Origin: Psammoneis japonica
Taxonomy: Eukaryota
Assembly: GCA_008632985.1 (NCBI GenBank)
Contig: QPGO01000040.1
Span: 191,719-255,718, forward strand
Reading direction: 5' to 3'
DNA: 64,000 bases
In this document: positions 1-64,000 of the stretch, in pieces
Layout: the number at the start of each line of letters is the position of its first letter
Position numbering within the stretch: the stretch's first letter is position 1
Made by a program: the position numbers and the translations under genes
Notes under the pieces: model-generated
Told to the model about the DNA's origin: nothing
Seen by the model: the letters and a program-made list of their open reading frames with translations, nothing else
The model's database searches: none

Positions 1-231
1 TGCAATAGCTACTGACAACTGCATCTTGCAGCAGAGTACGTCAACTCACATCCTGGCTCAGTGGCATGTTATTCATCGACGAGAAAGGCAGAGGTGTCTG
101 GGCTAGTCTAGTTCGGTTTGCCGTACGCTCCTGGCTGAGAGAAATGAATGGCCTGGTAATATACCACCTCTTTGCTTGGGAAATAGCACAAGGCTAATTC
201 TTCAAGTGAAGCTAATGTGACTGAAGCACTC

Positions 232-3200
232 CTATTGTGACACGGGGCGATAGCGGATAATCAGCTTTGCGCCAGCTCCTGAGTCTGCGGTTTCAACCAC
301 TCGAAACGGAGATTGTATGGATCCATCACTTATCAAAAAAAGTTTGATTGCATTCCCGGCTTTGTATCTTCGTCGATTTACAATTTCCTGAACAATGGGG
401 GCAACGTTTCCAACAGCACTGTATTTGTTTGCTGTCCACTGTGGCATCTTGCGGATAGTAACCTTTGCTTGGGTTTTACGGGCCTTGACCATTTGGTTTG
501 GAACCGTACTATACGGTGACGCATTGTCAACAGCTTCGCCTCGGATGATCCCGGTGATTGAATTTCCCGCTTTAGAATTGTCGGCGCTCTTCATTTCTAG
601 TCGTGCCTCAACAATCTCGGCTCCTTGGGGAATAGGTACGCTTCGAAACCTGTAAACATGCCTTCTGTGTTCCTTTGACCACAGCTCATGTTGTTTGGCG
701 TTGTGTTTAACTTTTCCATCAGTGCTTTCGACGTAGTCATCGAACGAGCTTTTCACTTCAAGCTCGACTTGATTCAGTTCATTGCTGTCGACAATAGTTG
801 CGGTGGCTATACCAGCATCCTTCTCCCCATTAGAGGACCGTACCGTCAGTCTCACTCGGTATGAACCCGTGCTTCGATACGAATGAGTTATCGTTGGAAA
901 CTCGGAGGACATTCTTGTGCCATCACCGAATTCCCATGTGTATCTAGTGATTGGTCCACGCGACCGTCCTGCGTCAAACAGTATGGGACTTGCAATTAAC
1001 GATGTGTACCCGTCTCCGGGATCAGCGATGGGGGTGAGCGAATACGTTACACTGAGTCGCGGGCCTTTTTGCTCGTTGTCGAAGGTATAGAAAGCTCGGT
1101 GTCCACGATTGTTCTGACCAATGAGGAACAGCTGAATGGCGTTTCCATCCTCGTAATCTTCTCGCCGAATAATCTCCTCCAGAACAGGAGCAACGTCCAC
1201 TAATTTCTGATATTTTCCTCTACTCCAAGTTTTCATCGCTGGATTGATAGCAACTTGGGCATCGGTCTTCCTAGCATTGGTGATCTGCTTATCCACAGCA
1301 GCGTAGCTTTTTGCATTCCCGACGTCATTACCGACTATGTACCCCGAAAGCACCCCGGTCCTGTCGCTGTCGTCATCAGAAGGGTAAACCCACATTGCGG
1401 CGGATTTGATGACTGCCCCCGCCGGCAAACCCGTCTTTCCGGGAGAGAATCGATATGCGAACTTGTTCCAATTCTGTGTCGCAAAAACTCGATGCTTTGT
1501 TGCTCTATTGTATGTTTGGCCGTTCCGATCTTCTCTATAGTCATCATCGACAGAGGTGACACGTAACGCCGTTTTGGAAACTACTTCTGAATCAATGGGA
1601 GGAGGAGGATTGGTCCAATCGCCATTCCTCCGTGTGCCGCATTGTGCAGTGTTTCTGCCGTTGTCAACATATACCGAAACTCTTACGTAGTCCGGATTTC
1701 CAAACACACGTTCACACACTTGCACTACCAAATCGTATTGGTCACCGTTCCAATTCCTGTACCGAAAGGAATCGTCATTTTCTTTAAGTCCTCCAAGAAG
1801 CCAGGACTGTGCGGTCGGGCCATTCTGAGAGACGATTGTCACTTGGTCAGACTTATCCAGTACACCACCGTTTCTACCTTCCTTGCGGTTGTACATGAGG
1901 TAGAGAGAAGTAGTAGATGAAGCGATTTCAGCCACCACATATTGGTTGCTGCTTTTGATTTGATGATTCAAGTAATCGTCAAATCCAACAAGCTGTAACT
2001 GCTGTGGACGTGCGACGGATGGTGTAATGGAGGTTGTTCGGTCCGAATACCAACCCGTGAAATAAGACTTTGCGCCGTTGAAACACATGAGTGGGCCGTC
2101 ATCGTTGAAATGGCCACCCCCGCCCATCGTGCAAGTTTTATCCCCATATTCCTCGCCCGATTGGCCACTGTGTCTCATGTCGAAGTTATGACCTGACGAT
2201 GGTAGCAACAATGACATGAGTATCTCCAACCACAACAAATCAACACTGAACCAGTTTGTAGTGAAACATACCAATCTCATGAGTCAGCACATTCAAATCC
2301 GAGACGTAGATATCATCAAACAATGACAGATAGCTGTTATAATATGCATACCCTGCAAAAGGCATATCTGCACCTGGGGGAAGAACGTAAAGGACATGGT
2401 CATATGCGTGTGGCCGCTTGCCTACTACCCGAGGAAAGGCGGATGTGACCCAGTTTTGAATCGAGAAGAAACTCTGTCCCTTGACAGCGTGAGGGATTCT
2501 AACCTCAACCACACCGCGGACGACATTTCTACCCTCTCCTGGAACGAGCTTCAATTTTCCGCCTGAACATGACTTGTATTGAGATACCTATAATGCATAC
2601 AAAATAATGGATAAAGTGAGATTTTACAAATTGAAGGATTCAGAGGCAACGGTGGCGTGGCCTCTTACAAGATTGTGTTGATCTCCAAAATATCCGAAAA
2701 CGTCGTCAGAAAGCTTTTTCATCGACAGCGTGGGTGCATCACCGGCATGGTCAATCACACGAACCACGACTACGGTGTTCGTTCCTTCCTTCGGAGTCAG
2801 CCTTCTATGTCTCTCCCACCTGTCTTCCCGTTGCCCTTGCGCTGGTTGTATCCCAACGGTTGCATTGCGAGGTATCGTTATGGAAAACGAGTTCGTGCCA
2901 TTTTCTCCAGTCACTTTCGCAGAAGAAAAAGTCAGCAATGTTCTCCCTCCATGTAGTTGCTTCTCGTTTGACTTGAAGAAATTCTCTGGCAGTCCAAATA
3001 AATTGTAATAAATGTCAATGTCGTCCTCCAGAACGCATCGCCATGTGGTTTCTTCAAAATCCCCTGTTGCCGCTTCATGGCGTTTCCGTGAGAAGCCTCC
3101 TTCTACCAAAAGGCAGGATGTAAAACTGCGGGTGACAGACGATTGTCTCCTTCGCCGTAGTCTCGACTGATATGTTTATTGATTGGGTACGTCAAGAAAG

Positions 3201-3320
3201 TTAGTGCATTTCGACATCGGGACGAAGACTGCCAATCAGCTAAGAACTTACCCCGTCCAAGACTTCAGCTTTGGCACACGCAAAAAAGGTACCGAGAGTA
3301 ATGCAAAGAATCCTCCTCAT
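232..3320 (-). CDS. Secreted gametolysin/peptidase M11-like zinc metalloprotease with PKD domain and two related C-terminal beta-sandwich modules; 4 exons
   Basis: Signal-like start MRRILCITLGTFFACAKA at 3320. GT-AG introns at ~3167-3251, ~2589-2669 and ~2194-2271 join the ORFs. Spliced zinc motif THEIG|HNFDMRHSG, then EYGDKTCTMG and MCFNGAKS. PKD motif FDAGRS..YTWEFGDG..THSY...GSYRVRLTV. Confidence 0.8.
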
Positions 3321-3943
3321 TCTTTGCCTATGTTAGATTCGACCTCTCGGAAACATGCCTTTTCGTGTCGCTGAAGCGAAAAAAAGAAGAATAAAGAATT
3401 GCGGGAGTGTGGAGTGATTTTATTTCGATTGACTTTGTGTTGCGAGATAAATCAGTTCGTCGACACCACTCACCACGTTAGTCGTTAAGTATGAATACGT
3501 GTCGTACTAATATGCTCTTCGTCAAAAATCATGTGCAAATGATGAAATGAAGACTGACGAGATACAATATTTAACACTCACGACTAACAGATTCCCGTTG
3601 AAGACGAATTTTTTAGTCTAAGAAAAATGTCGCTTTCCTCTTCTACCCTAAGTAGGAGACAAAAAAGGCTATTGCGAGACAAAATAATTTGGATGTAGAA
3701 GTATGATAGACCAGTTCGCGTTTTTGAACGACATATTCATATTATTAATATTTTTCATCGTACAGTAGGGCCTAGATCTCGATGAATGTGAACACTCCTT
3801 CAGCGGAGACAAAGATTTAAGTACAAGAAATAGGCTCTCTACTAACTTGCTAGTAGAGAAAGCCTCCCTACACTCTACACTCTAGTTCGAGAGAGAACTA
3901 CGAGAGACGAGAGAGAATGAAACATCTAATTTATCAGACTAGT

Positions 3944-6201
3944 CTACTCAAAGCGAACTATCAGTCGCGCTCCGGCCCCAGATTCGTGGGTTTTCACCTT
4001 TCTTGCGCCTCTTGAGGATCTGTTCAGCAAAAACAATTTGATTGCATTTCCCGCCTTGTAATCGCTGCGATCGACGACTTCCTGTATCACCGCAGCGACG
4101 TCGCCAAGGCTGTTGTACTCGTCTGCATTCCATGTAGGAAGTCCCTTTATATGTACAGTAGCTCTTGTCTTTCTGGCCTTAGATATTTGTCTGGAACCAC
4201 GCTCAAGTGGAATCGCATTTCCAATTGCTTCTCCTCTAACAACGCCAGATAATGCGTTCCCTGTATGAGACTTCCCTCTGGCCATCATTTCTAGTCTAGC
4301 CTCCAGTATGGTCGCACCTTGAGGGATAGGCACGTTTGCGAAACGGTAGGCAAGTTTTCTGGACTTCTTCGACCACAGCGTGTGCCCTTGCCCTCTCGCG
4401 TTGACCTTACCCGAGTTTAATTCCGCGTAATCATCGACATCATGAGAGACTCGAAGGATGATTTCATTGACACCGGTTTCCTTGCCAACTGGTTGTATTG
4501 GTGGCGCGTCTGCACACTTCGAATGTGACGAGTCTCCGTCGTCGTCAAGATATGCAATCACCCGAGCATAATCTGGAGACCCAAACCTGCGTTCGCAAAC
4601 ATGTATTACCAAATCCAAAGGCATTCCGTTCCAGCCCTCGTAACGGAACGGCTCGCTCTTTTCTGTAAGCCCAGCCAAAAGCCACGATGTGGACCTCGTG
4701 CTATGCTGTTCAACAACGGTTACGGTGTCTGCCATTCCCACAACTCCCTCATTTACTCCCTCGCCACGATTGTACATTAGGAAAAGTTCCGTTTGTGAGC
4801 CGACCAGTTTAGCCACGACATATTGATCTTCCGCATTGATTTGTCCATTGTTATAATCATCGATTCCGACAAGATTTCCGCTCCATGTTTCTGTAGATGG
4901 CGTGACAACAACATGCCGGTCTGAGTACCAACCAAGAGAAAAACTCTTCGCGCCGTTGAAACACATTTGAGGCGCATCGTCTTTAAAAAGTGAGCTCCCC
5001 ATCATGCAAGTAGAGTCCGCGTATTCAAGCCTTCCCTCTCCACTATGTCGTAACCCCAAGTTGTGGCCTGTCGGAGACAACAAAATAGGAATGAATAGTG
5101 TCCAAAGATTGATATCACACGACAATGCTGATTCAAAATGGTACGCACCGATCTCATGGAGAAGGACAATCAAATGGGTGGCAAACATGTCCTTATACAA
5201 GGAGAGGTAGTTGTGGTAGTAGGCATATCCAGCGAAGGGCATGTCGACGTCGGGTGGGAGAATATACAGGACGTGAGTAAAGTCCGCAAGGTTCTTGCCT
5301 ACAACCCCTTGGAATTTAGAAGAAACCCAATTTTGAACAGTCGTAAAGCTCACCCGTGATACGGAGTATGGGAGAGTAATGTCGACTACGCCATTTACCA
5401 CGTTGTTGCCTGTTCCTGGCACAAGATTTAGCTTTCCATTTGAGCACGCCGCGTATTGTGATACCTACAGTGACGAGTCCCGAAGCAAATGAGTGATTTG
5501 ACTAAACGCAAATGACAAAATAAAAGAGGAAATTATGCAAGCAGAGGATAGTACTCACAAGGTTGTGGGGATCACCGTCAGTTCCAAATATGTCATCCGA
5601 AAGTTGAGCAGCTGACATTGATGGTTTTTTACCAAATATGTCTAGAACTCGAACAGCTAGTACAGTGCTTGTACCAGTAAGTTGCACCAGATTTCTTCGG
5701 CGCTTCTTTGGTCTTTGTGATATCGTTGCGCCGCTTGGTATTTCCATCGTATAGGGCGACGCTATCGCGTCCGCAGCAACGGTGTCATGGTCTTTCTCAG
5801 TCTTGTCCTGAAATGTCACTGTTGTCTCGCCGCTGACAAGGTTTTTTCGTATTTTCTAAAAAAGTTTTTTGAGCTCTTGATTTCATAATATGTATCTCTT
5901 CTTCTTCGGAAATGCAATACCATGGTGTGTCTTTCGGCGTGGTTGCTTGATCGTTCTCGTCTTGCTTCAGAGCGACGCCTTCTACCAAGGTGCACGATTT
6001 GGATCGTTGGTGCTTTGACGAAAGGCACGTTTCTTCTTCTTGACTCCCTATTGTGAGAATATGTTTTTAAAATATTAGAACGAAACCAGCTAGCACAAGA
6101 GGCCGAACCAAAGCTGCAAAAACATTACTCACTTTTTCATTGATACTACCCGAGACGTTCATTTCCGATGACAAGTAAACCGCAGCCAAGGCGAGAAGCA
6201 T
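3944..6201 (-). CDS. Tandem paralog of the M11-like metalloprotease (one C-terminal module, no PKD); 5' part frameshifted
   Basis: LLHEIG|HNLGLRHSG, EYADSTCMMG and MCFNGAKS; same intron positions as the neighbour. At least two frameshifts at 5820-5900 (assembly error or decay). Start codon uncertain (6201 or 6255). Confidence 0.72.
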
Positions 6202-7088
6202 CTCATGCCAACGAGCATTTTTTCTGATGCATCGATCGCGACGCCTAAATTCCATGCACCCGATTGCGTTCGAGGGAGTAATGGCAAGAATGTGAGAGTA
6301 GGGAGGAGTGATCCTGATCACTTTTCCCGCTTTTGACTGATCACTTTTCCCGCTATTTATTTGTTCTTTGGGCAATAGGTAAATCTTTCTGCTATTCGAC
6401 GAGGTCCCTAAATACCTTTCAATCAGTCATGATGCTTCATTTAGGACTTTTCTTTTATCTACAGCCCCCCATCGTATTGTCTTCTCTTGGAGGTGCGTGA
6501 GCTCACAATGGCATCACTCACGAGTTGCATTTATTTCCCGTACCATTCAACTGGTTCCACCGCTACAAATGACACTTTAGACGATCCCATTCCTCTAAGT
6601 ATCTTCCAAACCCAAAATGGCTCAGGCGGGACCAAACAGTTTGCTTTTTCAAAAGCAGGAACTCCTCCTTGTTTGATGGTGCGTGAGGACACTTAAGCTA
6701 GCGGTGCAGTGATTGAGAGGATGGTAAGACGCTGTTCACCTCACTGTTGAAGTCTCCCTCTTTACTCTATCTCCGCCGGTGTCAGTACCCACTAATGTTT
6801 TAGCTTGTGGTGGGTGTGAACAAGAGAGGATAAGGTAGATCGACTTGACGACTCGGAATAGACGCTATTGCTGAGAGCTCGGAGCTCGTGAATGAATGAT
6901 GGAGGGAGCGTTCGCAATCTTCCACGTGTCGAAATATCATTTGTTAGGATCAACGCATGACTCGCAGTTTGCGCGATGACGTCGACTCAAGATTCGATTT
7001 CTGCATCACTCATTCGAAAATTCACACCGTTCCAAAGAACAAAACGGAGGAGGAGGAGTCGAACTAAAGTTACATCTACACTAAAACA

Positions 7089-9257
7089 ATGAGATTCTCT
7101 CAGAAAAGGGATTCAATACGTCGCATGGCTTTGCTGTGTGACAACAATAGCAACGCGCTGCTTTGCTTTTATTCCCAGTTCCCACAAAAGAATTAGTATT
7201 TCTTCTTGGTTGCAGTTGCGTGCAACGACGGTGGATAAAGATGGATGTTTTGTCATGAAAAAGAATCAAGATCCATCAATATCTGACACGACAATAATTG
7301 AGAATACACCCGTGACACCGCAGCTCTTGACTCTGCCTCGTCATTCGTCGCATAATGGTGTCAATGAGATTCTGCTCAAGACGCAAGAAACGCTTCAGGG
7401 ACTTCATGAACTCGAGCACGACATTCCAATTCAACACCAGAGTAGCAAAGATCCCGATGATGACCAGGACTATGTCTTTGCCAATTCCTATGTCGACTTG
7501 GGCAAGGTTGCAACCGTGGGATTTGATTACGACTATACTCTCGTGACTTATACGGATCAGCTATTGGAGTTGATTTATGACATGGCTCTCTCGCGTCTCG
7601 TCAAGGATAGGCAATATCCGGTGGAAATGTTGAATTCAGGACTCAAGTTTGATCCAAAGTTCAGTATACGCGGTAAGTTTGTAAAATGCATTATGAATAC
7701 TTACTGAGTGCTGAATGATGTGCTTGGTCCTCGCTTAATTATTTGGAATGTTGTTCTCGCTACACAACACCGCAGGTTTGGCTGTTGACAAGGAGACGGG
7801 TTGGATTTGCCACTTGACCTATACACACCACGTGGCCGTTGCATGGGAAGGACGAGATAAGGTCCCTACGAAACGCATCTATGATGAATTTCGTGGAAAA
7901 CGTGCTCTACGGCCATCGGAACGAAGAAAGAGGCTCAAACCTTTGAATGATTTGTTTAGCATGGCCGAATGCTGTTTGATTGCCGACACGGTTCAGTTTT
8001 TCAAAGAACGTGATATACCTTTTTGTCCACGCAATGCAATTGACGACATTCTCAACAGTGTTACGGCGACGCACATTTCAGGTAAGTGACTCTTTGGCGC
8101 CCGTGCTCTCATGCTGTTTATCGCCCTTTGTGGCTGCATTGGACAGGCCCTTTTTAACGATTTTGCTACTGGTTTTCATGTCGATAATATTGCTTTTTAC
8201 GGCAACGCATATTTCAGGTGATTTTCATCGATTGGTGGCGGCAGAACCGCAATTGTACTTCCAAGCAACGCCGCATTTAAAAGATTTGCTCGATAAGCTC
8301 AAGAATGCTGGGAAACGACTTATCTTTGTCAGGTGAGACAATTGCATGAATCGCATTGCTCTTGCTTGCATGGGGCGCTCACAACAATTGTATACTTGTT
8401 ATGTTGCAGCAATTCCCCCTTTTGGTATGTCGACGCTGGAATGAAGTACGTGATTGGGCCCAACTGGAGAGAATCGTGGGATGCTGTAATTACCAGTGCT
8501 GGTAAGCCTAGATTCTATACCGACAATGAGCGACCATTCCGAGAAGTGTCTCATACGACTGGCCGTATCAAGTTTAAAAAGGTATGTGCGCGCGTTATGT
8601 CGTTTGTAGTCTAGAGTTTGCTACCGTTCTTTCTCAATTTGTTTACGTCAAAACTAGGTTACAAGTCTCGAAAAGGGTGAGGTTTACACAGAAGGATGCT
8701 TGAGCGAGCTATCAAGGCTCATGAGTGGCCTTGAGGAAAGTGGAACCCCCTCTACTGCGGACAACATTTTCGCATCTGGCGGTGGCACTCTGGCTTCGCA
8801 AAATGTGCTTTACATTGGAGACAGTCTTTTTGCTGATTTAGTGGACGCCAAGCGCGAGTTTGGTTGGACGACCGCAGCAGTGACGCCAGAGGTTGGGTAT
8901 GAAATTCAGTTGCAGAGCCAACGAGAGTTTGTTTTGGCGCAGCAAACTATTGATTTGTTGCTGAATGCTTTACGGATGCTTCAGGAAGAGCTAGGACCTG
9001 ACGTTAGAACCGACGAGGACGTGCAGGTCTTGGATAGCATTGAACGGCTCGTGTCAAAGTGGCGCGATCGACAAATCAACATGCTTGGCAATCCCTTTGG
9101 TAGCATCTTTCGGGCACGTTACCAACCCTCCTTGTTTGCGCATTCTCTGCGGCGGTATTGCGATTTGTACATGAGTTCCGTGAGTAGTTTGCGCCATTAC
9201 AGCCCCCAACATCGGTTCTACCCAGAAGATGCTCGACTTTTGGGACACGAGAGCTAA
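7089..9257 (+). CDS. HAD-family cytosolic-type 5'-nucleotidase (NT5DC/cN-II-like), possibly plastid-targeted; 5 exons
   Basis: Motifs VGFDYDYTLVTY, SNSPFWYVDAGM, AGKPRFY, VLYIGDSLFADL..AKREFGWTT and NPFGSIFR. Introns near 7673, 8082-8217, 8333 and 8582. N-terminus has a CFA-F-IP signal-cleavage-like motif but needs a 1-nt frame correction near 7105. Confidence 0.85.
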
Positions 9258-9406
9258 AGCATAGGATAATTAATCGTGTGTTAGAGAGACCCAGCTGTTC
9301 TTCAATTGTGACAGATGTCGATATTTCGCAGATGGTAGAAGCGCTCATCTTTTCATTTCATTAACAAGTGCTAAGTTTGGTTAGAGAGCCCCAGGCAAAT
9401 GCACAC

Positions 9407-9474
9407 AACTAGTGTCGCAACTTATTTCGCTGACAATTGAAACTAGTGTCACAACTTATTTCGCTGGCAATTGA
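9407..9474. repeat. 34-bp tandem duplication at the left edge of TpA-depleted domain 1
   Basis: aactagtgtcgcaacttatttcgctgacaattga (9407-9440) followed by aactagtgtcacaacttatttcgctggcaattga (9441-9474); 2 mismatches. Confidence 0.9.
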
Positions 9475-11693
9475 GTTTGAAAGTCTCCTTCGCCTTGAAA
9501 TACAGCATGTGATGGAAAGCAAAAGCCGAGCATGCTGAACAGCACACAACAACAACAAAATAAACAGATGGATGGGTGGAAGGAACAACAAAAGCAGGAG
9601 TGGAGCTGCGGCGTGGGAAAGTCCAGCAGTTGGAAAGGTGGTCGGAGAGGGCAAGACCAAAACAGGGAGATTTGGGTGGCAGGCTGAACAGGAAGAGTGT
9701 GAGCTGGAGCAGTCGGAGGAGTCAAAACAGGGTGGCTTGAGAGGAGGGGGTGGGATGATGGAAGGGGAGGGGTTGTGACAGTGGCCAGAAAAAGGAAGGT
9801 GCAAAAGTGACAGCCAGCACTGCCCAAGTGTGGTCAAAGGTAAAAGGAAGAAAAAAGATGCCTGCCTGGTTGGTGGCAGTGATGCTGGAAGAGCTGTTGG
9901 AAGAAGGTGTGCTGCAGCCTGGACACCTTTGGCTGCTTCACAAAACCCCTTGGTCTTTGTGCATTTTTGTTGCATTGATTTTAAGGCCGGTGACCAAATG
10001 TGGAAAGAATGGACCAAGAAATCATGACATCACTTTTCATTGGTTGTCACAAGGGTGGCATGTCACAGCTTGTTTTTGGCTTGAATTTTGCCAAAACAGC
10101 CAGGTGAGTGCAGAGTGCATTTGTCCACCAACTCTTGTGTTTGTTGTGCATTCTTTGTGTGTGCCAATGAAGGTCAGATGTGAATCAAAATCTTGTGCAT
10201 CATGGCAGCACGTGCTGCATTTTGGAGAATGGGTGGCTTGCACCAAGCCTCAGCTCAAGCAAAACATGGACAGATCCCAGAAAAAAGAGCACAATGCATG
10301 CAAACAAGAGTCATGGCAATTGGGCACAATGTGCTGGCAGATCTTGTTGCAGTGTCTCTGGTCCAAGCACAGCCAGGATGACCCAACCTTTCATTTTGAT
10401 GTGGGGGACAACAACTTTGGAGAACAAACTTGATGGTGTCATCACACAACAGACAATGTGCGCACACTGTGACTTGAAGCACCCTTTTTTCTGTGTGCGA
10501 TGTTTGCTGTCTGCAGCCAGCTGCACACAAGACACAAGTGTGCTCTCTTCTTTTGTTGTGCAAGCCCTCCATTTGTTTTTGAGTGTTTTGTGTTCTTTCT
10601 GACAGGCAGCAACAAGTGCTTGCAACCTTTCACACCTGAAAACTCATCTTGCACCACTGGCAAAGAGTGCCTGTCTTTCAGTGGGTGACAGCAAGAAGTC
10701 ATTTCCCACAACTTTTTTCTTGGGCCTCTTTTCTGGAAAGAGAGTGCACAAAAGAAAAGACTTGAGAGACAGCTGAGCAGCCACTGTGTGCTTGAGCAAG
10801 TCTGAATGAACCACAGTCAGACAAAGCAGAGGGGCTGGAGAGGTCAAGAGAGTTGGGAAAGCAGCCACAAGCAAGGCCCCATTGACCAAGTGGAAGATGA
10901 CAAGAGGCTTGGTTGAAGCAGCTCTCTGTCTGTTTGTGGGTCACAAAAGAGGAGCACACCTGCGGCATGGGTGGAGAGGGTGCCAATGTGGTGGTGCTGC
11001 AATTGACTTGACAGCCATCATTTGAAGTCAACAAAACTTCAGCTGGCATGCAAAAAGTTGGCACAAAAGAAGTGTTGACAAAAAAAGTGGCAGAGCATGG
11101 GTGAAGTGGCAAAAGCAGTGTGGCTGTGCAAAAAATGACAAAAAGACCTGTGTTGTCTGGGCAGGGGCTGGAGCTTGAGCCATTTGGTGAAACCTGCATC
11201 AATCAGAAAGCATGCAGGGGGTCCCACCCAGACAACCTGTGTGCTGCAATTCAGTGGGTCCAAGTCATGGCACAGCCTGGGCACTTGCCGCAACAAAGAA
11301 AAATCTGCACAGCAACACAGGCTGCTCTCTGGTTTTCTAACAACATTGGGCTGTGAAATCATCACAGTGTTGCCAAACAGCAGCTCCCTGTGTGTGGCAG
11401 ACAAAGGTGGAGGGCAGAAGCATCAAGAAGCTCAATGACAGGATTTGAACAGGATTTGGGTGCGCGCGAAACATCACGCACTGTTTGGTTTACCGCGCAC
11501 AGTTTTGTGTGCTTTAGTTCCGCGCGTTCGCGCGCGATGCAGTTTGCTTTCGAGCCACAAGGCTCACAAGAATGATGACAGCAGCCCGGTTGTGCCGACT
11601 TGCACGTCTTTTGGCTCCTGCAACGGTCTCTGAGCGGAGACTCATCTGCCATTCAGACAGCAGCAAGGAGTTGTTGTTTGAATTCTTGCCATT

Positions 11694-11711
11694 TGCCTTC
11701 AATTTCTGTCA
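11694..11711 (+). repeat. Left copy of an 18-bp direct repeat flanking the copia fragment
   Basis: tgccttcaatttctgtca, identical to 18091-18108. Confidence 0.92.
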
Positions 11712-14700
11712 GATTGACAGTCTTGCTCATTGTCAACCCATTGAGCAACCGCCATCATCGTCGTTGATTTACCGACGACGCCATTTCAATTCTGTGTGGA
11801 CCTCCGCATGTGTTCTACATACATCGGCAAGTCCACACGCATTCAACACCAGGCATCGGCAGGAATTTAACGTCACCGTCAAGTCTCCTTGCCACTGGAT
11901 GTCTGGATTGATCACACTGCTTTTGATCGCTGAAGACACGCATCAACGGCCATGGCCAAGTCTGTCCTTGATCCTCATCCCTTGACATGCCCATTCATTG
12001 GTTGACGGTCAAGAACCCTGCATGTTCAAGGATCTTCGTCGCTGAAGACATGTGTGCGTGCACATCTTCACGGCCAAGAACTTGCACCCACTCTTCGGAC
12101 CACGGTTTTGCCACCACTCTACAAGCACACCGAGTCCATTGCACCTGATCCACCCCGGACTGCTGGTGCTCTGCAGATCTGCTGGGTCCACGAGGACAAC
12201 TGTGAGAGCAAGCAGCCGTGATTGCAGCCTGCGTTGGGGCGAGGGTGCTTTCCCGCGTTTGTTCATCCGTCCACAGTGCCTGACGCCTGCGTCAACTGGC
12301 CTGCCTGATCGGGAAATCCAACCGACATAAAATAAGAACGGTTCGGGGGTCTTGTCCACCTCCAGTCAGCTCACCTGCAGGGGTTTGCAACCCGCTGCTC
12401 TGCTCGTGGGCAACCCAAAGCGCCGCCAGCTGCGGGTTCGGACGTGCCGGCACAACTCTGCGGACCGGATGGGAAGTTTAGCACTTGACAACGAATGGGA
12501 CAGCACAGCCCAGCGACTTCTGATTTTCAAGGCAGTTCAAGATTTCAAGTCAAGTCTGTTTCAAGTCAAGTCTGTTCTCACCCAAGTTTCAAGTCTACCT
12601 TCGCTTCCCAACAAGAATTGCTTGTCCTGACACCACTTTTGTCCACCATGGTTCTCACTCGTCAGCAACAAACTGATGGTTTCGAGCACGTTGTTGGAAC
12701 CGTGCTTGCCCAAGGTGCTGGGAGCCCTCTTCGTTTGGCTTTGACCCAAGATGGCACGGACTCGCATCAAGAACTGTTCACGTTCATGCCGTCCCAAATC
12801 GACTCGCTTGAGTGCGACAACGGCACTGATGTGATCCCTTTGCCCCGCGGTTATAAGAACATGTTAGCAGCTCCAATTGGTCTGTACATTGTCAAAGCAC
12901 ACGAAGGTCTTGACGTTGCCAATGACTCCTCGTTGTTCACGCATGACGAGTTCCTTGCCCACCGCCTCAGCCCCGACTGCATGTCTTCTGTGTCCATCGG
13001 CAGCTCACCCCTCGCACCTCCACATGTCACCAACCCGACCAAGGCACGTGACCCGGTGCGAGACTTCAAGCGAGGCATCAAGCGTGATCCCACCGCTTTC
13101 ACGGCTCTCAAATCCGACAAGCAGTGGCACACTTGGCACACCTCACTTGTGGCACAAGCCCGTGCCCAAGATGTCGAGTGCATTCTAGACTCGTCGTACA
13201 AACCGACCAGTCCCGAAGACAAACTGCTCTTTGCTGAACAGCAAAAGTGCATGTTCGCCGTCTTCGAACGCATCCTTCTCACCGACAAGGGCAAGGCTCT
13301 CATCCGTGAAAATGTGGGGTCTTCTGATGCCCAGACCGTCTGCCGCGCCTTGTCTGAGCATGCGCTTGCCTCCACCCGCGCATCTGTCGAGTCCTCCACC
13401 TTGCTCACGTGCCTTGCCACCGCACGTCTTGGTGATGGCACTTGGAAAGGTCCGACCCACGGGTTCATCCTTCATTGGCAAGATCAGTTGCGCAAGTGCA
13501 AGGCACTCATCCCGGCCAGTGACCACTTCTCTGAAGGACAGAAGCGCGTCATGCTCGAGAATGCCGCACACCCTGTCGAGGAACTCCGTGCTGTCAAGAA
13601 CCAAGCTGATCAGCATCGCACGCAGAGTGGCAAGAGCCTCACATGCGATCAACACTGTGGCTTGCTCCTCTCCGCGGCAGCTCAATGCGACAGTGCGTTT
13701 CAACCCAAGACGACACCTCGAGCTCCCCGACGTGCCATGTGTGCACACGATGTCTGCTCCAACGAACCGTCCGACGATGTGTTCTGCAACATTGACGTCC
13801 TTCAGGCCAATGCTGCCTGCACCCGTGGTCCCAGCCTCACCGGTGACCAATGGAAACGTCTCCCTCCCGACCACCAACGGATTTGGGATTCGTTGCCCCA
13901 TTCCTTCAAGGTGATCATCCTTGAGCATTCTCGCCCGCCTCCCCGCAACCAGCGAGCCAGCAACTGCCATGAGTCCATTGCGGCCAACCTTCACAACCAA
14001 CGCCTTGGGAGTGACGGTGATGTCAACTTGTCCAACACGACTCCTGCTGACTCTGGTGACCCTGCTCCAAATGTGGAAGCCACGTCGGATGATCCCATCC
14101 TGGCGCACCTCACCAAGCGCAAGCCACTGCCACCCGGTGATCTGCAACGTCTGTTGTCTCCTAACCAAGCCCCCAATGCCAGTCGACTGGGGCCACCCGC
14201 TGCTGCCTCTGCCCCACCAGCTTCTGCCGATGACATGGAACTTAACGGCCGCACTCACCGCCGCGTCAAAGACCACAATGTCATTTGCTCTGCCTCTGCT
14301 CATCGCTCCACATGCACTGGTGCTCTGGTCGATCGTGGGGCCAATGGCGGCATTGCTGGCGACGACGTTCGCGTCATTGCACGCACCTCTTGCCAAGTCG
14401 ACGTTCAGGGCATTGATGACCACCAATTGGTGGACATCCCCATTGTCACCGCTGGTGCCGTCATTGAGACCCAGCGTGGTCCCGTCATTGCCATCCTCCA
14501 TCAGCGCGCATGCACGGGCAAGGGCAAGACCATTCATTCCTGCGGCCAGCTCGAATGGTGCAAACAGGATGTCAACAATCGCTCTGTCAAGGTGCCCAAC
14601 GGCTTGCAACGTGTTGCCACTCCTGATGGCTGTGTCATCCCAATTGACATCAAGGGCGGCCTGCCTCATGTTGCTGTGCGACCTTGCACTGATGCCGAAT

Positions 14701-17700
14701 GGGACACCCTGCCCCATGTCATCCTCACTGGTGATGACACATGGGATCCTTCCGTCCTCGATCACTCTGTCACTGACGACGACCAGTGGTGCGACACGAT
14801 CTCTGACCTGCAGGACGATCCCACTGCCAACCCATTTGACGAACACGGCAACTGCCATCATCGTGTCGTTGTCAACGAGACCATCATGTCCGCTTCCTTG
14901 TCTGCCGATCATGCGTTGGCCCTCGATGATCACCTCATTCCGAACAACGACGTGTTCTGCGAGTGTCATCTACACGCGATTGACCCCAAGGACGATGACG
15001 TCCTGCCCCCGGAGCGCACTGTGCAGCCCAAGGACCCCCCCTTCGAGTCTCTTCGGCCTCACTTTGGCTTCCCACCTGCCGATGCGGTCCGTCGCACTTT
15101 TGACTGCACCAAGCAGTGCGCCCGCATGCCCGCCGGCACACACCTTGGGAAGGCCTGCAAATCACCCAACCCCACCCTCAATGTGCACCGCCACAACGAG
15201 CCTGTCGCCACTGACACCATTCATGCCGACACCCCGGCCATCGACTCTGGTTGCACCAGCGCCCAACTGTTTGTTGGCACCGAGTCTGCTGTCACTGACG
15301 TCTGCGGCACCAAGACGGACAAGGAGTTTGTCAACACACTCAAGGATCAGATCCGTGAGCGTGGTGCCCCATCCAAATTCATTGGCGACCGTGCTCAAGT
15401 TGAGATCAGCAACAAGGTGCTCGGGATTCTACGAGCCCTCTTCATCTCCAGCTGGCAAAGTGAGCCTCACCAGCAACACCAAAACTTTGCCGAGCGTCGA
15501 CACCAGACCGTGAAGCACATGGCAAACACTGTCATGGATCGTTTTGGTTCGCCTGCCCACACATGGCTGCTGGCGCTCATGTGCGTGTGCTTCATGCTCA
15601 ACCATGCAGCGTCCCCAAGTCTCCACTGGTGCACGCCCCTCAAGACTCTCACTGGCTCCACCCCGGACATCAGCCCATTGCTTCGCTTTCACTGGTGGGA
15701 ACCCGTGTGCTTCCACCTCGATGACTCCGATTGGCCGTCCGAATCCCGTGAGTTGCGTGGACGCTTTGTTGGCATTGCTGAGCACGTCGGCCACCAGATG
15801 ACCTTCAAGATTCTCTCTGACGAGACTCAGAAGATCCTCTGCCGGTCCAACGTCCGATCCGCCACCACCGATCCTGCCATTCGAAACCTGCGTCTTGATC
15901 CTCCTGATGGGGAGCCACCTGAACCCATCATCAAATCTCGCCATGACGACAACCCCGTCGATTCTCCTGATGGGGAGATCAGGACACCCAAGATGCCAGT
16001 TTTCGATCCGCAAGACATCATCGGACGCACCTTCCTCATGCAGCCACAAGAGGATGGACAACGCCACAGAGCTCGCATCGTCAAGGCCGTCGAAGACCAC
16101 GAATGGAAAGTGAACGGCAATCCCGAGCTCACTGAGTTCGTCTGCTCTGTCAACAACGACGAATGCGAGGAAGTCCTTGCCTGCAACGACATCATGAATC
16201 ACATTGAGCAAGAAGACGAAGACACTGCTGTTTGGAAATTTCGACGCATCGTGCCACACGAAGGACCTCTGAAGCCTCATGACCCAACCTGGAAAGGCTC
16301 AAGCTACAACATCATGCTTGAATGGGAAAGTGGGGAGATCACGTCCGAGCCTCTTGCCATCATCGCCAAGGACGACCCCATCACCTGCGCCATCTATGCA
16401 CGAGAGAACGGACTTCTCGACACTGATGGCTGGAAGCGGTTCCGCGCCATCGCGAGGCGCCAGAAGAAGCCATTTCGCATGGCCAACCAAGCCAAGCTTC
16501 GCTCCTTCCGCACTGCACCTTGCTGCAAGTGCGGATGCGAAGTTCCCCGGAACTGCAAACATGCCATGTCACCAGACGAATGCAATGGCAACCGCAAATG
16601 GGGAGACGCAACTAATCTCGAGATGGACCAACTCGGGGAATGCGAAGTCTTCCATGACTGCGGGCCCTTCGAGTCTTCCACTCCTCCTGCTGGACACAAG
16701 AAGATCCGAGTGCACCCAGTGTACGACGTGAAACACGACGGTCGCCACAAGGCACGACTTGTAGCCGATGGGCACCTCACGGACGTACCCATCGACAGTG
16801 TCTGCTCCGGAGTGGTCTCCCTCCGTGGCCTTCGGCTGATGATTTTCCTGGCCGAACTCAACGAGTTGGAGACATGGGCCACCAACATTGGCAATGCCTG
16901 CCTTGAAGCCACCACCAAGGAGAAGCTCTACATTGCAGCCGGACCCGAATTTGGCAAACTCGAAGGACACATCCTTGTCATCCACAAGGCCCTGCATGGA
17001 CTGCGCAGCTCCGGTCTCCGCTGGCACGAGCGCTTCGCCGACTGCCTGCAAGCTGAAGGCTTCTTCCCCTGCCACGCTGAACCCGACATTTGGATGCGCA
17101 GGAACGGCAACCACTGTGAATGCATTGCCGTTTGTGTGGATGACCTCGCCATTGCCATGAAGGACCCTCAATCTTTCGTCGACACTCTCACGGAAAAGCA
17201 CAAGTTCAAGCTCAAGGGTGCGGGACCCATTGAGTTCCATCTGGGTTGCGACTTTTCCCGGGATCCTGACGGCACCTTGTGCCTGTCTCCGCGCAAGTAC
17301 ATCAAGCGCATGGTCGACAGCTGCACCCGACTGTTTGGGGAGAAACCTGCCACCAACGCCCTGTCACCTCTGGAGAAGGGTGACCACCCCGAACTGGACA
17401 CTTCCGAACTGCTGGAGCCCGATGGCATTCACAAGTTCCAGTCTCTTGTTGGTTCACTCCAATGGGCAGTGTCCCTTGGTCAAATTGACATCACCACAGC
17501 CGTCATGTCACTCTCCAGCTTCCAAGCTGCGCCCCGTCAAGGCCACTTGGATCATGCCAAACGCGTCTGTGGGTGCCTCTCCAAGATGCAACACGGCGCT
17601 CTCCGCGTTCGTGCGGAAGAGCCCGACTGTTCGGATCTCCCTGCTCCGGCCTGTGAATGGATGCATTCCGTGTGCAGCGAAGCAGAAGAGATGATCCCGA

Positions 17701-18090
17701 AGGACGCTCCACCGCCCCTTGGCAAGTTCGTCACTGCCACCCACCATGTCGATGCAAACTTGTGCCATTGCATGCTCACCGGATGCTCTGTCATGGGAAT
17801 GCTCCACTTCCTCAACAAATTCCCGGCTGATTGGTTCTCTAAGAAGCAAGCCACCATGGAGACTGCGACCTGCGGGTCTGAATTTGTTGCCGCAAGGACT
17901 TGTGTCGAGCAGATTGTCGACCTGCGCATCACCCTGCACCACCTTGGCGTCCCGATCCGCAATGTCAGTTGCATGTTCGGTGACAACAAGTCGGTTGCAG
18001 ACAGTGCCACCATCCCGCACTCCAAGTTGCACAAGTGACACACCGCACTGTCGTTCCACCGTGTGCGCGAGGCAATTGCCTCTGGTCACC
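11712..18090 (+). mobile_element. Ty1/copia LTR retrotransposon (diatom CoDi-like), truncated: partial 5' LTR/leader, no 3' LTR
   Basis: Single gag-pol ORF in copia order: protease (ALVDRGANGG), integrase (ATDT..D..IGDRAQVE..QNFAERR), RT, RNase H. Homology stops abruptly after FHRVREAIASGH at ~18090. Confidence 0.95.
12648..18090 (+). pseudogene. Hypermutated gag-pol polyprotein (frame intact, many missense changes)
   Basis: About 1800 codons without a frameshift and only ~8 Tyr. CVDD at 17133-17144 replaces YVDD; also ALHGL, GNACLEA, ATCGSEF, SCMFGDN. Premature TGA at 18036-18038 falls in KLHK(R)HTALSFHRVRE (CGA->TGA). Confidence 0.92.
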
Positions 18091-18108
18091 TGCCTTCAAT
18101 TTCTGTCA
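18091..18108 (+). repeat. Right copy of the 18-bp direct repeat
   Basis: tgccttcaatttctgtca starts exactly where RNase H homology ends. Confidence 0.92.
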
Positions 18109-19029
18109 CTCAAAACAGCAAGCTCTTTCCATCATGGCAAATGGCTGAGTGGCAGCTCAGAGCTGGGGCACTGCTTGACAAGACATTGACAGCATGCTCT
18201 TTTGTTTTTTTTGCACATGGCTGCTTTTGGAGAGCCCCCATGATTTGCAAGGCATGCCAGCCAGCATGCCGCAACGTCACGTGTGCAGCAAGCTCAGCCA
18301 ACAAGAAGGCACAATGACCAAGTTTTCTGACCAAGGCTTTGAGCCCTTCTCTGCTTCTCAGATTTTGTCTTTGTCAACAGTGCTGGGAGAAAAAACTTGT
18401 GTGCACTTCCCTGTTCTGGAGCAGCCAGCTTGCTCGCTTCTCTAAAGTCAAGAACACACTTCTGCCATTCGCTGCTGTGGTTTGTGTCACATTTTCAAAT
18501 GAAGGTTTGAACAACAGCAACAAACAATGCTTGATGTGTGTGTGTGTGGTCTCTCATCATTCTTGTTTGTTGGAGAGGATGCTTTCCTCTTCAATGGTGC
18601 CAAGAAAGTGCGCACATTTCCGAGCAGAACCAACATTGTTTCTTTCTCAGCTGATGATTCCAACTCGAGATTCGATTCCAGTTCAGCACTGTGACCGACC
18701 GTCTGGAGGGGCAATAATGCACGCCAGATGCTTGGTGGCATTCATAGTCGTGTATTGGACACTTTCGCATTCAAAAATGAAACAAGATTTATGCGTAAGA
18801 ATGTCCGTCCAAAAGATACGACCGAATTGATTGAATCCTTGCAACGTGATCATTTTATGTGATGGTCATGGAACCAAACACTTAAACTGATTGAAAGCAA
18901 CAAAGAAGGAAAGAAAAGGTAAGTATCCAGCGGTTTGTGTAGTTACCATGTTTTCACAACACATGGTGGTGAACTCGACATTGCCTTTCTCTCTCTTATG
19001 TAGCACAGACAATAATCACGAGACCCATC

Positions 19030-20208
19030 ATGAAGCTCTTCGCAGCCGGACTCCTCCTCGTCCTTAGCATCGCTGGTGTCATCTCGGCCGTCAACGGAGA
19101 ACAAGGACTGCGAGCTTCTGCTTTCGAAAAGAATGAAGAAACCGACATCATCAACAGTAACTCCAACATGCGTCAGCTTGACTCGGACAGCCGGCCTTGT
19201 TTCACGGTGAAGAAAACCGCACACGGTCATTCAAAGCCGTGTACTGTGAAAGAGAAGAACAGCCGCCGTCCTGCGTCTTACATTATTGGAGGAACTCCTG
19301 TCGAGAGCGACGAGTACACCGATGGCGTCGGCATCCTTCAAGTAGCCGGTCCGGATACCGTGTACACAGACCCCTTTTGCAGCGGCACCCTAATTAGCGA
19401 GCGTGTGGTGCTTACCGCAGCTCACTGTCTTGACGTGGGCAGCCTGGGCAACCCAATCGCGGTTCCTCCTGATCAGATTAAGGTTTACTTCGGCACCAAT
19501 CCCGAGGAAGAGATATCGAGAGGCACATTTAATGACTACGTCGTTGATGTCGAAGAAACCATAATCCACCCCGACTACAACGATAGGAGGTTGTTAAAAG
19601 ATATTGCCCTAATCCGACTTGCGGTTCCGGGAACTCTTACTGGTTCCACTCCCGTCCCGCATCTTCCATCAAGCATGGCCCTCAAACGTCAAGACATTGG
19701 GACTCAACTCTACTTTGTGGGATTTGGTTTGGATGATATCAACAACCCAAGCACAACCGTGAAACGATATGGTGCTGGCGTCACCCTGGAACGCATCACT
19801 AAGGATCCTGGCCTTCGGTATGCCCAGGATGGCACTAACGGGCCTTGTTATGGAGACAGCGGTGGAGGAACCTATGTTGTCAAGGACGGCAATACTTTTG
19901 TAGCCGGCGCCGTTTCCTATGGCGATGCACAATGCAGCAGCTATGGCGTCAGCACCAAGGTCGACGAGTTTGATGATTGGATCAACGGATTAATTGGTGT
20001 TACCACATCTTCTTGTGGTGATGGGACGTGCGACCCGGATGAATCCTGCAACAACTGCGTATCGGATTGTGGTGAATGTCCCAACGAATGTGGGACAACG
20101 CAATCTGGGAAAAAATGCAAATCACCTACGCAGTGCATCTCCTGCGTTTGTGTCAAGAGAAGTAGCTCTGATAAGTTTGGCCAATGCGAAGAAAAAAGTG
20201 ATTGGTGA
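19030..20208 (+). CDS. Secreted S1 (trypsin/chymotrypsin-fold) serine protease with Cys-rich C-terminal tail
   Basis: Signal peptide, IIGG activation site, and triad motifs LTAAHC, DIALIRL, GPCYGDSGG. CGDGTC..DESC..C..DC tail. Intronless. Confidence 0.93.
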   Translation: MKLFAAGLLLVLSIAGVISAVNGEQGLRASAFEKNEETDIINSNSNMRQLDSDSRPCFTVKKTAHGHSKPCTVKEKNSRRPASYIIGGTPVESDEYTDGVGILQVAGPDTVYTDPFCSGTLISERVVLTAAHCLDVGSLGNPIAVPPDQIKVYFGTNPEEEISRGTFNDYVVDVEETIIHPDYNDRRLLKDIALIRLAVPGTLTGSTPVPHLPSSMALKRQDIGTQLYFVGFGLDDINNPSTTVKRYGAGVTLERITKDPGLRYAQDGTNGPCYGDSGGGTYVVKDGNTFVAGAVSYGDAQCSSYGVSTKVDEFDDWINGLIGVTTSSCGDGTCDPDESCNNCVSDCGECPNECGTTQSGKKCKSPTQCISCVCVKRSSSDKFGQCEEKSDW

Positions 20209-20724
20209 GACAATGAATGAATGATGAGTTGATTTGCACCCATGTGTACGTGTTTGAGGTAATTTTAGAGAAGAGAATCGACCATTTTAGAATTTCGATA
20301 AGTGAATATAAGTGTTTCTAAGCGAACTCGCATGAGACCAACCCTCTTTATTTGCTCATATTGCGACGTGCAGTCGTTGCAATTCTCAACATCGGTTCTA
20401 CACACAAGTTGATCGACATAAAAGCTACTAGAACATTAGTAGCATCCATTTGTTAGTGAGACACTGCTGATCAGTTTCTCTGCTTCTTCGTGTGTGTAGA
20501 GAGAGAGAGAGAGATGATCGCTTCCATCGGTGCTTTTTTAATCGGCCAGGGGCAACTATGCTTTAGTCTAGATTTCGATGTTTCGGATCTTTCCAGATGG
20601 TGTTCTGTGCGGCAGTCCAAGAAGAAGCTCTTTAGCATGGGATCTCAAAACAGGATGTACGCAGAGAGCGTTGGCCTTGCAAGAGATAGAGCTACTAAAG
20701 CCGGCGACCATTACTATATTGTCA

Positions 20725-22366
20725 TCATAATTCCGACGAGTGTCCCTCATCGTCACTACTCGCCATGAGTTCCTCACTTGCTGCTGTGCTACTAGTGTCA
20801 CTCGAATTGCCCAAACTCCTGCATTCATGAGTATGAATGAGTCGTTTTCTCGTCGTGGAAAATCCCATGTTTGGCAAGACATCTGCTTGAAGCATGAAAA
20901 AGTTGTACTTGACCAAGTGCATTTCGGAGTTGTGAGTTTCCGAAACACCGTGTCGCTCATCCCACTCCTTGCACAAATAACCCCAGAGCGCTTCACCTTG
21001 CTCTCCCTCGAGCTCTGCCAAGTATGGAAAGGAGCGCCACCGTCCAGGACGTGACGTCGAGGTACATGGAGCCCCCGTACCCGGCATGGACCATTCAACC
21101 GTATCCGATTTGCCCCAAACGTCCACCACGTTGCCATTCTCCAAGAGTCCGGGTGCGATTTCCCACGTTACATACTCTTCGGCTCCGACAAAAACATTCC
21201 AACGGTTATGTAACAACGTACTCCAAATGTGCTTCATGGACTGATTGCATTCTTCTGTCAATAATTCAAACCACAGGGAACCGCAAACAATACCAACAAT
21301 GCAAATAGATGAAATCGCTGTCCACCACACGGGCTCTCCCATCTGCGCTTTTGTTCCGTTGCGACCATTCTTTGTGGTCTGAGATGGAACCTGTGTTGAC
21401 GTTGTCAGACCGGGTACAAACACACTGACGGCACAATTGGCCACTAAACTGAGCAAGACGGTATTCCTCAGCGTGATTGCAATTCCAATATGCAGCGACC
21501 ACAAGAGAGCCACTGCGGTCCACTGGGTACGCGTTGCACCAAAGTAGCTCGCCACGAGCGCCACTGGAATGGCAAGTAGCTCTACCCAAACTACGGTGGG
21601 TGTCAAGAGACGTAGACCGGTGGGTCCCATGAGTGCATAAAAGTATCTAGCTCCAATGGTGTGACGAGCGTAGGTATCGAGTGCGGGCAACGGGTCTGCA
21701 TGGAACGTCCACCCACCGAGTGGGTCCGTGAGTTTACCATAGCCAGCATCAAGATATAGCCACAGCACTTGCAGTTTGATGCAAATGGTTGCCAGGTTGA
21801 TACTGTACTCGTTATCCTTTCCGACTTGCAGTTTGTTCCCTCCAATGCTCCAACATTGGTCCAGCGGCGGTAAGAAAATGGCATAAAAGAGCAAGTAATG
21901 AAAGTACCGATCGAGAATAAAATTTAACCACGTGTTTCGCAGTGTCAAGCTCAAATAGAGCCACCACGATGCAAACGCCATGGTTCTTGTGCGAATTCCC
22001 AGCGTAAAGAGTACAGAACAAATCACTTGAATCCCCAACAACACTTGCTGCGCCTGTACGGAGCCGAACCAACAGTGAATGCAGATTTTCTTGTATAATT
22101 CATCGACATCTGGCATTAATAGATGCAAGGGTAATGTGCTACAGGATTATGCAAACAAGAAAAGAAATTAAGAAACAAACGATGAACAGTACTACTTTCT
22201 TCAGAATAAGTGCTTTTGCATACCCTTGATCAGAATAAAACGCAGGTAAAACTCGAAAGCGGAGGACCAATTCACACGTCAAAAGAGTTCCGAGACAGAC
22301 ACGGTACAGAGACAAGGCCTGATAATGACAGCCCCACATGGAACGCCATCCCTTTGTCATTTTCAT
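20725..22366 (-). CDS. HTTM-domain (vitamin-K-dependent carboxylase-like) membrane protein; 2 exons
   Basis: ALSLYRVCLG..LRF....FYSDQG|TLP N-terminus, LGIRTR....SWWLYLSL..RN, QVLWLYLDAGYGK and GRWRSF; many TM segments; GT-AG intron 22139-22223. Confidence 0.75.
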
Positions 22367-22529
22367 TTATCTCTTGAGAGGCGTTGATGGTTGATGGTTG
22401 TTTGAATATAGATGTTTGCGATTTGCGATCTTTTTTTATGATGGGTGATGGGTGATGGGTGCGAGCGATCTTCCGCCGATGACGAACACAAAATGTAGTG
22501 GAAACCACTTTCTATCCCCAAATAAAAAG

Positions 22530-25500
22530 ACAGACAGACAAGCGAGCGCACCAGAAGATGACAACGCCTGTGGCACACGCCTGTGTGATGTCATCTGCTC
22601 TGACAAAAATGGCATGTTGTGCAAATTGCACAGTTCTTGGTCACACAAGTGCATTGTTTTGTCACACAAGGTTGCCATCAGAGGGGCCTCACTGATCAGT
22701 GATGAGCTGCATCATCCTGCTGCACATCATGGCTCGGGGGGGGGGGGGGTTGGTGGCTGCTGGGTGCTGCTGCCCCTCTTTTGGGCCCTCTGGCAGGCAA
22801 TGCTGAGGTGAGTGGTACAATTTTTTCACACCAAGCCTTTTCAGCCAGATCTTGGCAACCTCTGCACACTGTGGTTGCTGTTGACACAATGCGGTTGCTT
22901 CTTCATTCACCCATTCTTTCTGTTTGCATTTGAAGCTCCAAAGTCAGAAAAGAAAAATGAGTGCGCTGCTCACTCTCCCGCACACACACCAGGCATGGCG
23001 GATTGAGATGTTTGTCATGTGTGAAATTTTGGTGCACATGCACTGTTGCCTTTTGCCAGTTGCCCATCAGGACAAAATGGAGACAAAGACCTGTTCAGGC
23101 TTGCAAAGCGCAGGCGCAGTGGAAGATGTGGCGTTCCTCAGGGACACTTCATTGCCAGTGCTCTGGTGGCGTGTGTGTTGCCAGCCAGCTCAACCAACAT
23201 CTTTCAAGGTGCTGAGCAGAAGATGTTTTTGATGTCACTCTCCTTGATGAGCACTGATCTTCTCATTGACTTTTTTGTGCAGCCCAGAGTGGTGCGTGTG
23301 AGCGGGGCTGGCTGTTGTGTGATGCGCTGTCAGATGTGCCTGCTCTGGCAAGTGTCAAGTTGGATCACACTGGCTTTGATGGCAAGATTCTCTCTGGCCA
23401 GCTGCAGAAGGACAAATCCATTGCAGACAGAAAGGCAGTGACAAAAATCTCTTTGACACAAGCCAAACAACCAATGGCAGACCTCCAGATTTCTTCCATC
23501 CAGAGTTGTTGTTGCAGCCACTGGTGCTGCTTGGTTTCCAAGCTGGAGATGGGGTTCTTGATTGCCACAAACACAGCAATGTCTCATCGACAAGTCACCA
23601 ACATTTCACATGTGCACCAAATTGTGCTTGGGCAGCAGCTGGGTTGCCAAATCAGAGGACATGTGACTTCTTTTGACAGGCTGGCATGAGACACAAAAAC
23701 AGGAACCCATCCAGAACACAATGGAGCTAAAACATGATTCATCCATCAAGGCATTTTTTGCAGGCTTTGATTCATGCAAAGACCACAGCTGGGAGGAAGA
23801 CAGCTGGAGCAGTGTGCAAGAACATGCTGTCATTGTAAAGAGCTGACAGAAGCTCCTGATGACAATGAACAACTTTGCCTTCATCACACATGAAAGTGCC
23901 ATTGTGTCAACTGACACTTGTGTGATCATGACAGACAAACAACATTGGCGCAAGTCTCCACTGTTTTGATGACTGGTCATTTTGGCAAAGTTGTTTGTGC
24001 CACAAAAGTGCAACAAGGAGCAATGGGACAATTTTGCGCTGCACAAAGAAGCTGTCATGTTGCTGATGATTCCTTGAGCAAATGAACCTTCTGAAAAAAA
24101 AACTGACATGGCCTTGGTTGTTTGTTTGAGCAGGGCAGTCACTTTGCCACCATTGTTTTGTTCATTGGGTTGCAGCAAAAAATGCATTGGAAGTTCTGCA
24201 CCTCAGCATGCAGTGTTGAATGGAATGTCATGATGTGCTGGTGGGGCAAATCACCAGCAAGTGTGGAAGACATTTTTCTTCACCATTCACATCCTCTTCA
24301 ACAATTTTTCAAAGTCACACAACAATGAAGCTGCAAAACAAGAGCATCATGTGCTGGTGCACATGTGTTCTCCATTGTGAAATGTTGTGCAATTCAATGT
24401 TTTGTCCTTCCCATTGTGGCCCACTTCCAACAATCACACCATGCAATGAAAATGACATGAAAGCTGGACCATGTGATGGTTGTTCTGACTTGCCATGCAC
24501 AATGATCACCATGTGCAAATGTGGCAATGTCATGATGGCACTCCAGATGCATGCAGTCATGCTGCTGCCTGTGCCACACAACCAATGTTCACATGGCCAC
24601 AGCAGACTCCTGGCATGACTGGACCTGCTGCAGTGTGACAGCAATTGCCAGACCTGCTTTTTCATTTTTGCCAACAGCAATCCTCTGTGCCAGCAGCAGC
24701 CTTTGTGACCAGGCTGTGCCCCACATTCCAACATTGTGAAACAGGGTCAGTGCAACAAAAAAGAACAACAAGAGAAGCAAAAGGTGGAAATGCAACATCT
24801 CTGTCAAGTGGCCACCAAGCATCCTTTGCTCAAACCAAAGTGTGTGCTCCCACTGGAAAGATGTGGCCCTTGCAGAAAAAGGCAAAGCCAAAATGAAGCA
24901 TGGAGCCAAGGTCTTGCAAGGGCCCAAAACATTTGGGAAGGATGATGTCAAAACAAAGGTGAGATGGTTGGACCACAAAAAAGATGCTCAAGCTCCACAT
25001 GAGAAATGCACTCCAATCAATCCATGTCATTCTTGTGGCACACCAAGGCACCTGTGAAAAATTCCTCCTCTCAACTGATCTGATCATTGTGAAAAAACAT
25101 TGTGAGCAAACTTTGCTGTGCTGAACATGTCATCCATGGTGACCAGCACTTTGCAGGCCTTCCAACAAAGTTGAGCCAGCGTGGCAATGATGGCACAAAC
25201 CAAGAGTGCTGCATTTGCTCTGAGAAGATTTCAACAGAAAGGATGGTGTGACAACAACTGCAAAGTGTGTGTTCCCAATGTGTGCATCCATGTTTTTCCC
25301 ATTGATGCTGTTCCCCTGACATGGATGAGAAGAGGCTCCAGGACGTTCTTTTTGCAGACAGCAATGCCAACTTTGACATTTTCCATTGAACACTGCATGA
25401 CTCACAACAGTCATCAATGACACACTGTGCTGCACAGCTTCAAAGCACAGCAATGTGCCAATTGCTGACTGTGGGGTGCGTGCATCTCTTGTCCTGGATG

Positions 25501-28320
25501 GGCTCTTTTCCAAGTGACAACCACACCCGCCCCCCTGTTTTCACTTTGCAGTTTGCCTCATTTGCTTTCTTGCCAGACAGCATCAGGTCATTGACAAGAT
25601 GTGTGCCCCAGGGCATGACAAACACATGTGTGACCTCCACAAAAAAAGCAGGCAACACGACTGCATGATGTCCTCAACCAACTTCATGTGCAAAGGCTGC
25701 TGCCAAATTGGATCTTGCCCCATCCCTGCCAGCGGATCAAATGATGCCTGCCTTGCCAACTTCCTTGCCACACTGTTGCCACTCTGAAGATTGTGAAAAA
25801 GTGCAACTTTCATGAAAGCAGCCAAGACAGCACCACATGCTTCTCCCATGACACCGCGGACCTCTGCTTCAGCCCTGACAAAGTGGACAGAGCCTTTTGT
25901 GAACTTGGGTGCACTGTTGACCTCCCAAAACTGCCTCTGGCAACACCACCAATGTCAACAACAATGACAGGGCCAATTGTGCCATGCACAACAATGGAAA
26001 ACCCCACCTCTTTGCAGCAGTGTGGACATGCGCTGCATTCAAAATGTCCTTTGACAGCTTGACACCACCCTGCAACAAATGACAACTGACTCTGGAGCTC
26101 TGCTTGGTTGTTTGTGAGAACTCCAGGGCACAATCCAAGATGTCAGCTGAGTCAACTTCCCAGCTTGCTCATGACCCAGTCAGCTCAGCAGCCCACCCCA
26201 TGTGTGCCCTGCCTGGTGCATCTCAAAACAAAAAATGCTTTGCCAAAAACACACACACCACACAAATTGCATTAAATTGATGCCCTTGCCAACCCACAGC
26301 GCAGTTGCAGTTTGCCAAGGCAAGTGCATCAAGCGGCGCAGGAAGCCCAATGAATTTCCTTTTGGCGATCCTTTGGAAAAGCGCTGACAAAAAAAAGAAA
26401 AGAGTGCAAACTGTGTGGCCCACACAGCAGTCATGTGAGAAAAATTGTCAAGACCAGCAAACAATGCCCGGCCACCAAAAAAGTCATTTCAATGCCAGCA
26501 GTGGCAGCACCCAGCAATCCCTCCAAAAGTTGTCTTGACACCTGATGCTGCAGCGGCACCCAGCAATTTCTCTCTTGTTGAGAGATGGGGGCCAAGCATC
26601 ATCTGAAAAAAAGAGTTTGTGTTGCCTGGAGCAGCCTGCTTTGTGAGAGCTTGCAGCTGATCCAGAGGCACAAAAATGTTCTTTTTTGTTGTCAACACTG
26701 ATCTTGTGCTTGGGTGTGCAGAACCAAGGTTTGTAAATGCTTTGTTGGGCTCTCTTGTTTCCAGGTGGGAATTTTGTCTTCCACCAGCTGTTGCTGATTT
26801 GGCTCCTGCTCTCTCAAAATTTTGACAGCTTTTGGCTGACATGAGAGCCTCTGCAGGCAGAGTGCCAAGAGGTGGTGCCATGTGCTGCACATGAAAAACA
26901 TGCTGGGTGGAAGAACACACCCCCAAGCATGGAACAATGACATGATGCACAAATGAGAAAAGAGAAGGAGGTTGTTGTGGAAGGCAAAAACATGTGCCCC
27001 ATTTTGTGATTTGCAAGAGCCCACAGAGAGCTCTTGTCCAAGGCTGAAAAGGAGGAGCAGTTTTCCTTGGGGCTGGCTTGCATCAGAACTCACATGCTCA
27101 ATTGATGTGCATGTGAAAAATTGCAGCAAAATTTTCCCATGTTTGTTGATTGTTGCTCTTGCTCTTTTGGGTTTGCTGGCCACACAGTCAGCAGATTTTT
27201 TTGTTTTTGATCTTTGTGCCACATGGTTGCAAAATTTTGAAGTTGTCAGGGAGTGAACAGAAGATTGGTTTTTCCCTCCCATCAATTTGCATGCATTGCT
27301 TGTTTGTGCTTCCAACAACAAGCATCTCAAGCAGCTCCTTTTTTCATGCTTTGCTGTTGGGAAAGAGTGCAACAGATCTGAGCCAGCTTTGTGCTGCCAG
27401 TCTCCATGTTGCTGAGCTGACACTTGCCACACACAAGAGTGCATGTTGGTCACACCAGGTTGCTGCTGGATGGTCCTCACTGATCAGCCATGAGCTGCAT
27501 TGCTGGTCAGTGGTTGCCCCCTCTGGATCCTCACACTTCAGGTGCACCTTTCTTGTTGTCATGTCTTTTTAGCTGCTGGCAGTCTCACAGCACACCAGAC
27601 ATGTGCGCCATGCTCCAAAAAATTCACCTGAGGGAGCTTGGAAGATGCGCTGATTTTCACTTTCACTTCACGCAACAACGACATCTCTGCCATGACAAAA
27701 CACAATGCCACGTGCAATGTGCATCAAGTCAATTGCACCTTGACAGCATGGAGCCAGTGCCACTGTCTTCATTGAAAGATGGCCCAAGAAGCTGGGGTGA
27801 AAATGACACATCTGTGCTTGCAGCTGGGGCGATGATTGCTGCAAGATCCAGGAACACTTTTGCACTCATGCCATTGCTGGAGAGTGCCAACCTTGTGCTG
27901 GTCAGTGCAAGCAACTGCAGCATTTGGGTGACTCAGAGAAGCAGGCAAAATGGAGAGGTGCTGCGCTGTTGAACCTTGGCACATTTGAAAATTTGGTTGC
28001 GAGCTTGGAATCGGTGCCAGCCACGGGGGGCAAGAAAGCATCAATGCCACGCACCAATCCCAGCATCAGAAATGAAAGAGCTCGCTGATGCCTTTGACCC
28101 ATGATTTGTTGTTGCAAAGAAAGGAAAAACACTTTTTTCATTGCTCCAGCTTGTCAAAGGAGTCGCTTCTTGTCAAGACAGCAAGAAGCCGTCGTGCAAC
28201 AACAACCGCAAGGAAGCCCATGACAAGCAAATGTCCTTTGCAAAGCTTGATGATTGTCAGCATGCTTTTAAGGAGTGCACCCTTGCTGAGTTTGCAAGCA
28301 AAAATGAAGGCTTCAACAAG
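22530..28320. other. TpA- and CpG-depleted hypermutated domain 2 (decayed, unidentifiable sequence)
   Basis: TA almost absent (rare survivors near 22816 and 26734), CG rare, strong TG/CA excess; only short Cys/His-rich ORFs. Confidence 0.93.
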
Positions 28321-28870
28321 AAAAATTAACAGCCTCCTCCCTTGCTCCGCCGGTGTGGCATGGAATCATCACCGCATTGAGCAAAGGCTGGGGTGATGCA
28401 CCTGAAGGAAAGCAAGAGGACAGCAAGCTGCAGGAAGCGTAAAGCTGACAACCCTCCTCCTCCTGAACCTTCATTTGTTGCTGATGAGGTAGAAGATTTC
28501 TTGACAGATGTTTTCTTGACTGCACAACTCGGCGTGTCGGTGCCAGTTGACGTCGGAAGAATGGCACGCCACTCCCGTAGCAGCCAGGACTTCGGTAGAA
28601 CAAATGACTTAACGATGTGGAATAACATTTAATGCAATAAGTGTTTTTGGTCCTTAATTGACTTACTTAACTCTTGCCTCTAGGTTTTGTCAATGGTCAT
28701 TTTCTATTTAACGAGTTCGGATCTCATCACTGTCAAACGACCCGGGCGTTCGCTGTCCTCGCAGAACGCGAAGACGCCGACGTTGTTTTTGTGATCACTC
28801 TCCACTGTTCCGTCCTTCCCATTTCTCTTCCCTTTTTATACGACTCCTGCAATCTGAAGAGACAATTGCA

Positions 28871-31592
28871 ATGATACTTTGTCATCGTTTATTGCTGTCG
28901 CTACTCTTGCACTCTTGTGTATCAGTAGTCCATAGCGTTGACCCCTGGAGCTACATTGTTGTTGCGGATTGGCACGGAGCCGAGACGTAAGTGTTTTATT
29001 GATCCATGCGCACCAATTTCGTTGTTGAAGTTTGCATCCACTAATCTTTTCTTTTCATGATATTGTTCACGTCATCCGACTAAAGCTTTGTCAACAATCC
29101 AGTAAAAGACGAGTCCGGTCAGATTCGAAATCGTGCTGCCAACGACAAAGTCAAAGCCTTCAAGCACATCAAACAAGAATACGGTGGAGACCTAGTCATT
29201 TTCCCCGGAGATACAAACAGCGGGAAATGGTACAAGGAAGAATTTCTTGATATTCTGAATGTAGAAACAGCAGAAGAAGCGGTTCGAAAGGCCGGTGAAC
29301 GATGCTATCAAGGATTAAAGTATGTCTTTGAGAAAGCAGGATACTCTACATTGTTAATTGCGGTTGGTGATCATGAGATTGGTGGAAATCCATGGGACAT
29401 TGGTGACCTGAAAACAAACCTTTTGCCACTTTTTCGTCGAGTCTTTTTTCGAGAGTTCAACAGAGCTCCAAACGGCGAGTTCCTATACAATGATCCTATT
29501 GGAAGTAAGTACAATATGGAGATCAATACAGAACAAAATCTTCTAATAGCCAACAGATCTAATACGTTGCTGTTTGTTTTTGTGCTCAGATGCGCTTTCG
29601 CGACCAAAAGGGACCACGTTTCAGGATACGTCGTATGCTTATCGGTACAAGAACGCCCTCTTTGTGACTGTTGATGCCTTTCGACAGCTTCCCTACAATT
29701 TCAAGGACCCAGCAGAAGGACTTGGTGGAGAAGGCTCTGTCACGTGCGATGTGTCGGGGGAACACTTGGCATGGTTCAAGCGCGTGCTACAAGAAGCCCG
29801 CAAGGACCCAACCATTAAGCACATTTTTGTTCAAGCCCACCTCCCAATCCTTCAACCCGTAAGGAAAGTCAGATGCACGGGACAATTCATGGATCGCGCT
29901 GAGAACTCTGAATTCTTCCAAGCCATGCGTGATTACCAGGTGGATGTATATTTTGCCGGGGAGGTGAGTACCCTCTTTTCCCTCACTTCTTCGAGATTGT
30001 TCCTCGTGGTTTTGTTCCAATCGCTTTTTCTCTCTTCAAACCCAGGTTCACACAAACACTGCGACTAAAGACGACGAATCCAATCTCGTGCAGGTTGTTT
30101 CACGTGGAAATGGTGCTGAGAATTTCATCAAAGTCGAGGTGTCGGACTCTTCCATCACAATTCGGCAGTTCAATGAAGTGGGCACAAGACCACGATACAA
30201 TCTGAACTATGAGCCATACGGAATAGTGACGATTGACAAGTCGGGAGAAGAGACGACGTTTAAGTCTTCTGGTTCCCTCAAGATAATTGATCGAAAGAAA
30301 CCAATGGTACACCTTTCCTTCGACGAAATGACTACACTGGCGGAACGACCGGTACTGGCATTGACCCATGATGACTACCAAAGGACATTGGTACAGCGAA
30401 AAATGACGATTACCGGTGTTGAGTGTTGGAATTCTTTTCCCAACCTGGGTGAATTTGGCCGTAAGTTGCCTGTTCTACGATGTCTACTTGCATTAGTGAT
30501 TATAGGGAGCTTTTGTTCATCGCCCTTTTGTTTTTTGACTCTGTTTGTAGAGCAATTCGATGCACAAGTTGGGAATGTAGCGCTTCGACCTGGAAAGCTT
30601 GGTAGCGCGGCAAAGCTCAATTCCACAAGCCGCGTTGCCATATTTGGGTGAGTAGTAGGATGGCACCTTTAGACATCTTGGATTCCTGATTATTCCTCTT
30701 GGGGGTGGTTTCTAATTTATATGCATTTTGCTACTGGAACGCGTTCAGCATGGGTCCCCATAGTGCAGGCTTGAAGGTTTCATACGCACTCTGGTGTAAG
30801 ACAAGTGTTCGCAAAAGAAAGCAGATCTTAGTTCATTTCGGTGACAAGTTTGGCATAACACGTCACGCAAAAAACCCAATTTTTACGCTGACAATGGATG
30901 AGGGACGTCCTGCTTTATATGCTGAGTCAAACATGGTGCTAGTACCCAGGGATGAAGATATGGATTTGGCGAACAATGAGTGGCATCACGTCGTGATTAC
31001 GATGCCTAGCAACAGTTGTCGTCTCTCGGAAGTCAAGATGTACGTGGATGGACAAACCGTTCCGACACGGGTTGAAGGGGACGATGATCATTTGTTTTTC
31101 ACCACTTCAGGCATGATGAGTATCGGTGGACTGGGTCACAGTCACAAGAATCTACGAAAACGTTTCTTCCCGAAACATGTACCATTCGAAGGACTCGTTG
31201 ATGAAGTGTATGTCTGGGCTGATAGCTTGTCTCTTCAACAGGTGAAGTTGCTTTCCCAGGGAACATCTCCGGGGGTGGGTGCTCCTTCTCTACAAACGGC
31301 CCAACCAACTAATGCTCCTCAACCTTCGCCAAAAAAGGCGACTTTCACGGTTCATTTGAATTACCAATGTGCCTCGAATGAGCGGGCCGAGGAATTGGAA
31401 CTGATACCGGAACAATGCCAGGATCAATGTCTTGAGGACGTCAGCTGCCTTGGCTATCATGTGTTGCTTTCGCGGGCGTATCTTTCCCCCAGATATCGGG
31501 GGAGACCATTCTATACATGCCGTCATTTCTTTGACCCAAAGCCCGAACGGGGTGAGTACGAGGAAGGATTTGTTTGCGGGATAAAGAGCTAG
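28871..31592 (+). CDS. Secreted calcineurin-like metallophosphoesterase + LamG/ConA-like + PAN/apple-like domain; multi-exon
   Basis: Signal peptide; ADWHG, PGDTN, VGDHE, VQAHLP and AGE|VHTN motifs; LANNEWHHVV..MYVDG..GLVDEVYVW (LamG-like); Cys-rich QCQDQCLEDVSCLGY tail; GT-AG introns. Confidence 0.8.
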
Positions 31593-32319
31593 ATGCTGCA
31601 GCCTTACTTCAGCGAAAGTCAATAAGAATACATATTAGATTCTCTACTCTACACAGTGACGAGTCGCAACCTACAGCCTACACAGTACAGGAAGCCTCGC
31701 CCTGTCCTGCTTCTGTTGGTGAGGCCACTCCGAGCATGATGAGAACTGTTCAACACTCGCAAATGCGTTTTTGTTATTGTAACGTTTTCGCCGAAACACA
31801 CGATTTTCAGCTCGTGCTAAACACTTCTTAGACTCAGTAAGGCCTTTCGTCCCCCTCTTCCTTTTTAGAAACACATCCCGACTACTGCCTCCGATCAGTT
31901 TCCCGCCGCCGGCCGCCGCTCGCGACACACCGCTGCAAGCTCGACAATTTTGATACTTCTTCATTTTTTAGTACTTTGGAATGATGAGATAAGTGTTCGG
32001 GCGCCTAAATGTAATTAACTCACTTAACGAATCTACGTGTCCGTCACTTCTGTCATGTATGAATGAATTTATTGTTCCTAAAATATCAGGCAATAGACAT
32101 GAATTACAAGTGTAATATTCTCATGTTTTTGTATCCCCTCACTTTTTCGCGGGATGCGTTGCCAGTCGAGGATCTGGATCGCTCCACTCTTTGAGCTAGC
32201 GCTGAAGCGACCAGGAGTCGAGGATTGCGCGTTCTTCCCACGTCCAACTCTGTCCCGATTTCACAAGGTGAAAAAGGAAGGAAGAGCGTTGACAACGGGG
32301 GTGTGAGACAAACAACAAT

Positions 32320-35259
32320 ATGTTTCTCCCTCTTTCGTTGACAGCAGTCCTCTTGTCAGCCTTGTATCTTCAGCCAGCGAAAAGTCTGGAAAAAGAATGG
32401 CGCTTCATTGCGCTTGCAGATTGGCATGGTGCGGAAACATTTGTAAATTGGCCCATCGTAGAAAAGGACGAACTCCGGTATCATCAAGATGCACAACGAA
32501 AGATTGGAGTTCTCCGTCATATTAAAGAAAAATACGGCGGAGACCTAATGGTGCTCCCCGGTGATACAAACAGCGGGAAATGGTACAAGGATGAATTTCT
32601 CAAGATGCTGGAAGTTAAAACTGTTGAGGAAGCTGTTCGTGAGGCCGGTGAACGCTGTTATGAAAGCTTGAAATTTGTCTTTGGGGAAGCTGGATACTCG
32701 GATATCGTAATAGCTGTCGGCGATCATGAGATAGGTGGAAATCCTTGGAATACAGATTTGGTAAAAACGGGCTTGGTGCAAGATTTCCGACAAATCTTCT
32801 TCAGGTCGTTCAACAGGGAGCCGGATGGCGAGTTTCGTTATAAAACAAGAATTGGGCGTGAGTATTCATTCAGACGAAGCTTTATCCTCTTCTCGAAACA
32901 TGTCTGTGATAAAATGCTCACAATATGCGTTTCGCTCACTCGTGCTTGCAGAAACTGCCGCACGTCCGAAGGGGACAATTTTTGAAAACACGTCATATGC
33001 TCGTCGTCACAAGAACGTACTCTTCGTGACGGTCGATGCCTTTAGACAGCTTGACTCCGATTTCAAGGAAGCCAGTAAAGGCGTCGGAGGAGAAGGATCC
33101 GTCACGTGCGATGTTGCCGATGAACACTTGACCTGGTTTAGGAACGTTCTACGAGATGCCCGCAACGATCCTGAAATCAAACATATTATAGTTCAAGCGG
33201 TGAGTCAATTAGCGCCACAGCTCTTTGAATCACCTTGATCTTATCAGTGTGGAAACTCTTACCTGGATATCCTCTTCCCTTTTTCCAATCTTGCTAGCAC
33301 ATGCCAATAATACAGCCCGTGCGCAAAGTCAGGTGCACTGGTCAGTTTTTGGACCGTGGCGAAAACTCTGCCTTCTTCAAGGCCATGCGAGACTTCAATG
33401 TAGATCTATATTTTGCGGGAGAGGTGAGTTCCATCCCTCCTTCCACTTTTTGTCACGCCACTGCTAAACTGATATGTTGACTTCTGCACCATTATCTCCT
33501 GGTAATTGCGTTCGTTGCACAGGTACACACAAACACAGCGACTAAAGACGAAGAATCCAATCTCGTGCAGGTTGTTTCACGTGGAAACGGGGCACAGAAC
33601 TTTTTGACTGTTGATGTGACAGAGAATAGGATCGTTATCTCTCAGTACAACGAGATTGGAAATGAGTCGAGATACAATGAGAACTATGAATTATTTGGTA
33701 TGTTGGTCATCGAGAAGGGAGAAACACAGACCTACTTTTCATCATTTGGATCGCTGAACTTATTGGATCGAAAGCAGCCAATGATTCACTTTTCCTTCGA
33801 TGAGATGAGCACCTTATCGGAAAGACCTGTATTAGCATTGACACACGATGACTACCTTACAACGCTTAAGCAAAGTAAGATTACGATATCTGGGACGGAA
33901 TGTTGGGACTCGTTTCCAAATCTGGGTGCATACGACCGTAAGTTTGATCCATTTTGCACCTGTTGACCCCTTACTGCACACTAGAGTCAATGTCCCGTTC
34001 TCCCTCACACTTTGACTGTTGATCTTTCTCGAAAACTCGTAGAGCAATACGATGCTCAAGTTGGGGATGTTGTCCTCCAACCCGGTAGGAAGGGAATGGC
34101 AGCAAAGCTCAATGCAACGAGTCAGGTGGCAGTTTTTGGGTGAGTATGGCATAGCATCGTTGATTGATTTTGCTGTTTCTGCTTGGTACATCTCCTAAAA
34201 TCTTTGACCTGTCCTTGATCTATTGTTAATATACGGTAGGATTGGCCCACACAGCGGCGGATTAAAGGTGTCGTACGCCCTATGGTTCAAGACATCGCAA
34301 GGGCAAAGGAAGCAACCTCTGGTTCACTTTGGTGACATGTTTGTCAAAACCGACAATGAAAAGCTTCCATTCTATTCCTTGGTTATGGAGCAAGGAGTCC
34401 CCATGCTCCTCGCGGGACCAGACATGTCCTTGCTTCCCACTGACGATACCCTTGCCGTGGCTGACAACAAATGGCACCATCTTGCAGTGTCAATGCCGAA
34501 GAACAGTTGTCGCCTTTCCGAAGTCCAAATGTATCTAGACGGCAAGACCCTTTCGACCAAGGTGAAAGGAAAAGACGAGTACTTATTCTTCACCACGTCT
34601 GGGCTTGTTAGCTTTGGTGGCTTCGGACACAGCTCTCCCAATATCAAAGAGAAGCACTTTAAAACATATCAGCCATTTGAGGGACTCATTGATGAAGCTT
34701 ATGTATGGGCAGATAGCTTGACGGAAAACAAGGTATTGTCTCTGGTAAATGATGTTGATGCTCCTAAGCCCACCGGCGAGCCAGATACACCTCTGCCCAC
34801 AACCAAGCCTACAGAACCGCCAACTGCAGCCCCCGCAACACCGGCACCAACGACAACCCTCTCGCGTCCACCAACCCCGACACCAACCTCAATGCCAACC
34901 TCGAAACCAACAACAATGGCACCAACAAAGTCGCCTCTAGTAGTAGAATCTAACAATACGCAAGACACGAATAATCGTGGCCCACCACCACCACCACCAC
35001 CACCACCACCATCTCCAACACCACCCACGGTACCGTTTCCATGGACAAGTTTACGGACATTAATTGCAAATCCAATTCGGAACCGACTCGCTTCACCTTG
35101 GATGCGGACAAATGCGAAGAAGCGTGTCTCAAGAATACATTGTGTTTTGGATTTCGATTTGTTCGAGAAAATGGATTGAAATGCCGTCACTTTACGGAAA
35201 CACCCGAACCTGGTGCCTTTTACGAGGGAGCCATTTGTGGAATCAAGACTTTCACGTAG
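32320..35259 (+). CDS. Tandem paralog of the metallophosphoesterase-LamG-PAN protein, with a longer Pro/Thr linker
   Basis: Same motifs (ADWHG, PGDTN, VGDHE, ADNKWHHLAV, GLIDEAYVW). The C-terminal Cys domain (ORF 35041-35259) needs a frame change in the (CCA)n tract. Confidence 0.8.
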
Positions 35260-35576
35260 AAAAGGAGCGAGTGTTGAAGAATCGTTGTTTTTCATGTGCA
35301 TGGTGCAGAGGAGTGTATCGCATTGTTATGTGTGACAATCGGCTTTTTGGCCGCTTTAGATTTAGCTATTACAATCAATAGTTGTTGACAATTACGATTA
35401 GCACACGAGGGAGTTTTGTCGCGTAGTCCATTGGCGTTTTTGCCTTGTTAGATATAGCTGGTACTACTACTAGACTACAAACAATGCTAGTAGTTGAGAA
35501 TACTACGTTACGACAAACACCCGGTACAATAATCGTGTCAAGTATAGCCATACAACAACCACAATAGTTCCTGTTG

Positions 35577-37006
35577 TTACGACAAACACCCGGGACAATT
35601 GTGTAGCGTTCGTGCAAGTACGCATCACAATCGGCACAAAAGACGTGTTTGCAACTCGGACATTGAAATCGCAACGTTTCCTCATCCTCCTTTTTCTTCT
35701 TGCTTTGATGATTGTTCGAAATGAGATGCTTGAGACAGGCAAAGCAAACATGATCGGGACACGATGATTTGGTGACAAGATTGGAATCCAATAGTACTGA
35801 ATCACTATCGTCTTGTCGTCCATGAATCGTAGCAGCAGATGAAACAACTGCTGTAGTATCGCCTTGTTCTTGTTCTTGTTCTTGTACAATTACTTCATGA
35901 AAGGCCGGTACAGGAAAAAGAAAATGATAGGATCGTGCCAAGTGTGGTGCCAAGATTAGTTTTAATCCACACACGGCACAATCGGTTGGCAATTCCATGA
36001 CTTGCGATTGACATTGAGGACAGGTATACGCCTTGCTCGTCAATACCTTGGACGTCCGAGTCGCATGCACCAGGGTTGGAATGGCATGATTGACGTGACG
36101 GGTTGGAAAGCCAATCAGAACAAATTCACAATGACTAGTACTCGATTGCTGATTTTGTTTCTTCTTATGAGAGGGCGGTGGCACCACTTGTCCCAACAAG
36201 AGCCAATCCCTCAAGAGCGTCCCATTCATGCAGACACCCACCATGCCACCTGTCGCAGTGGCAATTTTACGACACACGTGTAATTCTGCTGCTAAATTCA
36301 AAACGGAAACCCGCACCCCCGATGTGACGAGACGTGGCATGGTTTCGGTTAAAATGTTGGAATTGTAATCACACGTGGACAGTGCTCCCATGAGTACCAC
36401 CACTTCCCGTGATGCAAATTTAGGCAAGTGTGCCAAGGACCGTCCGGCGAGTTCGAGACCGTTTTGTAACGAAAATTCACCACCCGTACTGTTGCCTACT
36501 GCTCGCAACAGCGATTCCAAGGCGAGTTTGTGTATCTTGATGTTACTCGACAGACTCGTCAACAATTCGGCTTGCCCGTTTCGCAACAGTATCAATCCCA
36601 AATGACTGAGCGGATTTTGATCAAAGTATTCGACAACAAATTGTTGCAACACTTGCACTACAACTTCAAACCGCGTGCCTCGTCCCAGCGCCGGATCTTT
36701 ATCTTGAACCCATCGACTGCCATCGACCACTACGAACAAATGACGAATCAAATCACGTACAATCCGTCCACGACGTTTTTGACTGTAATCTCCCTCGTGC
36801 AATTGCGTCGTGCGGCGTTGACGAATCGCTTCCGCACGGGAGGCCCGAGACGAGGCGAGAATTAAATTGCCCTCGTCATCCTCTTGAACGGACCATACGG
36901 CCGAGGCTTGACCCGCCGTGTCTTCCCATGCATGACGAGCAGCAGCAGTAGTATCTGCTGAAGACGTGACTGCTGCAGAAGAAGAGGTTGGTAGTGCGGA
37001 TGACAT
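35577..37006 (-). CDS. GTF2H2: TFIIH subunit p44/Ssl1
   Basis: vWA domain (IRHLFVVVDGS, EYFDQNPLSHLG, FSLQNGLE, SREVV, LSTCD, LAAELHVC) and zinc fingers YTCPQC..LPTDCAVCGLKLILAPHLARSYH and FQCPSCKHVFCADCD. The canonical end HETLHNCPGC is restored by a 1-nt insertion near 35610. Confidence 0.93.
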
Positions 37007-37479
37007 GGTTGTTGTAAGTACTGTAAGAAGTGAACAGTGAAGCATGTTGTGATGAGACGGACCGCAGAAATTCAGAAACTGCCTCCGACGTGCAGACTGA
37101 CGAACGTTTGTGTCCGCCCGTCGTTACGGCAAGACCATGGTCATTGAGATTGCATGGCGACGACGGCGGCCGTTAACGGAATGAGTTAAATAATATATGT
37201 CTTTTCTACACAACCATACGAGAATTTATACTAAAACAGAAGAGGGTCGTTAAGTGTGGCTTTCTTCAACAAAAATATATTAAAATCATCAATGTTGTTT
37301 ATTAAAAATATTAACAAACGGCCAGTTCGTTTTCTCGCCTCACATAAAAAAGCGATCCCAAATAACGGTCAGTACTTTTTGCCGCTCTCTGTTGTTCACA
37401 ACATCATCTTGCACTGCCGCTCTATTTCAACCCAAAGAAAGAAACAGTTCAGTGAGAGATTTCAAAATCGAACCCGACC

Positions 37480-40400
37480 ATGGTGTCATTCAAGGCTGTC
37501 TTTTCATTGGTTGTCGTCTTCTTGGCAACTCGCGGTGTTGTTGGCAACCAAGAGTTCAGATCGAATCTGAGAAAAAACATGTTCCAAATAAAAGAGGTAC
37601 CTCCGAAAAGACACAAAGCAAATCAAGGTCGCAGTGAAAAAAGCAAAGGCGACAATGATGACTCGGTCTTTTGGCAACGGTTTCTGGCATTTCAACAAGG
37701 CAGTACGTCCATGGTTACACCCCCGACCTCGGCTCCTGTTGCACCTACAACCATTCCAACCATACCACCTACTCTTACTCCAGTGGTACCGACACCTGAT
37801 CCAACTGAGGAGCTGACACCAGATCCAACGGTAGCGCCAACTCCAGATCCAACACCGGTGCCCACAACGCCGTTCCCAACACATGTCGACCCTCAGACAC
37901 CCACAACTCTGCCAACAATAGCACCAACACCCCAACGTTTGAAGACCCTCAAAGTCCTCCGCCGTCACCTCTGCCGACTCTGCCTCCGTCACCAGCACCA
38001 TCTCCACTTTCTACGCCTTTACCGACTACGTCAAATCCAACACCAGTCCCGACTCTGGCCCCAACGTTAGCACCTACACCCGCACCAACGTCGGACGGCC
38101 CTCAAAGTCCACTCCCAACTCCTCTAACGACTCCACCTCCATCACCAGCACCATCTACATCCCCTACACCACCGCCGACGTCAAGTCCTACACCAGTCCC
38201 GACTCTAGCTTCAACTCCAGAGCCCACACCCGCACCAACGTCGGACGACCCTCAAACTCCACTCCCAACACCTCCATCGACTCAACCTCCATCACCAGCA
38301 CCATCTACATCCCCTACACCTCTACCGACTACGTCAAGTCCTACACCAGTCCCGACTCTAGCTTCAACTCCAGAGCCGACACCCGCACCAACGTTGGACA
38401 GCCCTCAAAGTCCACTCCCAACACCTCTACCGACTCCACCTCCATCACCATCACCAACCACACCCCCTACACCTTTGCCGAATACGTCGAATCCAACGCC
38501 AGCTCCAACACCAGTTCCGACTCCAGAGCCGACACCAGATACGCCCCTTCCAACAGCGCAACAAACTCCAAATCCCACACCGAACCCGACCCTGTCAGAT
38601 CCACCAACCGAAAATCAATGCAACTGCCCAGATCCACCAGGCGAAATACCTGCCAACGACAATTGTGCCCAAGCCACAACACTTGTCATTGGCGGACCCG
38701 AGGAGGTTGGATACACAAACAACGCCACGGACGAGTCGAGAGCAGACGATGTGCACTATGAGTTTGTTGGAAACGGCCGCAAAGTCCGCATTACAACGTG
38801 CTTTGACGAGACAACGACGGCTCACAATTTCGTTTTGCGCAACGGCAATTGCGGTGCACAGTTCTTTGGCGAAACCTCCAATGATCCGTCGTGCGAAGAA
38901 AATGTAAATGCTGCTGCCTTTGAATTTGATACAAGAGACGGGACGACGTATCCCATTCACGTTTATCCACGTAATCCCGGTCAGCAGGGGCAGTTTGCGA
39001 TTCAAGTAACAGACTATGTCAATCCGACAAATGACTACTGTAGTCAATTCGTATCACTAGAGATCAATGGATCTCCAGAGACTGGATCAACTGCCAATGC
39101 CACGGACGAGACCAGAGTCGACGACGTCCACTACGCCTTTGTAGGAAATGGCCGGAGAGTCCGTGTATCAACTTGTTTCGACGAAACAAGGACCGCACAC
39201 AATTTCCTTCTTCGCAAAGGCAACTGCTTTGCGCAACTCTTTGGCGAAACGTCAAGTGATCCATCATGCGAAGGAAATGCGAATGCTGCTGCGTTCGAGT
39301 TTGACTCCAGAGTCGGGACGACATACCCCATTCACGTTTATCCGCGAAATTCTGGGCAGCAGGGTGAGTTTGCCATTCAAGTCACCGATTTTGAGAATCC
39401 AGGTAATGATTACTGCAGTCAGTTTGAGTCACTCGAGATAAACGGATCGCCATTGACAGGATCAACAGTCAATGCCACGGATGAGACCAGAGTCGACGAC
39501 GTCCACTATGCCTTTGTAGGGAACGGTCGCAAGGTTCGTATTTCAACGTGCTTTAGTGATACGACCACCGCCCACAATTTCGTTCTTCGCAACGGGAACT
39601 GTTTCGCACAACTCTTTGGAGAAACGTCCAACGATCCATTATGCGATGGGAACGTTAACGCTGCAGCGTTTGAATTTGATACAAGAGACGGGACGACATA
39701 TCCAATCCACGTGTACCCGCGTAATCCCGGTGTTCAGGGTGCGTTTGCGATTCAAGTCACAGACTTTGTGAATCCAGCAAATGACTACTGTAGCCAGCTT
39801 GTATCACTCGCGATTGACGGCTCCCCAGAGACAGGTTCGACGGTGAATGCCACGGATGAGACGAGAATGGACGATGTGCACTTTTCCTTTGTTGGGAACG
39901 GCGACAGAGTCCGTATTTCCACTTGCTTTGACGAGACTATGACCGCCCACAATTTCATTCTGCGAAACGGAAATTGCTTTGCACAGCTCTTTGGCGAAAC
40001 CTCGAATGATCCATTGTGCACAGGCAATGCAAAAGCGGCTGGCTTCGAGTTTGATACAGTGGCTGGGAGGACGTACCCCATTCACGTGTACCCGCGCAAT
40101 TCTGGAGTACAGGGTGAGTTTGCCATACAGGTGACAACTGTTTCTAACGGGCGTCAACTCGGTCTATCCTCGAAGATTATGGATGCCGAGTATATCGCGT
40201 TCGAGGATGATTTCAATAGCAGCAACATTGAATCATATTTTAATGGTGGCGTGGATAACAGTGGGGATATTATGCCAGATGGAAACGTCGCGGAAAGCTT
40301 TGATATCCCATTGCAAGGAAAAGAAACAATACCAAAGAATCGTGTACTGGAGAGATTCTCTTATCTGTCGGATGCCAATATTCGTCATCTAGTGTCGAAC

Positions 40401-41945
40401 AATCCAGAGTTGCCATGCGTATGTCCAGAAAGGCAAGATACTGGCCGACCATACAATGACGATTGCCTCCAATTCCAGTCGATTAATATTGGATCCAATC
40501 CTTTGATTGGAACAACCGTCAGCGCCACGGATGGGACAAGAATGGATGACGTTCACTACGCATTTGTCGGGAACGGCCGCAAGGTCCGTGTTTCAACTTG
40601 TTTTGATGCGACGACCATCGCCCATAATTTCATTCTGCGCAACGGTAACTGCTTTGCACAACTCTTTGGGGAAACATCCAACGATCCGTCATGCGAAGGC
40701 AATTCAAACGCCGCGGCGTTCGAGTTTGATTCAAGAGACGGGACGACGTATCCAATCCACGTTTATCCGCGAAATGTCGGTCAACAGGGTCAGTTTGCCA
40801 TTCAAGTGACGGATTTTGTGAATCCAGACAATGATTATTGCAGTCAGTTTGTATCACTCGAGATTAACGGACCGCCGGTAACCGGAACAACTGTCAATGC
40901 CACGGATGAGACAAGAACGGACGACGTCAACTATGCCTTTGTTGGAAATGGCCGCAAGGTTCGCATTTCAACTTGTTTTGATGATACCACAACAGCGCAC
41001 AATTTCCTTCTGCGCAATGGAAATTGCTTCGCTCAACTCTTTGGGGAAACGTCAAATGATCCGTCATGCCCCGGCAATTCGAATGCTGCTGCCTTTGAGT
41101 TTGATTCAAGAGACGGGACGACGTATCCAATACACGTTTATCCGCGCAATGTCGGACAGCAGGGTGAGTTTGCCATTCAAATCACCGATTTTGTAGATCC
41201 AGACAATGACTATTGCAATCAATTTGTATCACTCGAGATAAACGGACCTCCGGTGACTGGAACAACCATCAATGCCACGGATGAGACAAGAACGGACGAC
41301 GTCAACTATGCCTTTGTTGGAAACGGCCGCAAGGTTCGCATTTCAACTTGTTTTGATGATACCACAACAGCGCACAATTTCGTCCTTCGCAACGGAAATT
41401 GCTTTGCACAACTCTTTGGGGAAACGTCGAATGATCCGTCGTGCCCAGGCAATTCGAATGCTGCTGCCTTCGAATTTGATTCAAGAGACGGGACGACGTA
41501 TCCAATCCATGTTTATCCGCGCAATGTCGGACAGCAGGGTGAGTTTGCCATTCGAATCACCGATTTTGTAAATCCAGTCAATGACTATTGCAATCAGTTT
41601 GTGTCACTCGAGATTAACGGGCCGCCGGTGACTGGAACAACCGTCAATGCCACGGATGAGACCAGGGCGGACGACGTGAACTATGCCTTTGTTGGAGACG
41701 GTCGCCGAGTTCGTATATCCACTTGCTTTGACGACACAACCACAGCCCACAATTTCGTCATTCGGAGCGGCAACTGCTTTGCACAACTATTTGGTGAAAC
41801 GTCCAGTGACTCTTCTTGCCCCGGCAATCCAAATGCTGCAGCATTTGAGTTTGATGCAGTAGACGGGAGAACGTACCCCATTCATGTATATCCTCGAACT
41901 TTGGGGATACAAGGCGACTTTGCCATTCGGGTTTCAGTGATTTAG
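37480..41945 (+). CDS. Large secreted protein: Pro/Thr-rich stalk plus eight ~125-aa Cys-containing repeats
   Basis: Signal peptide; ORFs 37480 and 38394 joined by a frameshift near 37935. Repeats NDYC..F.SL.I.G....G.T.NATD...YPIHVYPRN.G.QG.FAI arranged 4+4 around a unique spacer. Confidence 0.8.
37930..38530 (+). repeat. Four ~150-bp coding tandem repeats (Pro/Thr/Ser)
   Basis: cccgcaccaacgt(c/t)ggac..ccctcaaa.tccactcccaac recurs near 38080, 38230 and 38382; a divergent first copy lies near 37930. Confidence 0.85.
38650..41942 (+). repeat. Eight 375-bp coding repeats in two blocks (~38650-40140 and ~40450-41942)
   Basis: Period of 375 nt; units 6 and 7 (~40813-41562) are nearly identical at the DNA level. 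Confidence 0.9.
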
Positions 41946-42680
41946 CTCTACCTAGGATGCAATACCCCATATTTGTGTGCTCAAGGCTGCTCCAGGCGGT
42001 TCGGTGTAGTACCATTCCATCGATTCCGAAAGCACGTACCGTAGCGCTTCTGACTACGGTTCCATTGATGAGCTTACAAAACGATCTCGCATAATATCAA
42101 CAGAATACACAAGGACTTTTTTTTCTCGCAATCTTATTGAATTGAGGGTCATGAAGAGCCGTCCTTTAATTATTCCGTTAGTCATGAGACCGATTCATCG
42201 AAGCTACTGTAGGAGACTTTTCATTCCCGTAGGAATTTCAACACAAACACGTCCACAACTATAGTCTGCAAGAAGCAATCCGTGAGTGCCTATTAGCGCT
42301 TGAGAGAGCTGCGTTATCCAAATGCTTTCCTATGGATTTCTTACATTGAGAAAGAATTGGAAATCGAATGGTGATCAAATTTTGGAATTTTGTTGAGCGA
42401 AGTATCCGCTAAAAATGCAAGCATTCAGCATTGCATTTGTTTTTAATTTTCCGTTGCTAAGTACACAACTCTTATATCAGGTTTTAGTGAAATTTTGTGG
42501 TATTGACATGTGGTAGAATGTACGCAACGGCCGACAAGGGGCACTAGGCGCCAAAAATATTTCGAAATTTTGATTTGTCCACGTCGCACGTCGCACAACT
42601 CATTTTTCACAATGCAAATTCTCGTGTTTGTTCGAGAGGTGAGCGACGCTCAAAATCAACACTACTACTAGTTGTACAAC

Positions 42681-44132
42681 ATGATGAATCAGTGTGTTGC
42701 AGTAGTACTACTATTGGCATTTGGCGCAACGAATGCCATTTCACTTCAGCAGGGAAATGATGTGGTAGTCTGTCCCGTGGTCAAGGGCGTTGACGCAAAC
42801 ACACGCATTCAAAGCAGAGACTCGGTCAAGCACTTTCGAGAATTGTCCGGATTGGCGTTTTCTCCCACTCTCAAGGCTCCCAGTGGCAAACCCATTCTCT
42901 ACGGAACAAACGATGGCGGCGGATTTGAACGGTTGGGCGTGTGGGATTCGGGCACGGGTGATTTGCTGAGAACACTTGTCCTACCCAACAAGACCTTTCA
43001 TAATCAAGATTGGGAGTCGCTGTCGATTGGATCATGTGGCACAACTGGAGAAAATGAGACGTGTCTTTACATTGCCGATGTAGGAGACAATTGGGGTCGT
43101 GAATCCAACGGAAAGAGATCAACACGAAATTTCAACTTTAATGTCACGTATCGGATTCTCAAAATGCCCGAACCAAACTATCTAGATTACAGCAACAATG
43201 AAATGCTGCCCGAAAACCTAATGTCGGTACTTCCCTACAATTACTTTCATGAATCCTCTCCGACAAAATACGCCGACTGTGAGGGCATGTTTCTGGATCA
43301 CACCGGTTGGGGTGAGGGTGGAAGCATTGGTGACTTGTACTTGGTGACAAAGTGGGGAGCCGTTGCGTCGCTCAAACGTCAACGCGTCTTCAAGATTCCA
43401 GCCTCTGCATGGCCTTCCACATATGGCACGATTGCTCCCGAGTATTCACCACCCGCAGTGGGAGATTATGCCAATGGCGGTGATTTGATGGGGAACTTTT
43501 GGACCCGAGCCGAAAGCACCTTTGACGGAACCTTGATTGCCATTGGCAATTTGACGGACACTTACTTGTTTTTACGATGCCCCGGTCAATCCGTAGAAGA
43601 AGTATTGGCGCCAGCCGGAAGAGGAGCAAAGAATTGTCTTCGATTTAAGGCTGCCTCTGAGGGACAAGTGGAAACCATTGCGTGGACGCCGGATGGTATG
43701 AAAGCTCTCGTCATTCCCGAGGGCGGTAATCGGCCCATGGGATACACAACCATGAATTATGACGTGAGTAGAAGCAAACAAGTGTGCCCAACGCTCGAAT
43801 GGGTTAATGGCAAGTGTCAGTCAGTTGAGGACGGTACCGTGTATCCCAATGCAAGGTGTGAAGCGCTTGTCGCGACCACCAATGCCCCCATGTCGACTCC
43901 CGCGCCCTCCTCGTTGCCGCCCACGGCAATCCCGGCAACACCGGCTCCGACCACTGAACCACCCAGTCTTGGTCCTGAAACGGCGTCACCGACGTCGGCC
44001 CCGTCTTTTGAAGCAACCGCTTCCAACAACGGAGAGACTGTGGCACCTTCTTCTTTTGCAAACAGAAAGAGCCACGTGTCTCGGGTTGTATTCAGTGCGG
44101 CGTTGGGTGTTGTCGTGCTTCTCTTGTGGTAG
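42681..44132 (+). CDS. Secreted, C-terminally anchored protein with a bacterial-type beta-propeller-like domain
   Basis: Signal peptide; ELSGLAFS, NDGG, DWESLSIG, LYIADVGDN, DCEGMF and QVETIAW motifs; P/T/S linker and terminal hydrophobic segment (GPI-signal-like). Intronless. Confidence 0.7.
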   Translation: MMNQCVAVVLLLAFGATNAISLQQGNDVVVCPVVKGVDANTRIQSRDSVKHFRELSGLAFSPTLKAPSGKPILYGTNDGGGFERLGVWDSGTGDLLRTLVLPNKTFHNQDWESLSIGSCGTTGENETCLYIADVGDNWGRESNGKRSTRNFNFNVTYRILKMPEPNYLDYSNNEMLPENLMSVLPYNYFHESSPTKYADCEGMFLDHTGWGEGGSIGDLYLVTKWGAVASLKRQRVFKIPASAWPSTYGTIAPEYSPPAVGDYANGGDLMGNFWTRAESTFDGTLIAIGNLTDTYLFLRCPGQSVEEVLAPAGRGAKNCLRFKAASEGQVETIAWTPDGMKALVIPEGGNRPMGYTTMNYDVSRSKQVCPTLEWVNGKCQSVEDGTVYPNARCEALVATTNAPMSTPAPSSLPPTAIPATPAPTTEPPSLGPETASPTSAPSFEATASNNGETVAPSSFANRKSHVSRVVFSAALGVVVLLLW

Positions 44133-44527
44133 TTCCCCTGAAGGAGCCTGACGGAACTCACGGATTTTTGATTTAAGGAAATTTTTGGCCTTGCACTCAT
44201 TCGATCCTCTCTGTACATAGTAGCTTAAACTTAGAACGGGTCAAGAGGGTATACGGTACTTTCTACTCATTCGCTCCTTAGGCAGTATCGTGGTCGAGAT
44301 TGTTTCTGAGCCTTCTCTTGCTGTTGACACCAAGAAACGACACTCTACTCTCTAGAGAGCATTTGTGGAAACGTGACGACAATTGGTTGTCAAGTTTATC
44401 ACGTGTCCAAAAGTAGAAAGCTATGCTCGAATGAGAGAAGGTACGAACAATGTGCTAGTTAATAGTACTTCTATTAGTACGTCGTAGTCATAGCATTTAA
44501 TTATGGAAACCACGCGGAGCAGCTTCG

Positions 44528-47500
44528 TCATTTCGAAGTCGAGTGGAATGCCATGTATGAGTAAACCGTGTCCCCCGGATACACCGTGTTGGTACCAGCC
44601 TCCTCAAGCAAGTCATGCATAAACTTGGAATTTAACACATCCAGAGCCGTCGCACGCTTTTGAGGATCAAAGTCCACCAAAGACAACAGGAGGTCCATTC
44701 CGCCGTCCGTGCTCTCCAGCAATTCTCGTGCACGAGCAATGTATTTGTTTGTTCCACGTGCCAACGAATACTCGTCGCAGTGTCGTTCAAACTGATCAGC
44801 GTCCATTCCCTTTGAGGCATTTTTGCAGCCCCGACGAGGCCTCGTGGACGTCTTGTCACTATCTAAACATGACGATATTGCACGCCAAACTTTACCGTGT
44901 TCCTTCATCTTGAATTTCTTCTCGGGGATTCCAAACAAGACGAGAAAGCGGTACAAGGTGTGATAAAATACTTGATCGGGCTCTCCCTCCATGCTGCCGT
45001 CTTCGTCGTAATCAACGTCAGATAAAATGACACTGCGAATCACCTCGTAGCCTGGAGACCGTTCATCCTCCCAGATTCGTTGAAGCTTCTTCTGCAATCC
45101 TGGAGGGCACTTTACATCTTCAAGAATCTCTTCATACGGTTTGTGCCCAGTTGAAAGATGGAGCAAACAAAGACCAAGATTGAAGCAGTCATGACCATAT
45201 CCTTGCGTCGCAGCATCACCAAGAATCATGAAGTCGGGTGGAGTATTTTCTGTAGTGGTAATCTGAGAAATTTTCACAGGTTGGCCATCCGACTCCGCTT
45301 GTACGTTGGCTGTCCCATAATCTGCCAGCTTGGCGATGAGAGCCTGCTCAGAAGGCATACGAATAGCAAAGACGTGTCGTCCTAGTCCATATCGGAGTAC
45401 TGTGTGGGAACCAGCATTGTCAGTGCACCCTGAATTTGCGTCTTGCAAGAAAACGTTCAATAACTTCAAGTCATAGTGCTTCATGCTGTACCAGTCCCCT
45501 GCCGCGTGCAGTGCAAACGCTATCTGAAATAGAATTGACTTTACTTCCCATGTTTCCATTCTCTCATGAGGTAGCTCCTTGATGTAGTTCTCTGCGTCGC
45601 CCTTGCAACATAACTCCATTCGAATGTATTGATACCTGAATGTAGAAGAAGACGGCACGTTGAGATGGATACGCTATTTCAAGACACAGTGCAGCATCCA
45701 TCTACTACTCACCTTCCACGTTCTTTCGGTTCCTTTGGAAGAGCGCGGCCTGGCACATACGTTTTCCCCATTGGATTCCTTTTCTTATCACAGCCCCAGA
45801 CCTTGGGCGGCGGAGCAAACGGACACGTGAAGACACCTCGAGTAATGACAAAGTTAGGACAGACGTTACGGCGCGTCAAAGAAGACAACATTACTGAAAC
45901 AGCTAACTCTGCTCCCACCACTTGCTTCTGTCCTAACGAATCGATTTCGTTTACATCCCTTTTGGAACAGAAAAGTAACATGTAAGAAACGATTCAAAGA
46001 GAGACGTTGATGGAATCGAGTACTGCACTTCGAATAAACTTACATAACAGATACGGCCTCATAGGCTTGAATGGAAGTATTGAAAACTTTGTATACGCTT
46101 TTGAAAGCCCCCTCCGACAAAAACATCGCCCATGGAAACTTGCTTGTCAAGAAATCCCAAGGCCTCTCCATGGAACGTGCTATAGACGAAGCTGCGTAAC
46201 TATCAGCGCCTTGATCTTCGAGCTCGGAATCTTCGTCATCGTCGTCAATATCAGCCGAATCATCATCTTCTTTTCGATCCCCATCAAAGAGCTCGGAGCA
46301 ACCAACGCTAATGAGCATGAGAGAGGCATACGCTTCAGTTGATGCGTCTGCCCACTTGGTGGAAACTGCTGACGCCGATTGAACCAATTCCGGTTCTGTC
46401 AAGAACATAAATATCGAAACGAGAATCTTGGAATTCCCGAGCGCTATATCTACAGGTGATGTTTCGAGCGATTCAGGTTTAGATAGAGGAGAAGCAACCT
46501 CCTCGACACCCCACATTGGAAATGACGAAGTTCGGTCCGACAAGGAGAGAGCTTCCACTTCCGGAATGGGATTCTTAGTAACCGCCTTGTTGGAAAACAT
46601 TGTATGCCTCCCTGCAGTCGGAAGTCTTAGAACGGGATGTATGGCAGCCGACGCCCACAGCGACAATCGTGTTCTTTTCGCAAGAGATCGCATTTTTCTT
46701 CGGTTAGCCTTAGCCGGGCTTATGTTACTAGGCATACCCAATGACGATGGACTGCCTGCATCATTCAAATTCATTTCGGAGAAAAACATTGCACCAACAC
46801 TTGCGCGGCGAGCATGGCCGGTCTCCGGTGCTACGAGTACTGGCGATGAAGCATTCTCTTCATTCGTAGCGTGACTTTCCTTTTCAATCTCCTCGATATC
46901 TACTTCCAGCTCGAAACCAAGGTCGGACGAGCGACGTAATGCAGCAGGCTCGTCAAAGCATGATGTGGGTTCTTCACCCACGATACCGAGTGGCGATCTC
47001 GAAGCTTTCCCTGAAAAAAAGGCAAATGGAAAATATATATTGAGCCTTCTGCTGCAACCGAGAAGAACGGAGTAAGAATCGAAACTTACCGGAAGCTGCA
47101 AAGGTCTCATTCAGGAAGCCCAACAAAGCATTTAAATGTTCCTCGTCACAACGAGTCGACGCACCCCAGTCTCTTCCGTTGTAATTTGGCCTAGACGACC
47201 CCCACATCTGCATTGGACTGCGGCGACAAAGATAAGAAAAGAGGATGAGTAAACGACTGAAGAAATCCAGAGCGAGCAGGAAACCACACAAACACGTACG
47301 TTTCGACAAACTCCAAGGAGCTCCTTGCAGCTGCGGGTTTGCTACTAGATGCAACACCAACCATGGGCGAGACGCTGTTGCGAGGTATTCTCGAGAGACG
47401 GGGCAGTATGCCGCCTTGTTTCTTACTACTACTACACCGTCTCATGTCGACATCGCGAATCGATGTTCGTGGACTCCAAACGTGCAAGTGTTGCACGAGT

Positions 47501-49326
47501 TCTTGTCCACCAACATGGTGTTCGTTCGATGGTCTACTTGGTCGATCAGCGTCAAAGCTGTTTTCTTCTTCTTCCGAGAAGGACGGTAAGGTAGCGAAGG
47601 GTTGCTGCTGTGGTTGTGGTGGGATTGACGTTTGTGCGTCGGGCTCTAGGGTTACCGTCCTTACGAGTGGCCCTGGTGCAGCTTGAACTGCGGTAATAGG
47701 CTGAGCCTCCTCCAGAGACATGGAGCCGACAAGATTTGAAAGATCTTCCTCGACCTTTCTATCGCCAAAGGACGACAACTTGCGAAAGGCAAACGGCAAG
47801 GACTTTTTCGATCTGAAATGGAGAGACACAGAAGGAAAAAAGCAATTAGTAAAGAGATGATAATATACGGTACGAGCATATGGATGCGAAGATACAAGCT
47901 CATTCCTTGCGACGTACCGATCCACAGACGGCTTGGAAATAAAGAGTGGCGGAGCATCCTTTTTCTTGGCTTTTTGTTTTTTCGGTGCCTCGGCTCGCTT
48001 TTCGTGATAGGTGGTTTCGAGCGACGACAAGATTTCGGCACCCTTGTTGCGGTTGGTTTGCACAAACATGGAGGCTGCCGCTCCACCCGCAGACCGTAGG
48101 GCAAAGCCAAGACGCTTGGTCCACTGGAGGAAATGTGTACGGCGTTCGGCGGGCCACGATTCGGGAGGAATGACAATCCACGTCTTTTGCGATCCGCCAA
48201 AGCCAGCGACGGTGGGCCGTCTCTGGAGTTTTCTCAACTCGCGAATAAGATACTTCATGTCTTGAAGTGACGATTCCGACTCGGAGGATGCAATCACCAT
48301 GGGTGATGATGCCTTTTCTTTGGTACTCTTGCCAAACACAGTCTCGTGAAAGCCATCCAAAGAGGAACGACGACGAGGAATGGGCGGCATGTGGTAGTCA
48401 CCCTCTATACCAAAGGCTCCTCCGGCGGAACCGGTGCTTTCAAACGATACGTCGGTACTCTTGGGAACGTCCGAATCACTCTCATTGTCACTATCGTGGT
48501 GGCAATGATCCATCTTTTTTCGACGTCCCTTGTGATGGTGATGATTCTTGAAAGACCCATCTTGCTCTGCATCCTTGAGTTCAGAGGAAGGAAATACGCG
48601 AGACTTGGACTTGGTATCCGACTGATTCGAGGAGGAGGAGGATGATGTGGTTTGTTGCGACACACTCCACGTATCTAGTGGCGATTCGCAAACACCACGG
48701 CCCTTCTTGATCTCGCTTCCACCAAACAGTGCGGGAGACGAGGCGTGTCGAGCAAGTGGAGACTGGGGAGGAAAGAGGCGATTGGTGTTGGAGGATACCG
48801 AAGACGCCCATGCCATTTCGCTCTTGGCCAAGTTAGAAAAGGATGACGAGTTGCTACTGCTCTGTGATGGTGACGACTTGGGCTGAACTTTCTTGACTTT
48901 GGCGGGTGGTAAGGGCGACGAATCAAAAAGTAGTAAGTTCGGATTTGAATTCTCTGCGTTGCTGGAAGAATCGATACCCCACAATAAGCACTCTGACGAA
49001 GAGGACGAGAAGGACGCACGAGAGAAGGACTCTGACTTGGAAGAAGAATCGAGATTGTCACTCCCTGTACTGACGCTTCTTGTAAGACCTTGTGACACAT
49101 CAGCGGCAGAATCAACCAGAGCTCGCTTCTTATTGACGCTGTTGGATCTCGTGAGAGGAATTCTGGATGGTGCTGGTGCTTTGGAGGAGCGTCTACCATA
49201 TGCACGGCGTCCGGTCTTTTTTGGGGCTATCGTGGACCACGCAGTCGTGAAGGATGACTTCGATGGGTTGTTCCAATCGTCGTCGTCGTCGACATTGCTT
49301 TCGCTGATATGCTCGGTGGGGTTCAT
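44528..49326 (-). CDS. Multi-exon protein kinase with a long disordered N-terminus and an F-box-like motif
   Basis: FLSEGAFKSVYKV, YIRMELC, HYDLKLLNVFL, KLADYGTA, TTENTPPD and FDPQKRATALDVL. GT-AG introns near 45637-45711 and 45960-46042, and probably ~47010-47090, ~47215-47300 and ~47815-47917. Confidence 0.8.
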
Positions 49327-50165
49327 ATTGTTTATGTGTCTGCAGAATCAAACTCAGAGAAGCACCCTCTTTTTGGAAAAACTTGAAACTCAGACTGAAA
49401 TCGATCCTGACGATATCACCAAGCCTCGTTCCCACCAAAATACGACTTCTCCAGTAGTTGGACTTTTAGAGGGACACCTGATGAGAACAGCTGTTGTGCG
49501 GCAGAAGCGATGACGATGGCTTATCCTCGTGTTTTTGATGGGTCGCTCTGCCGTTGTGTTGTGTTTGAGCAGTCATCAAATCGCAGATGTGACATGCATG
49601 AGCCGGTCGATAAAACGGTTATGAGGCAATATCAAATTTGTGTACTGGGCCGTTAAGGATCTGCCACCAAAACGTCGATAAATACAATCTATGTACTCGC
49701 AGTAAAAAGAATGTACAGCTATTTATTTAGATAACGACAGGCATTTGAATTCTATGTTTGTGACACTTTGAACATTTATTTTATACAATGACGTGGCGTT
49801 CAATATCCTACGTCATTCTCGAGTTTTGGCGGACTTTTTCAAAAAAATCGGTATCTTTTCTCGGCGACACGAATGAGATGAATGAGGACCCAACGAGTCG
49901 TGAGCGTTGTGATGTCTTGTTGCCACGTACGTTGCTTTGAGACAACGGTTACTTGTACAATGATGACATCCGTCCAATCATTGCCAATACTCTGGATGGA
50001 TGGGTGTCGCGATTGTTCCAGGAGATGACGCCATTTTCTGACTCATCAAATCGGAACAATGATTTACTCGTGAGTGCAACACACATCATGTGCATTTCTG
50101 TCACACACATACGCATGCACCTCCTTGGTGAATTTTAATTCGTTTCAAAACATTCCACGTCACTT

Positions 50166-50275
50166 GTCTAGTTCCAAATTCTGCAAGGATAGGTAGGATC
50201 AAGGTGAAGCTGCATTTTTAGTCTAGTTCCAAGTTCTGCAAAAAATATAGGTAGGATCAAGGTCAAGCTGCATTT
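50166..50275. repeat. ~55-bp intergenic tandem duplication
   Basis: gtctagttccaa(a/g)ttctgcaa...taggtaggatcaaggt(g/c)aagctgcattt, at 50166 and 50221. Confidence 0.88.
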
Positions 50276-50789
50276 CAGTCCCCAGACATAGTAAGTACGA
50301 CTAGTAGTAAGAATAAACAAAGTGTGACGACTATACATTCACTAGATTTTCCTTCTGAGTCCACTTGCGTGATGATTCTAATGGCGCGGCGTCTCGGTTC
50401 TACACCGCATGCATTTGCGTGCAGTTGGGGCTAGATGCTACATCGAGATGGAGTCGGTTAGCTACGTACTGTACAGTAGAGACTCGTCTGAGAGACTACT
50501 GTCCCTGTAGGGCTAGAGCCTCTTGTAGAGTACTGTACACTCTCTACTAGCTAGAGTAGAGCGAGACTATCCATCTCAGAGCGAGACAACGTGCGCACCG
50601 ATCTAATCATACGTTAGCCAGAAAAGTACAGAATACCTTTGCGCCGTGTCTCTACTATGTACCGTAGTTCCAATAATATTCCAAACCACCTACAGAGGTT
50701 CCAGAGACCTCCTTCTACTGTACCGTACTAGTAGAGATATATTCAGAACTATTCGCTCTCTATGAAAACTAAAAATCTATATTACAGTC

Positions 50790-52477
50790 CTAAACTTTGC
50801 TCGGATCATCCATATTGAGATCGTCAAAGAGTCCAGCCAAATCCGACAAGAGCGGTTGAGCCACATCCAAGTAAACCAAAATGTGTTGGTGTGCATCCTT
50901 GGACATTTCTTGTCGAATATACGATTCCAAGGCAGCCTCATCGTGATGATGAGTATTCTCATCATGATTGTCGTCGTCGCTGTCATGATGATGGCCGCCA
51001 CCACGCATCATGTTGTCGAGCTTGTCATCCTTTTTATCAAAAATGGAAACCACATTGGACACAAGCTTGTCCCATTCGGAACCAATGTGTCGACCGAGTC
51101 GTTCCAATGGATGCATGGATTCGTGTCGCAACAACTGCGGCTCTTTACTATCGGCATCATTTCGTTGCTTGTTATTGCTTCGAATCGATCGCTTTGCATT
51201 CTCAACAACACGTTTCAAGTGGTTTGGATTCATAAATTTATAAATCTCTTCCGCATCCGGTGCGGCTTGAAAGGAATAATTGAAAATCTTTTGGACAGCC
51301 CAACCGTGATAGCGATCATAAACTTGCTTGTAGGCTGCCGCCACGGCCGCCGTGGTGGTCTTGTACACGTCGGGCACTCGCACGACATTGGCAAAGAGTG
51401 CCGTTTGATAGGAAAGCTGTCGTCGGACCCACAAGAGTCCCATGGCGGCCGTCTTTTCCTTGAGACGGGGCAATCCGGGATGAACGGCCGTGTCGACTTC
51501 GTGTTGCAACAATTCACGCAACGTCGGGCTACGCAATTCACCCTCTTGTTGTTCCAACGAATGTTCATTGATCCACTCGTGAATGGCACTTTCAATCTTG
51601 TGCACATTTTGCACGACATCCTTGTGTCCCAAATTCATTCCCACCGCATATCCCTTGTATCCGTGTGGGACTTGTCGTACCACTCGCCATTCGGCAAAAA
51701 TACGCATGGCGGCACAAAATTGCAAGGCATCAACATTGCCAAAATGAACGTCGGAAATTTGTTTTTCTTGGAATTGTCCACGTTTTTCGGTTAGAGCGGC
51801 TGAACGTTGGGACCACGCGATTTGGCCAGTGGCGGCATCCATGGCCGTCAGTGCTTTCTTGATGGAGGGATCGAGTCCTTTTGTAAATTTGTTCAAATCA
51901 AAGTCGGGACGGTTTTGAAGGACGGCGTATTCAAAAATCCTAGTGACATCTGTTAGAGACATTTTGGCAATCTCCTCCACGTCCAAGAAGGGTTTCGGTG
52001 TCGAAAGGGAGTGTTGGAATTGTATTGCTTTTCTCTTTTTACGATTTTGCTTCTTTTCTTCTCGATTGCCACCTCCTCTTGGAACAGACGTAGCGACAGT
52101 AGTAGCAGTAGCTTGAGATGATGGTGTTTCTTGCTGTCCGCGCACTTTATGTACAAGATCTGACACAGACGAAAACCATCCTCCTTGCCATGTTCTTCTC
52201 GTCTCAAATCGACTCCACCGGTAAAAGGCAAAATGGGACTGAACGTTTCGGTAATGCTTCCAATCGCAGCGGTTCCCAATCCCAACCGTGGGCGATTATT
52301 ATTATGTTCATTCAATAAAAAGGGAGGAGTAATCACTTCCATACTGAGCGCATCGCCCAATTGATGCAAGTGTGCCTGAACGGCATTATTTTGACCGAGA
52401 TGTGCACATGCCAAGAGCAACACCAAAGCCGACAAGCAACAACAGCCCAGAGCTGGGCGGCGTCTCGTTTTGTTCAT
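50790..52477 (-). CDS. Glycolipid transfer protein (GLTP)-domain protein with N-terminal signal and extension
   Basis: AAMGLLWVRRQL and AYKQVYDRYHGWAVQKIF...FQAAPD match the GLTP fold. The hydrophobic N-terminus in ORF 52477 joins by a frameshift near 52170. Confidence 0.8.
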
Positions 52478-54089
52478 GAACCAAAAATTTTCTTCTTGTA
52501 ATTCTTCTTCTTCTTGGTTATTTTCTTGTCGTAATAAGAGCGAATCATGGAACGAGGATTCGGACTTGCTCGTTTTCAGTAGACAATCCGATAGTCGTGT
52601 TGCCGATCTGATAGTAAGGTGTCAATAATTGAGAGATGATGAGTGAGAAAGCAACGTCAGAACAACCAAAAGTGAGAAAGATGAGATGATTGGATGGAGA
52701 GTTGAGTGAGAAAACTACGTCAGACAGCGTTGGTAGTACGACAGTACGTAGAATTCTACACAAACCGTACGAGCTCCATTGACACTATTTCTGTCACGAA
52801 AAAGTGACACCCAACACAGACAACATGACACCAAACGCGAAACCAAAAAATCGAGAACACTGCACGACGACACACATCAACAACCATGACATACCTTGAC
52901 GATGACAAGGAGAATTCTTTGCTAAATTGAGAAGCACACGTATGTTGCTCTGTAGAAGATGACTTTCGTAGGAGACTGGTAAAATCGAGGGAGCGAACCT
53001 TGATCAATCTTCGTTTTGTATTTTGATGATGATGAACGACGTCTGCTTCGTCGTGATTGCAACAAGACATTCTTATCAGTGTGCTGCGGTTGTAAGAAGA
53101 ACAAAAGATAATGAAGTATACCGTTATCGTTTTCTGTTTGCTTGCATGGATTGCTCAACGGAAGCAGATGAATGAGTCGTCGCTTTGTTGTTGGAGGCAG
53201 TTGTGAAATGTGATGTTGTGTCACTCGTTGATTTTTTGTGACTCGGGCGAAGAAGCGGGATCGCAGAACGCTCATTCATGAGTCATACTCCGATTCACGT
53301 TGAATACGATATTTTGACAAAAAGGTTATTCATTTTTTCAATTGAATAAGAACTGAATAGATGTTCGTTGATGTTGACTCACATGCGTACGCGTTGCACT
53401 CGGGACGTCACCTCAACGGTTTTATAGCATATATCGATTGAATAAAAATAAATGCTTAGTGACGTCGTTCAATTTTGCCACTATCGACTTTCAGACTCAA
53501 TTTAAAATCCTATGTATGCATTCAGTCTCTAAGATGCGTATAAACAGCTATTATGTGGCAGATGATGTTCTGAATTTTGAATTGCCCTCGCGATCTTTTT
53601 TCGAAAAAATCAACCCGAAGGCGTTTTCATGTCGGCGGCAAGTTTTCGAAAAAGAACAAATTGCTTCCGTTGCGGCGAGTTGCGACGAATTTTGTGTACA
53701 GGTACCATTACGAAGGTAACAATACAAGGATCTCCTCATGTCGAATTGATTCTGCCACTGTAGTGAGGATTTTTGAGTCTCGCAGGATGTTGTGGGAACA
53801 TCACGGAGTCAAACGATGGGACGAAGAGCGTTCGCATTCACGTCGCAACCGAGGTATTCCTCGGTAACCGACGAATACAAAAAACTGGCGGTCTGTACAA
53901 GACCCATCAGGGAACCATCGAGTCAGGTAAAAGTAAAACAGTGATCATTGAATGAGAACACCCTCAGTTTAATTCTAGTCATTCAAACAAACAGGCGGCA
54001 TGATGCTGAAGCAAATCGAAAACCCCGAACGAGATTCCGCCCTCTCACAAGAATGACATTCAAAACGAAAACGAAAAGAAAACAACTTG

Positions 54090-54900
54090 AGCTTCTTTGC
54101 ATCTACTCATTCAGAACTTTGCCATGAAGGAATGACAAATGTACATGGACACCTTCGACTTGGCATCGACAATGACGGCGATGAAGAAATGCGAGCTTCC
54201 TACGCGGTTGCAGAAACTCGGGTGGCCTCGTTGTTAGTATATCTGCCAACAGCCACTGGTCGACATCAACGAGACATGCGAATGGCAACATGGAAAGTGA
54301 CAGGTGTGGAAATCAGGGGCACTCTCATTGCGACTGTGGGCTTGTTGGTTTTGTCAATGCTTCAAGAAGTAGTGACAATGGTTGCATCGTTGAAGATTGC
54401 TTTGCGACAGGTACCGTAGGTGACAACCCATGTCAGAGGGGTGGATTGGTTGGTGAATGGTTGGGGTGTCCGGAAGCGGACAAAATGCCAAATAGTTGGT
54501 GCACAACGGATCCTGCTATTGGCAATTTAATGACAGAAACCGCAAAGAATATGGTGGTCGCAGATAGTGATCCCAACAACTTTTTTCAATAGGGAACGAG
54601 TAAGAACCCATACGTAGGTGGTACAAGGACAAGTGGGTATTTGATGAAAGCGACTATCCATTTCTTGCATGTTTACCAGCCTCCACCACAAAGAATCTGT
54701 CGCCGGACTATTTTCCATGTGGCTGCGTGTATGCATTGAACAGTCGTTTCCGAGAGACGTGGTATTTCCCGGCTTCATTCGAGGAAAATACGGAAACTTT
54801 GGGCAAGCCCAAGAATAGTTTGATGAATCGAGCGCCAACATTGCTTCTGCCAAGTGGCTCAATAATAAGAATTAGAGCACGACTATAACCCGCCAACAAG
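54090..54900 (+). pseudogene. Possible decayed UshA/CD73-like 5'-nucleotidase remnant
   Basis: Fragments in alternating frames (RDMRMATWKVTGVEI / GHSH, then AIGNLMTE) resemble D..LA.KV.GVD.I.GGHSH and the C-domain xGNL.xD. Weak. Confidence 0.3.
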
Positions 54901-55415
54901 CTACAGTGGGCCCTGGAACTGATGAAAAAGTTAAAGCCCTCGTATTATAAGGTCACTAGTAGAGAGATTGCATGCTGGCAAAACACGGAACAATCATGTA
55001 GTTCAAAGATACATTCGCGCTTTGGAAGGAGCAGAACGAATGGTTCAGGATTTTCGTTGGGGCAAGAGGATAATAGTCCCGCTTTGTGATTGAGGCAGAT
55101 TCAACTAGCTAGAGAGGTATGGTGGGGAGTGTCGAAATGGTGTGCGATGCAGGCAGCCCCTCAAGTTCCTCTCTGGGGTACGCTGGATTGCTCTATAGCC
55201 AACATTATAGCTTTTGATGGGTTTGGACAAAAAGCAGTGTCTTTCCGTACTCGCTTTATGGATGTACACACGTTACCTACTTTCTAAATGAAACGTTGTG
55301 AGCAACTACACAGGTGTAAACTCGAACGCGCCCGTCATCAACTTTTTCGGTCACGTCGTTGCGGCCTAGTTTTCAACTGCTTCATGGATACTTGTACATA
55401 ATAATGGCTCAAAAA

Positions 55416-56859
55416 TTAGGATTGCCTTTCGGACGACGACGACGATGTTTTGAGAAGCAAAACTACAGCCAAGAGACCGGTACCAAGCACGACACTCATC
55501 CATTGTTCATCCTGTTTCTTGTGTGCACGCTTTAGTTCTTCCAGGGTGACGATTTCTTCGGCTTCTTCTCGTCTTTTGGTTTGGACTGTTCTAGACCATC
55601 CTTTTGCGCGATGCTTCCACCCATGCGCCACGTATTCCACGTTTCAAAAAAGACACTCTTGTGTTGGGTCGTTGTATAGGCTCCATCGCTTGTACAAAGG
55701 GCATGTTGCAACGATCGAGATACAACAGTCTCGCTTGGCATTGATGCTTGGGCGTCGTCGCCATAGTCATGACCCTCCAGTAGTAATTGGAAAAAGGCAT
55801 TACGAGAATTCTCTGCAAGATTGTGTGTCTTGTAATCATCTTGTGTTTGTTGATGATTGGGCAAAAAGTACTTGGTAAAGATTCGTTCAAAGAACTGTAC
55901 AAGTGTTGGATAATCTTTCAAAATGGCAATCAAGTGCACATTGCCTAGAGCGTCTGCTAGATGTGACCACAACATGGCATCCACCATGGTTGGTTTGGTG
56001 GAAGAAACGAGGTATTCTTGATTATCCTTGGATAGTAGCGCATGTTCCAACACGTTGTAACATTCTCGAGCCATTTCTAGAGCTTGTTCTACCGAAATAA
56101 CACCTGCATGACGCCGTTTGGCTAGAACCATTTCTGTTCTGGCTTGGAGGGGACCCAAAAACCAACACGAACCCCCACCGCCAGTATAGCCTCGACTGGC
56201 TTGTAAGCATTGGGGACGATAGACTTGATGCCATGTATGGTCGTCTTGAAAGCCAAGTACATCCAGCACGGCAGAAAGCTTGGTTGCAATCATGGTCTGG
56301 TACAAGAGCGATTGATCCTTCATGGACTTGTCTAAATCACCATTCAATTTTGTTTCTGGAAAACTGACTTGCAAATAATCCAAAATACAATTTTGGCATT
56401 GTTATTACAACTTGGATCATGCCGTCCCACCATGCTGGGTGTCTTGATGTTTTGCAAACAGGGTAAAGGACCCGTTGACTCCATGGCTAAATAGGGAGAA
56501 TTCGTTACAACGTACGGTACACCCGCCATGTTTAACACACACTGTTCCAACCATGCAGGACGGTATTGAATCAAGAGCAAACTCGGTTGATGACTTTTTG
56601 TATCTTGTTCTTCTACCTTTTCTTCGTCTACTCCCCATACTTCGGTCCAACCTTCACTTCGTTTTTCGAGATTGGGAGGAAAACTTCGAGACGAATCAGC
56701 ATTATGAAGACTGCATAGCATCATGGATTGAAGTAACAGTGACAAGTCATGGTTTTTTTGTCGTTGCTTGTTATGGACGTTATTGCCGTCGTCACGCCTG
56801 TTATTGCGATCAAACAACGTCATGGTGGATGTTCGCATGTGTGTGTGTTCATTGTTCAT
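55416..56859 (-). CDS. Metaxin-like (GST-fold, Sam37/Tom37 family) protein with C-terminal TM anchor
   Basis: VPYVVTNS...STGPLPCL, ARECYNVLE..L....YL..STKPTMVDAMLWSHL and YPTLVQFFERI; TM segment WMSVVLGTGLLAVVLLL. Two apparent 1-nt frameshifts (~56385, ~55630); start uncertain. Confidence 0.75.
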
Positions 56860-57029
56860 CGTAGCGTCCCGGACGTACCGGCATGCAGACGCCGGTGCCA
56901 GAACTTCTGTATGTGATGCTGAAGGCGGAGCCTGCCTTGCCTCTGGGCGACTCATCATCCGATGAGGAGTCAGAAGTGAACCTTGCAAGAGGGAGAGGAT
57001 CGACAACTCCTCTCACTGTTGCAAGTAAA

Positions 57030-60000
57030 CCCAAGAATGCAAATGAGAGTTGCAGCTCTTGTCCCAATGATCTCACCAGGCAGGACAGGCAACTGTGCTT
57101 TCCTTGTTGCAACAGCAACTTGGGGCTCACAACCCTGTCCTGCGTGTGTGTCCAATTCGTTGTTTGCGCAGTGACCAGGCCCTGCAACACATTGAGTTGC
57201 AGCTGACACAGCAGTGGGTGGAACACTTTGTTTTGAGACAGCACAAACATCCTGCTCCCCCCCACAAAAAATGCGTGGGGCTTTGCTTGACAAAAGATCG
57301 CTGGCGAGAACAATGTGCACAACATCGCACGCAAGTGCATTGTCAGTGTTGCCAGCACCCCACACCCTCAGGTGTGAAAACAAGCACTGCATCTGAAACC
57401 AGAGACACACCACTGCCACCACCCCTGCATTTCACCCCACAGCACCACAACACATCCAGCCCCATTCTCCCAGCTGTGTGAGTTTAGAACCAGGCCCAGC
57501 ACCCCCCTGGCTGCTGGCTTCCTCAACAGCGCTGCACATGGATCACATGTGAGCACAAGTGCCATTCGATTGAGAGTGGCTGCTCCCATTCCACAGAACT
57601 GAGAACAAATGAGCTGGGCCCGGTGAGCCCACACACCATTCTTTGTGGCTGCAGTCATGTTGTTTGGCCCAGAGCCGCGAGCTGCCAAACAGCATCAAAC
57701 TGTGACATCTGTGCTCACCCAGCTGCATTGACCAAATGACATTTTGCAATCACACAGCAGAATTGTTTGACGATTGCCCTCTTGATGTGCAGCTTCTCCT
57801 TCAAGTGACAGCTGACATGCATGCAATGTTTCTCATTTTGATGTGCACCTCTTCAAGCAACATGAACAGCACAGTGTGAATGTGTGCTCATGACACCCAG
57901 TTTCTGCAACAACAAGTTCAAGAACACATCTCCATGCACATGTCAACGCCATTGAAGAAAACAAAAAGAGCTCTTTTTTGTGTTGCTGCACAATGCATGC
58001 TGAACTGGGCAGTTTGTTTCTCCCCTCTTGTTGTCACAGAAATGAAGTTGTGTTGTCATTTCCAGCACATGTCCGTCCCACACAGTTTGTGAAGAGCTGC
58101 CTGCTGTGTGTGCAGCAGCCAGATGATTGGCCACAGAACCATCTCTGATGTCAGTGTTCAGGTCAGAGGTCAGAGGTCAGAGGTGTGGCAACAGCACAGA
58201 CAAGTTTGCAGTCTTTTGATGGCAGAATTTCATGGTGGAGCATGCGCCAGCACTGCACCGTGCAGTGGCAAAATCCCATGAAAAAAGCAAAACAAGATGA
58301 GCTGCAAGATGATGTGCACATCAGCCATGCACACATCAAAAAATGATTCTCTCCACTGTCACATCATTCTCCACCTTTGTGCTCTTTGTGATCTCTGCCT
58401 GGGCAGAAGGCAATCTTGAACGTTGCAGACTTCAGATGCAGCTGCAAGATGCCAATCCCACCATCAATCCCAAACAGCTGCAGTGCCCCCTTTCTGATGT
58501 CTTTGGCACCAATGATGCATTTCAGTGCACCAGGAGCCACTGCAGCGAGCAGCCCTGACATGCCTGTTGTGCATTGGAAGATGGTTTCTTCCACATTGAA
58601 GGTCGCCAGGATGGATGCATGCGTGACATTCAGTTGTGGTTCAATGAATGAGCACAGTGGAAGCTTCAATTGTGGCACCCCAACCAGTGCAATTGTTGGC
58701 AAGGATGCTGATGTCATCAAATTTTTGGGTGGTGTTGGCGGATTGTCCAAGTGCTGCTGCCCCAGTTCATCAGCTGCCAATGAAGCATTGACACTTGCTC
58801 TGGACATCTGATTGGCCGGTCTCTTCCAGATCAGACCCTCTGACTGTGATGCAGGATGCAAGCTTGGTCCACTGTCCCAGAGCTGTGTTTTTGATGCTGC
58901 TGTTGGTGAGTGTCAATTCAAGCCAAATGCCTGCTCCAATGTTGCCAACAGCAGTTTGTGCCTCAGTCTTTCTCCTGGAAGCCACAAGTGCATCTGCAGT
59001 CCAGGCTTTGAGGGGGGCAACGGTGCTCTTTGCTGAAATGCAACGATCAAGCACTTCAGTTTTGACAATGGCAGAATCTGCAAGCCACATCCTCCAACCA
59101 CACCGAGCACTGTCAAGGATGCTGATGGCAATGGACATGCGACCGCCATTGATTGTGATGACTCAGACCCTTTGGCAAACCCAGGGGCCACAGAGACATG
59201 CAAAGATGGCATCAACAATGACTGTGGTGGCACTGTGGACAAAGCTGATTGTGTTGAGGCACCCTCAGATGTCCCGTCTGATGAGCCTTCTGCTCTGCCC
59301 TCAGATGACCTCCCATCTTCATCGTTCCAACCATCAAATGAGCTTTCTCTTCCATCCCAAGTCAAACTCCATCTGCATTTCCTGGTGTCAGCTCACAGCC
59401 TTTTGTGCTTCCATCTGGCAAGCCAATTGTCAGCTTGATGCCATCACAATCCCCATCAAGCACACCAAGTGAAATGTCTGCATTGGCTCATCCCTCTTGG
59501 GCCCCTTTCTTCCATCCCAAGTTCAACATGCAGCAGACCAAACAGCTGTGCCAACACCGGCATTTTCTTGGCCTGCAAGATGCATCATGATGAAGGATTT
59601 GTCAGTGATGATGACTGCCCTGTTGATCCAGGTGGCAGAGTTGCCTGCTTCATGGTGTGCTGTGACCAAACCAACAATGGCGGTGGCTGGAGGACTCTGT
59701 GCACCTGCTTCCCCTGGATCTTCAGAGTCACTGAAAATCTCATCAACCACATTGCTGACCATGTGCGGTGCAACAATTGTTCAATCTCCAAAGATGAACA
59801 CTGCCCTGGTGGGTGCTTTGTGACAACATGATGGATGGCATGAGGTTTGTAGACAACAATGGTCGAAACTCAAAATGCCAACATTGCGGGGGCAAAGCCA
59901 GAGGCTGCCAGGTGCAAAACTCCCTGGGACCATGACACCCATGTGGCCAATGGCACAGAACATGCAACATTTGCTGTCCACATCTTTCATGGTGAGTGTT

Positions 60001-62140
60001 TGGATTGTGCACTTGTCAGGGCTTAGATTGTTCTGTGGCATGGACAGGCAGCAGAGGGATGTGCCAGTTGAACAGAGAACATGGCATTTCCCTTCCTGCA
60101 AAGAGAGCAGTTTGCAGTCTTCATGTCCTGAAAGCAAACTTTGGGAGCATTGGTTGAATGAAAGTTTCACAGATGTGCCAAATTGGCGCATTTCAAATGG
60201 ACAGGAACTCGCCAGCATTTCATTTTGCTTGCGTTGCCCCACATTGTCCTTGACTGACTGAGCTGGTCAACAGAAAGGCAAACTGTCACTCCATCATGCA
60301 CCTGTTCTTCAAGGAGTGCACATTGTCAAAAATTGAGTGTTTGGCATCAAGGTAGAAACTCAAGTTGTGTGACACTGGAACTTTGATGCAAAATGCAGCA
60401 GCAAAAACTGTGCAGCATCAGCACACACCTGACCACTGCCAGAGGAGCTCTTTCTCAGAAGTCTGCATTGTTGGTCTGATTTGTTGTGTCCAGAGTTTTG
60501 TTGCCAGCACATGCATTGTTTGTTTGTTTTTTATGGAGAACGTGCACACCCGTTGAAGATCTGTGCCATGAGAAGCAGCATGAAGAGAAAGGCACCTGAG
60601 GAAAAAACCAAAACCACTTGAATTTGAAGCAGGAACTCTGTTGAAATCGATGCTCAACATGACATTTTCCAGAGTGCCACACTCCGGTCATTCTTTTGTC
60701 TCAAGTGAAATGTGGTGCCAGTGTTCATTCTCTAGAGGCACATGTGCAACACTGCCAGTCATCAAAGCCAGTCCAATGATCACCTGGAAGACTTTTGGGT
60801 TGAAATGAACACAGTGTGCTGGTTGCACAGGGTGTCTCCATTGGTCTCCAATTTGCACCAAACAAGCTGTGCTGCCAAGCACACACACTGCACTCTTCTC
60901 AAAAAGAGCTGGTTGCCACTTCAGCTGTGGCAAAGCAATGGTTTTCTTGGCTTTCCAACAAATGCTTGAGTGGCTGGCTGTCATTGTGCTGGCAAAATGT
61001 GTGTTGTGTGGGTGAAAAGTGGGAGGAAGTTCTTTGGCATTTTGTTTGTGGGGTGACAGCTGAGCTCATCTCATTGTCTGGATTGTGTGCAAAAAAAGAC
61101 TGCAGCCAGGGTGGAGAACAGAGAGTGCTCTTCCTTTTGTGGCTGACGTCATTGACACATGTGATGTTGTTTTCCCCAGTCCTGGCTGCTGATGACCTCT
61201 CGTGGAAAAGGACAAGCAGCTCTTGAGTGTCCGCTCCTTGTGTTGTTTGAGCAAATGTGAAATGCAGAGAACAAAAGCCTCAAATTGTCTGGATGCTTGC
61301 AAAGCAACACTGTGCTCCACGTTCTCAATCTTGTCAAAACTCAGCATGGTGACCCCTCTGTGCACAAGCTCAAAGGTGAAAAAGAGCAGCCTTTGAGATG
61401 GCTCAGTGTGCTCAGTGCAGCCTTGCTGCTTTGGCCTGCCTGCTGTTTTTGTTGTTGTTGAAAACTGACTCTTCAGCTCAAGACAAGCCCAAGCAACCAC
61501 ACGTTTGGTTGGCAGCACACCAGCTTCTTTGTTCTTTTGCAACCTTGCTCCATGCAGTCCAAGGAGCCACAATGAGAGCACAGAAAGTGAGGTGCGGCAC
61601 TGCAGAAAAAAGAAGCTGTGAACTTGGTGGCAGCAATGGCAGCCAAGATCTGGCTGTGTCAGCATGTTGCAAGTCCACCCTGTTTGCTGACAAATCTGAT
61701 TTGATTTGCAAGCTCTTTCAAGAAGTGGCGGGGCCCAAGGAGCTCTGCCCACTGCCAGCTCCCCGTTGGCCACTTTTCCACCAGGTCGAGGTTCTCGAAA
61801 ATGTTGCGGCAGACATTTTGTCAACAAATGTCACCGTTTGCATTTGGAAGTGGTCCAAAGGTGGTTGTGGCATGCAAAGAAATGCTGGCCATTGCATCAC
61901 CCCCTTCCCAGCAACTGCGTGCTTGTGTTGCAGACAACAGATGGTGTGCAAGCACTCAGCAACACACTGGAAAGTTCTGAAGCGACAGCGCTGACATTGA
62001 CACAAAGCGACACAGGATGAAGGCCTTTGATGGAGCGAAAAGAAGCCTGCATTGTGACAGAAGATGGCAAATTATGATGACCGCCACAGAGGCAGAATTC
62101 GCCTTGTGTTGGCGAAAAAAAAAAAAATGGGCCTCTGCTC
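57030..62140. other. TpA- and CpG-depleted hypermutated domain 3
   Basis: TA seen only a few times (near 57486, 59849, 60025, 60353, 60733); CG sparse; TG/CA excess; ends at a TA-rich palindrome. Confidence 0.93.
58343..59830 (+). pseudogene. Hypermutated pseudogene of a secreted multidomain protein: EGF-like, MopE-type Asp/Cys repeat, PS linker, fibrinogen-like start
   Basis: Signal peptide at 58343. ECQFKPNAC..CLSLSPGSHKCICSPGFEG (~58905-59015). DADGNGH...DCDDSDPLANPGATETCKDGINNDCGGTVDK (59118-59245). FMVCCDQTNNGGGW (~59648-59690). Internal stops and frameshifts. Confidence 0.78.
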
Positions 62141-62226
62141 TACTCCACTCTAGAGAGAGACTCTCTGCTCTAGCTACTCTCTAGAGTAGCTAGACTCTAG
62201 AGTAGAGAGAGAGTAGGGAGAGGGCC
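62129..62226. repeat. CT/AG- and TA-rich imperfect palindrome
   Basis: tctagctactct-ct-agagtagctaga (62169-62194) forms a perfect 12-bp stem, with outer imperfect arms bounded by ggcc. Confidence 0.85.
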
Positions 62227-62495
62227 TGTGCGGCAAGGAATCCGCCCGCAGATGAGCGCGATCTGTTGAGTGTTGCCAGTTGCCACTGGCTAACAGACAC
62301 ACAGCAGAGCTTGCTCATGATCAACAGGCTGCTACCGGTAATACAATAACACCTAAACATGCGCCAGGCGGAAGAACGATTGCATGCAACGAGAAGAAGC
62401 AAAATGCACTTTGTTCGTCATACTGTACGTCCAATAAAACGGACGTGATCAGCGGCCAACAACTAAAGTAAAACAAGAACAACAAATAATAAGTG

Positions 62496-64000
62496 ATGCA
62501 TCATCAATCCCGCATCCTCATCATTGGTTGTAGCGGTTTGGGTGCTGAAGTGGCCCACATTTGTAGGAAAATGGGTTGTAAGCATGTTGCGCTGGTGGAT
62601 CCATCCAGAACAACAACAACAAGTTCTTATGATCTGGGAGAATCATCCTATTGTTGTGCCAGCGCTGTGCTGAAAAAAGAAGAAGAAAAAGAAAAGCTGA
62701 TGATGAGTCATCCAGAGCAGGCCGCGATGACGACCGTACGAGAAGAGAGGGTCAATGACGATTTATGGACGGCGGACGTGTTGCTTCCCTTGATAATGGA
62801 CGAAGCTCCCTCATCACCCATCACGTGTGTCGTCGTGACAATTCCACTGAATGATGGTGTCATTTCCATCATCAATCAAAACTGTCGCAAGAGGAATGTG
62901 AAGTTCATTTATGCTCTGGTCTGTGGTCTATTTGGACGGATCTTTTGTGATTTTGGTCCACAACACGTGGCGGACTTGAACCGTCCGAATCCTACCCAGA
63001 TGCGAGTGGAGAGCATACGTGATGGTGGCGAGTTTCGAGTTCTTAGTCGAGGAGGCGGCTACTGTGGTGGTCATCATCGACTGGAGACAGGAAGTACCAT
63101 TGTGTTTTCGAGGATTCCAGATATCTTGTTACCGTGGATGAATGAGAATACCCCCTACGAGGTTCAAGTGACTTCCCCGTATACGTTTGAGTTGCGCGGG
63201 GTCGACTTCAAGCTGGAGCCGTCGGAAGAACACGACATGGCAATCACCATTCGACGAAGTTACATGACATGTACCGAGTGGAAACGTCCTGTTATTGTGA
63301 GCTTTGATACATACAAGGAGGCTTTGGAAAAGGAGAGCGATGATCGAGTGCTACACGTGGCCTTTCAAGCGCTGGAGAACTATCGTCGCAACCATCACGG
63401 CGAGTATCCGACTCCGGGAAATAGGCACCAGGCAATGGAAGTTTATGAGAGTGCTAGAGAAATATGCAGTACTGCTGCCGCCACTATATCGGAGTCAAAG
63501 GACGCCAGGGATCTTGTACTGCAGTTGGCATCGGGCAGCCGCGCTGTCTTGGCTCCCATGTGTTCTGTCCTCGGCGGTATCGTTGGACACGAAGTCATCA
63601 AGGCTTGCACGAACAAGTGTATGCCAATACAGGGTTTTTACTTTGTTGATGCCAGTGATTGTCTACCAGGTAACTTGTTTCCCGAAACGGAGTCGGCACC
63701 CCAACACTCGCGATACAATTCGCAGATTGTAGTCTTTGGGAAAGCATTTCAGCAGAAACTGATGGATTTAAGTTTGCTTCTCGTTGGTGCTGGTAGGCTT
63801 GGTTGTGGTGTACTCGAGAACTGGGCGGCCATGGGAGTTGGGTGTGGCAGCAAGGGCCATGTGTACGTTTTCGATACGGATCGCATCAAGGAGACCAATT
63901 TGGTTGAATCTTGCCTTTTTCGACAAGAAGATATCGGTGAACGAAAGAGTTCCGTGGCGGTCAAGGCAGCGCAGTCCATGAACCCCCACCTCAATGCCAC
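62496..64000 (+). CDS. Divergent ubiquitin-activating enzyme E1 (UBA1/UBA6-like), partial
   Basis: ORF open to the window end: RILIIGCSGLGAEVA, GLFGRIFCDFG, LAPMCSVLGGIVGHEVIKACTNKCMPI and RYNSQIVVFGKAFQQKL...LLVGAGRLGC. Confidence 0.85.
   Translation, partial: MHHQSRILIIGCSGLGAEVAHICRKMGCKHVALVDPSRTTTTSSYDLGESSYCCASAVLKKEEEKEKLMMSHPEQAAMTTVREERVNDDLWTADVLLPLIMDEAPSSPITCVVVTIPLNDGVISIINQNCRKRNVKFIYALVCGLFGRIFCDFGPQHVADLNRPNPTQMRVESIRDGGEFRVLSRGGGYCGGHHRLETGSTIVFSRIPDILLPWMNENTPYEVQVTSPYTFELRGVDFKLEPSEEHDMAITIRRSYMTCTEWKRPVIVSFDTYKEALEKESDDRVLHVAFQALENYRRNHHGEYPTPGNRHQAMEVYESAREICSTAAATISESKDARDLVLQLASGSRAVLAPMCSVLGGIVGHEVIKACTNKCMPIQGFYFVDASDCLPGNLFPETESAPQHSRYNSQIVVFGKAFQQKLMDLSLLLVGAGRLGCGVLENWAAMGVGCGSKGHVYVFDTDRIKETNLVESCLFRQEDIGERKSSVAVKAAQSMNPHLNA

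Follow-up and report, generated by a model that had tools for sequence, protein, structure and literature searches.

Near-complete loss of TpA in intergenic blocks of a Psammoneis japonica contig, including a Ty1/copia retrotransposon, with a separate layer of CpG loss

Here we report that three blocks in a stretch of 64,000 nucleotides of Psammoneis japonica (the window), one of them containing a Ty1/copia retrotransposon, have been almost cleared of TpA by transitions to TG and CA. The process has a definite direction and sequence context, acted on both strands and is restricted to sharply bounded domains, and the TpA loss is separable from a loss of CpG in the same DNA. We consider it probable that the blocks are transposon-type intergenic DNA that was driven to saturation by a TpA-specific transition process, with a slower and separate CpG layer on top. 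The features are as follows.

9560 to 11461, no strand assigned: left flank of block 1; old single-copy DNA in which the copia is nested; 4 TA in 1.9 kb, CpG frequency 0.0053.
11462 to 18090, forward strand: Ty1/copia retrotransposon (RVT_2), 3'-truncated, from a family with very many copies; TpA erased, most CpG retained, 30 TA left in 6.6 kb.
11462 to about 12400, forward strand: LTR/5' leader of the copia, at about twice the interior depth.
12495 to 18038, forward strand: gag-pol open reading frame (ORF) P0001, 1847 aa, still open; Tyr replaced by Cys or His, including the catalytic motif of the reverse transcriptase (CVDD).
18091 to 18715, no strand assigned: right flank of block 1, where the old DNA poor in TpA and CpG resumes; 1 TA in 625 bp.
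22525 to 28270, no strand assigned: block 2; single-copy, intergenic, origin unrecognisable; TpA and CpG loss saturated, 7 TA, CpG frequency 0.0089, depth 60-82.
57026 to 62073, no strand assigned: block 3; intergenic, origin unrecognisable; TpA and CpG loss saturated, 7 TA, CpG frequency 0.0119.

Per-kb dinucleotide ratios gave observed/expected (o/e) values for TpA of 0.00-0.20 across approximately 10-19, 23-28 and 57-62 kb and of 0.35-0.92 (mostly 0.5-0.7) in the rest of the window. Inside the TA-poor blocks TG and CA rose to an o/e of 1.4-2.4, AA/TT remained at 1.0-1.5 (AA 1.24 over the blocks) and AT at 0.5-1.4; in the intervening genes TA and CpG are at ordinary levels (CpG o/e about 1.0). 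These values bear out the initial annotation, which had described three blocks nearly without TA and rich in TG and CA, the persistence of A-runs and AT, and normal use of TA in the intervening genes. Counts per 100 bp placed the block edges at 9560-18715, 22525-28270 and 57026-62073; the edges are sharp to about 100 bp except for the right edge of block 2, beyond which about 300 bp are still low in TA. The three blocks retain 49 TA, as against about 848 expected (the arithmetic product of block length and the background frequency of 0.0425 per step), and the longest runs without TA measure 2437 bp (23836-26273) and 2365 bp (57485-59850).

Blocks 2 and 3 have a CpG o/e of 0.02-0.26, CpG is also low at 9560-11460 and 18091-18715, and the copia core (11462-18090; GC 0.57) has kept a CpG o/e of 0.76-0.90. 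The initial annotation had overlooked that CpG was lost in parallel from blocks 2 and 3 and from the parts of block 1 that flank the copia. The total frequency of YR steps is constant (0.231-0.253 in the blocks vs 0.243 in the background), and when TA and CG in the normal DNA of the window were both converted to TG/CA to saturation in silico, the resulting 16-dinucleotide profile correlated with that of the blocks at r = 0.967 (r = 0.685 for the unmutated background).

That the pattern is an artefact of sequencing, base-calling or polishing is scarcely conceivable. Contigs from an independent assembler show the TA-free blocks as well, differing at 2-8 places per 1.5-3.6 kb, the signature stops sharply at gene borders, and the replacement of Tyr by Cys or His is coherent at the protein level, with the rest of the protein conserved. 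We found nothing in favour of an artefact, although the sole sequencing run containing the region (X1, in which 0.98 of the sampled words from 56000-63000 occur) may be the source of the assembly, so that the read-level confirmation does not represent independent chemistry. No RNA run is listed as containing the region. Unique contigs span 9001-11461 (depth about 62) and 18091-22749, that is, the left flank of block 1 and the right flank onward.

The core of block 1 carries an RVT_2 domain (E 6e-24), and matches of relatives to the window (tblastn) cover 12597-18116. P0001 is 53-56% identical over the whole ORF to relatives of 1,845-1,933 aa. The family comprises approximately 10^3 copies, with a summed contig depth of 58,000-125,000 vs about 60 in the flanks. 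The copy in the window is 3'-truncated, because it ends at 18086-18090, where other copies continue, and lacks a 3' LTR; the best match in a search for an LTR pair was only 28 bp long (11684-11711 vs 18081-18108). The confinement to repeat or silenced DNA that had been proposed from the sequence at first sight is supported where the copia forms the centre of block 1, and blocks 2 and 3 are of putative foreign origin.

The direction of the change was read from Tyr codons. Sixty of the 120 listed relatives were aligned, and columns with at least 80% Tyr were counted as conserved. At the 38 conserved Tyr columns P0001 has 24 Cys, 6 His, 3 Phe, 1 Arg, 1 Trp and 3 Tyr, and it has kept all other conserved residue classes at 78-100%; a repeat with tblastn gave 22 Cys, 5 His and 3 Tyr of 34. 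The Tyr content of P0001 is 0.43% and its Cys content 3.84%, as compared with 2.86-4.97% and at most 1.61%, respectively, among the 120 listed relatives. At codon position 2, A changed to G at 24 of 38 ancestral T-A sites vs 3 of 191 C-A, A-A and G-A sites (p ~1e-19); at codon position 1, T changed to C at 6 of 38 sites before A vs none of 52 before T or G. The conversion of the A of 5'-TA to G on either strand, as initially proposed, is upheld by these counts and by the paired TG/CA differences between copies described below; the comparison of TA with AA, CA and GA, set beforehand as the refutation test, came out in its favour. Synthesis by an error-prone polymerase of the Pol eta type (WA->WG), one of the candidates named at the time, would also change A after A and is disfavoured by the 2 of 57 A-A sites that changed. 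Because the process never makes stop codons, the dead copia ORF is still open.

Because the TA step is palindromic, A->G on one strand and T->C on the other look alike in sequence data, and the adenine chemistry is a proposed one. 5-Hydroxymethyluracil occurs preferentially at TpA in some algae. A modified T of this kind, made in TpA by a TET/JBP-type enzyme, would mispair with G and appear as TA->CA or TA->TG, and such a T->C change would fit the palindromic target and all sequence results as well as A->G does. We nevertheless regard a thymine lesion as unlikely: the window holds no TET/JBP-type enzyme, and the sole published proposal for the signature, as given in a preprint on the chlorarachniophyte Bigelowiella natans, is adenine deamination (Mettrop et al., bioRxiv 10.64898/2026.01.13.699255).

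The TA steps remaining in P0001 are distributed over the three codon positions at 0.44, 0.33 and 0.27 per 100 codons, vs 3.1-4.5, 1.0-5.4 and 5.2-8.1 in six control elements. TA is thus equally rare at all codon positions, and the copia copy in the window is not under selection. This bears on the view that TA is avoided by selection in the elements (as a matter of codon usage, because of UA-dependent RNA decay or to evade a TA-specific nuclease) and not lost by mutation. The environmental relative L001 would suit that view, since it keeps 8 of 9 conserved Tyr and 19 in-frame TAY with no xTA and 5 cross-codon TAs in 895 codons, and has normal TA in 800 bp of 5' non-coding sequence. For the window it is contradicted by the equal purging of all codon positions, the destruction of conserved and catalytic Tyr (CVDD), the purging of non-coding single-copy blocks and the TG/CA differences between copies, and we consider it highly improbable. 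As a second clean case of TpA loss L001 is ambiguous, its TA loss being limited to the coding part and its Tyr retained.

In P0001, Tyr->Cys is four times as frequent as Tyr->His (24:6, p = 0.0014). Such a sense-strand excess is not expected of a strand-blind DNA process and leaves room for a component linked to transcription or RNA. The preceding base, considered as its cause, made no clear difference between Cys and His sites, n being small. Raw TG-vs-CA skew was rejected as a strand marker, as base-composition skew makes it uninformative.

Among the contigs of the same sample, 11,525 align on the copia at 90-99% identity. Transitions account for 223 of 252 variant places (at a threshold of at least 10%: T>C 67, G>A 53, C>T 47, A>G 56), with a contribution from C->T/G->A at CpG. 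Individual variants were listed for 40 of 259, 32 of them inside the copia; 12 of these 32 are paired TG<->CA differences (6 sites), 3 have TA in other copies and 9 are CG<->TG/CA. At four of the six listed paired sites the window has TG and other copies CA, and the reverse case was also seen; conserved Tyr codon 387 is CAC in the window and TGC in most of the depth of other copies. If the ancestral ORF was like its relatives, it contained approximately 215-290 TAs (arithmetic from the control densities), and the variant counts leave room for no more than about 100 TG<->CA polymorphisms among copies at a frequency of at least 10%. Much of the TA loss may therefore predate the amplification of the family, as judged from these sequence counts, and may not have arisen independently in every copy.

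An RNA- or cDNA-level origin has to be weighed against these data: retrotransposon RNA (by A-to-I editing at UA) or cDNA would be deaminated in each replication cycle, as in retroviruses hit by APOBEC3, and the chromosome would never be targeted. The sense-strand excess at Tyr codons is in line with such editing before integration, as are the coincidence of the 5' end of the mutated domain with that of the copia (11462) and the appearance of most TA losses as common to copies. However, both strands are affected, as seen from the Tyr->His changes and the sites where the window has TG and other copies CA, and the non-copia blocks are saturated with TG equal to CA (0.1196/0.1185 in block 2, 0.1201/0.1171 in block 3). 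Moreover, the signature of B. natans arises in situ in integrated DNA-virus sequence, according to the preprint (bioRxiv 10.64898/2026.01.13.699255). Editing before integration appears distinctly unlikely to us.

The two kinds of loss have progressed to different degrees in the copia. Of its ancestral CGN Arg codons 41 of 48 were kept and 7 became Cys, His or Gln, as compared with 3 of 38 Tyr codons kept, so that 92% of the Tyr TAs but only about 15% of the Arg CpGs are gone and TpA loss is approximately 16 times further along. Among environmental relatives, 21 of 22 have a TpA o/e of 0.51-0.85, many of them with a CpG o/e of 0.02-0.6; relatives L015, L009 and L018 combine a CpG o/e of 0.02-0.16 with normal TpA. 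This gap within one element, together with relatives that lose CpG alone, makes the losses two separate layers. A single deaminase of dual specificity, acting on the A of TpA and the C of CpG, would account for the erasure of both self-complementary YR steps in blocks 2 and 3. ADAT2 enzymes reported to act on A and C in DNA are cited in the preprint (bioRxiv 10.64898/2026.01.13.699255). The uncoupled losses in the copia and in the three relatives, as well as the different contexts (a 5' T for A, a 3' G for C), make such an enzyme very unlikely.

The reading of the blocks as copies of one family was rejected, as a self-comparison with blastn gave only a 73-bp match (22642-22712 vs 27430-27500) and no two blocks shared an exact 28-mer seed after reduction to purines and pyrimidines, a coding in which transitions disappear. 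Coding remnants were sought in the TA- and CG-free parts, where none of 66 stop-to-stop ORFs (90 aa or longer) had a credible Pfam match; the longest ORFs in TA-free DNA are within chance (P 0.14-0.25), and a deep search of a 263-aa ORF gave one match (E 3e-4), spread over six short stretches. Taken singly, the left flank of block 1 (9560-11461) showed no Pfam match or recognisable coding remnant, block 2 no Pfam match or deep-search relative and only ORF lengths within chance, and block 3 no credible Pfam match. A MopE motif in the latter (59037-59435; 30-residue, Cys-rich, E 4e-10) is suspect because TGY codons are inflated. Self-comparison, Pfam, depth, ORF and deep searches thus recognised no transposon or viral remnant in blocks 2 and 3 or the flanks of block 1, all of them single-copy, for which we infer a transposon origin. 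Long false ORFs arise in such regions because TAA and TAG stops vanish, and resemblance to the families they came from is lost; in algal genomes, gene callers and repeat annotators will be misled by them.

In the explanation we favour, the blocks would be transposon-type DNA in intergenic spaces, with one demonstrable Ty1/copia nested in older relics. Every 5'-TA-3' step would end as TG where A->G falls on the strand as read, and as CA where it falls on the complementary strand, through a process that acts on both strands of DNA copies after their separation and halts within approximately 100 bp of neighbouring genes. In a second, separable layer, about 16-fold slower, methylated CpG would decay to TG/CA, and the two layers together would leave old relics without TA and CG and with all YR steps as TG or CA. 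The process was presumably directed at silenced or foreign DNA as a putative defence. The natural tRNA substrate of TadA/ADAT2 is an A preceded by U (U33-A34), and the chemistry is probably adenine deamination (A->inosine->G) by a candidate polynucleotide deaminase of the TadA/ADAT2 lineage; as the initial annotation had remarked, no deaminase is encoded within the 64-kb window. Known here from its footprint alone, the signature could be ancient and the process extinct.

More tentatively, and as a possibility to which we give limited credence, TpA erasure may be a conserved defence common to stramenopiles and rhizarians and the main irreversible silencer of diatom retrotransposons. It would outpace methyl-CpG decay about 16-fold, with a bias towards the non-transcribed strand, and active copia elements would survive it by shedding synonymous TA while keeping Tyr codons (the state of L001). 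If this were true, genomes with and without the signature would point to a DNA adenine deaminase, a natural T-A-specific A-to-G editor. Deaminases common to the carriers of the signature could lead to the enzyme by comparison; a natural DNA adenine deaminase of T-A specificity would be of interest to genome-defence biology and to base-editing technology alike.

By changing A:T to G:C at one dinucleotide, and in invading DNA alone, such a process is a mirror image of both fungal RIP and APOBEC editing. RIP changes C:G to T:A, mostly at CpA, and creates TpA (PMC2621366). It resembles the present case in being transition-only, repeat-confined and sharply bordered, in killing transposons permanently and in leaving a dinucleotide signature; here, however, the change is A:T->G:C, TpA is destroyed (o/e 0.00-0.2, with TG/CA at 1.4-2.4, where RIP raises TpA and lowers CpA/TpG), and single-copy blocks are affected too. 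APOBEC3/AID enzymes edit retroelement cDNA (PMC4866542) and likewise leave fossil traces in the genome of a deaminase-type hypermutation by which LTR retroelements are inactivated, but the change is C->U (G->A on the plus strand) instead of A->G/T->C at TpA. A-to-I editing by ADAR or ADAT shares the A->G outcome and the favoured 5' U/T, a preference the preprint states for ADAR (bioRxiv 10.64898/2026.01.13.699255), but these enzymes act on RNA, and their edits would be fixed on one strand only. Here the chromosomal copies are saturated on both strands with near-absolute TpA specificity, T->C is found at 6 of 38 Tyr codons, and TG approximates CA in blocks 2 and 3.

LTR retrotransposons of diatoms are CpG-methylated (PMC2806351), and decay of methyl-CpG (CG->TG/CA) would account for the missing CpG of blocks 2 and 3, of the block 1 flanks and of many environmental relatives; in the window CpG is depleted, and TG/CA gained, in the transposon-type DNA and not in the genes. 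It explains the CpG layer alone, since it cannot remove TpA and lags behind TpA loss in the copia.

The process itself is not unknown, as it has been reported in mutation-accumulation lines of B. natans. There, 230 of 231 single-nucleotide mutations in two integrated viral regions were A->G/T->C, all these GC-biased mutations were on TpA, and such mutations arose de novo in only some of the lines, at approximately 1e-7 to 1e-6 per site and generation; the genome has 124 TpA-poor, TG+CA-rich clusters (1-kb windows), enriched for reverse-transcriptase and DDE domains, and an ADAT2-like candidate deaminase (bioRxiv 10.64898/2026.01.13.699255). Judged by the preprint, both cases share nearly exclusive A->G/T->C changes, restriction to TpA, action on both strands and confinement to foreign-type DNA beside a normal genome (for blocks 2 and 3, of putative foreign origin), and by analogy the window probably records the same kind of targeted TpA hypermutation. 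They differ in host (Rhizaria there, nearest to diatoms, Stramenopila, here) and in target (giant-virus and virophage inserts vs a Ty1/copia of about 10^3 copies). The position of the present host was read from two housekeeping markers, with an identity matrix for the Ssl1 marker. TpA o/e is 0.45 in the NCLDV region of B. natans and saturated at 0.00-0.05 here; CpG loss is layered on here, and 'CpG' has no occurrence in the main text of the preprint; the sense-strand excess is found here, and de novo events were seen in B. natans where here there is the footprint alone. Our search of the literature, including a term look-up in two papers on the transposons of diatoms, revealed no earlier description of TpA loss in this group. 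With its footprint in a diatom-like genome, a process so far reported in one preprint on one rhizarian alga would extend to two deeply separated lineages, with retrotransposons, and not only integrated viruses, as targets and with a quantitative comparison of TpA loss and CpG decay.

Three blocks of the window have lost nearly all TpA, as the initial annotation had claimed; block 1 contains a Ty1/copia retrotransposon. The main features are as follows:

9560–18715: block 1, TpA-poor (per-kb dinucleotide ratios and 100-bp counts)
22525–28270: block 2, TpA-poor (per-kb dinucleotide ratios and 100-bp counts)
57026–62073: block 3, TpA-poor (per-kb dinucleotide ratios and 100-bp counts)
11462–18090: Ty1/copia element (RVT_2 domain and gag-pol ORF)
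12495–18038: gag-pol ORF (P0001), 1847 aa, 53–56% identity to full-length relatives
232–2587 and 3944–5464, (−) strand: two adjacent genes for gametolysin-type M11 metallopeptidases, of which one carries a PKD domain

The observed/expected (o/e) ratio of TpA per kb is 0.00–0.20 in the blocks and mostly 0.5–0.7 outside. All three together retain 49 TA, against about 848 predicted from the background of 0.0425 per step, and the longest two TA-free stretches measure 2437 and 2365 bp. The blocks occupy entire intergenic spaces and end approximately 300–400 bp short of the adjacent coding regions; their edges were resolved to about 100 bp by the 100-bp counts, save the right edge of block 2, where TA-poor DNA runs about 300 bp further. 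The per-kb ratios agree with the initial annotation also in that TG and CA rise (to o/e 1.4–2.4; equal to each other in blocks 2 and 3) while AA, TT and AT are retained. A second feature, absent from that account, is the near-loss of CpG (o/e 0.02–0.26 in blocks 2 and 3 and at 9560–11460 and 18091–18715); in the middle of block 1 (GC 0.57), CpG o/e is 0.76–0.90. The total of YR steps is constant (0.231–0.253 in the blocks, 0.243 in the background). When TA->TG/CA and CG->TG/CA changes were saturated in silico in the window's normal DNA, the result correlated with the dinucleotide profile of the blocks at r = 0.967, compared with r = 0.685 for the unmutated background. Surviving TAs lie in ATA/TAT contexts in 8 of 49 cases, against 46% in the background (p = 2e-5), which hints that A/T-flanked TAs are the most readily mutated. 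Two nearly identical direct-repeat copies of about 34 bp (9404–9470) directly precede the left edge of block 1, and a run of about 15 G (22736–22750) lies just within that of block 2.

Outside the blocks, the genes are eukaryotic and poor in introns; they encode the two M11 peptidases, a 5'-nucleotidase, a trypsin, TFIIH Ssl1, a protein kinase, GLTP, GST and ubiquitin E1. The named relatives of Ssl1 are all diatoms (42–54% identity), and the best named matches of E1 are diatoms (36–44%), followed by oomycetes (30–36%) and plants. Judging from these two proteins, the host is a stramenopile nearest diatoms; its Ssl1 is about as far from theirs as that of the centric Odontella is from those of pennates (49–53%), and the host, which is not Bigelowiella, possibly falls outside the raphid pennates. 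No deaminase gene is encoded within the 64-kb window. A long ORF (37809–41945, (+) strand) consists of units of about 375 bp repeated in tandem (74–86% identity) and shows a weak Pfam signal for GLEYA (adhesin-type) spread over several stretches; it is probably a gene for a repetitive cell-surface protein. Two diverged tandem paralogues (29165–31229 and 32518–34720; 67–74% DNA identity) each end in an ORF with a Laminin_G_3/concanavalin-like lectin domain (30690–31589 and 34208–35176).

Contigs of an independent assembly from the same sample are unique up to position 11461 and again from 18091; between these positions, 11,525 contigs match at 90–99% identity. Summed contig depth over the copia element is 58,000–125,000, compared with about 60 on either side; the family therefore comprises roughly 10^3 copy-equivalents, a rough figure based on summed depths. 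Over the first ~900 bp of the element, depth is about double that of the interior, as expected of an LTR; an LTR pair was looked for in this copy and none was found. Other copies extend beyond 18086, so the element is 3'-truncated. Its LTR/5' leader (11462–12494) has 10 TA in about 1.0 kb, compared with 19 TA in 5.5 kb of the ORF, and is thus less saturated. X3 is a further run of this sample and a tiny one, with 0.16 million letters; its contigs fall only on the copia element within 11002–18338, as expected if just very high-copy sequence was assembled.

The element is nested in older DNA (9560–11461 and 18091–18715) without TA and without CG, which, like block 2, is single-copy at ≥90% identity among the same-sample contigs. 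Comparison of this older DNA, block 2 and block 3, also in purine/pyrimidine space, yielded no shared repeats; no credible protein remnants were found in them, and their ORFs are no longer than chance would give in TA-free DNA. Their position and the nested copia element suggest a transposon origin for these regions. In block 3, where TA and CG are gone, a reading frame without stops (59037–59435, (+) strand) matches a metal-binding motif of MopE, 30 residues long and Cys-rich (E 4e-10); the match may result from the inflation of TGY (Cys) codons and not from a gene remnant.

Tyr (TAY) codons report the direction of change unambiguously. Conserved columns (≥80% Tyr) were taken from an alignment with 60 of the 120 relatives listed, those of 1800–2000 aa. 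At the 38 such columns, the window copia has 24 Cys (TGY), 6 His (CAY), 3 Phe, 1 Arg, 1 Trp and 3 Tyr, and other conserved residue classes are retained at 78–100%. A repeat with tblastn gave 22 Cys, 5 His and 3 Tyr of 34. The catalytic motif of the reverse transcriptase, canonically YVDD, reads CVDD. P0001 contains 0.43% Tyr and 3.84% Cys, compared with 2.86–4.97% and at most 1.61%, respectively, across all 120 relatives listed. The 22 environmental loci related to the element retain Tyr, with the partial exceptions of the diverged L010 (7/11 Tyr, 3 His) and L020 (1/3). The changes depend on context:

A->G at codon position 2: 24/38 at T-A versus 3/191 at C-A, A-A and G-A (p = 1e-19)
T->C at codon position 1: 6/38 before A versus 0/52 before T or G (p = 0.004)

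The test by which the initial annotation proposed to refute itself thus favours it: A->G is enriched at TA over AA, CA and GA, and the proposal that the A of 5'-TA becomes G on either strand is upheld by the 24 Cys and 6 His. Pol-eta-type synthesis (WA->WG), another candidate of the initial annotation, is disfavoured because A-A sites are practically untouched (2/57 changed). The process is real, directional, TpA-specific, two-stranded and domain-restricted; a rival reading takes the pattern for an artefact, and another places the chemistry on a modified thymine. The fourfold excess of Tyr->Cys over Tyr->His (24:6; binomial p = 0.0014) has no obvious explanation in the base preceding the codon; a preference for the sense (or non-transcribed) strand is possible.

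Avoidance of TA under selection is a further rival. In P0001, TA is equally rare at codon positions 1, 2 and 3 (0.44, 0.33 and 0.27 per 100 codons), compared with 3.1–4.5, 1.0–5.4 and 5.2–8.1 in six control elements, so the window copia has decayed neutrally; its ORF is still open because TpA transitions never yield stop codons. At environmental locus L001 (800–3516), TpA o/e is 0.04–0.2 from about base 800, where the copia coding match begins, and TA is normal in the first 800 bp. All synonymous TAs have gone from the coding part of this locus: among its 895 codons none is xTA and 5 TAs span a codon junction, whereas 19 TAY codons remain in frame, 8/9 conserved Tyr are kept and Cys is not in excess. 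Either selection in an element still under constraint filtered the same pressure, or UA avoidance was selected to an extreme.

A single dual A/C deaminase would join the two losses. In the window copia, Tyr TA survives at 3/38 and ancestral Arg CGN codons at 41/48, about 16-fold apart in log-survival. Among the environmental relatives, TpA o/e is 0.51–0.85 in 21/22 and many are strongly CpG-depleted (0.02–0.6); CpG is nearly absent (o/e 0.02–0.16) across the whole of L015, L009, L018 and L010 with normal TpA, which shows that CpG decays in other hosts while TpA persists. Diatom LTR retrotransposons are described as CpG-methylated (PMC2806351). The uncoupled survival, the CpG-poor relatives with normal TpA and this methylation together argue for two separate layers: CpG loss is the familiar slow decay of methylated CpG, and TpA loss is a distinct, faster process. 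In old relics, both have run to completion.

Differences between the same-sample contigs and the window copia are transitions at 223/252 variant places (T>C 67, G>A 53, C>T 47, A>G 56). Forty of 259 variant rows were listed, 32 of them inside the element:

Paired TG<->CA, 6 sites: 12 of 32
TA in other copies, CA or TG in the window: 3 of 32
CG<->TG/CA: 9 of 32
Other classes: 8 of 32

Tyr codon 387, a conserved one, reads CAC in the window and TGC in most of the depth of other copies; one ancestral TA was thus resolved differently between copies, on either strand. By the transition counts above, TG<->CA sites polymorphic at ≥10% number at most about 100, against approximately 215–290 ancestral TA in the ORF, as estimated from the TA densities of relatives and assuming likeness to them. 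Much of the TA loss may therefore be older than the expansion of the family, which counts against a purely independent copy-by-copy process; pre-integration editing of RNA or cDNA is a rival here.

The best-supported reading of all these data is targeted, DNA-level, TpA-specific A:T->G:C hypermutation of transposon-type DNA, superimposed on slower methyl-CpG decay. The adenine in TpA would be deaminated by a TadA/ADAT2-type enzyme, targeted via chromatin or small RNA, and the process may serve as a defence.

The same process has been described in mutation-accumulation lines of Bigelowiella natans, where the mutation rate of two integrated viral regions exceeds that of the remaining genome about 1000-fold and 230/231 of their single-nucleotide mutations are A->G or T->C, all such GC-biased mutations being on TpA (bioRxiv 10.64898/2026.01.13.699255). 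The preprint also reports 324 TpA-poor CDS and 124 clusters low in TpA and high in TG+CA, in which reverse-transcriptase and DDE domains are over-represented, and its authors propose an ADAT2-like DNA adenine deaminase. The 'reverse-RIP' idea of the initial annotation is thus essentially already in print. The terms 'CpG', 'retrotransposon', 'LTR' and 'copia' are absent from the preprint's main text, and a word count gives zero mentions of 'diatom'; no report of TpA loss in diatoms was found in an incomplete coverage of the literature that included diatom transposon papers. The signature here is the same as that of B. natans, but its carrier is a distantly related lineage and its target a family of retrotransposons; it has reached saturation, and its relation to CpG decay can be measured.

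Follow-up and report, generated by a model that had tools for sequence, protein, structure and literature searches.

Loss of TpA dinucleotides points to an A:T-to-G:C mutator of repeats in the diatom Psammoneis japonica

A copia LTR retrotransposon inserted in older decayed repeat DNA of P. japonica is nearly devoid of TpA dinucleotides but still rich in CpG. Comparison with related copies of the element revealed that TpA is converted to TpG or CpA in the chromosome, that CpG decays more slowly, and that the two losses accumulate jointly, a description that we hold with high confidence. These observations point to a repeat mutator in this diatom that converts A:T to G:C and has not been described before. 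Our full reading, in which two processes act on repeats after insertion and the faster one includes a deaminase step, has a probability of about one in two. The analysis started from a window of 64,000 nucleotides (contig QPGO01000040.1), numbered here from its first position.

The insert occupies positions 11436 to 18108 and is bordered by the target duplication CTCAA (Table 1). A perfect 5-bp duplication was detected at matching offsets in 32 of 37 other two-LTR elements. A previous reading of the sequence alone (the sequence-only reading) had described a fragment starting at position 11712, but the 276 bp upstream are the 5' LTR, which retains 2 TA and 19 CG. As had been claimed, the element is free of frameshifts, with a single open frame of 1,849 codons (12489 to 18038) ending at a stop generated by a CGA>TGA change (18036 to 18038). 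Since conversion of TA to TG or CA never yields a stop codon, the intact frame is weak evidence for the youth of the insert. Cys or His occupies 7 of the 9 conserved Tyr columns of the reverse transcriptase domain, and a Pfam search of the mutated protein of the insert gave no match for integrase or protease. The presence of RVT_2, LTRs, and a 5-bp target duplication identifies the element as Ty1/copia. At the 3' end, a deletion of ~420 bp spares just the final 18 bp of the LTR; a TA-made microhomology behind this deletion was rejected, as ~1 bp is common to both sides.

Table 1. Positions of the features in the window
Feature	Positions	Strand	Basis or remark
Target-site duplication CTCAA, left copy	11431–11435	+	Sequence
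5' LTR, 276 bp, TG...CA	11436–11711	+	Aligns with the 3' LTR in other copies
Leader between LTR and gag	11712–12647	+	TA-rich in copy L171, mostly converted in window copy
gag-pol frame, copia, without frameshift	12648–18038	+	Tyr codons to Cys/His
Reverse transcriptase domain RVT_2	16686–17321	+	Pfam PF07727, E = 6e-24
3' LTR remnant, last 18 bp	18091–18108	+	Direct repeat D3; alignment jump versus L171
Target-site duplication CTCAA, right copy	18109–18113	+	Sequence
Older decayed repeat DNA, left flank	9500–11430	.	TA and CG both almost gone
Older decayed repeat DNA, right flank	18114–18715	.	Relative L242; TA change-point at 18715
Domain 2, TA- and CG-depleted block	22524–28578	.	Both clocks far advanced
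Domain 3, TA- and CG-depleted block	56911–62073	.	

The interior of the insert (11712 to 18090) contains 28 TA (observed/expected ratio [o/e], 0.09), where ~179 are expected at the window background (o/e, 0.6), and 412 CG (o/e, 0.82), in agreement with the sequence-only reading. That reading had also described the flanks and domains 2 and 3 as poor in both dinucleotides, and this holds throughout: 5 TA (o/e, 0.04) and 11 CG (0.10) in the left flank (9500 to 11435), 2 TA (0.05) and 12 CG (0.33) in the right flank (18109 to 18740), and o/e values for TA and CG of 0.02 and 0.14 in domain 2 and of 0.02 and 0.20 in domain 3. TA depletion is limited to repeated DNA (o/e, 0.02 to 0.09 in repeat blocks versus 0.61 to 0.65 in gene-rich DNA, for which the CG o/e is 0.94 to 1.02). 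The flanks had been called unrecognizable, and none of 13 ORFs from the flanks and domains 2 and 3 gave a Pfam match over the cutoff, but both flanks have distant relatives in the genome: transition-rich matches at three other places for the left flank (scores of 313 to 324 versus 67 to 89 for the reversed query) and the relative L242 for the right flank (450 versus 57). The TA-erased zone exceeds the CG-decayed zone at all six edges in the window but at only 8 of 14 edges elsewhere (median, 16 bp; some are LTR edges), and we rejected this as a rule. Low TA beside the LTR was also observed in 11 flanks that return to normal DNA at a greater distance. TA loss spreading from the element into the single-copy DNA of the host was rejected after testing one of them, the left flank of copy L176: it proved to be the terminus of a further repeat with 24 matches, and the remaining copies of that repeat have a similar pattern.

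Compared with L171, the natural copy that has changed least in this genome, the insert has lost 86% of TpA sites and 16% of CpG sites. L171 contains 227 TA in 7,102 bp (body o/e, 0.60), with 46 TA sites at positions 277 to 800. The family is therefore not TA-free, the outcome that the sequence-only reading had itself named as speaking against it. Among the 68 Tyr codons of L171, 44 are Cys, 14 His, 8 Tyr, and 2 other in the window copy. The scattered CpG transitions that had been proposed were in part retrieved, namely, D>N at 16884 and R>C at 17784, both relative to L171 (CGC at 17784 in 51 of 56 other copies), and CGA>TGA at 18036 (CGA in 53 of 56); the T>M of "CSVMG" is not a change of the window copy, since all 56 other copies read ATG.

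That the family was TA-poor from the start, or that the pattern arose in assembly or base calling, is extremely improbable. At position 18739 a contig reads TA where the assembly reads CA, and sequencing run X1 may be the assembly's own source sample; runs X2 and X3 provided little coverage. Against an artifact, a single X1 contig (9000 to 11461) spans the TA-free left flank with 4 differences in 2,462 bp, and its depth (61.9) is like that of neighboring gene DNA (58.8 to 67.1); misreading of a base on both strands would interrupt such a contig. The Tyr>Cys/His signature is also present at 35 of 80 related metagenome loci, which come from six other assemblies, and the TA o/e of the L171 body argues against an initially TA-poor family.

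The states recorded across 40 copies at 224 TA sites were TG (3,431), TA (2,626), CA (2,121), and CG (14), the four next-commonest states totaling 25. TpA thus changes almost solely to TpG or CpA. CpG decays to the same two dinucleotides, the convergence on TG/CA that had been proposed. In young copies, TA>TG affected 2,131 of 5,811 bases (0.367), with 13 transversions at TA, compared to 48/12,938 (0.0037), 56/17,760, and 38/18,094 for A>G at AA, GA, and CA, respectively. TpA loss is therefore at least 100-fold faster than other A>G changes (~170-fold for CA). The base following A modulates the rate (relative factors of 1 for A, 2.8 for C, 1.16 for G, and 2.4 for T), TAY being ~2.5-fold faster than TAR. 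There is a sense-strand excess of 1.24 to 1.41 (bootstrap, 1.11 to 1.76). No strand-coordinated bursts or runs were detected (z ≤ 1.9; same-strand neighbors, 0.52 to 0.57 versus 0.52 to 0.55 under the null). Many superimposed rounds could mask such runs, but the lightly converted copies L173 and L182, in which both products are mixed, speak otherwise. Indels are nearly absent, and the 5' LTR and leader frequently escape TA loss.

Error-prone gap filling by a Y-family polymerase (Pol eta or iota type) that inserts G opposite T while methylated repeats are repaired was considered in the light of this spectrum and appears improbable. The mild sense excess recalls the WA hotspots and coding-strand excess of A mutations attributed to Pol eta in antibody genes (PMC6423074), and conversion is patchy along the copies (residual correlation of 0.06 to 0.11, up to 400 bp). 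However, WA covers AA, which changes 100-fold less than TA (0.0037 versus 0.367), transversions at TA are too few (13 versus 2,131 transitions), strand-coordinated patches are absent, and indels are scarce.

In young LTR pairs, most differences fall at TA sites, and the two LTRs carried the same product at 81 of 121 sites (79.1 expected for independence) and 115 of 175 sites (110 expected). Each LTR of an element thus changes independently of its partner, indicating that TpA conversion occurs in the chromosome, after insertion. Close copies did not share products either: for the 16 nearest of 595 pairs, the excess agreement was 0.009. Editing within the cycle of the element, either by an ADAR-type enzyme acting on the RNA or through editing of cDNA prior to integration, would account for the sense-strand excess of TG and for three LTR sites whose states are mostly common to both LTRs, and the genome contains two A_deamin loci. 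This route is nonetheless very unlikely: the LTR pairs refute it as the main one, leaving at most a minor share, antisense changes are almost equally common, loss rises with CpG decay, TAG is slow, and the conversion also reached copies of methyltransferase genes and a stretch of PIF1 helicase.

The bodies of 19 young copies had lost 1,901 of 3,186 TA and 269 of 8,563 CG site observations (hazard ratio, 28). This confirms the earlier claim that TA conversion is far faster than CpG loss, and the equal scaling that would have spoken against it was not observed. Overall, TpA loss is ~20- to 50-fold faster than CpG decay (slope of 45 in a site-rate model). Plotted across copies, as had been suggested, the two losses scaled together (log-log slope, 0.92 ± 0.11), although the choice of the 40 copies by nearness to two queries shapes this overall correlation, and within the young set TA loss did not rise with background divergence (rho = −0.42; P = 0.07). 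Joint scaling and the lack of strand-coordinated bursts indicate a continuing process, unlike fungal RIP. Site rates span ~150-fold (5th to 95th percentile). The rate at a TA site showed no dependence on CG in its neighborhood (rho = −0.06 and 0.06; P ~ 0.46), and CG loss where TA was spared was not clearly lower in a low-power comparison (4/285 versus 86/3,239); neither comparison ties TA conversion to 5-methylcytosine. The TA:CG ratio, put forward for dating silenced DNA, provides a rough two-speed clock if a family alignment is available but is noisy (hazard ratios of 9 to 125 among young copies). For the slower process, CG>TG occurred at 398 of 18,278 bases (0.0218), ~15-fold more than other C>T changes (0.001 to 0.002), and was strand symmetric (642 and 585 of 9,535). 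Deamination of 5-methylcytosine (5mC) is expected to raise C>T at CpG ~10- to 20-fold above background.

Together, these results suggest the following mechanism. Deamination would turn the adenine of TpA into hypoxanthine, which the following round of replication would read as G, giving A:T>G:C transitions on either strand, site by site and faster before C or T. A TadA/ADAT-type enzyme or a relative could be directed to silenced repeat chromatin, probably at a low continuing rate rather than in RIP-like bursts, whereas CpG would decay to TpG/CpA ~20 to 50 times more slowly by ordinary 5mC deamination on methylated transposons. TpA saturates first and both losses accumulate, which leads to a young insert that is TA-poor and CG-rich and to old DNA without either dinucleotide. 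Tyr codon changes would disable the elements, with promoter ends temporarily escaping. The genome contains TadA-like and ADAT2-like loci as well as the A_deamin loci, none singled out as a candidate, and no match to the AAG/MPG glycosylase. Against a deaminase, those found resemble ordinary housekeeping genes, and Endonuclease V, which acts on inosine, is present; no chromatin-reader domain was seen beside deaminases on the three stretches scanned. As to precedents, engineered TadA acting on DNA prefers YAY over YAR (PMC12528748), and fungal Tad2-Tad3 has been retargeted to mRNA from its tRNA substrate (PMC11087585).

The sequence-only reading had judged the speed of the conversion to fit an active enzymatic process. 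Specificity and rate support this, but a written mark that miscodes would look alike; the sequences fit a hit on A or on the paired T equally. In such a scheme, which we consider possible but distinctly less likely, an enzyme would modify T or A of TpA in silenced DNA, and the modified base would miscode or decay like 5mC but faster, a RID-related DNMT4-type protein being the candidate writer. Steady, unclustered build-up on both strands alongside CpG decay is expected of a passive mark, and the TpA change exactly reverses the CpA>TpA of RIP. Diatom DNMT4 is linked to RID, has chromodomain forms, and is of reportedly unknown function (PMC9998398). Among 27 C5-methyltransferase matches in the genome, three loci in normal DNA are mutually family-like, one of them behind a chromodomain ORF. 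These are putative DNMT4-type genes, a label based on a motif and the chromodomain rather than on a tree, and we are aware of no reaction that would let a C5-methyltransferase convert T to C. A search of the genome for Tet_JBP gave no match, a weak argument against a mark since the control of that search was uninformative. Two partial methyltransferase ORFs lacked an SNF2 domain, and DNMT5 was not found among these.

To our knowledge, the known repeat mutators (RIP, 5mC decay, and AID/APOBEC) all convert C:G to T:A, and a search of literature listings retrieved no account of TpA being lost from repeats, whether of diatoms or of other organisms. If true, an A:T>G:C process aimed at repeats in the chromosome would be a new kind of genome defense, and its enzyme would naturally possess the activity for which adenine base editors needed engineering. 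We lean slightly toward the view that some diatoms steer a naturally occurring adenine deaminase for DNA, or else a writer of equivalent specificity for TpA, to silenced repeats, where it would act on both strands without interruption and hundreds of times faster than background. It would kill transposons and surplus gene copies by Tyr>Cys/His changes, spare still-open promoters, and together with CpG decay form a two-range clock for the date of DNA silencing, the TA clock resolving the earliest period, beyond the reach of CpG decay. In such genomes, ages based on LTR divergence would be badly inflated, transposon proteins misread as Cys-rich ORFs, and dead DNA would resemble coding DNA because stop codons disappear.

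The element itself is ordinary and only its mutation pattern is not: LTRs with TG...CA ends, a 5-bp target duplication, a single gag-pol frame, and RVT_2 are shared with the Ty1/copia elements of diatoms, presumably those named CoDi. RIP, mediated by RID/DNMT4 in Neurospora crassa and other ascomycetes, is likewise a repeat-confined, dinucleotide-specific transition hypermutation that follows insertion, affects both strands over time, and inactivates transposons and extra gene copies. In P. japonica, gene DNA keeps a TA o/e of 0.61 to 0.65, the flanks have relatives elsewhere, and the LTRs change independently on the chromosome. RIP makes C:G>T:A transitions, clustered on one strand in each round, and is set off by the pairing of homologous sequences before meiosis; in the diatom the direction differs (CpA>TpA, 19/18,102 versus TpA>TpG, 2,131/5,811), and one-strand clusters are absent (z ≤ 1.9). 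The RID/DNMT4 that RIP requires might have a counterpart in the putative DNMT4-type loci. ADAR would edit a single strand and leave identical edits in both LTRs, which was not observed. Pol eta in somatic hypermutation similarly produces A>G at TA with a coding-strand excess, but the diatom process spares AA and makes almost no transversions. Deamination of 5mC leaves TpA untouched, unlike the fast process, and would account for the slow CpG-specific, strand-symmetric clock; CG methylation of diatom transposons by DNMT5 is described in PMC9998398. The closest likeness in chemistry is to TadA, ADAT2-ADAT3, and adenine base editors, with A>G only, a pyrimidine (here T/U) before A, and, for an engineered form (PMC12528748), YAY over YAR. 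Engineered TadA also edits CA, so that selectivity for T over C is much stricter in the diatom, and fungal Tad2-Tad3 prefers UAG, whereas TAG is slow here. Natural members of the family act on RNA, and we know of none with genome-wide activity on DNA, whereas the process in P. japonica operates in chromosomal DNA.

Dinucleotide recounts bore out the depletion that the sequence-only reading had reported for the copia insert, its flanks and the TA- and CG-depleted domains 2 and 3 of the window, which lies in a 91.4-Mb eukaryotic assembly. Its attribution to a diatom rests on one gene, whose best hits include named relatives that are all diatom proteins. The copia stretch (11712-18090) contains 28 TA (observed/expected [o/e] 0.09) and 412 CG (o/e 0.82). 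The o/e values for TA and CG are 0.04-0.05 and 0.10-0.33 in the flanks, 0.02 and 0.14-0.20 in domains 2 and 3, and 0.61-0.65 and 0.94-1.02 in gene DNA. The insert is bordered by the target duplication CTCAA and has an open gag-pol frame including the RVT_2 domain; a deletion of ~420 bp at the 3' end left 18 bp of the 3' LTR. The flanks consist of old repeats that have distant relatives at other places in the genome, and the insert is younger because it is nested in them. Two amino acid changes and the stop codon held as CpG transitions, but the T-to-M change proposed with them is a family trait (56/56 copies). The intragenic repeats of the ORF of 1378 codons escape TpA conversion.

Features of the window
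Feature	Position	Remarks
TpA-erased block	~9560-18715	nearly all TpA gone
TpA-erased block (domain 2)	22524-28578	nearly all TpA gone
TpA-erased block (domain 3)	56911-62073	nearly all TpA gone
5' LTR of copia insert	11436-11711	276 bp
34-bp tandem copies (x2)	9407-9474	just beyond left edge of TA-free domain
Diverged tandem gene duplicates	29084-31592/32293-35179	TA and CG normal
Diverged tandem gene duplicates	232-2283/3944-5464	TA and CG normal
ORF, 1378 codons	37809-41945	Pro/Thr-rich stretch, about nine internal repeats, TA normal

Searches for copia copies scored the best 40 of 405-407 candidates listed per search. Sites were analyzed in 40 fetched ten-kb stretches, chosen by nearness and not at random: 20 stretches nearest the TA-richest copy (the least-changed reference, L171, plus a young set of 19 copies) and an old set of 21 (20 stretches nearest the window's copy and the window itself). 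The family is not already TA-free, a case raised by the sequence-only reading, since TA numbers over a 3-kb stretch range from 10, in the window's copy, to 67 (57 copies). Single sites show a mixture of TA, TG and CA across copies. The 68 Tyr codons of L171 correspond in the window to 44 Cys, 14 His, 8 Tyr and 2 other codons, and losses in the window's copy amount to 86% of the 208 TA sites scored versus 16% of 468 CG sites, leaving out 3 TA and 29 CG sites with lineage differences or low cover. Most copies are embedded in already TA-depleted DNA. Flanks come closest to normal around the least-changed copy (TA o/e 0.40 and 0.48), but one copy, L176, is heavily converted despite fairly normal flanks.

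In young copies, the transition fraction per base was 0.367 at TA and 0.0218 at CG, compared to 0.0037 at AA, 0.0032 at GA, 0.0021 at CA and 0.001-0.002 at other C; transversions at TA numbered only 13. Their pooled bodies lost 1901/3186 TA and 269/8563 CG, a hazard ratio of 28, indicating that the proposal of a fast TpA clock and a slow CpG clock was right. LTR pairs, which require no reference lineage, agree with this comparison (CG discordance at 17/~371 young and 70/~302 old site pairs; other differences, 13/3528 and 30/2744). A model with its own rate for each TA site gave a slope of 45 for TA hazard on CG hazard, with an intercept of 0.70+-0.36 and a log-log slope of 0.92+-0.11. Because this mean slope is inflated by fast sites, the median site being at about half, we place TpA loss at about 20-50 times CpG decay. 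Ordinary CpG decay accounts for the slow clock. Outside TA, A>G changes (0.002-0.004) exceeded C>T changes outside CG (0.001-0.002) in young copies (L171 positions 1-7102), the opposite of the usual mutation bias; this may reflect mutator leakage or reference polarity.

TA and CG hazards were correlated within the old (0.61, p 0.003) and young (0.40-0.50, p 0.09 and 0.03) sets. The TA:CG hazard ratio ranged from 9 to 125 among young copies, and in neither the young nor the old set did TA loss follow background divergence (rho -0.42 and 0.15), which counts against a clean clock. The suggestion that the TA:CG ratio could date silenced DNA survives for rank order, with roughly several-fold accuracy, but requires family alignments, because TG and CA come from both processes. 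If the rate of P. tricornutum, given as 4.77e-10 per site per division (PMC6604790), is applied, young copies would have passed through no more than ~4 million divisions, with TA changing at ~1e-7 or more per A per division; both estimates are rough, because assembly-versus-contig differences (5 in ~3870 bp) are similar in size to the background count.

The order of conversion and insertion was addressed with the LTR pairs of 32 elements whose target duplications are perfect. When a site was converted in both LTRs, the products agreed in 81/121 cases in young copies (79.1 expected if independent) and at 115/175 in old copies (110 expected), and product sharing among close relatives showed no excess over expectation. 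Together, these results indicate that conversion follows integration and that converted copies seldom found new lineages. Three LTR sites, where states were for the most part shared, were exceptions. Editing of RNA or cDNA is excluded as the main source of the changes.

Relative rates by the base 3' of the changed A were 1 for A, 2.8 for C, 1.16 for G and 2.4 for T, with a sense-strand excess of 1.24-1.41 after correction for the following base; double change of one TA site to CG was almost never found (14 of ~8200). Young copies retained more TA in the 5' LTR than in their own 3' LTR (18 copies, Wilcoxon p 0.001), a contrast not seen among old copies (14 copies, p 0.28). Of the 19 young copies, 7 that were selected after track inspection had lost 14/336 TA in the first 650 bp versus 624/1219 in their bodies. 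Since rates differ at the same sequence and age, local state governs access to TpA. The stretch L176:680-1387 represents the end of a different repeat family (24 matches), most compared copies of which kept TA at the outer end and had lost it inward.

Assembly artefacts were considered using contigs, not raw reads, of sequencing run X1, possibly from the same sample as the assembly. One contig spans 9000-11461, crossing into the LTR, with 4 differences and normal depth, and a second spans 18091-19500 with a single difference, at the domain edge (18739, TA in the contig versus CA in the assembly). This and further differences near domain edges (9714, TG versus CG; 9901, TA versus AA) are possibly allelic or recent changes. 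The start of the second contig coincides with the deletion junction, which would be expected if deleted and undeleted forms coexisted in the reads. Of 80 related loci from metagenomes, at 58-70% protein identity and in 6 assemblies as counted by record prefix, 35 had at least 3 Tyr-to-Cys/His changes at 9 conserved columns, a fraction that is no prevalence estimate as the query held converted residues. These changes track low TA (rho -0.85), control columns rarely change, and the loci independently argue against an artefact.

The strict TpA context, pure transitions and preference for TAY over TAR agree with deamination of adenine by an enzyme of TadA/ADAT-type fold, as far as such enzymes are described (PMC12528748, PMC11087585), although the sparing of CA is a misfit, as is the UAG preference reported for the fungal system (PMC11087585). 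The main rival is a miscoding mark on T or A, for which the genome offers several methyltransferases tentatively assigned as DNMT4-like (PMC9998398); Pol eta, as described (PMC6423074), fits poorly as the source of the change. The genome carries TadA/ADAT-type deaminase genes and endonuclease V, no AAG match was found in it, and no single enzyme stands out. A_deamin occurs at two separate loci (L225; L226/L227), where a single ADAT1 would be expected, and no RNA-binding or chromatin domain was seen in the exons scanned. A dCMP-deaminase-like double-domain gene is present in two places (L216 and L217, on contigs C41 and C317), which may be two haplotypes, with normal TA in both. A gene for a C5 DNA methyltransferase has copies (L234, L235 and L236/L240, on C301 and C297) inside TA-erased DNA, with TA o/e of 0.07-0.10, Tyr nearly absent and 33-35% identity to genes in normal DNA (L230, L237); surplus epigenetic-gene copies are themselves struck. 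At L237/L248 (C34:43451-45777), a chromodomain ORF lies upstream of the methyltransferase domain, the same layout as reported for some diatom DNMT4.

A literature search for a known counterpart of the fast TpA process found no match. Each round of RIP is described as affecting one strand (PMC7296669), whereas same-strand clustering was not seen in the diatom process, same-strand runs of neighbouring changes in copia copies being no more frequent than by chance. The TpA process is RIP-like in purpose, yet fails the defining tests of RIP.

Follow-up and report, generated by a model that had tools for sequence, protein, structure and literature searches.

In the genome of the diatom Psammoneis japonica (stramenopile branch), an inactivated member of a Ty1/copia-type retrotransposon family with very many copies has lost nearly all of its TpA dinucleotides, with TpG and CpA standing in their place. 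The change is specific to this copy, other members of the family carrying TA at such sites, and it is regional rather than a property of the copia reading frame alone: it also fills the adjoining flanks and two further blocks of the window, as the whole 64,000-nucleotide stretch of DNA analysed here is called. We consider it quite probable that DNA-level TpA editing targeted at transposable elements converted about 90% of the TpA steps of this diatom copia copy after it arose, with a slower decay of CpG beside it.

The copy lies at 11436..18090 on the forward strand, as do its parts described here, and is a 3'-truncated member of the CoDi-like Ty1/copia group of LTR retrotransposons, with observed/expected ratios of 0.10 for TpA and 0.83 for CpG. 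Its non-coding 5' LTR plus leader (11436..12647) lies upstream of the residue aligned to Met1 of the relatives, and the polyprotein frame proper, according to an alignment with those relatives (A1), has its true start at 12648 and runs to 18035. The open reading frame that contains it is longer, 1847 aa without interruption (12495..18038, 5544 bp), the additional 12495-12647 being an upstream stretch kept open by nothing but the scarcity of stops; by tblastn, four relatives align from 12597-12723 to 18083-18116. The reverse transcriptase domain (Pfam RVT_2, PF07727, E 6.2e-24) occupies 16686..17321, or aa 1398-1609 of the frame from 12495, and the same domain is found at E 1e-29 in relatives P0001 and P0002, which makes the element's RT copia-type. 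Upstream of the RT, an integrase is suggested by a weak match between positions 912-1017 of the A1 profile, in which the RT lies at ~1340-1560, and the retroviral integrase cores 3jca_A (E 8e-4) and 7usf_A (E 1e-3); the Pfam scan gave no match to rve, in the intact relatives either. The frame closes with a TGA at 18036..18038, on a conserved Arg column (consensus KLHKRHT), and downstream of it the in-frame remnant HTALSFHRVREAIASG follows at 18039..18090. Homology to the relatives stops at ~18090, about 50 residues before their C-terminus, and it is this truncation inside the polyprotein that accounts for the absence of a 3' LTR, a state of the copy and not of the family. Between 9000 and 19500, neither repeat finding nor self-blastn nor a search in a purine/pyrimidine-collapsed alphabet, chosen so as to see repeats through transitions, detected an LTR pair or direct repeat, nor was a target-site duplication with two LTRs seen in this interval. 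Allowing two mismatches, a tRNA-primer motif matched at 24 places where chance would give 19.8, none of them convincing as a primer-binding site.

The original prediction, made from the letters alone, held that the polyprotein keeps about 8 Tyr and has Cys or His at positions where copia proteins are invariant; both statements hold. There are 8 Tyr in the 1847 aa (0.43%), against 3.03-4.47% in 40 aligned relatives and 2.86-4.97% among the 120 listed, while Cys stands at 3.84% and His at 4.93%, compared with 0.89% and 3.52% in the 40 aligned relatives. At the 40 columns with Tyr in at least 80% of the relatives, the copy has 26 Cys, 6 His, 4 Tyr, 3 Phe and 1 Arg; conserved residues other than Tyr, by comparison, survive in 89% of cases (613 of 687 columns; Fisher p 7e-28). 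A second count, over 60 Tyr columns, gave 36 Cys, 10 His and 5 Tyr. The RT active-site motif at 17115..17144, consensus YEYIAVYVDD, reads CECIAVCVDD through three TAY to TGY changes (TGT GAA TGC ... TGT), and each of the other altered motifs is found as read: GNACLEA (16890-16910), KALHGL (16986-17003), ATCGSEF (17865-17885), LHHLG (17934-17948), SCMFGDN (17967-17987) and HPVYD, with its CCA codon at 16713. The proposal that TA had gone to TG and CA over the element is thus borne out, conserved Tyr columns having become Cys or His and other copies having kept TA.

The loss is equally plain at the level of dinucleotides. The open reading frame has 20 TA in its 5544 bp (observed/expected 0.08, with TG at 1.65 and CA at 1.37), and the repeat as a whole (11462-18090) has 30, where ~273 would be expected from the window's other DNA, ~189 from the median ratio of the relatives and ~93 from the lowest relative; against each of these the deficit has a Poisson p of 3e-14 or smaller. 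TpA observed/expected is 0.08-0.10 in the element, whereas the remainder of the window stands at 0.59 and 79 related loci range from 0.31 to 0.93. The argument that TA to TG or CA changes are unable to make a stop is sound, and the stops that remain are 5 TAA and 3 TAG against 91 TGA. With TAA and TAG erased in all six frames and no stop that the TpA process could add, the polyprotein and several spurious frames have stayed open, the latter for up to 594 aa. Inactivation by missense with the frame kept open, as had been proposed, is supported by the conversion of conserved Tyr to Cys or His within a frame of 1847 aa.

Other copies of the family were seen in the contigs of one sequencing run (X1), taken from a single sample that may be the window's own source and hence not independent support. 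The family is high-copy: 13,465 of these contigs fall between 11461 and 18091, whereas contigs of unique depth stop at the first of these positions and resume at the second. Loose contig ends before the element, at 11436, and behind it, at 18086/18091, mark the points where other copies depart, and past 18086-18091 those copies continue differently. Transitions make up 474 of the 541 differing places. Forty variant places were listed singly (beside 514 further ones), and 36 of these are inside the element; at 18 of the 36, TA in the other copies stands against TG (9) or CA (9) in the window, and at 10, CG in the other copies stands against CA or TG. The places in the leader (11436..12647) account for the TA count, with 9 reading CA and 9 reading TG in the window.

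The copia copy lies amid older DNA of the same character. TpA-free blocks take up 19,944 bp (31% of the window), and those that are older lack CpG too. The flank at 9561..11435 has TpA and CpG ratios of 0.02 and 0.09, with TG at 1.76 and CA at 1.91, has a single-copy depth of ~63-70, and is unrecognizable, with no Pfam match; the flank on the other side (18091..18715) stands at 0.02 and 0.31. Two TpA-free, CpG-poor blocks lie farther along, at 22523..28269 (TA 0.02, CG 0.15; 687 TG and 681 CA) and at 57026..62073 (TA 0.02, CG 0.20; 606 TG and 591 CA). TG and CA are balanced in the flanks and blocks at single-copy depth (687/681, 606/591, 222/203), and the longest gap between TA steps reaches 2437 bp inside a block, compared with 247 bp in the rest. 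The frequency of TpA is about 0.001 in these older blocks and 0.0045 in the copia copy. Block borders are sharp against the host genes, the flanking ones having TA ratios of 0.5-0.7. No credible Pfam match was obtained for 75 stop-to-stop ORFs of the older blocks, the sole one above threshold being a Cys-rich motif of 30 residues within a frame whose Cys content is inflated; an Atlas look-up gave no family (scores up to 0.76), and a full HMMER search with one ORF of 263 aa gave a single match at E 3e-4 and no family. The older blocks are probably transposon relics.

From the presence of both products, it had been predicted that both strands were hit. This stands, in that products of the antisense type include 10 His, 2 Leu to Pro (CCA), 2 Val to Ala (GCA) and 9 CA-type leader sites; what does not stand is equality of the strands at Tyr codons, where the coding-strand product outnumbers the other by 36 Cys to 10 His (p 1.6e-4). 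The leader sites, at 9:9, differ from the Tyr-codon set at only p 0.036. Strongly one-sided change had been named as what would speak against the original prediction, and the 36:10 excess, moderate as it is and with the other strand also hit, touches this point without establishing it. The preceding base does not explain the choice between Cys and His (21/15 versus 5/5). At other codon phases, where the expectations come from relatives with different codon usage, 8 A to G changes after T are seen at T|A codon junctions of conserved A-initial columns, with ~20-29 expected, and ~18-24 NTA codons would be expected, of which 4 have become NCA and 3 survive. Selection on a still-active ancestor may have favoured whichever outcome was silent for a given codon phase.

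The mechanism we favour would convert some 90% of 5'-TpA-3' steps to TpG or CpA by transitions, after the copy arose, by enzymatic deamination of adenine to hypoxanthine acting on DNA after integration. TpA being self-complementary, the site is lost as soon as the A of one or the other strand is hit, so each site is resolved once; a hit on the + strand would leave TG and one on the - strand CA, and TAY codons for Tyr, three of them in the RT active-site motif, would turn into Cys or His codons. The target would be tracts of DNA, presumably transposon chromatin in a silenced state, rather than the copia element alone. A purely symmetric DNA process does not predict the 36:10 excess at Tyr codons, which stands against this mechanism; if an enzyme is responsible, the excess may reflect transcription or transcription-coupled repair shaping its access. 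The same footprint would be left by chemistry on the thymine side, with a modified T at TpA (5-hydroxymethyluracil, for example) mispairing with G to give T to C and no adenine being deaminated, since A to G on one strand and T to C on the other look alike in the sequence. Some protists are known to modify T at TpA. We nevertheless regard a thymine-side origin as unlikely, the authors of a preprint on a comparable process favouring, in its accessible text, adenine deamination with an ADAT2-like, still unproven candidate (10.64898/2026.01.13.699255).

Editing before integration has to be weighed also, in which genomic RNA or plus-strand cDNA, deaminated at UpA/TpA by an ADAR- or ADAT-like activity, would have been reverse-transcribed and inserted in the fashion of an APOBEC3-edited provirus. 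It would account for the excess of coding-strand A to G over T to C at Tyr codons (36:10) and for the restriction of the changes to one copy, which would be expected from editing at the moment of retrotransposition as well. ADAR hyper-editing and APOBEC3 editing of cDNA are likewise deaminase-driven hypermutation of retroelements. Both, however, act on RNA or single-stranded cDNA, before integration and on one strand, whereas here both strands and neighbouring non-copia DNA are changed. The APOBEC product is G to A. ~90% conversion exceeds the usual yield of one round of RNA hyper-editing, and ADARs are a family known from metazoans. A to G on the transcript strand only, as an ADAR would leave it, is not the pattern found, the other-strand product being present in 10 of 46 converted Tyr codons, at 9 of 18 leader sites and in the 4 NCA codons, and the flanks and two blocks, which are dissimilar to the element, bear the signature throughout, with TG and CA in about equal numbers. 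According to the accessible part of the preprint, ADARs favour a 5' U, as this reading needs, and the process in Bigelowiella natans works, against it, on resident DNA (10.64898/2026.01.13.699255). Editing before integration is thus quite unlikely, and the original prediction's preference for a process at the level of double-stranded DNA over single-strand RNA editing is supported, both strands being changed and flanks and blocks alike.

That the composition is native, an active lineage having Cys or His at these positions or reading TGY and CAY differently, is very improbable. The frame is indeed open for 1847 aa, as a functional gene would be, but the disappearance of TAA and TAG from every frame explains this. 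All 120 listed relatives have 2.9-5.0% Tyr, none being natively without it. Further family members of this genome carry TA at the sites in question, and the copia copy is truncated with a stop on a conserved Arg. A variant genetic code is excluded by the flanking host genes, which are normal in Tyr, Cys and TA; the trypsin-like one has both Tyr and Cys within its Pfam-matched domain and a TA ratio of 0.68. Two metagenomic relatives, L044 and L030, are converted about halfway (TA observed/expected 0.31 and 0.33), the first having 13 Tyr, 8 Cys and 6 His at 27 columns and the second 14 Tyr, 3 Cys, 5 His and 2 Phe at 24. The closest relative at the DNA level is 70% identical, too distant for a direct substitution spectrum. 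An artefact, in which heavily modified transposon bases are systematically miscalled as TG or CA, would fit the coincidence of the blocks with probably methylated DNA, and the runs carry no recorded library type, but it can hardly be upheld: the blocks recur in the k-mer contigs of run X1, differing at 4 places over 2462 bp and at 8 over 3587 bp, TA and TG/CA states occur within one family in that run, the copia copy lost TA yet retained CG, a fixed mosaic of TG and CA sites would not be expected from miscalling, and the half-converted state comes from contigs of other projects.

TpA hypermutation is already in print for another alga, having been first described in 2026 for integrated viral DNA of the chlorarachniophyte Bigelowiella natans (Mettrop et al., 10.64898/2026.01.13.699255). 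In mutation-accumulation lines with integrated single-copy DNA, the accessible text of that preprint gives 230 of 231 mutations in two hypermutable regions as A to G or T to C, all on TpA, and 324 low-TpA CDS with a mean TpA frequency of 0.0018. As far as that text goes, the two cases agree in that only TpA goes to TpG or CpA, raising GC, and in that the process is regional and falls on foreign or selfish DNA, host genes in the window being spared; the TpA-depleted CDS of B. natans are also enriched in reverse-transcriptase and DDE domains, and the copia copy encodes an RT. They differ in the host (a rhizarian there, a stramenopile here), in the target, which here is a high-copy LTR retrotransposon brought near to saturation, and in the coupled CpG decay and coding-strand excess at Tyr codons; the terms "CpG", "diatom", "retrotransposon" and "Tyr" do not occur in the accessible preprint text. 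Here, moreover, there is only a fossil record, while there the mutations arose in culture. A literature search for the TpA-loss signature in diatoms found no report and was matched only by the Bigelowiella preprint. We advance tentatively, and with rather divided confidence, that diatoms have an enzyme-driven defence which edits A (or its partner T) at double-stranded TpA in transposon chromatin, faster than methylated CpG decays, and that this is the same system as that of Bigelowiella, either old in SAR or horizontally spread. Its enzyme would then be one that naturally edits adenine in double-stranded DNA; a second lineage would serve a comparative hunt for it. No deaminase family was matched by Pfam among the 14 host ORFs scanned in the window.

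Ascomycete RIP resembles the present case as a DNA-level burst of transitions that is confined to transposons and repeats, kills by many point changes and has sharp borders. RIP changes C to T mainly at CpA, making TpA and stops and leaving AT-rich DNA. Fungal RIP was rejected here, as its C to T at CpA, TpA gain and GC loss are the reverse of what is found: TpA is destroyed, stops are erased and GC is higher (0.566 in the element, 0.47 in the window's other DNA). RIP also needs a target that is present in duplicate, unlike the single-copy old blocks of the window and the likewise single-copy insert of B. natans. In the accessible parts of the two sources, RIP appears as C to T mutation of repeats (PMC7296669; 10.64898/2026.01.13.699255). 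With its signature saturated in this diatom and partial in two metagenome contigs, the TpA process may be more widespread, and it explains TG/CA-rich diatom DNA without TA and CG, 31% of the window, that matches no family any more. For annotation it means that gene callers will report dead polyproteins and long spurious ORFs in six frames, TAA and TAG having been erased and no stop being creatable.

The first reading had missed that CpG has changed to TpG or CpA as well. In the copia copy this has gone a short way, Arg having become His, Cys or Gln at 7 of 53 conserved columns; the terminal TGA at 18036, the only in-frame stop, probably arose from CGA at the conserved Arg, which would make CpG decay, rather than the TpA process, its origin. 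Such decay, the expected fate of methylated CpG, would have proceeded more slowly in the same blocks, reaching completion only in the older ones. The decay of methylated CpG in diatom transposons, which likewise yields TpG and CpA, was rejected as the cause of the TpA loss, since the copia copy has largely kept its CpG (0.83) while its TpA is gone; it is present as a slower second process. TpA loss precedes CpG loss: the copia copy stands at 0.10 for TA and 0.83 for CG, the older blocks at 0.02 and 0.09-0.31. Many of the related metagenomic elements are CpG-poor as well, with observed/expected ratios down to 0.10.

The flagged reading frame (12495..18038, + strand) of the copia copy runs for 1847 aa without a stop and carries a match to RVT_2, the copia-type reverse transcriptase (E 6e-24); the family's own profile has a weak match to retroviral integrase cores upstream of it, which is the order of genes in copia elements. 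The polyprotein has 1044 metagenome matches, among which full-length relatives of 1850-1900 aa are common, the best showing 69% identity over the part searched. Their alignment spans 12648 to about 18090, and 12648 is the true start of the polyprotein. The sole in-frame stop, a TGA at 18036-18038 (+), falls where the relatives have a conserved Arg (consensus KLHKRHT) and presumably arose by a CGA to TGA change; beyond it the frame runs on as HTALSFHRVREAIASG to about 18090, where homology stops about 50 residues before the C-terminus of the relatives and past which other family copies carry different sequence. This copy lacks a 3' LTR, and searches for an LTR pair gave none. At 7 of the 53 conserved Arg columns Arg is replaced by His, Cys or Gln, through the same CpG decay (CpG to TpG or CpA) to which we ascribe the stop.

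Tyrosine is nearly absent from this frame, as the original prediction had claimed: 8 of 1847 residues (0.43%), against 3.03-4.47% in 40 aligned relatives and 2.86-4.97% in all 120 listed, while Cys stands at 3.84% (0.89% in relatives) and His at 4.93% (3.52%). The altered motifs on which that claim was built are all present at the positions given, including CECIAVCVDD at 17115-17144. Tyr is shared by at least 80% of relatives at 40 columns, which in the window read Cys at 26, His at 6, Tyr at 4, Phe at 3 and Arg at 1; lowering the threshold to 50% gives 60 columns, read as Cys at 36, His at 10, Phe at 6, Tyr at 5, and Leu, Arg and Trp at one each. Conserved residues other than Tyr are retained at 613 of 687 columns. 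The ORF contains only 20 TA in its 5544 bp (observed/expected 0.08, with TG 1.65, CA 1.37 and CG 0.82), against TA ratios of 0.31-0.93 in 79 related loci, taken over the regions that matched. Its stop triplets number 5 TAA and 3 TAG versus 91 TGA, a scarcity expected of a process turning TA into TG or CA, since this destroys stops and, as had been argued from the sequence, cannot create any. Open stretches in other frames over the polyprotein reach 594 aa. Owing to the scarcity of TAA and TAG, spurious ORFs of 594, 530 and 283 aa overlap it on both strands (13185-14969 on the - strand, along with other frames inside 12495-18038), and gene-calling software would probably pick them up.

That the loss is a mutation of this copy and no native trait of the family is apparent from its siblings. 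Contigs from four runs of a single sample were compared with 9000-28999 at 80% likeness; the window itself may derive from this sample, and the comparison is therefore no independent confirmation. Contigs of unique depth end at 11461 and restart at 18091, and between these points 13,465 contigs of one run (X1) pile up; their summed depth, 60,000-129,000 where the flanks have about 60, is not a copy number and is taken only as the sign of a high-copy family. Transitions make up 474 of the 541 differing places in run X1. Among the 40 differing places listed (514 more exist), 36 lie inside the element: at 18 the siblings have TA and the window TG (9) or CA (9), at 10 the siblings have CG and the window CA or TG, at 3 the window keeps a CG lost in others, and 5 are other changes. 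Sibling copies are themselves polymorphic at former TpA and CpG places. The TA and CG states in other copies thus indicate a loss of TpA in the window copy relative to its siblings, and a smaller loss of CpG.

Two of the 79 metagenomic relatives, both from other samples, stand out. Of 27 conserved Tyr columns, L044 (whole, 2759 bp; TA observed/expected 0.31) has Tyr at 13, Cys at 8 and His at 6; of 24 such columns, L030 (2-1786; 0.33) has Tyr at 14, Cys at 3, His at 5 and Phe at 2, so that about one third to one half of these codons are now Cys or His; other conserved residues are kept at 90-92% and CG stands at 0.76-0.82. Judged by sequence, both seem to have been about half converted by the same process, which here too runs ahead of CpG decay. 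Converted copies are under-sampled among the relatives, as one of the two search patterns demanded an intact YVDD.

The signature extends beyond the element. TA and CG observed/expected ratios are 0.10 and 0.83 in the copia copy (11462-18090; TG/CA counts 563/651), 0.02 and 0.09 in its left flank (9561-11461; 222/203), 0.02 and 0.31 in its right flank (18091-18715; 66/67), 0.02 and 0.15 in a block at 22523-28269 (687/681), and 0.02 and 0.20 in another at 57026-62073 (606/591), versus 0.59 and 1.01 in the remaining 44 kb (3252/3229). The TpA-poor blocks sum to 19,944 bp (31% of the window), and their borders lie at most about 100 bp from host genes. Gaps without any TA reach 2437 bp within a block and no more than 247 bp outside. 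The older blocks are at single-copy depth and gave no match in family searches; we infer that they are old transposon relics. In the young copia copy TpA is lost and most CpG remains, and in the old blocks both are lost, so the TpA process runs faster than CpG decay. In the old blocks (9561-11461, 22523-28269 and 57026-62073) ApT is low (0.58-0.84) and GpC high (1.25-1.39), probably as a by-product of converted TAT/ATA and TAC/GTA contexts. Over 2462 bp of the old flank, a unique-depth X1 contig departs from the window at 4 positions (9714, 9901, 10191 and 11406), a hint that the relic varies between alleles or strains; one of these, CG in the window and TG in the contig, possibly reflects ongoing CpG decay there.

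A process of the same kind is reported in a 2026 preprint on mutation-accumulation lines of Bigelowiella natans (10.64898/2026.01.13.699255), where 231 of 302 nuclear point mutations fell in two integrated viral regions and 230 of these 231 were A to G or T to C, all 230 on TpA. That genome has 124 clusters of TpA-poor, CpA/TpG-rich 1-kb windows and 324 TpA-poor coding sequences, in which reverse-transcriptase and DDE domains are over-represented; the candidate put forward, without proof, is an ADAT2-like protein. By our calculation its numbers correspond to a rate of about 9e-6 mutations per TpA and generation and a half-life near 80,000 generations, at which a silenced element would saturate quickly on evolutionary time. 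The text of the preprint, supplements aside, mentions neither CpG, diatoms, retrotransposons nor Tyr, and the literature searched yielded no report of this signature in diatoms. The preprint reduces the novelty of the present finding, which adds a second, distantly related algal lineage, a saturated and codon-resolved record, the order in time of TpA loss and CpG decay, and an asymmetry between strands that the text of the B. natans report leaves unaddressed.

The target of the process is quite likely DNA within transposon chromatin, with hits on both strands. This is favoured because both products occur, because adjoining non-copia DNA shares the signature and has TG and CA in roughly equal numbers, because conversion is near-complete, and because resident DNA was the target in the B. 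natans experiment (10.64898/2026.01.13.699255). The original prediction, largely right in its interpretation and confirmed as to a copy-specific loss of Tyr and TpA with both products, had both strands hit; both products do occur, but unequally at Tyr codons, where the coding-strand product is in excess (36 Cys to 10 His, p 1.6e-4). The preceding base does not explain this excess, and the 18 listed leader sites split 9:9 (Fisher p 0.036 against the Tyr-codon set). Transcription-linked exposure or repair is a possible source; another is that a share of the editing took place on RNA or on the plus strand before integration. For the DNA-level process the sequence is compatible with either adenine deamination or a mispairing modified thymine.

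The host genes in the window are long and without interruption. The window is diatom DNA: the best-matching named relatives of its TFIIH p44 gene (35375-37045, -) are from diatoms (Seminavis, Bacillariaceae, Nitzschia, Fistulifera, Pseudo-nitzschia and Fragilariopsis; 47-54% identity). Two genes next to each other (232-2280 and 3944-5242, both -) match Peptidase_M11 (gametolysin-type), and one of them also has a PKD domain. Immediately beside the hypermutated block, and unaffected by it, is the gene of a trypsin-like protease whose tail is rich in Cys (19030-20208). Two Laminin_G/concanavalin-like lectin-domain genes (29147-31229 and 32500-34720) are diverged tandem paralogues with about 68-70% DNA identity. 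A tandem array (37906-41933) with a period of about 375 bp, whose copies are 74-86% alike, is contained in a 692-aa ORF (39867-41945, +). The ORF has a weak GLEYA adhesin-domain match and is probably the gene of a repeat-rich surface protein.
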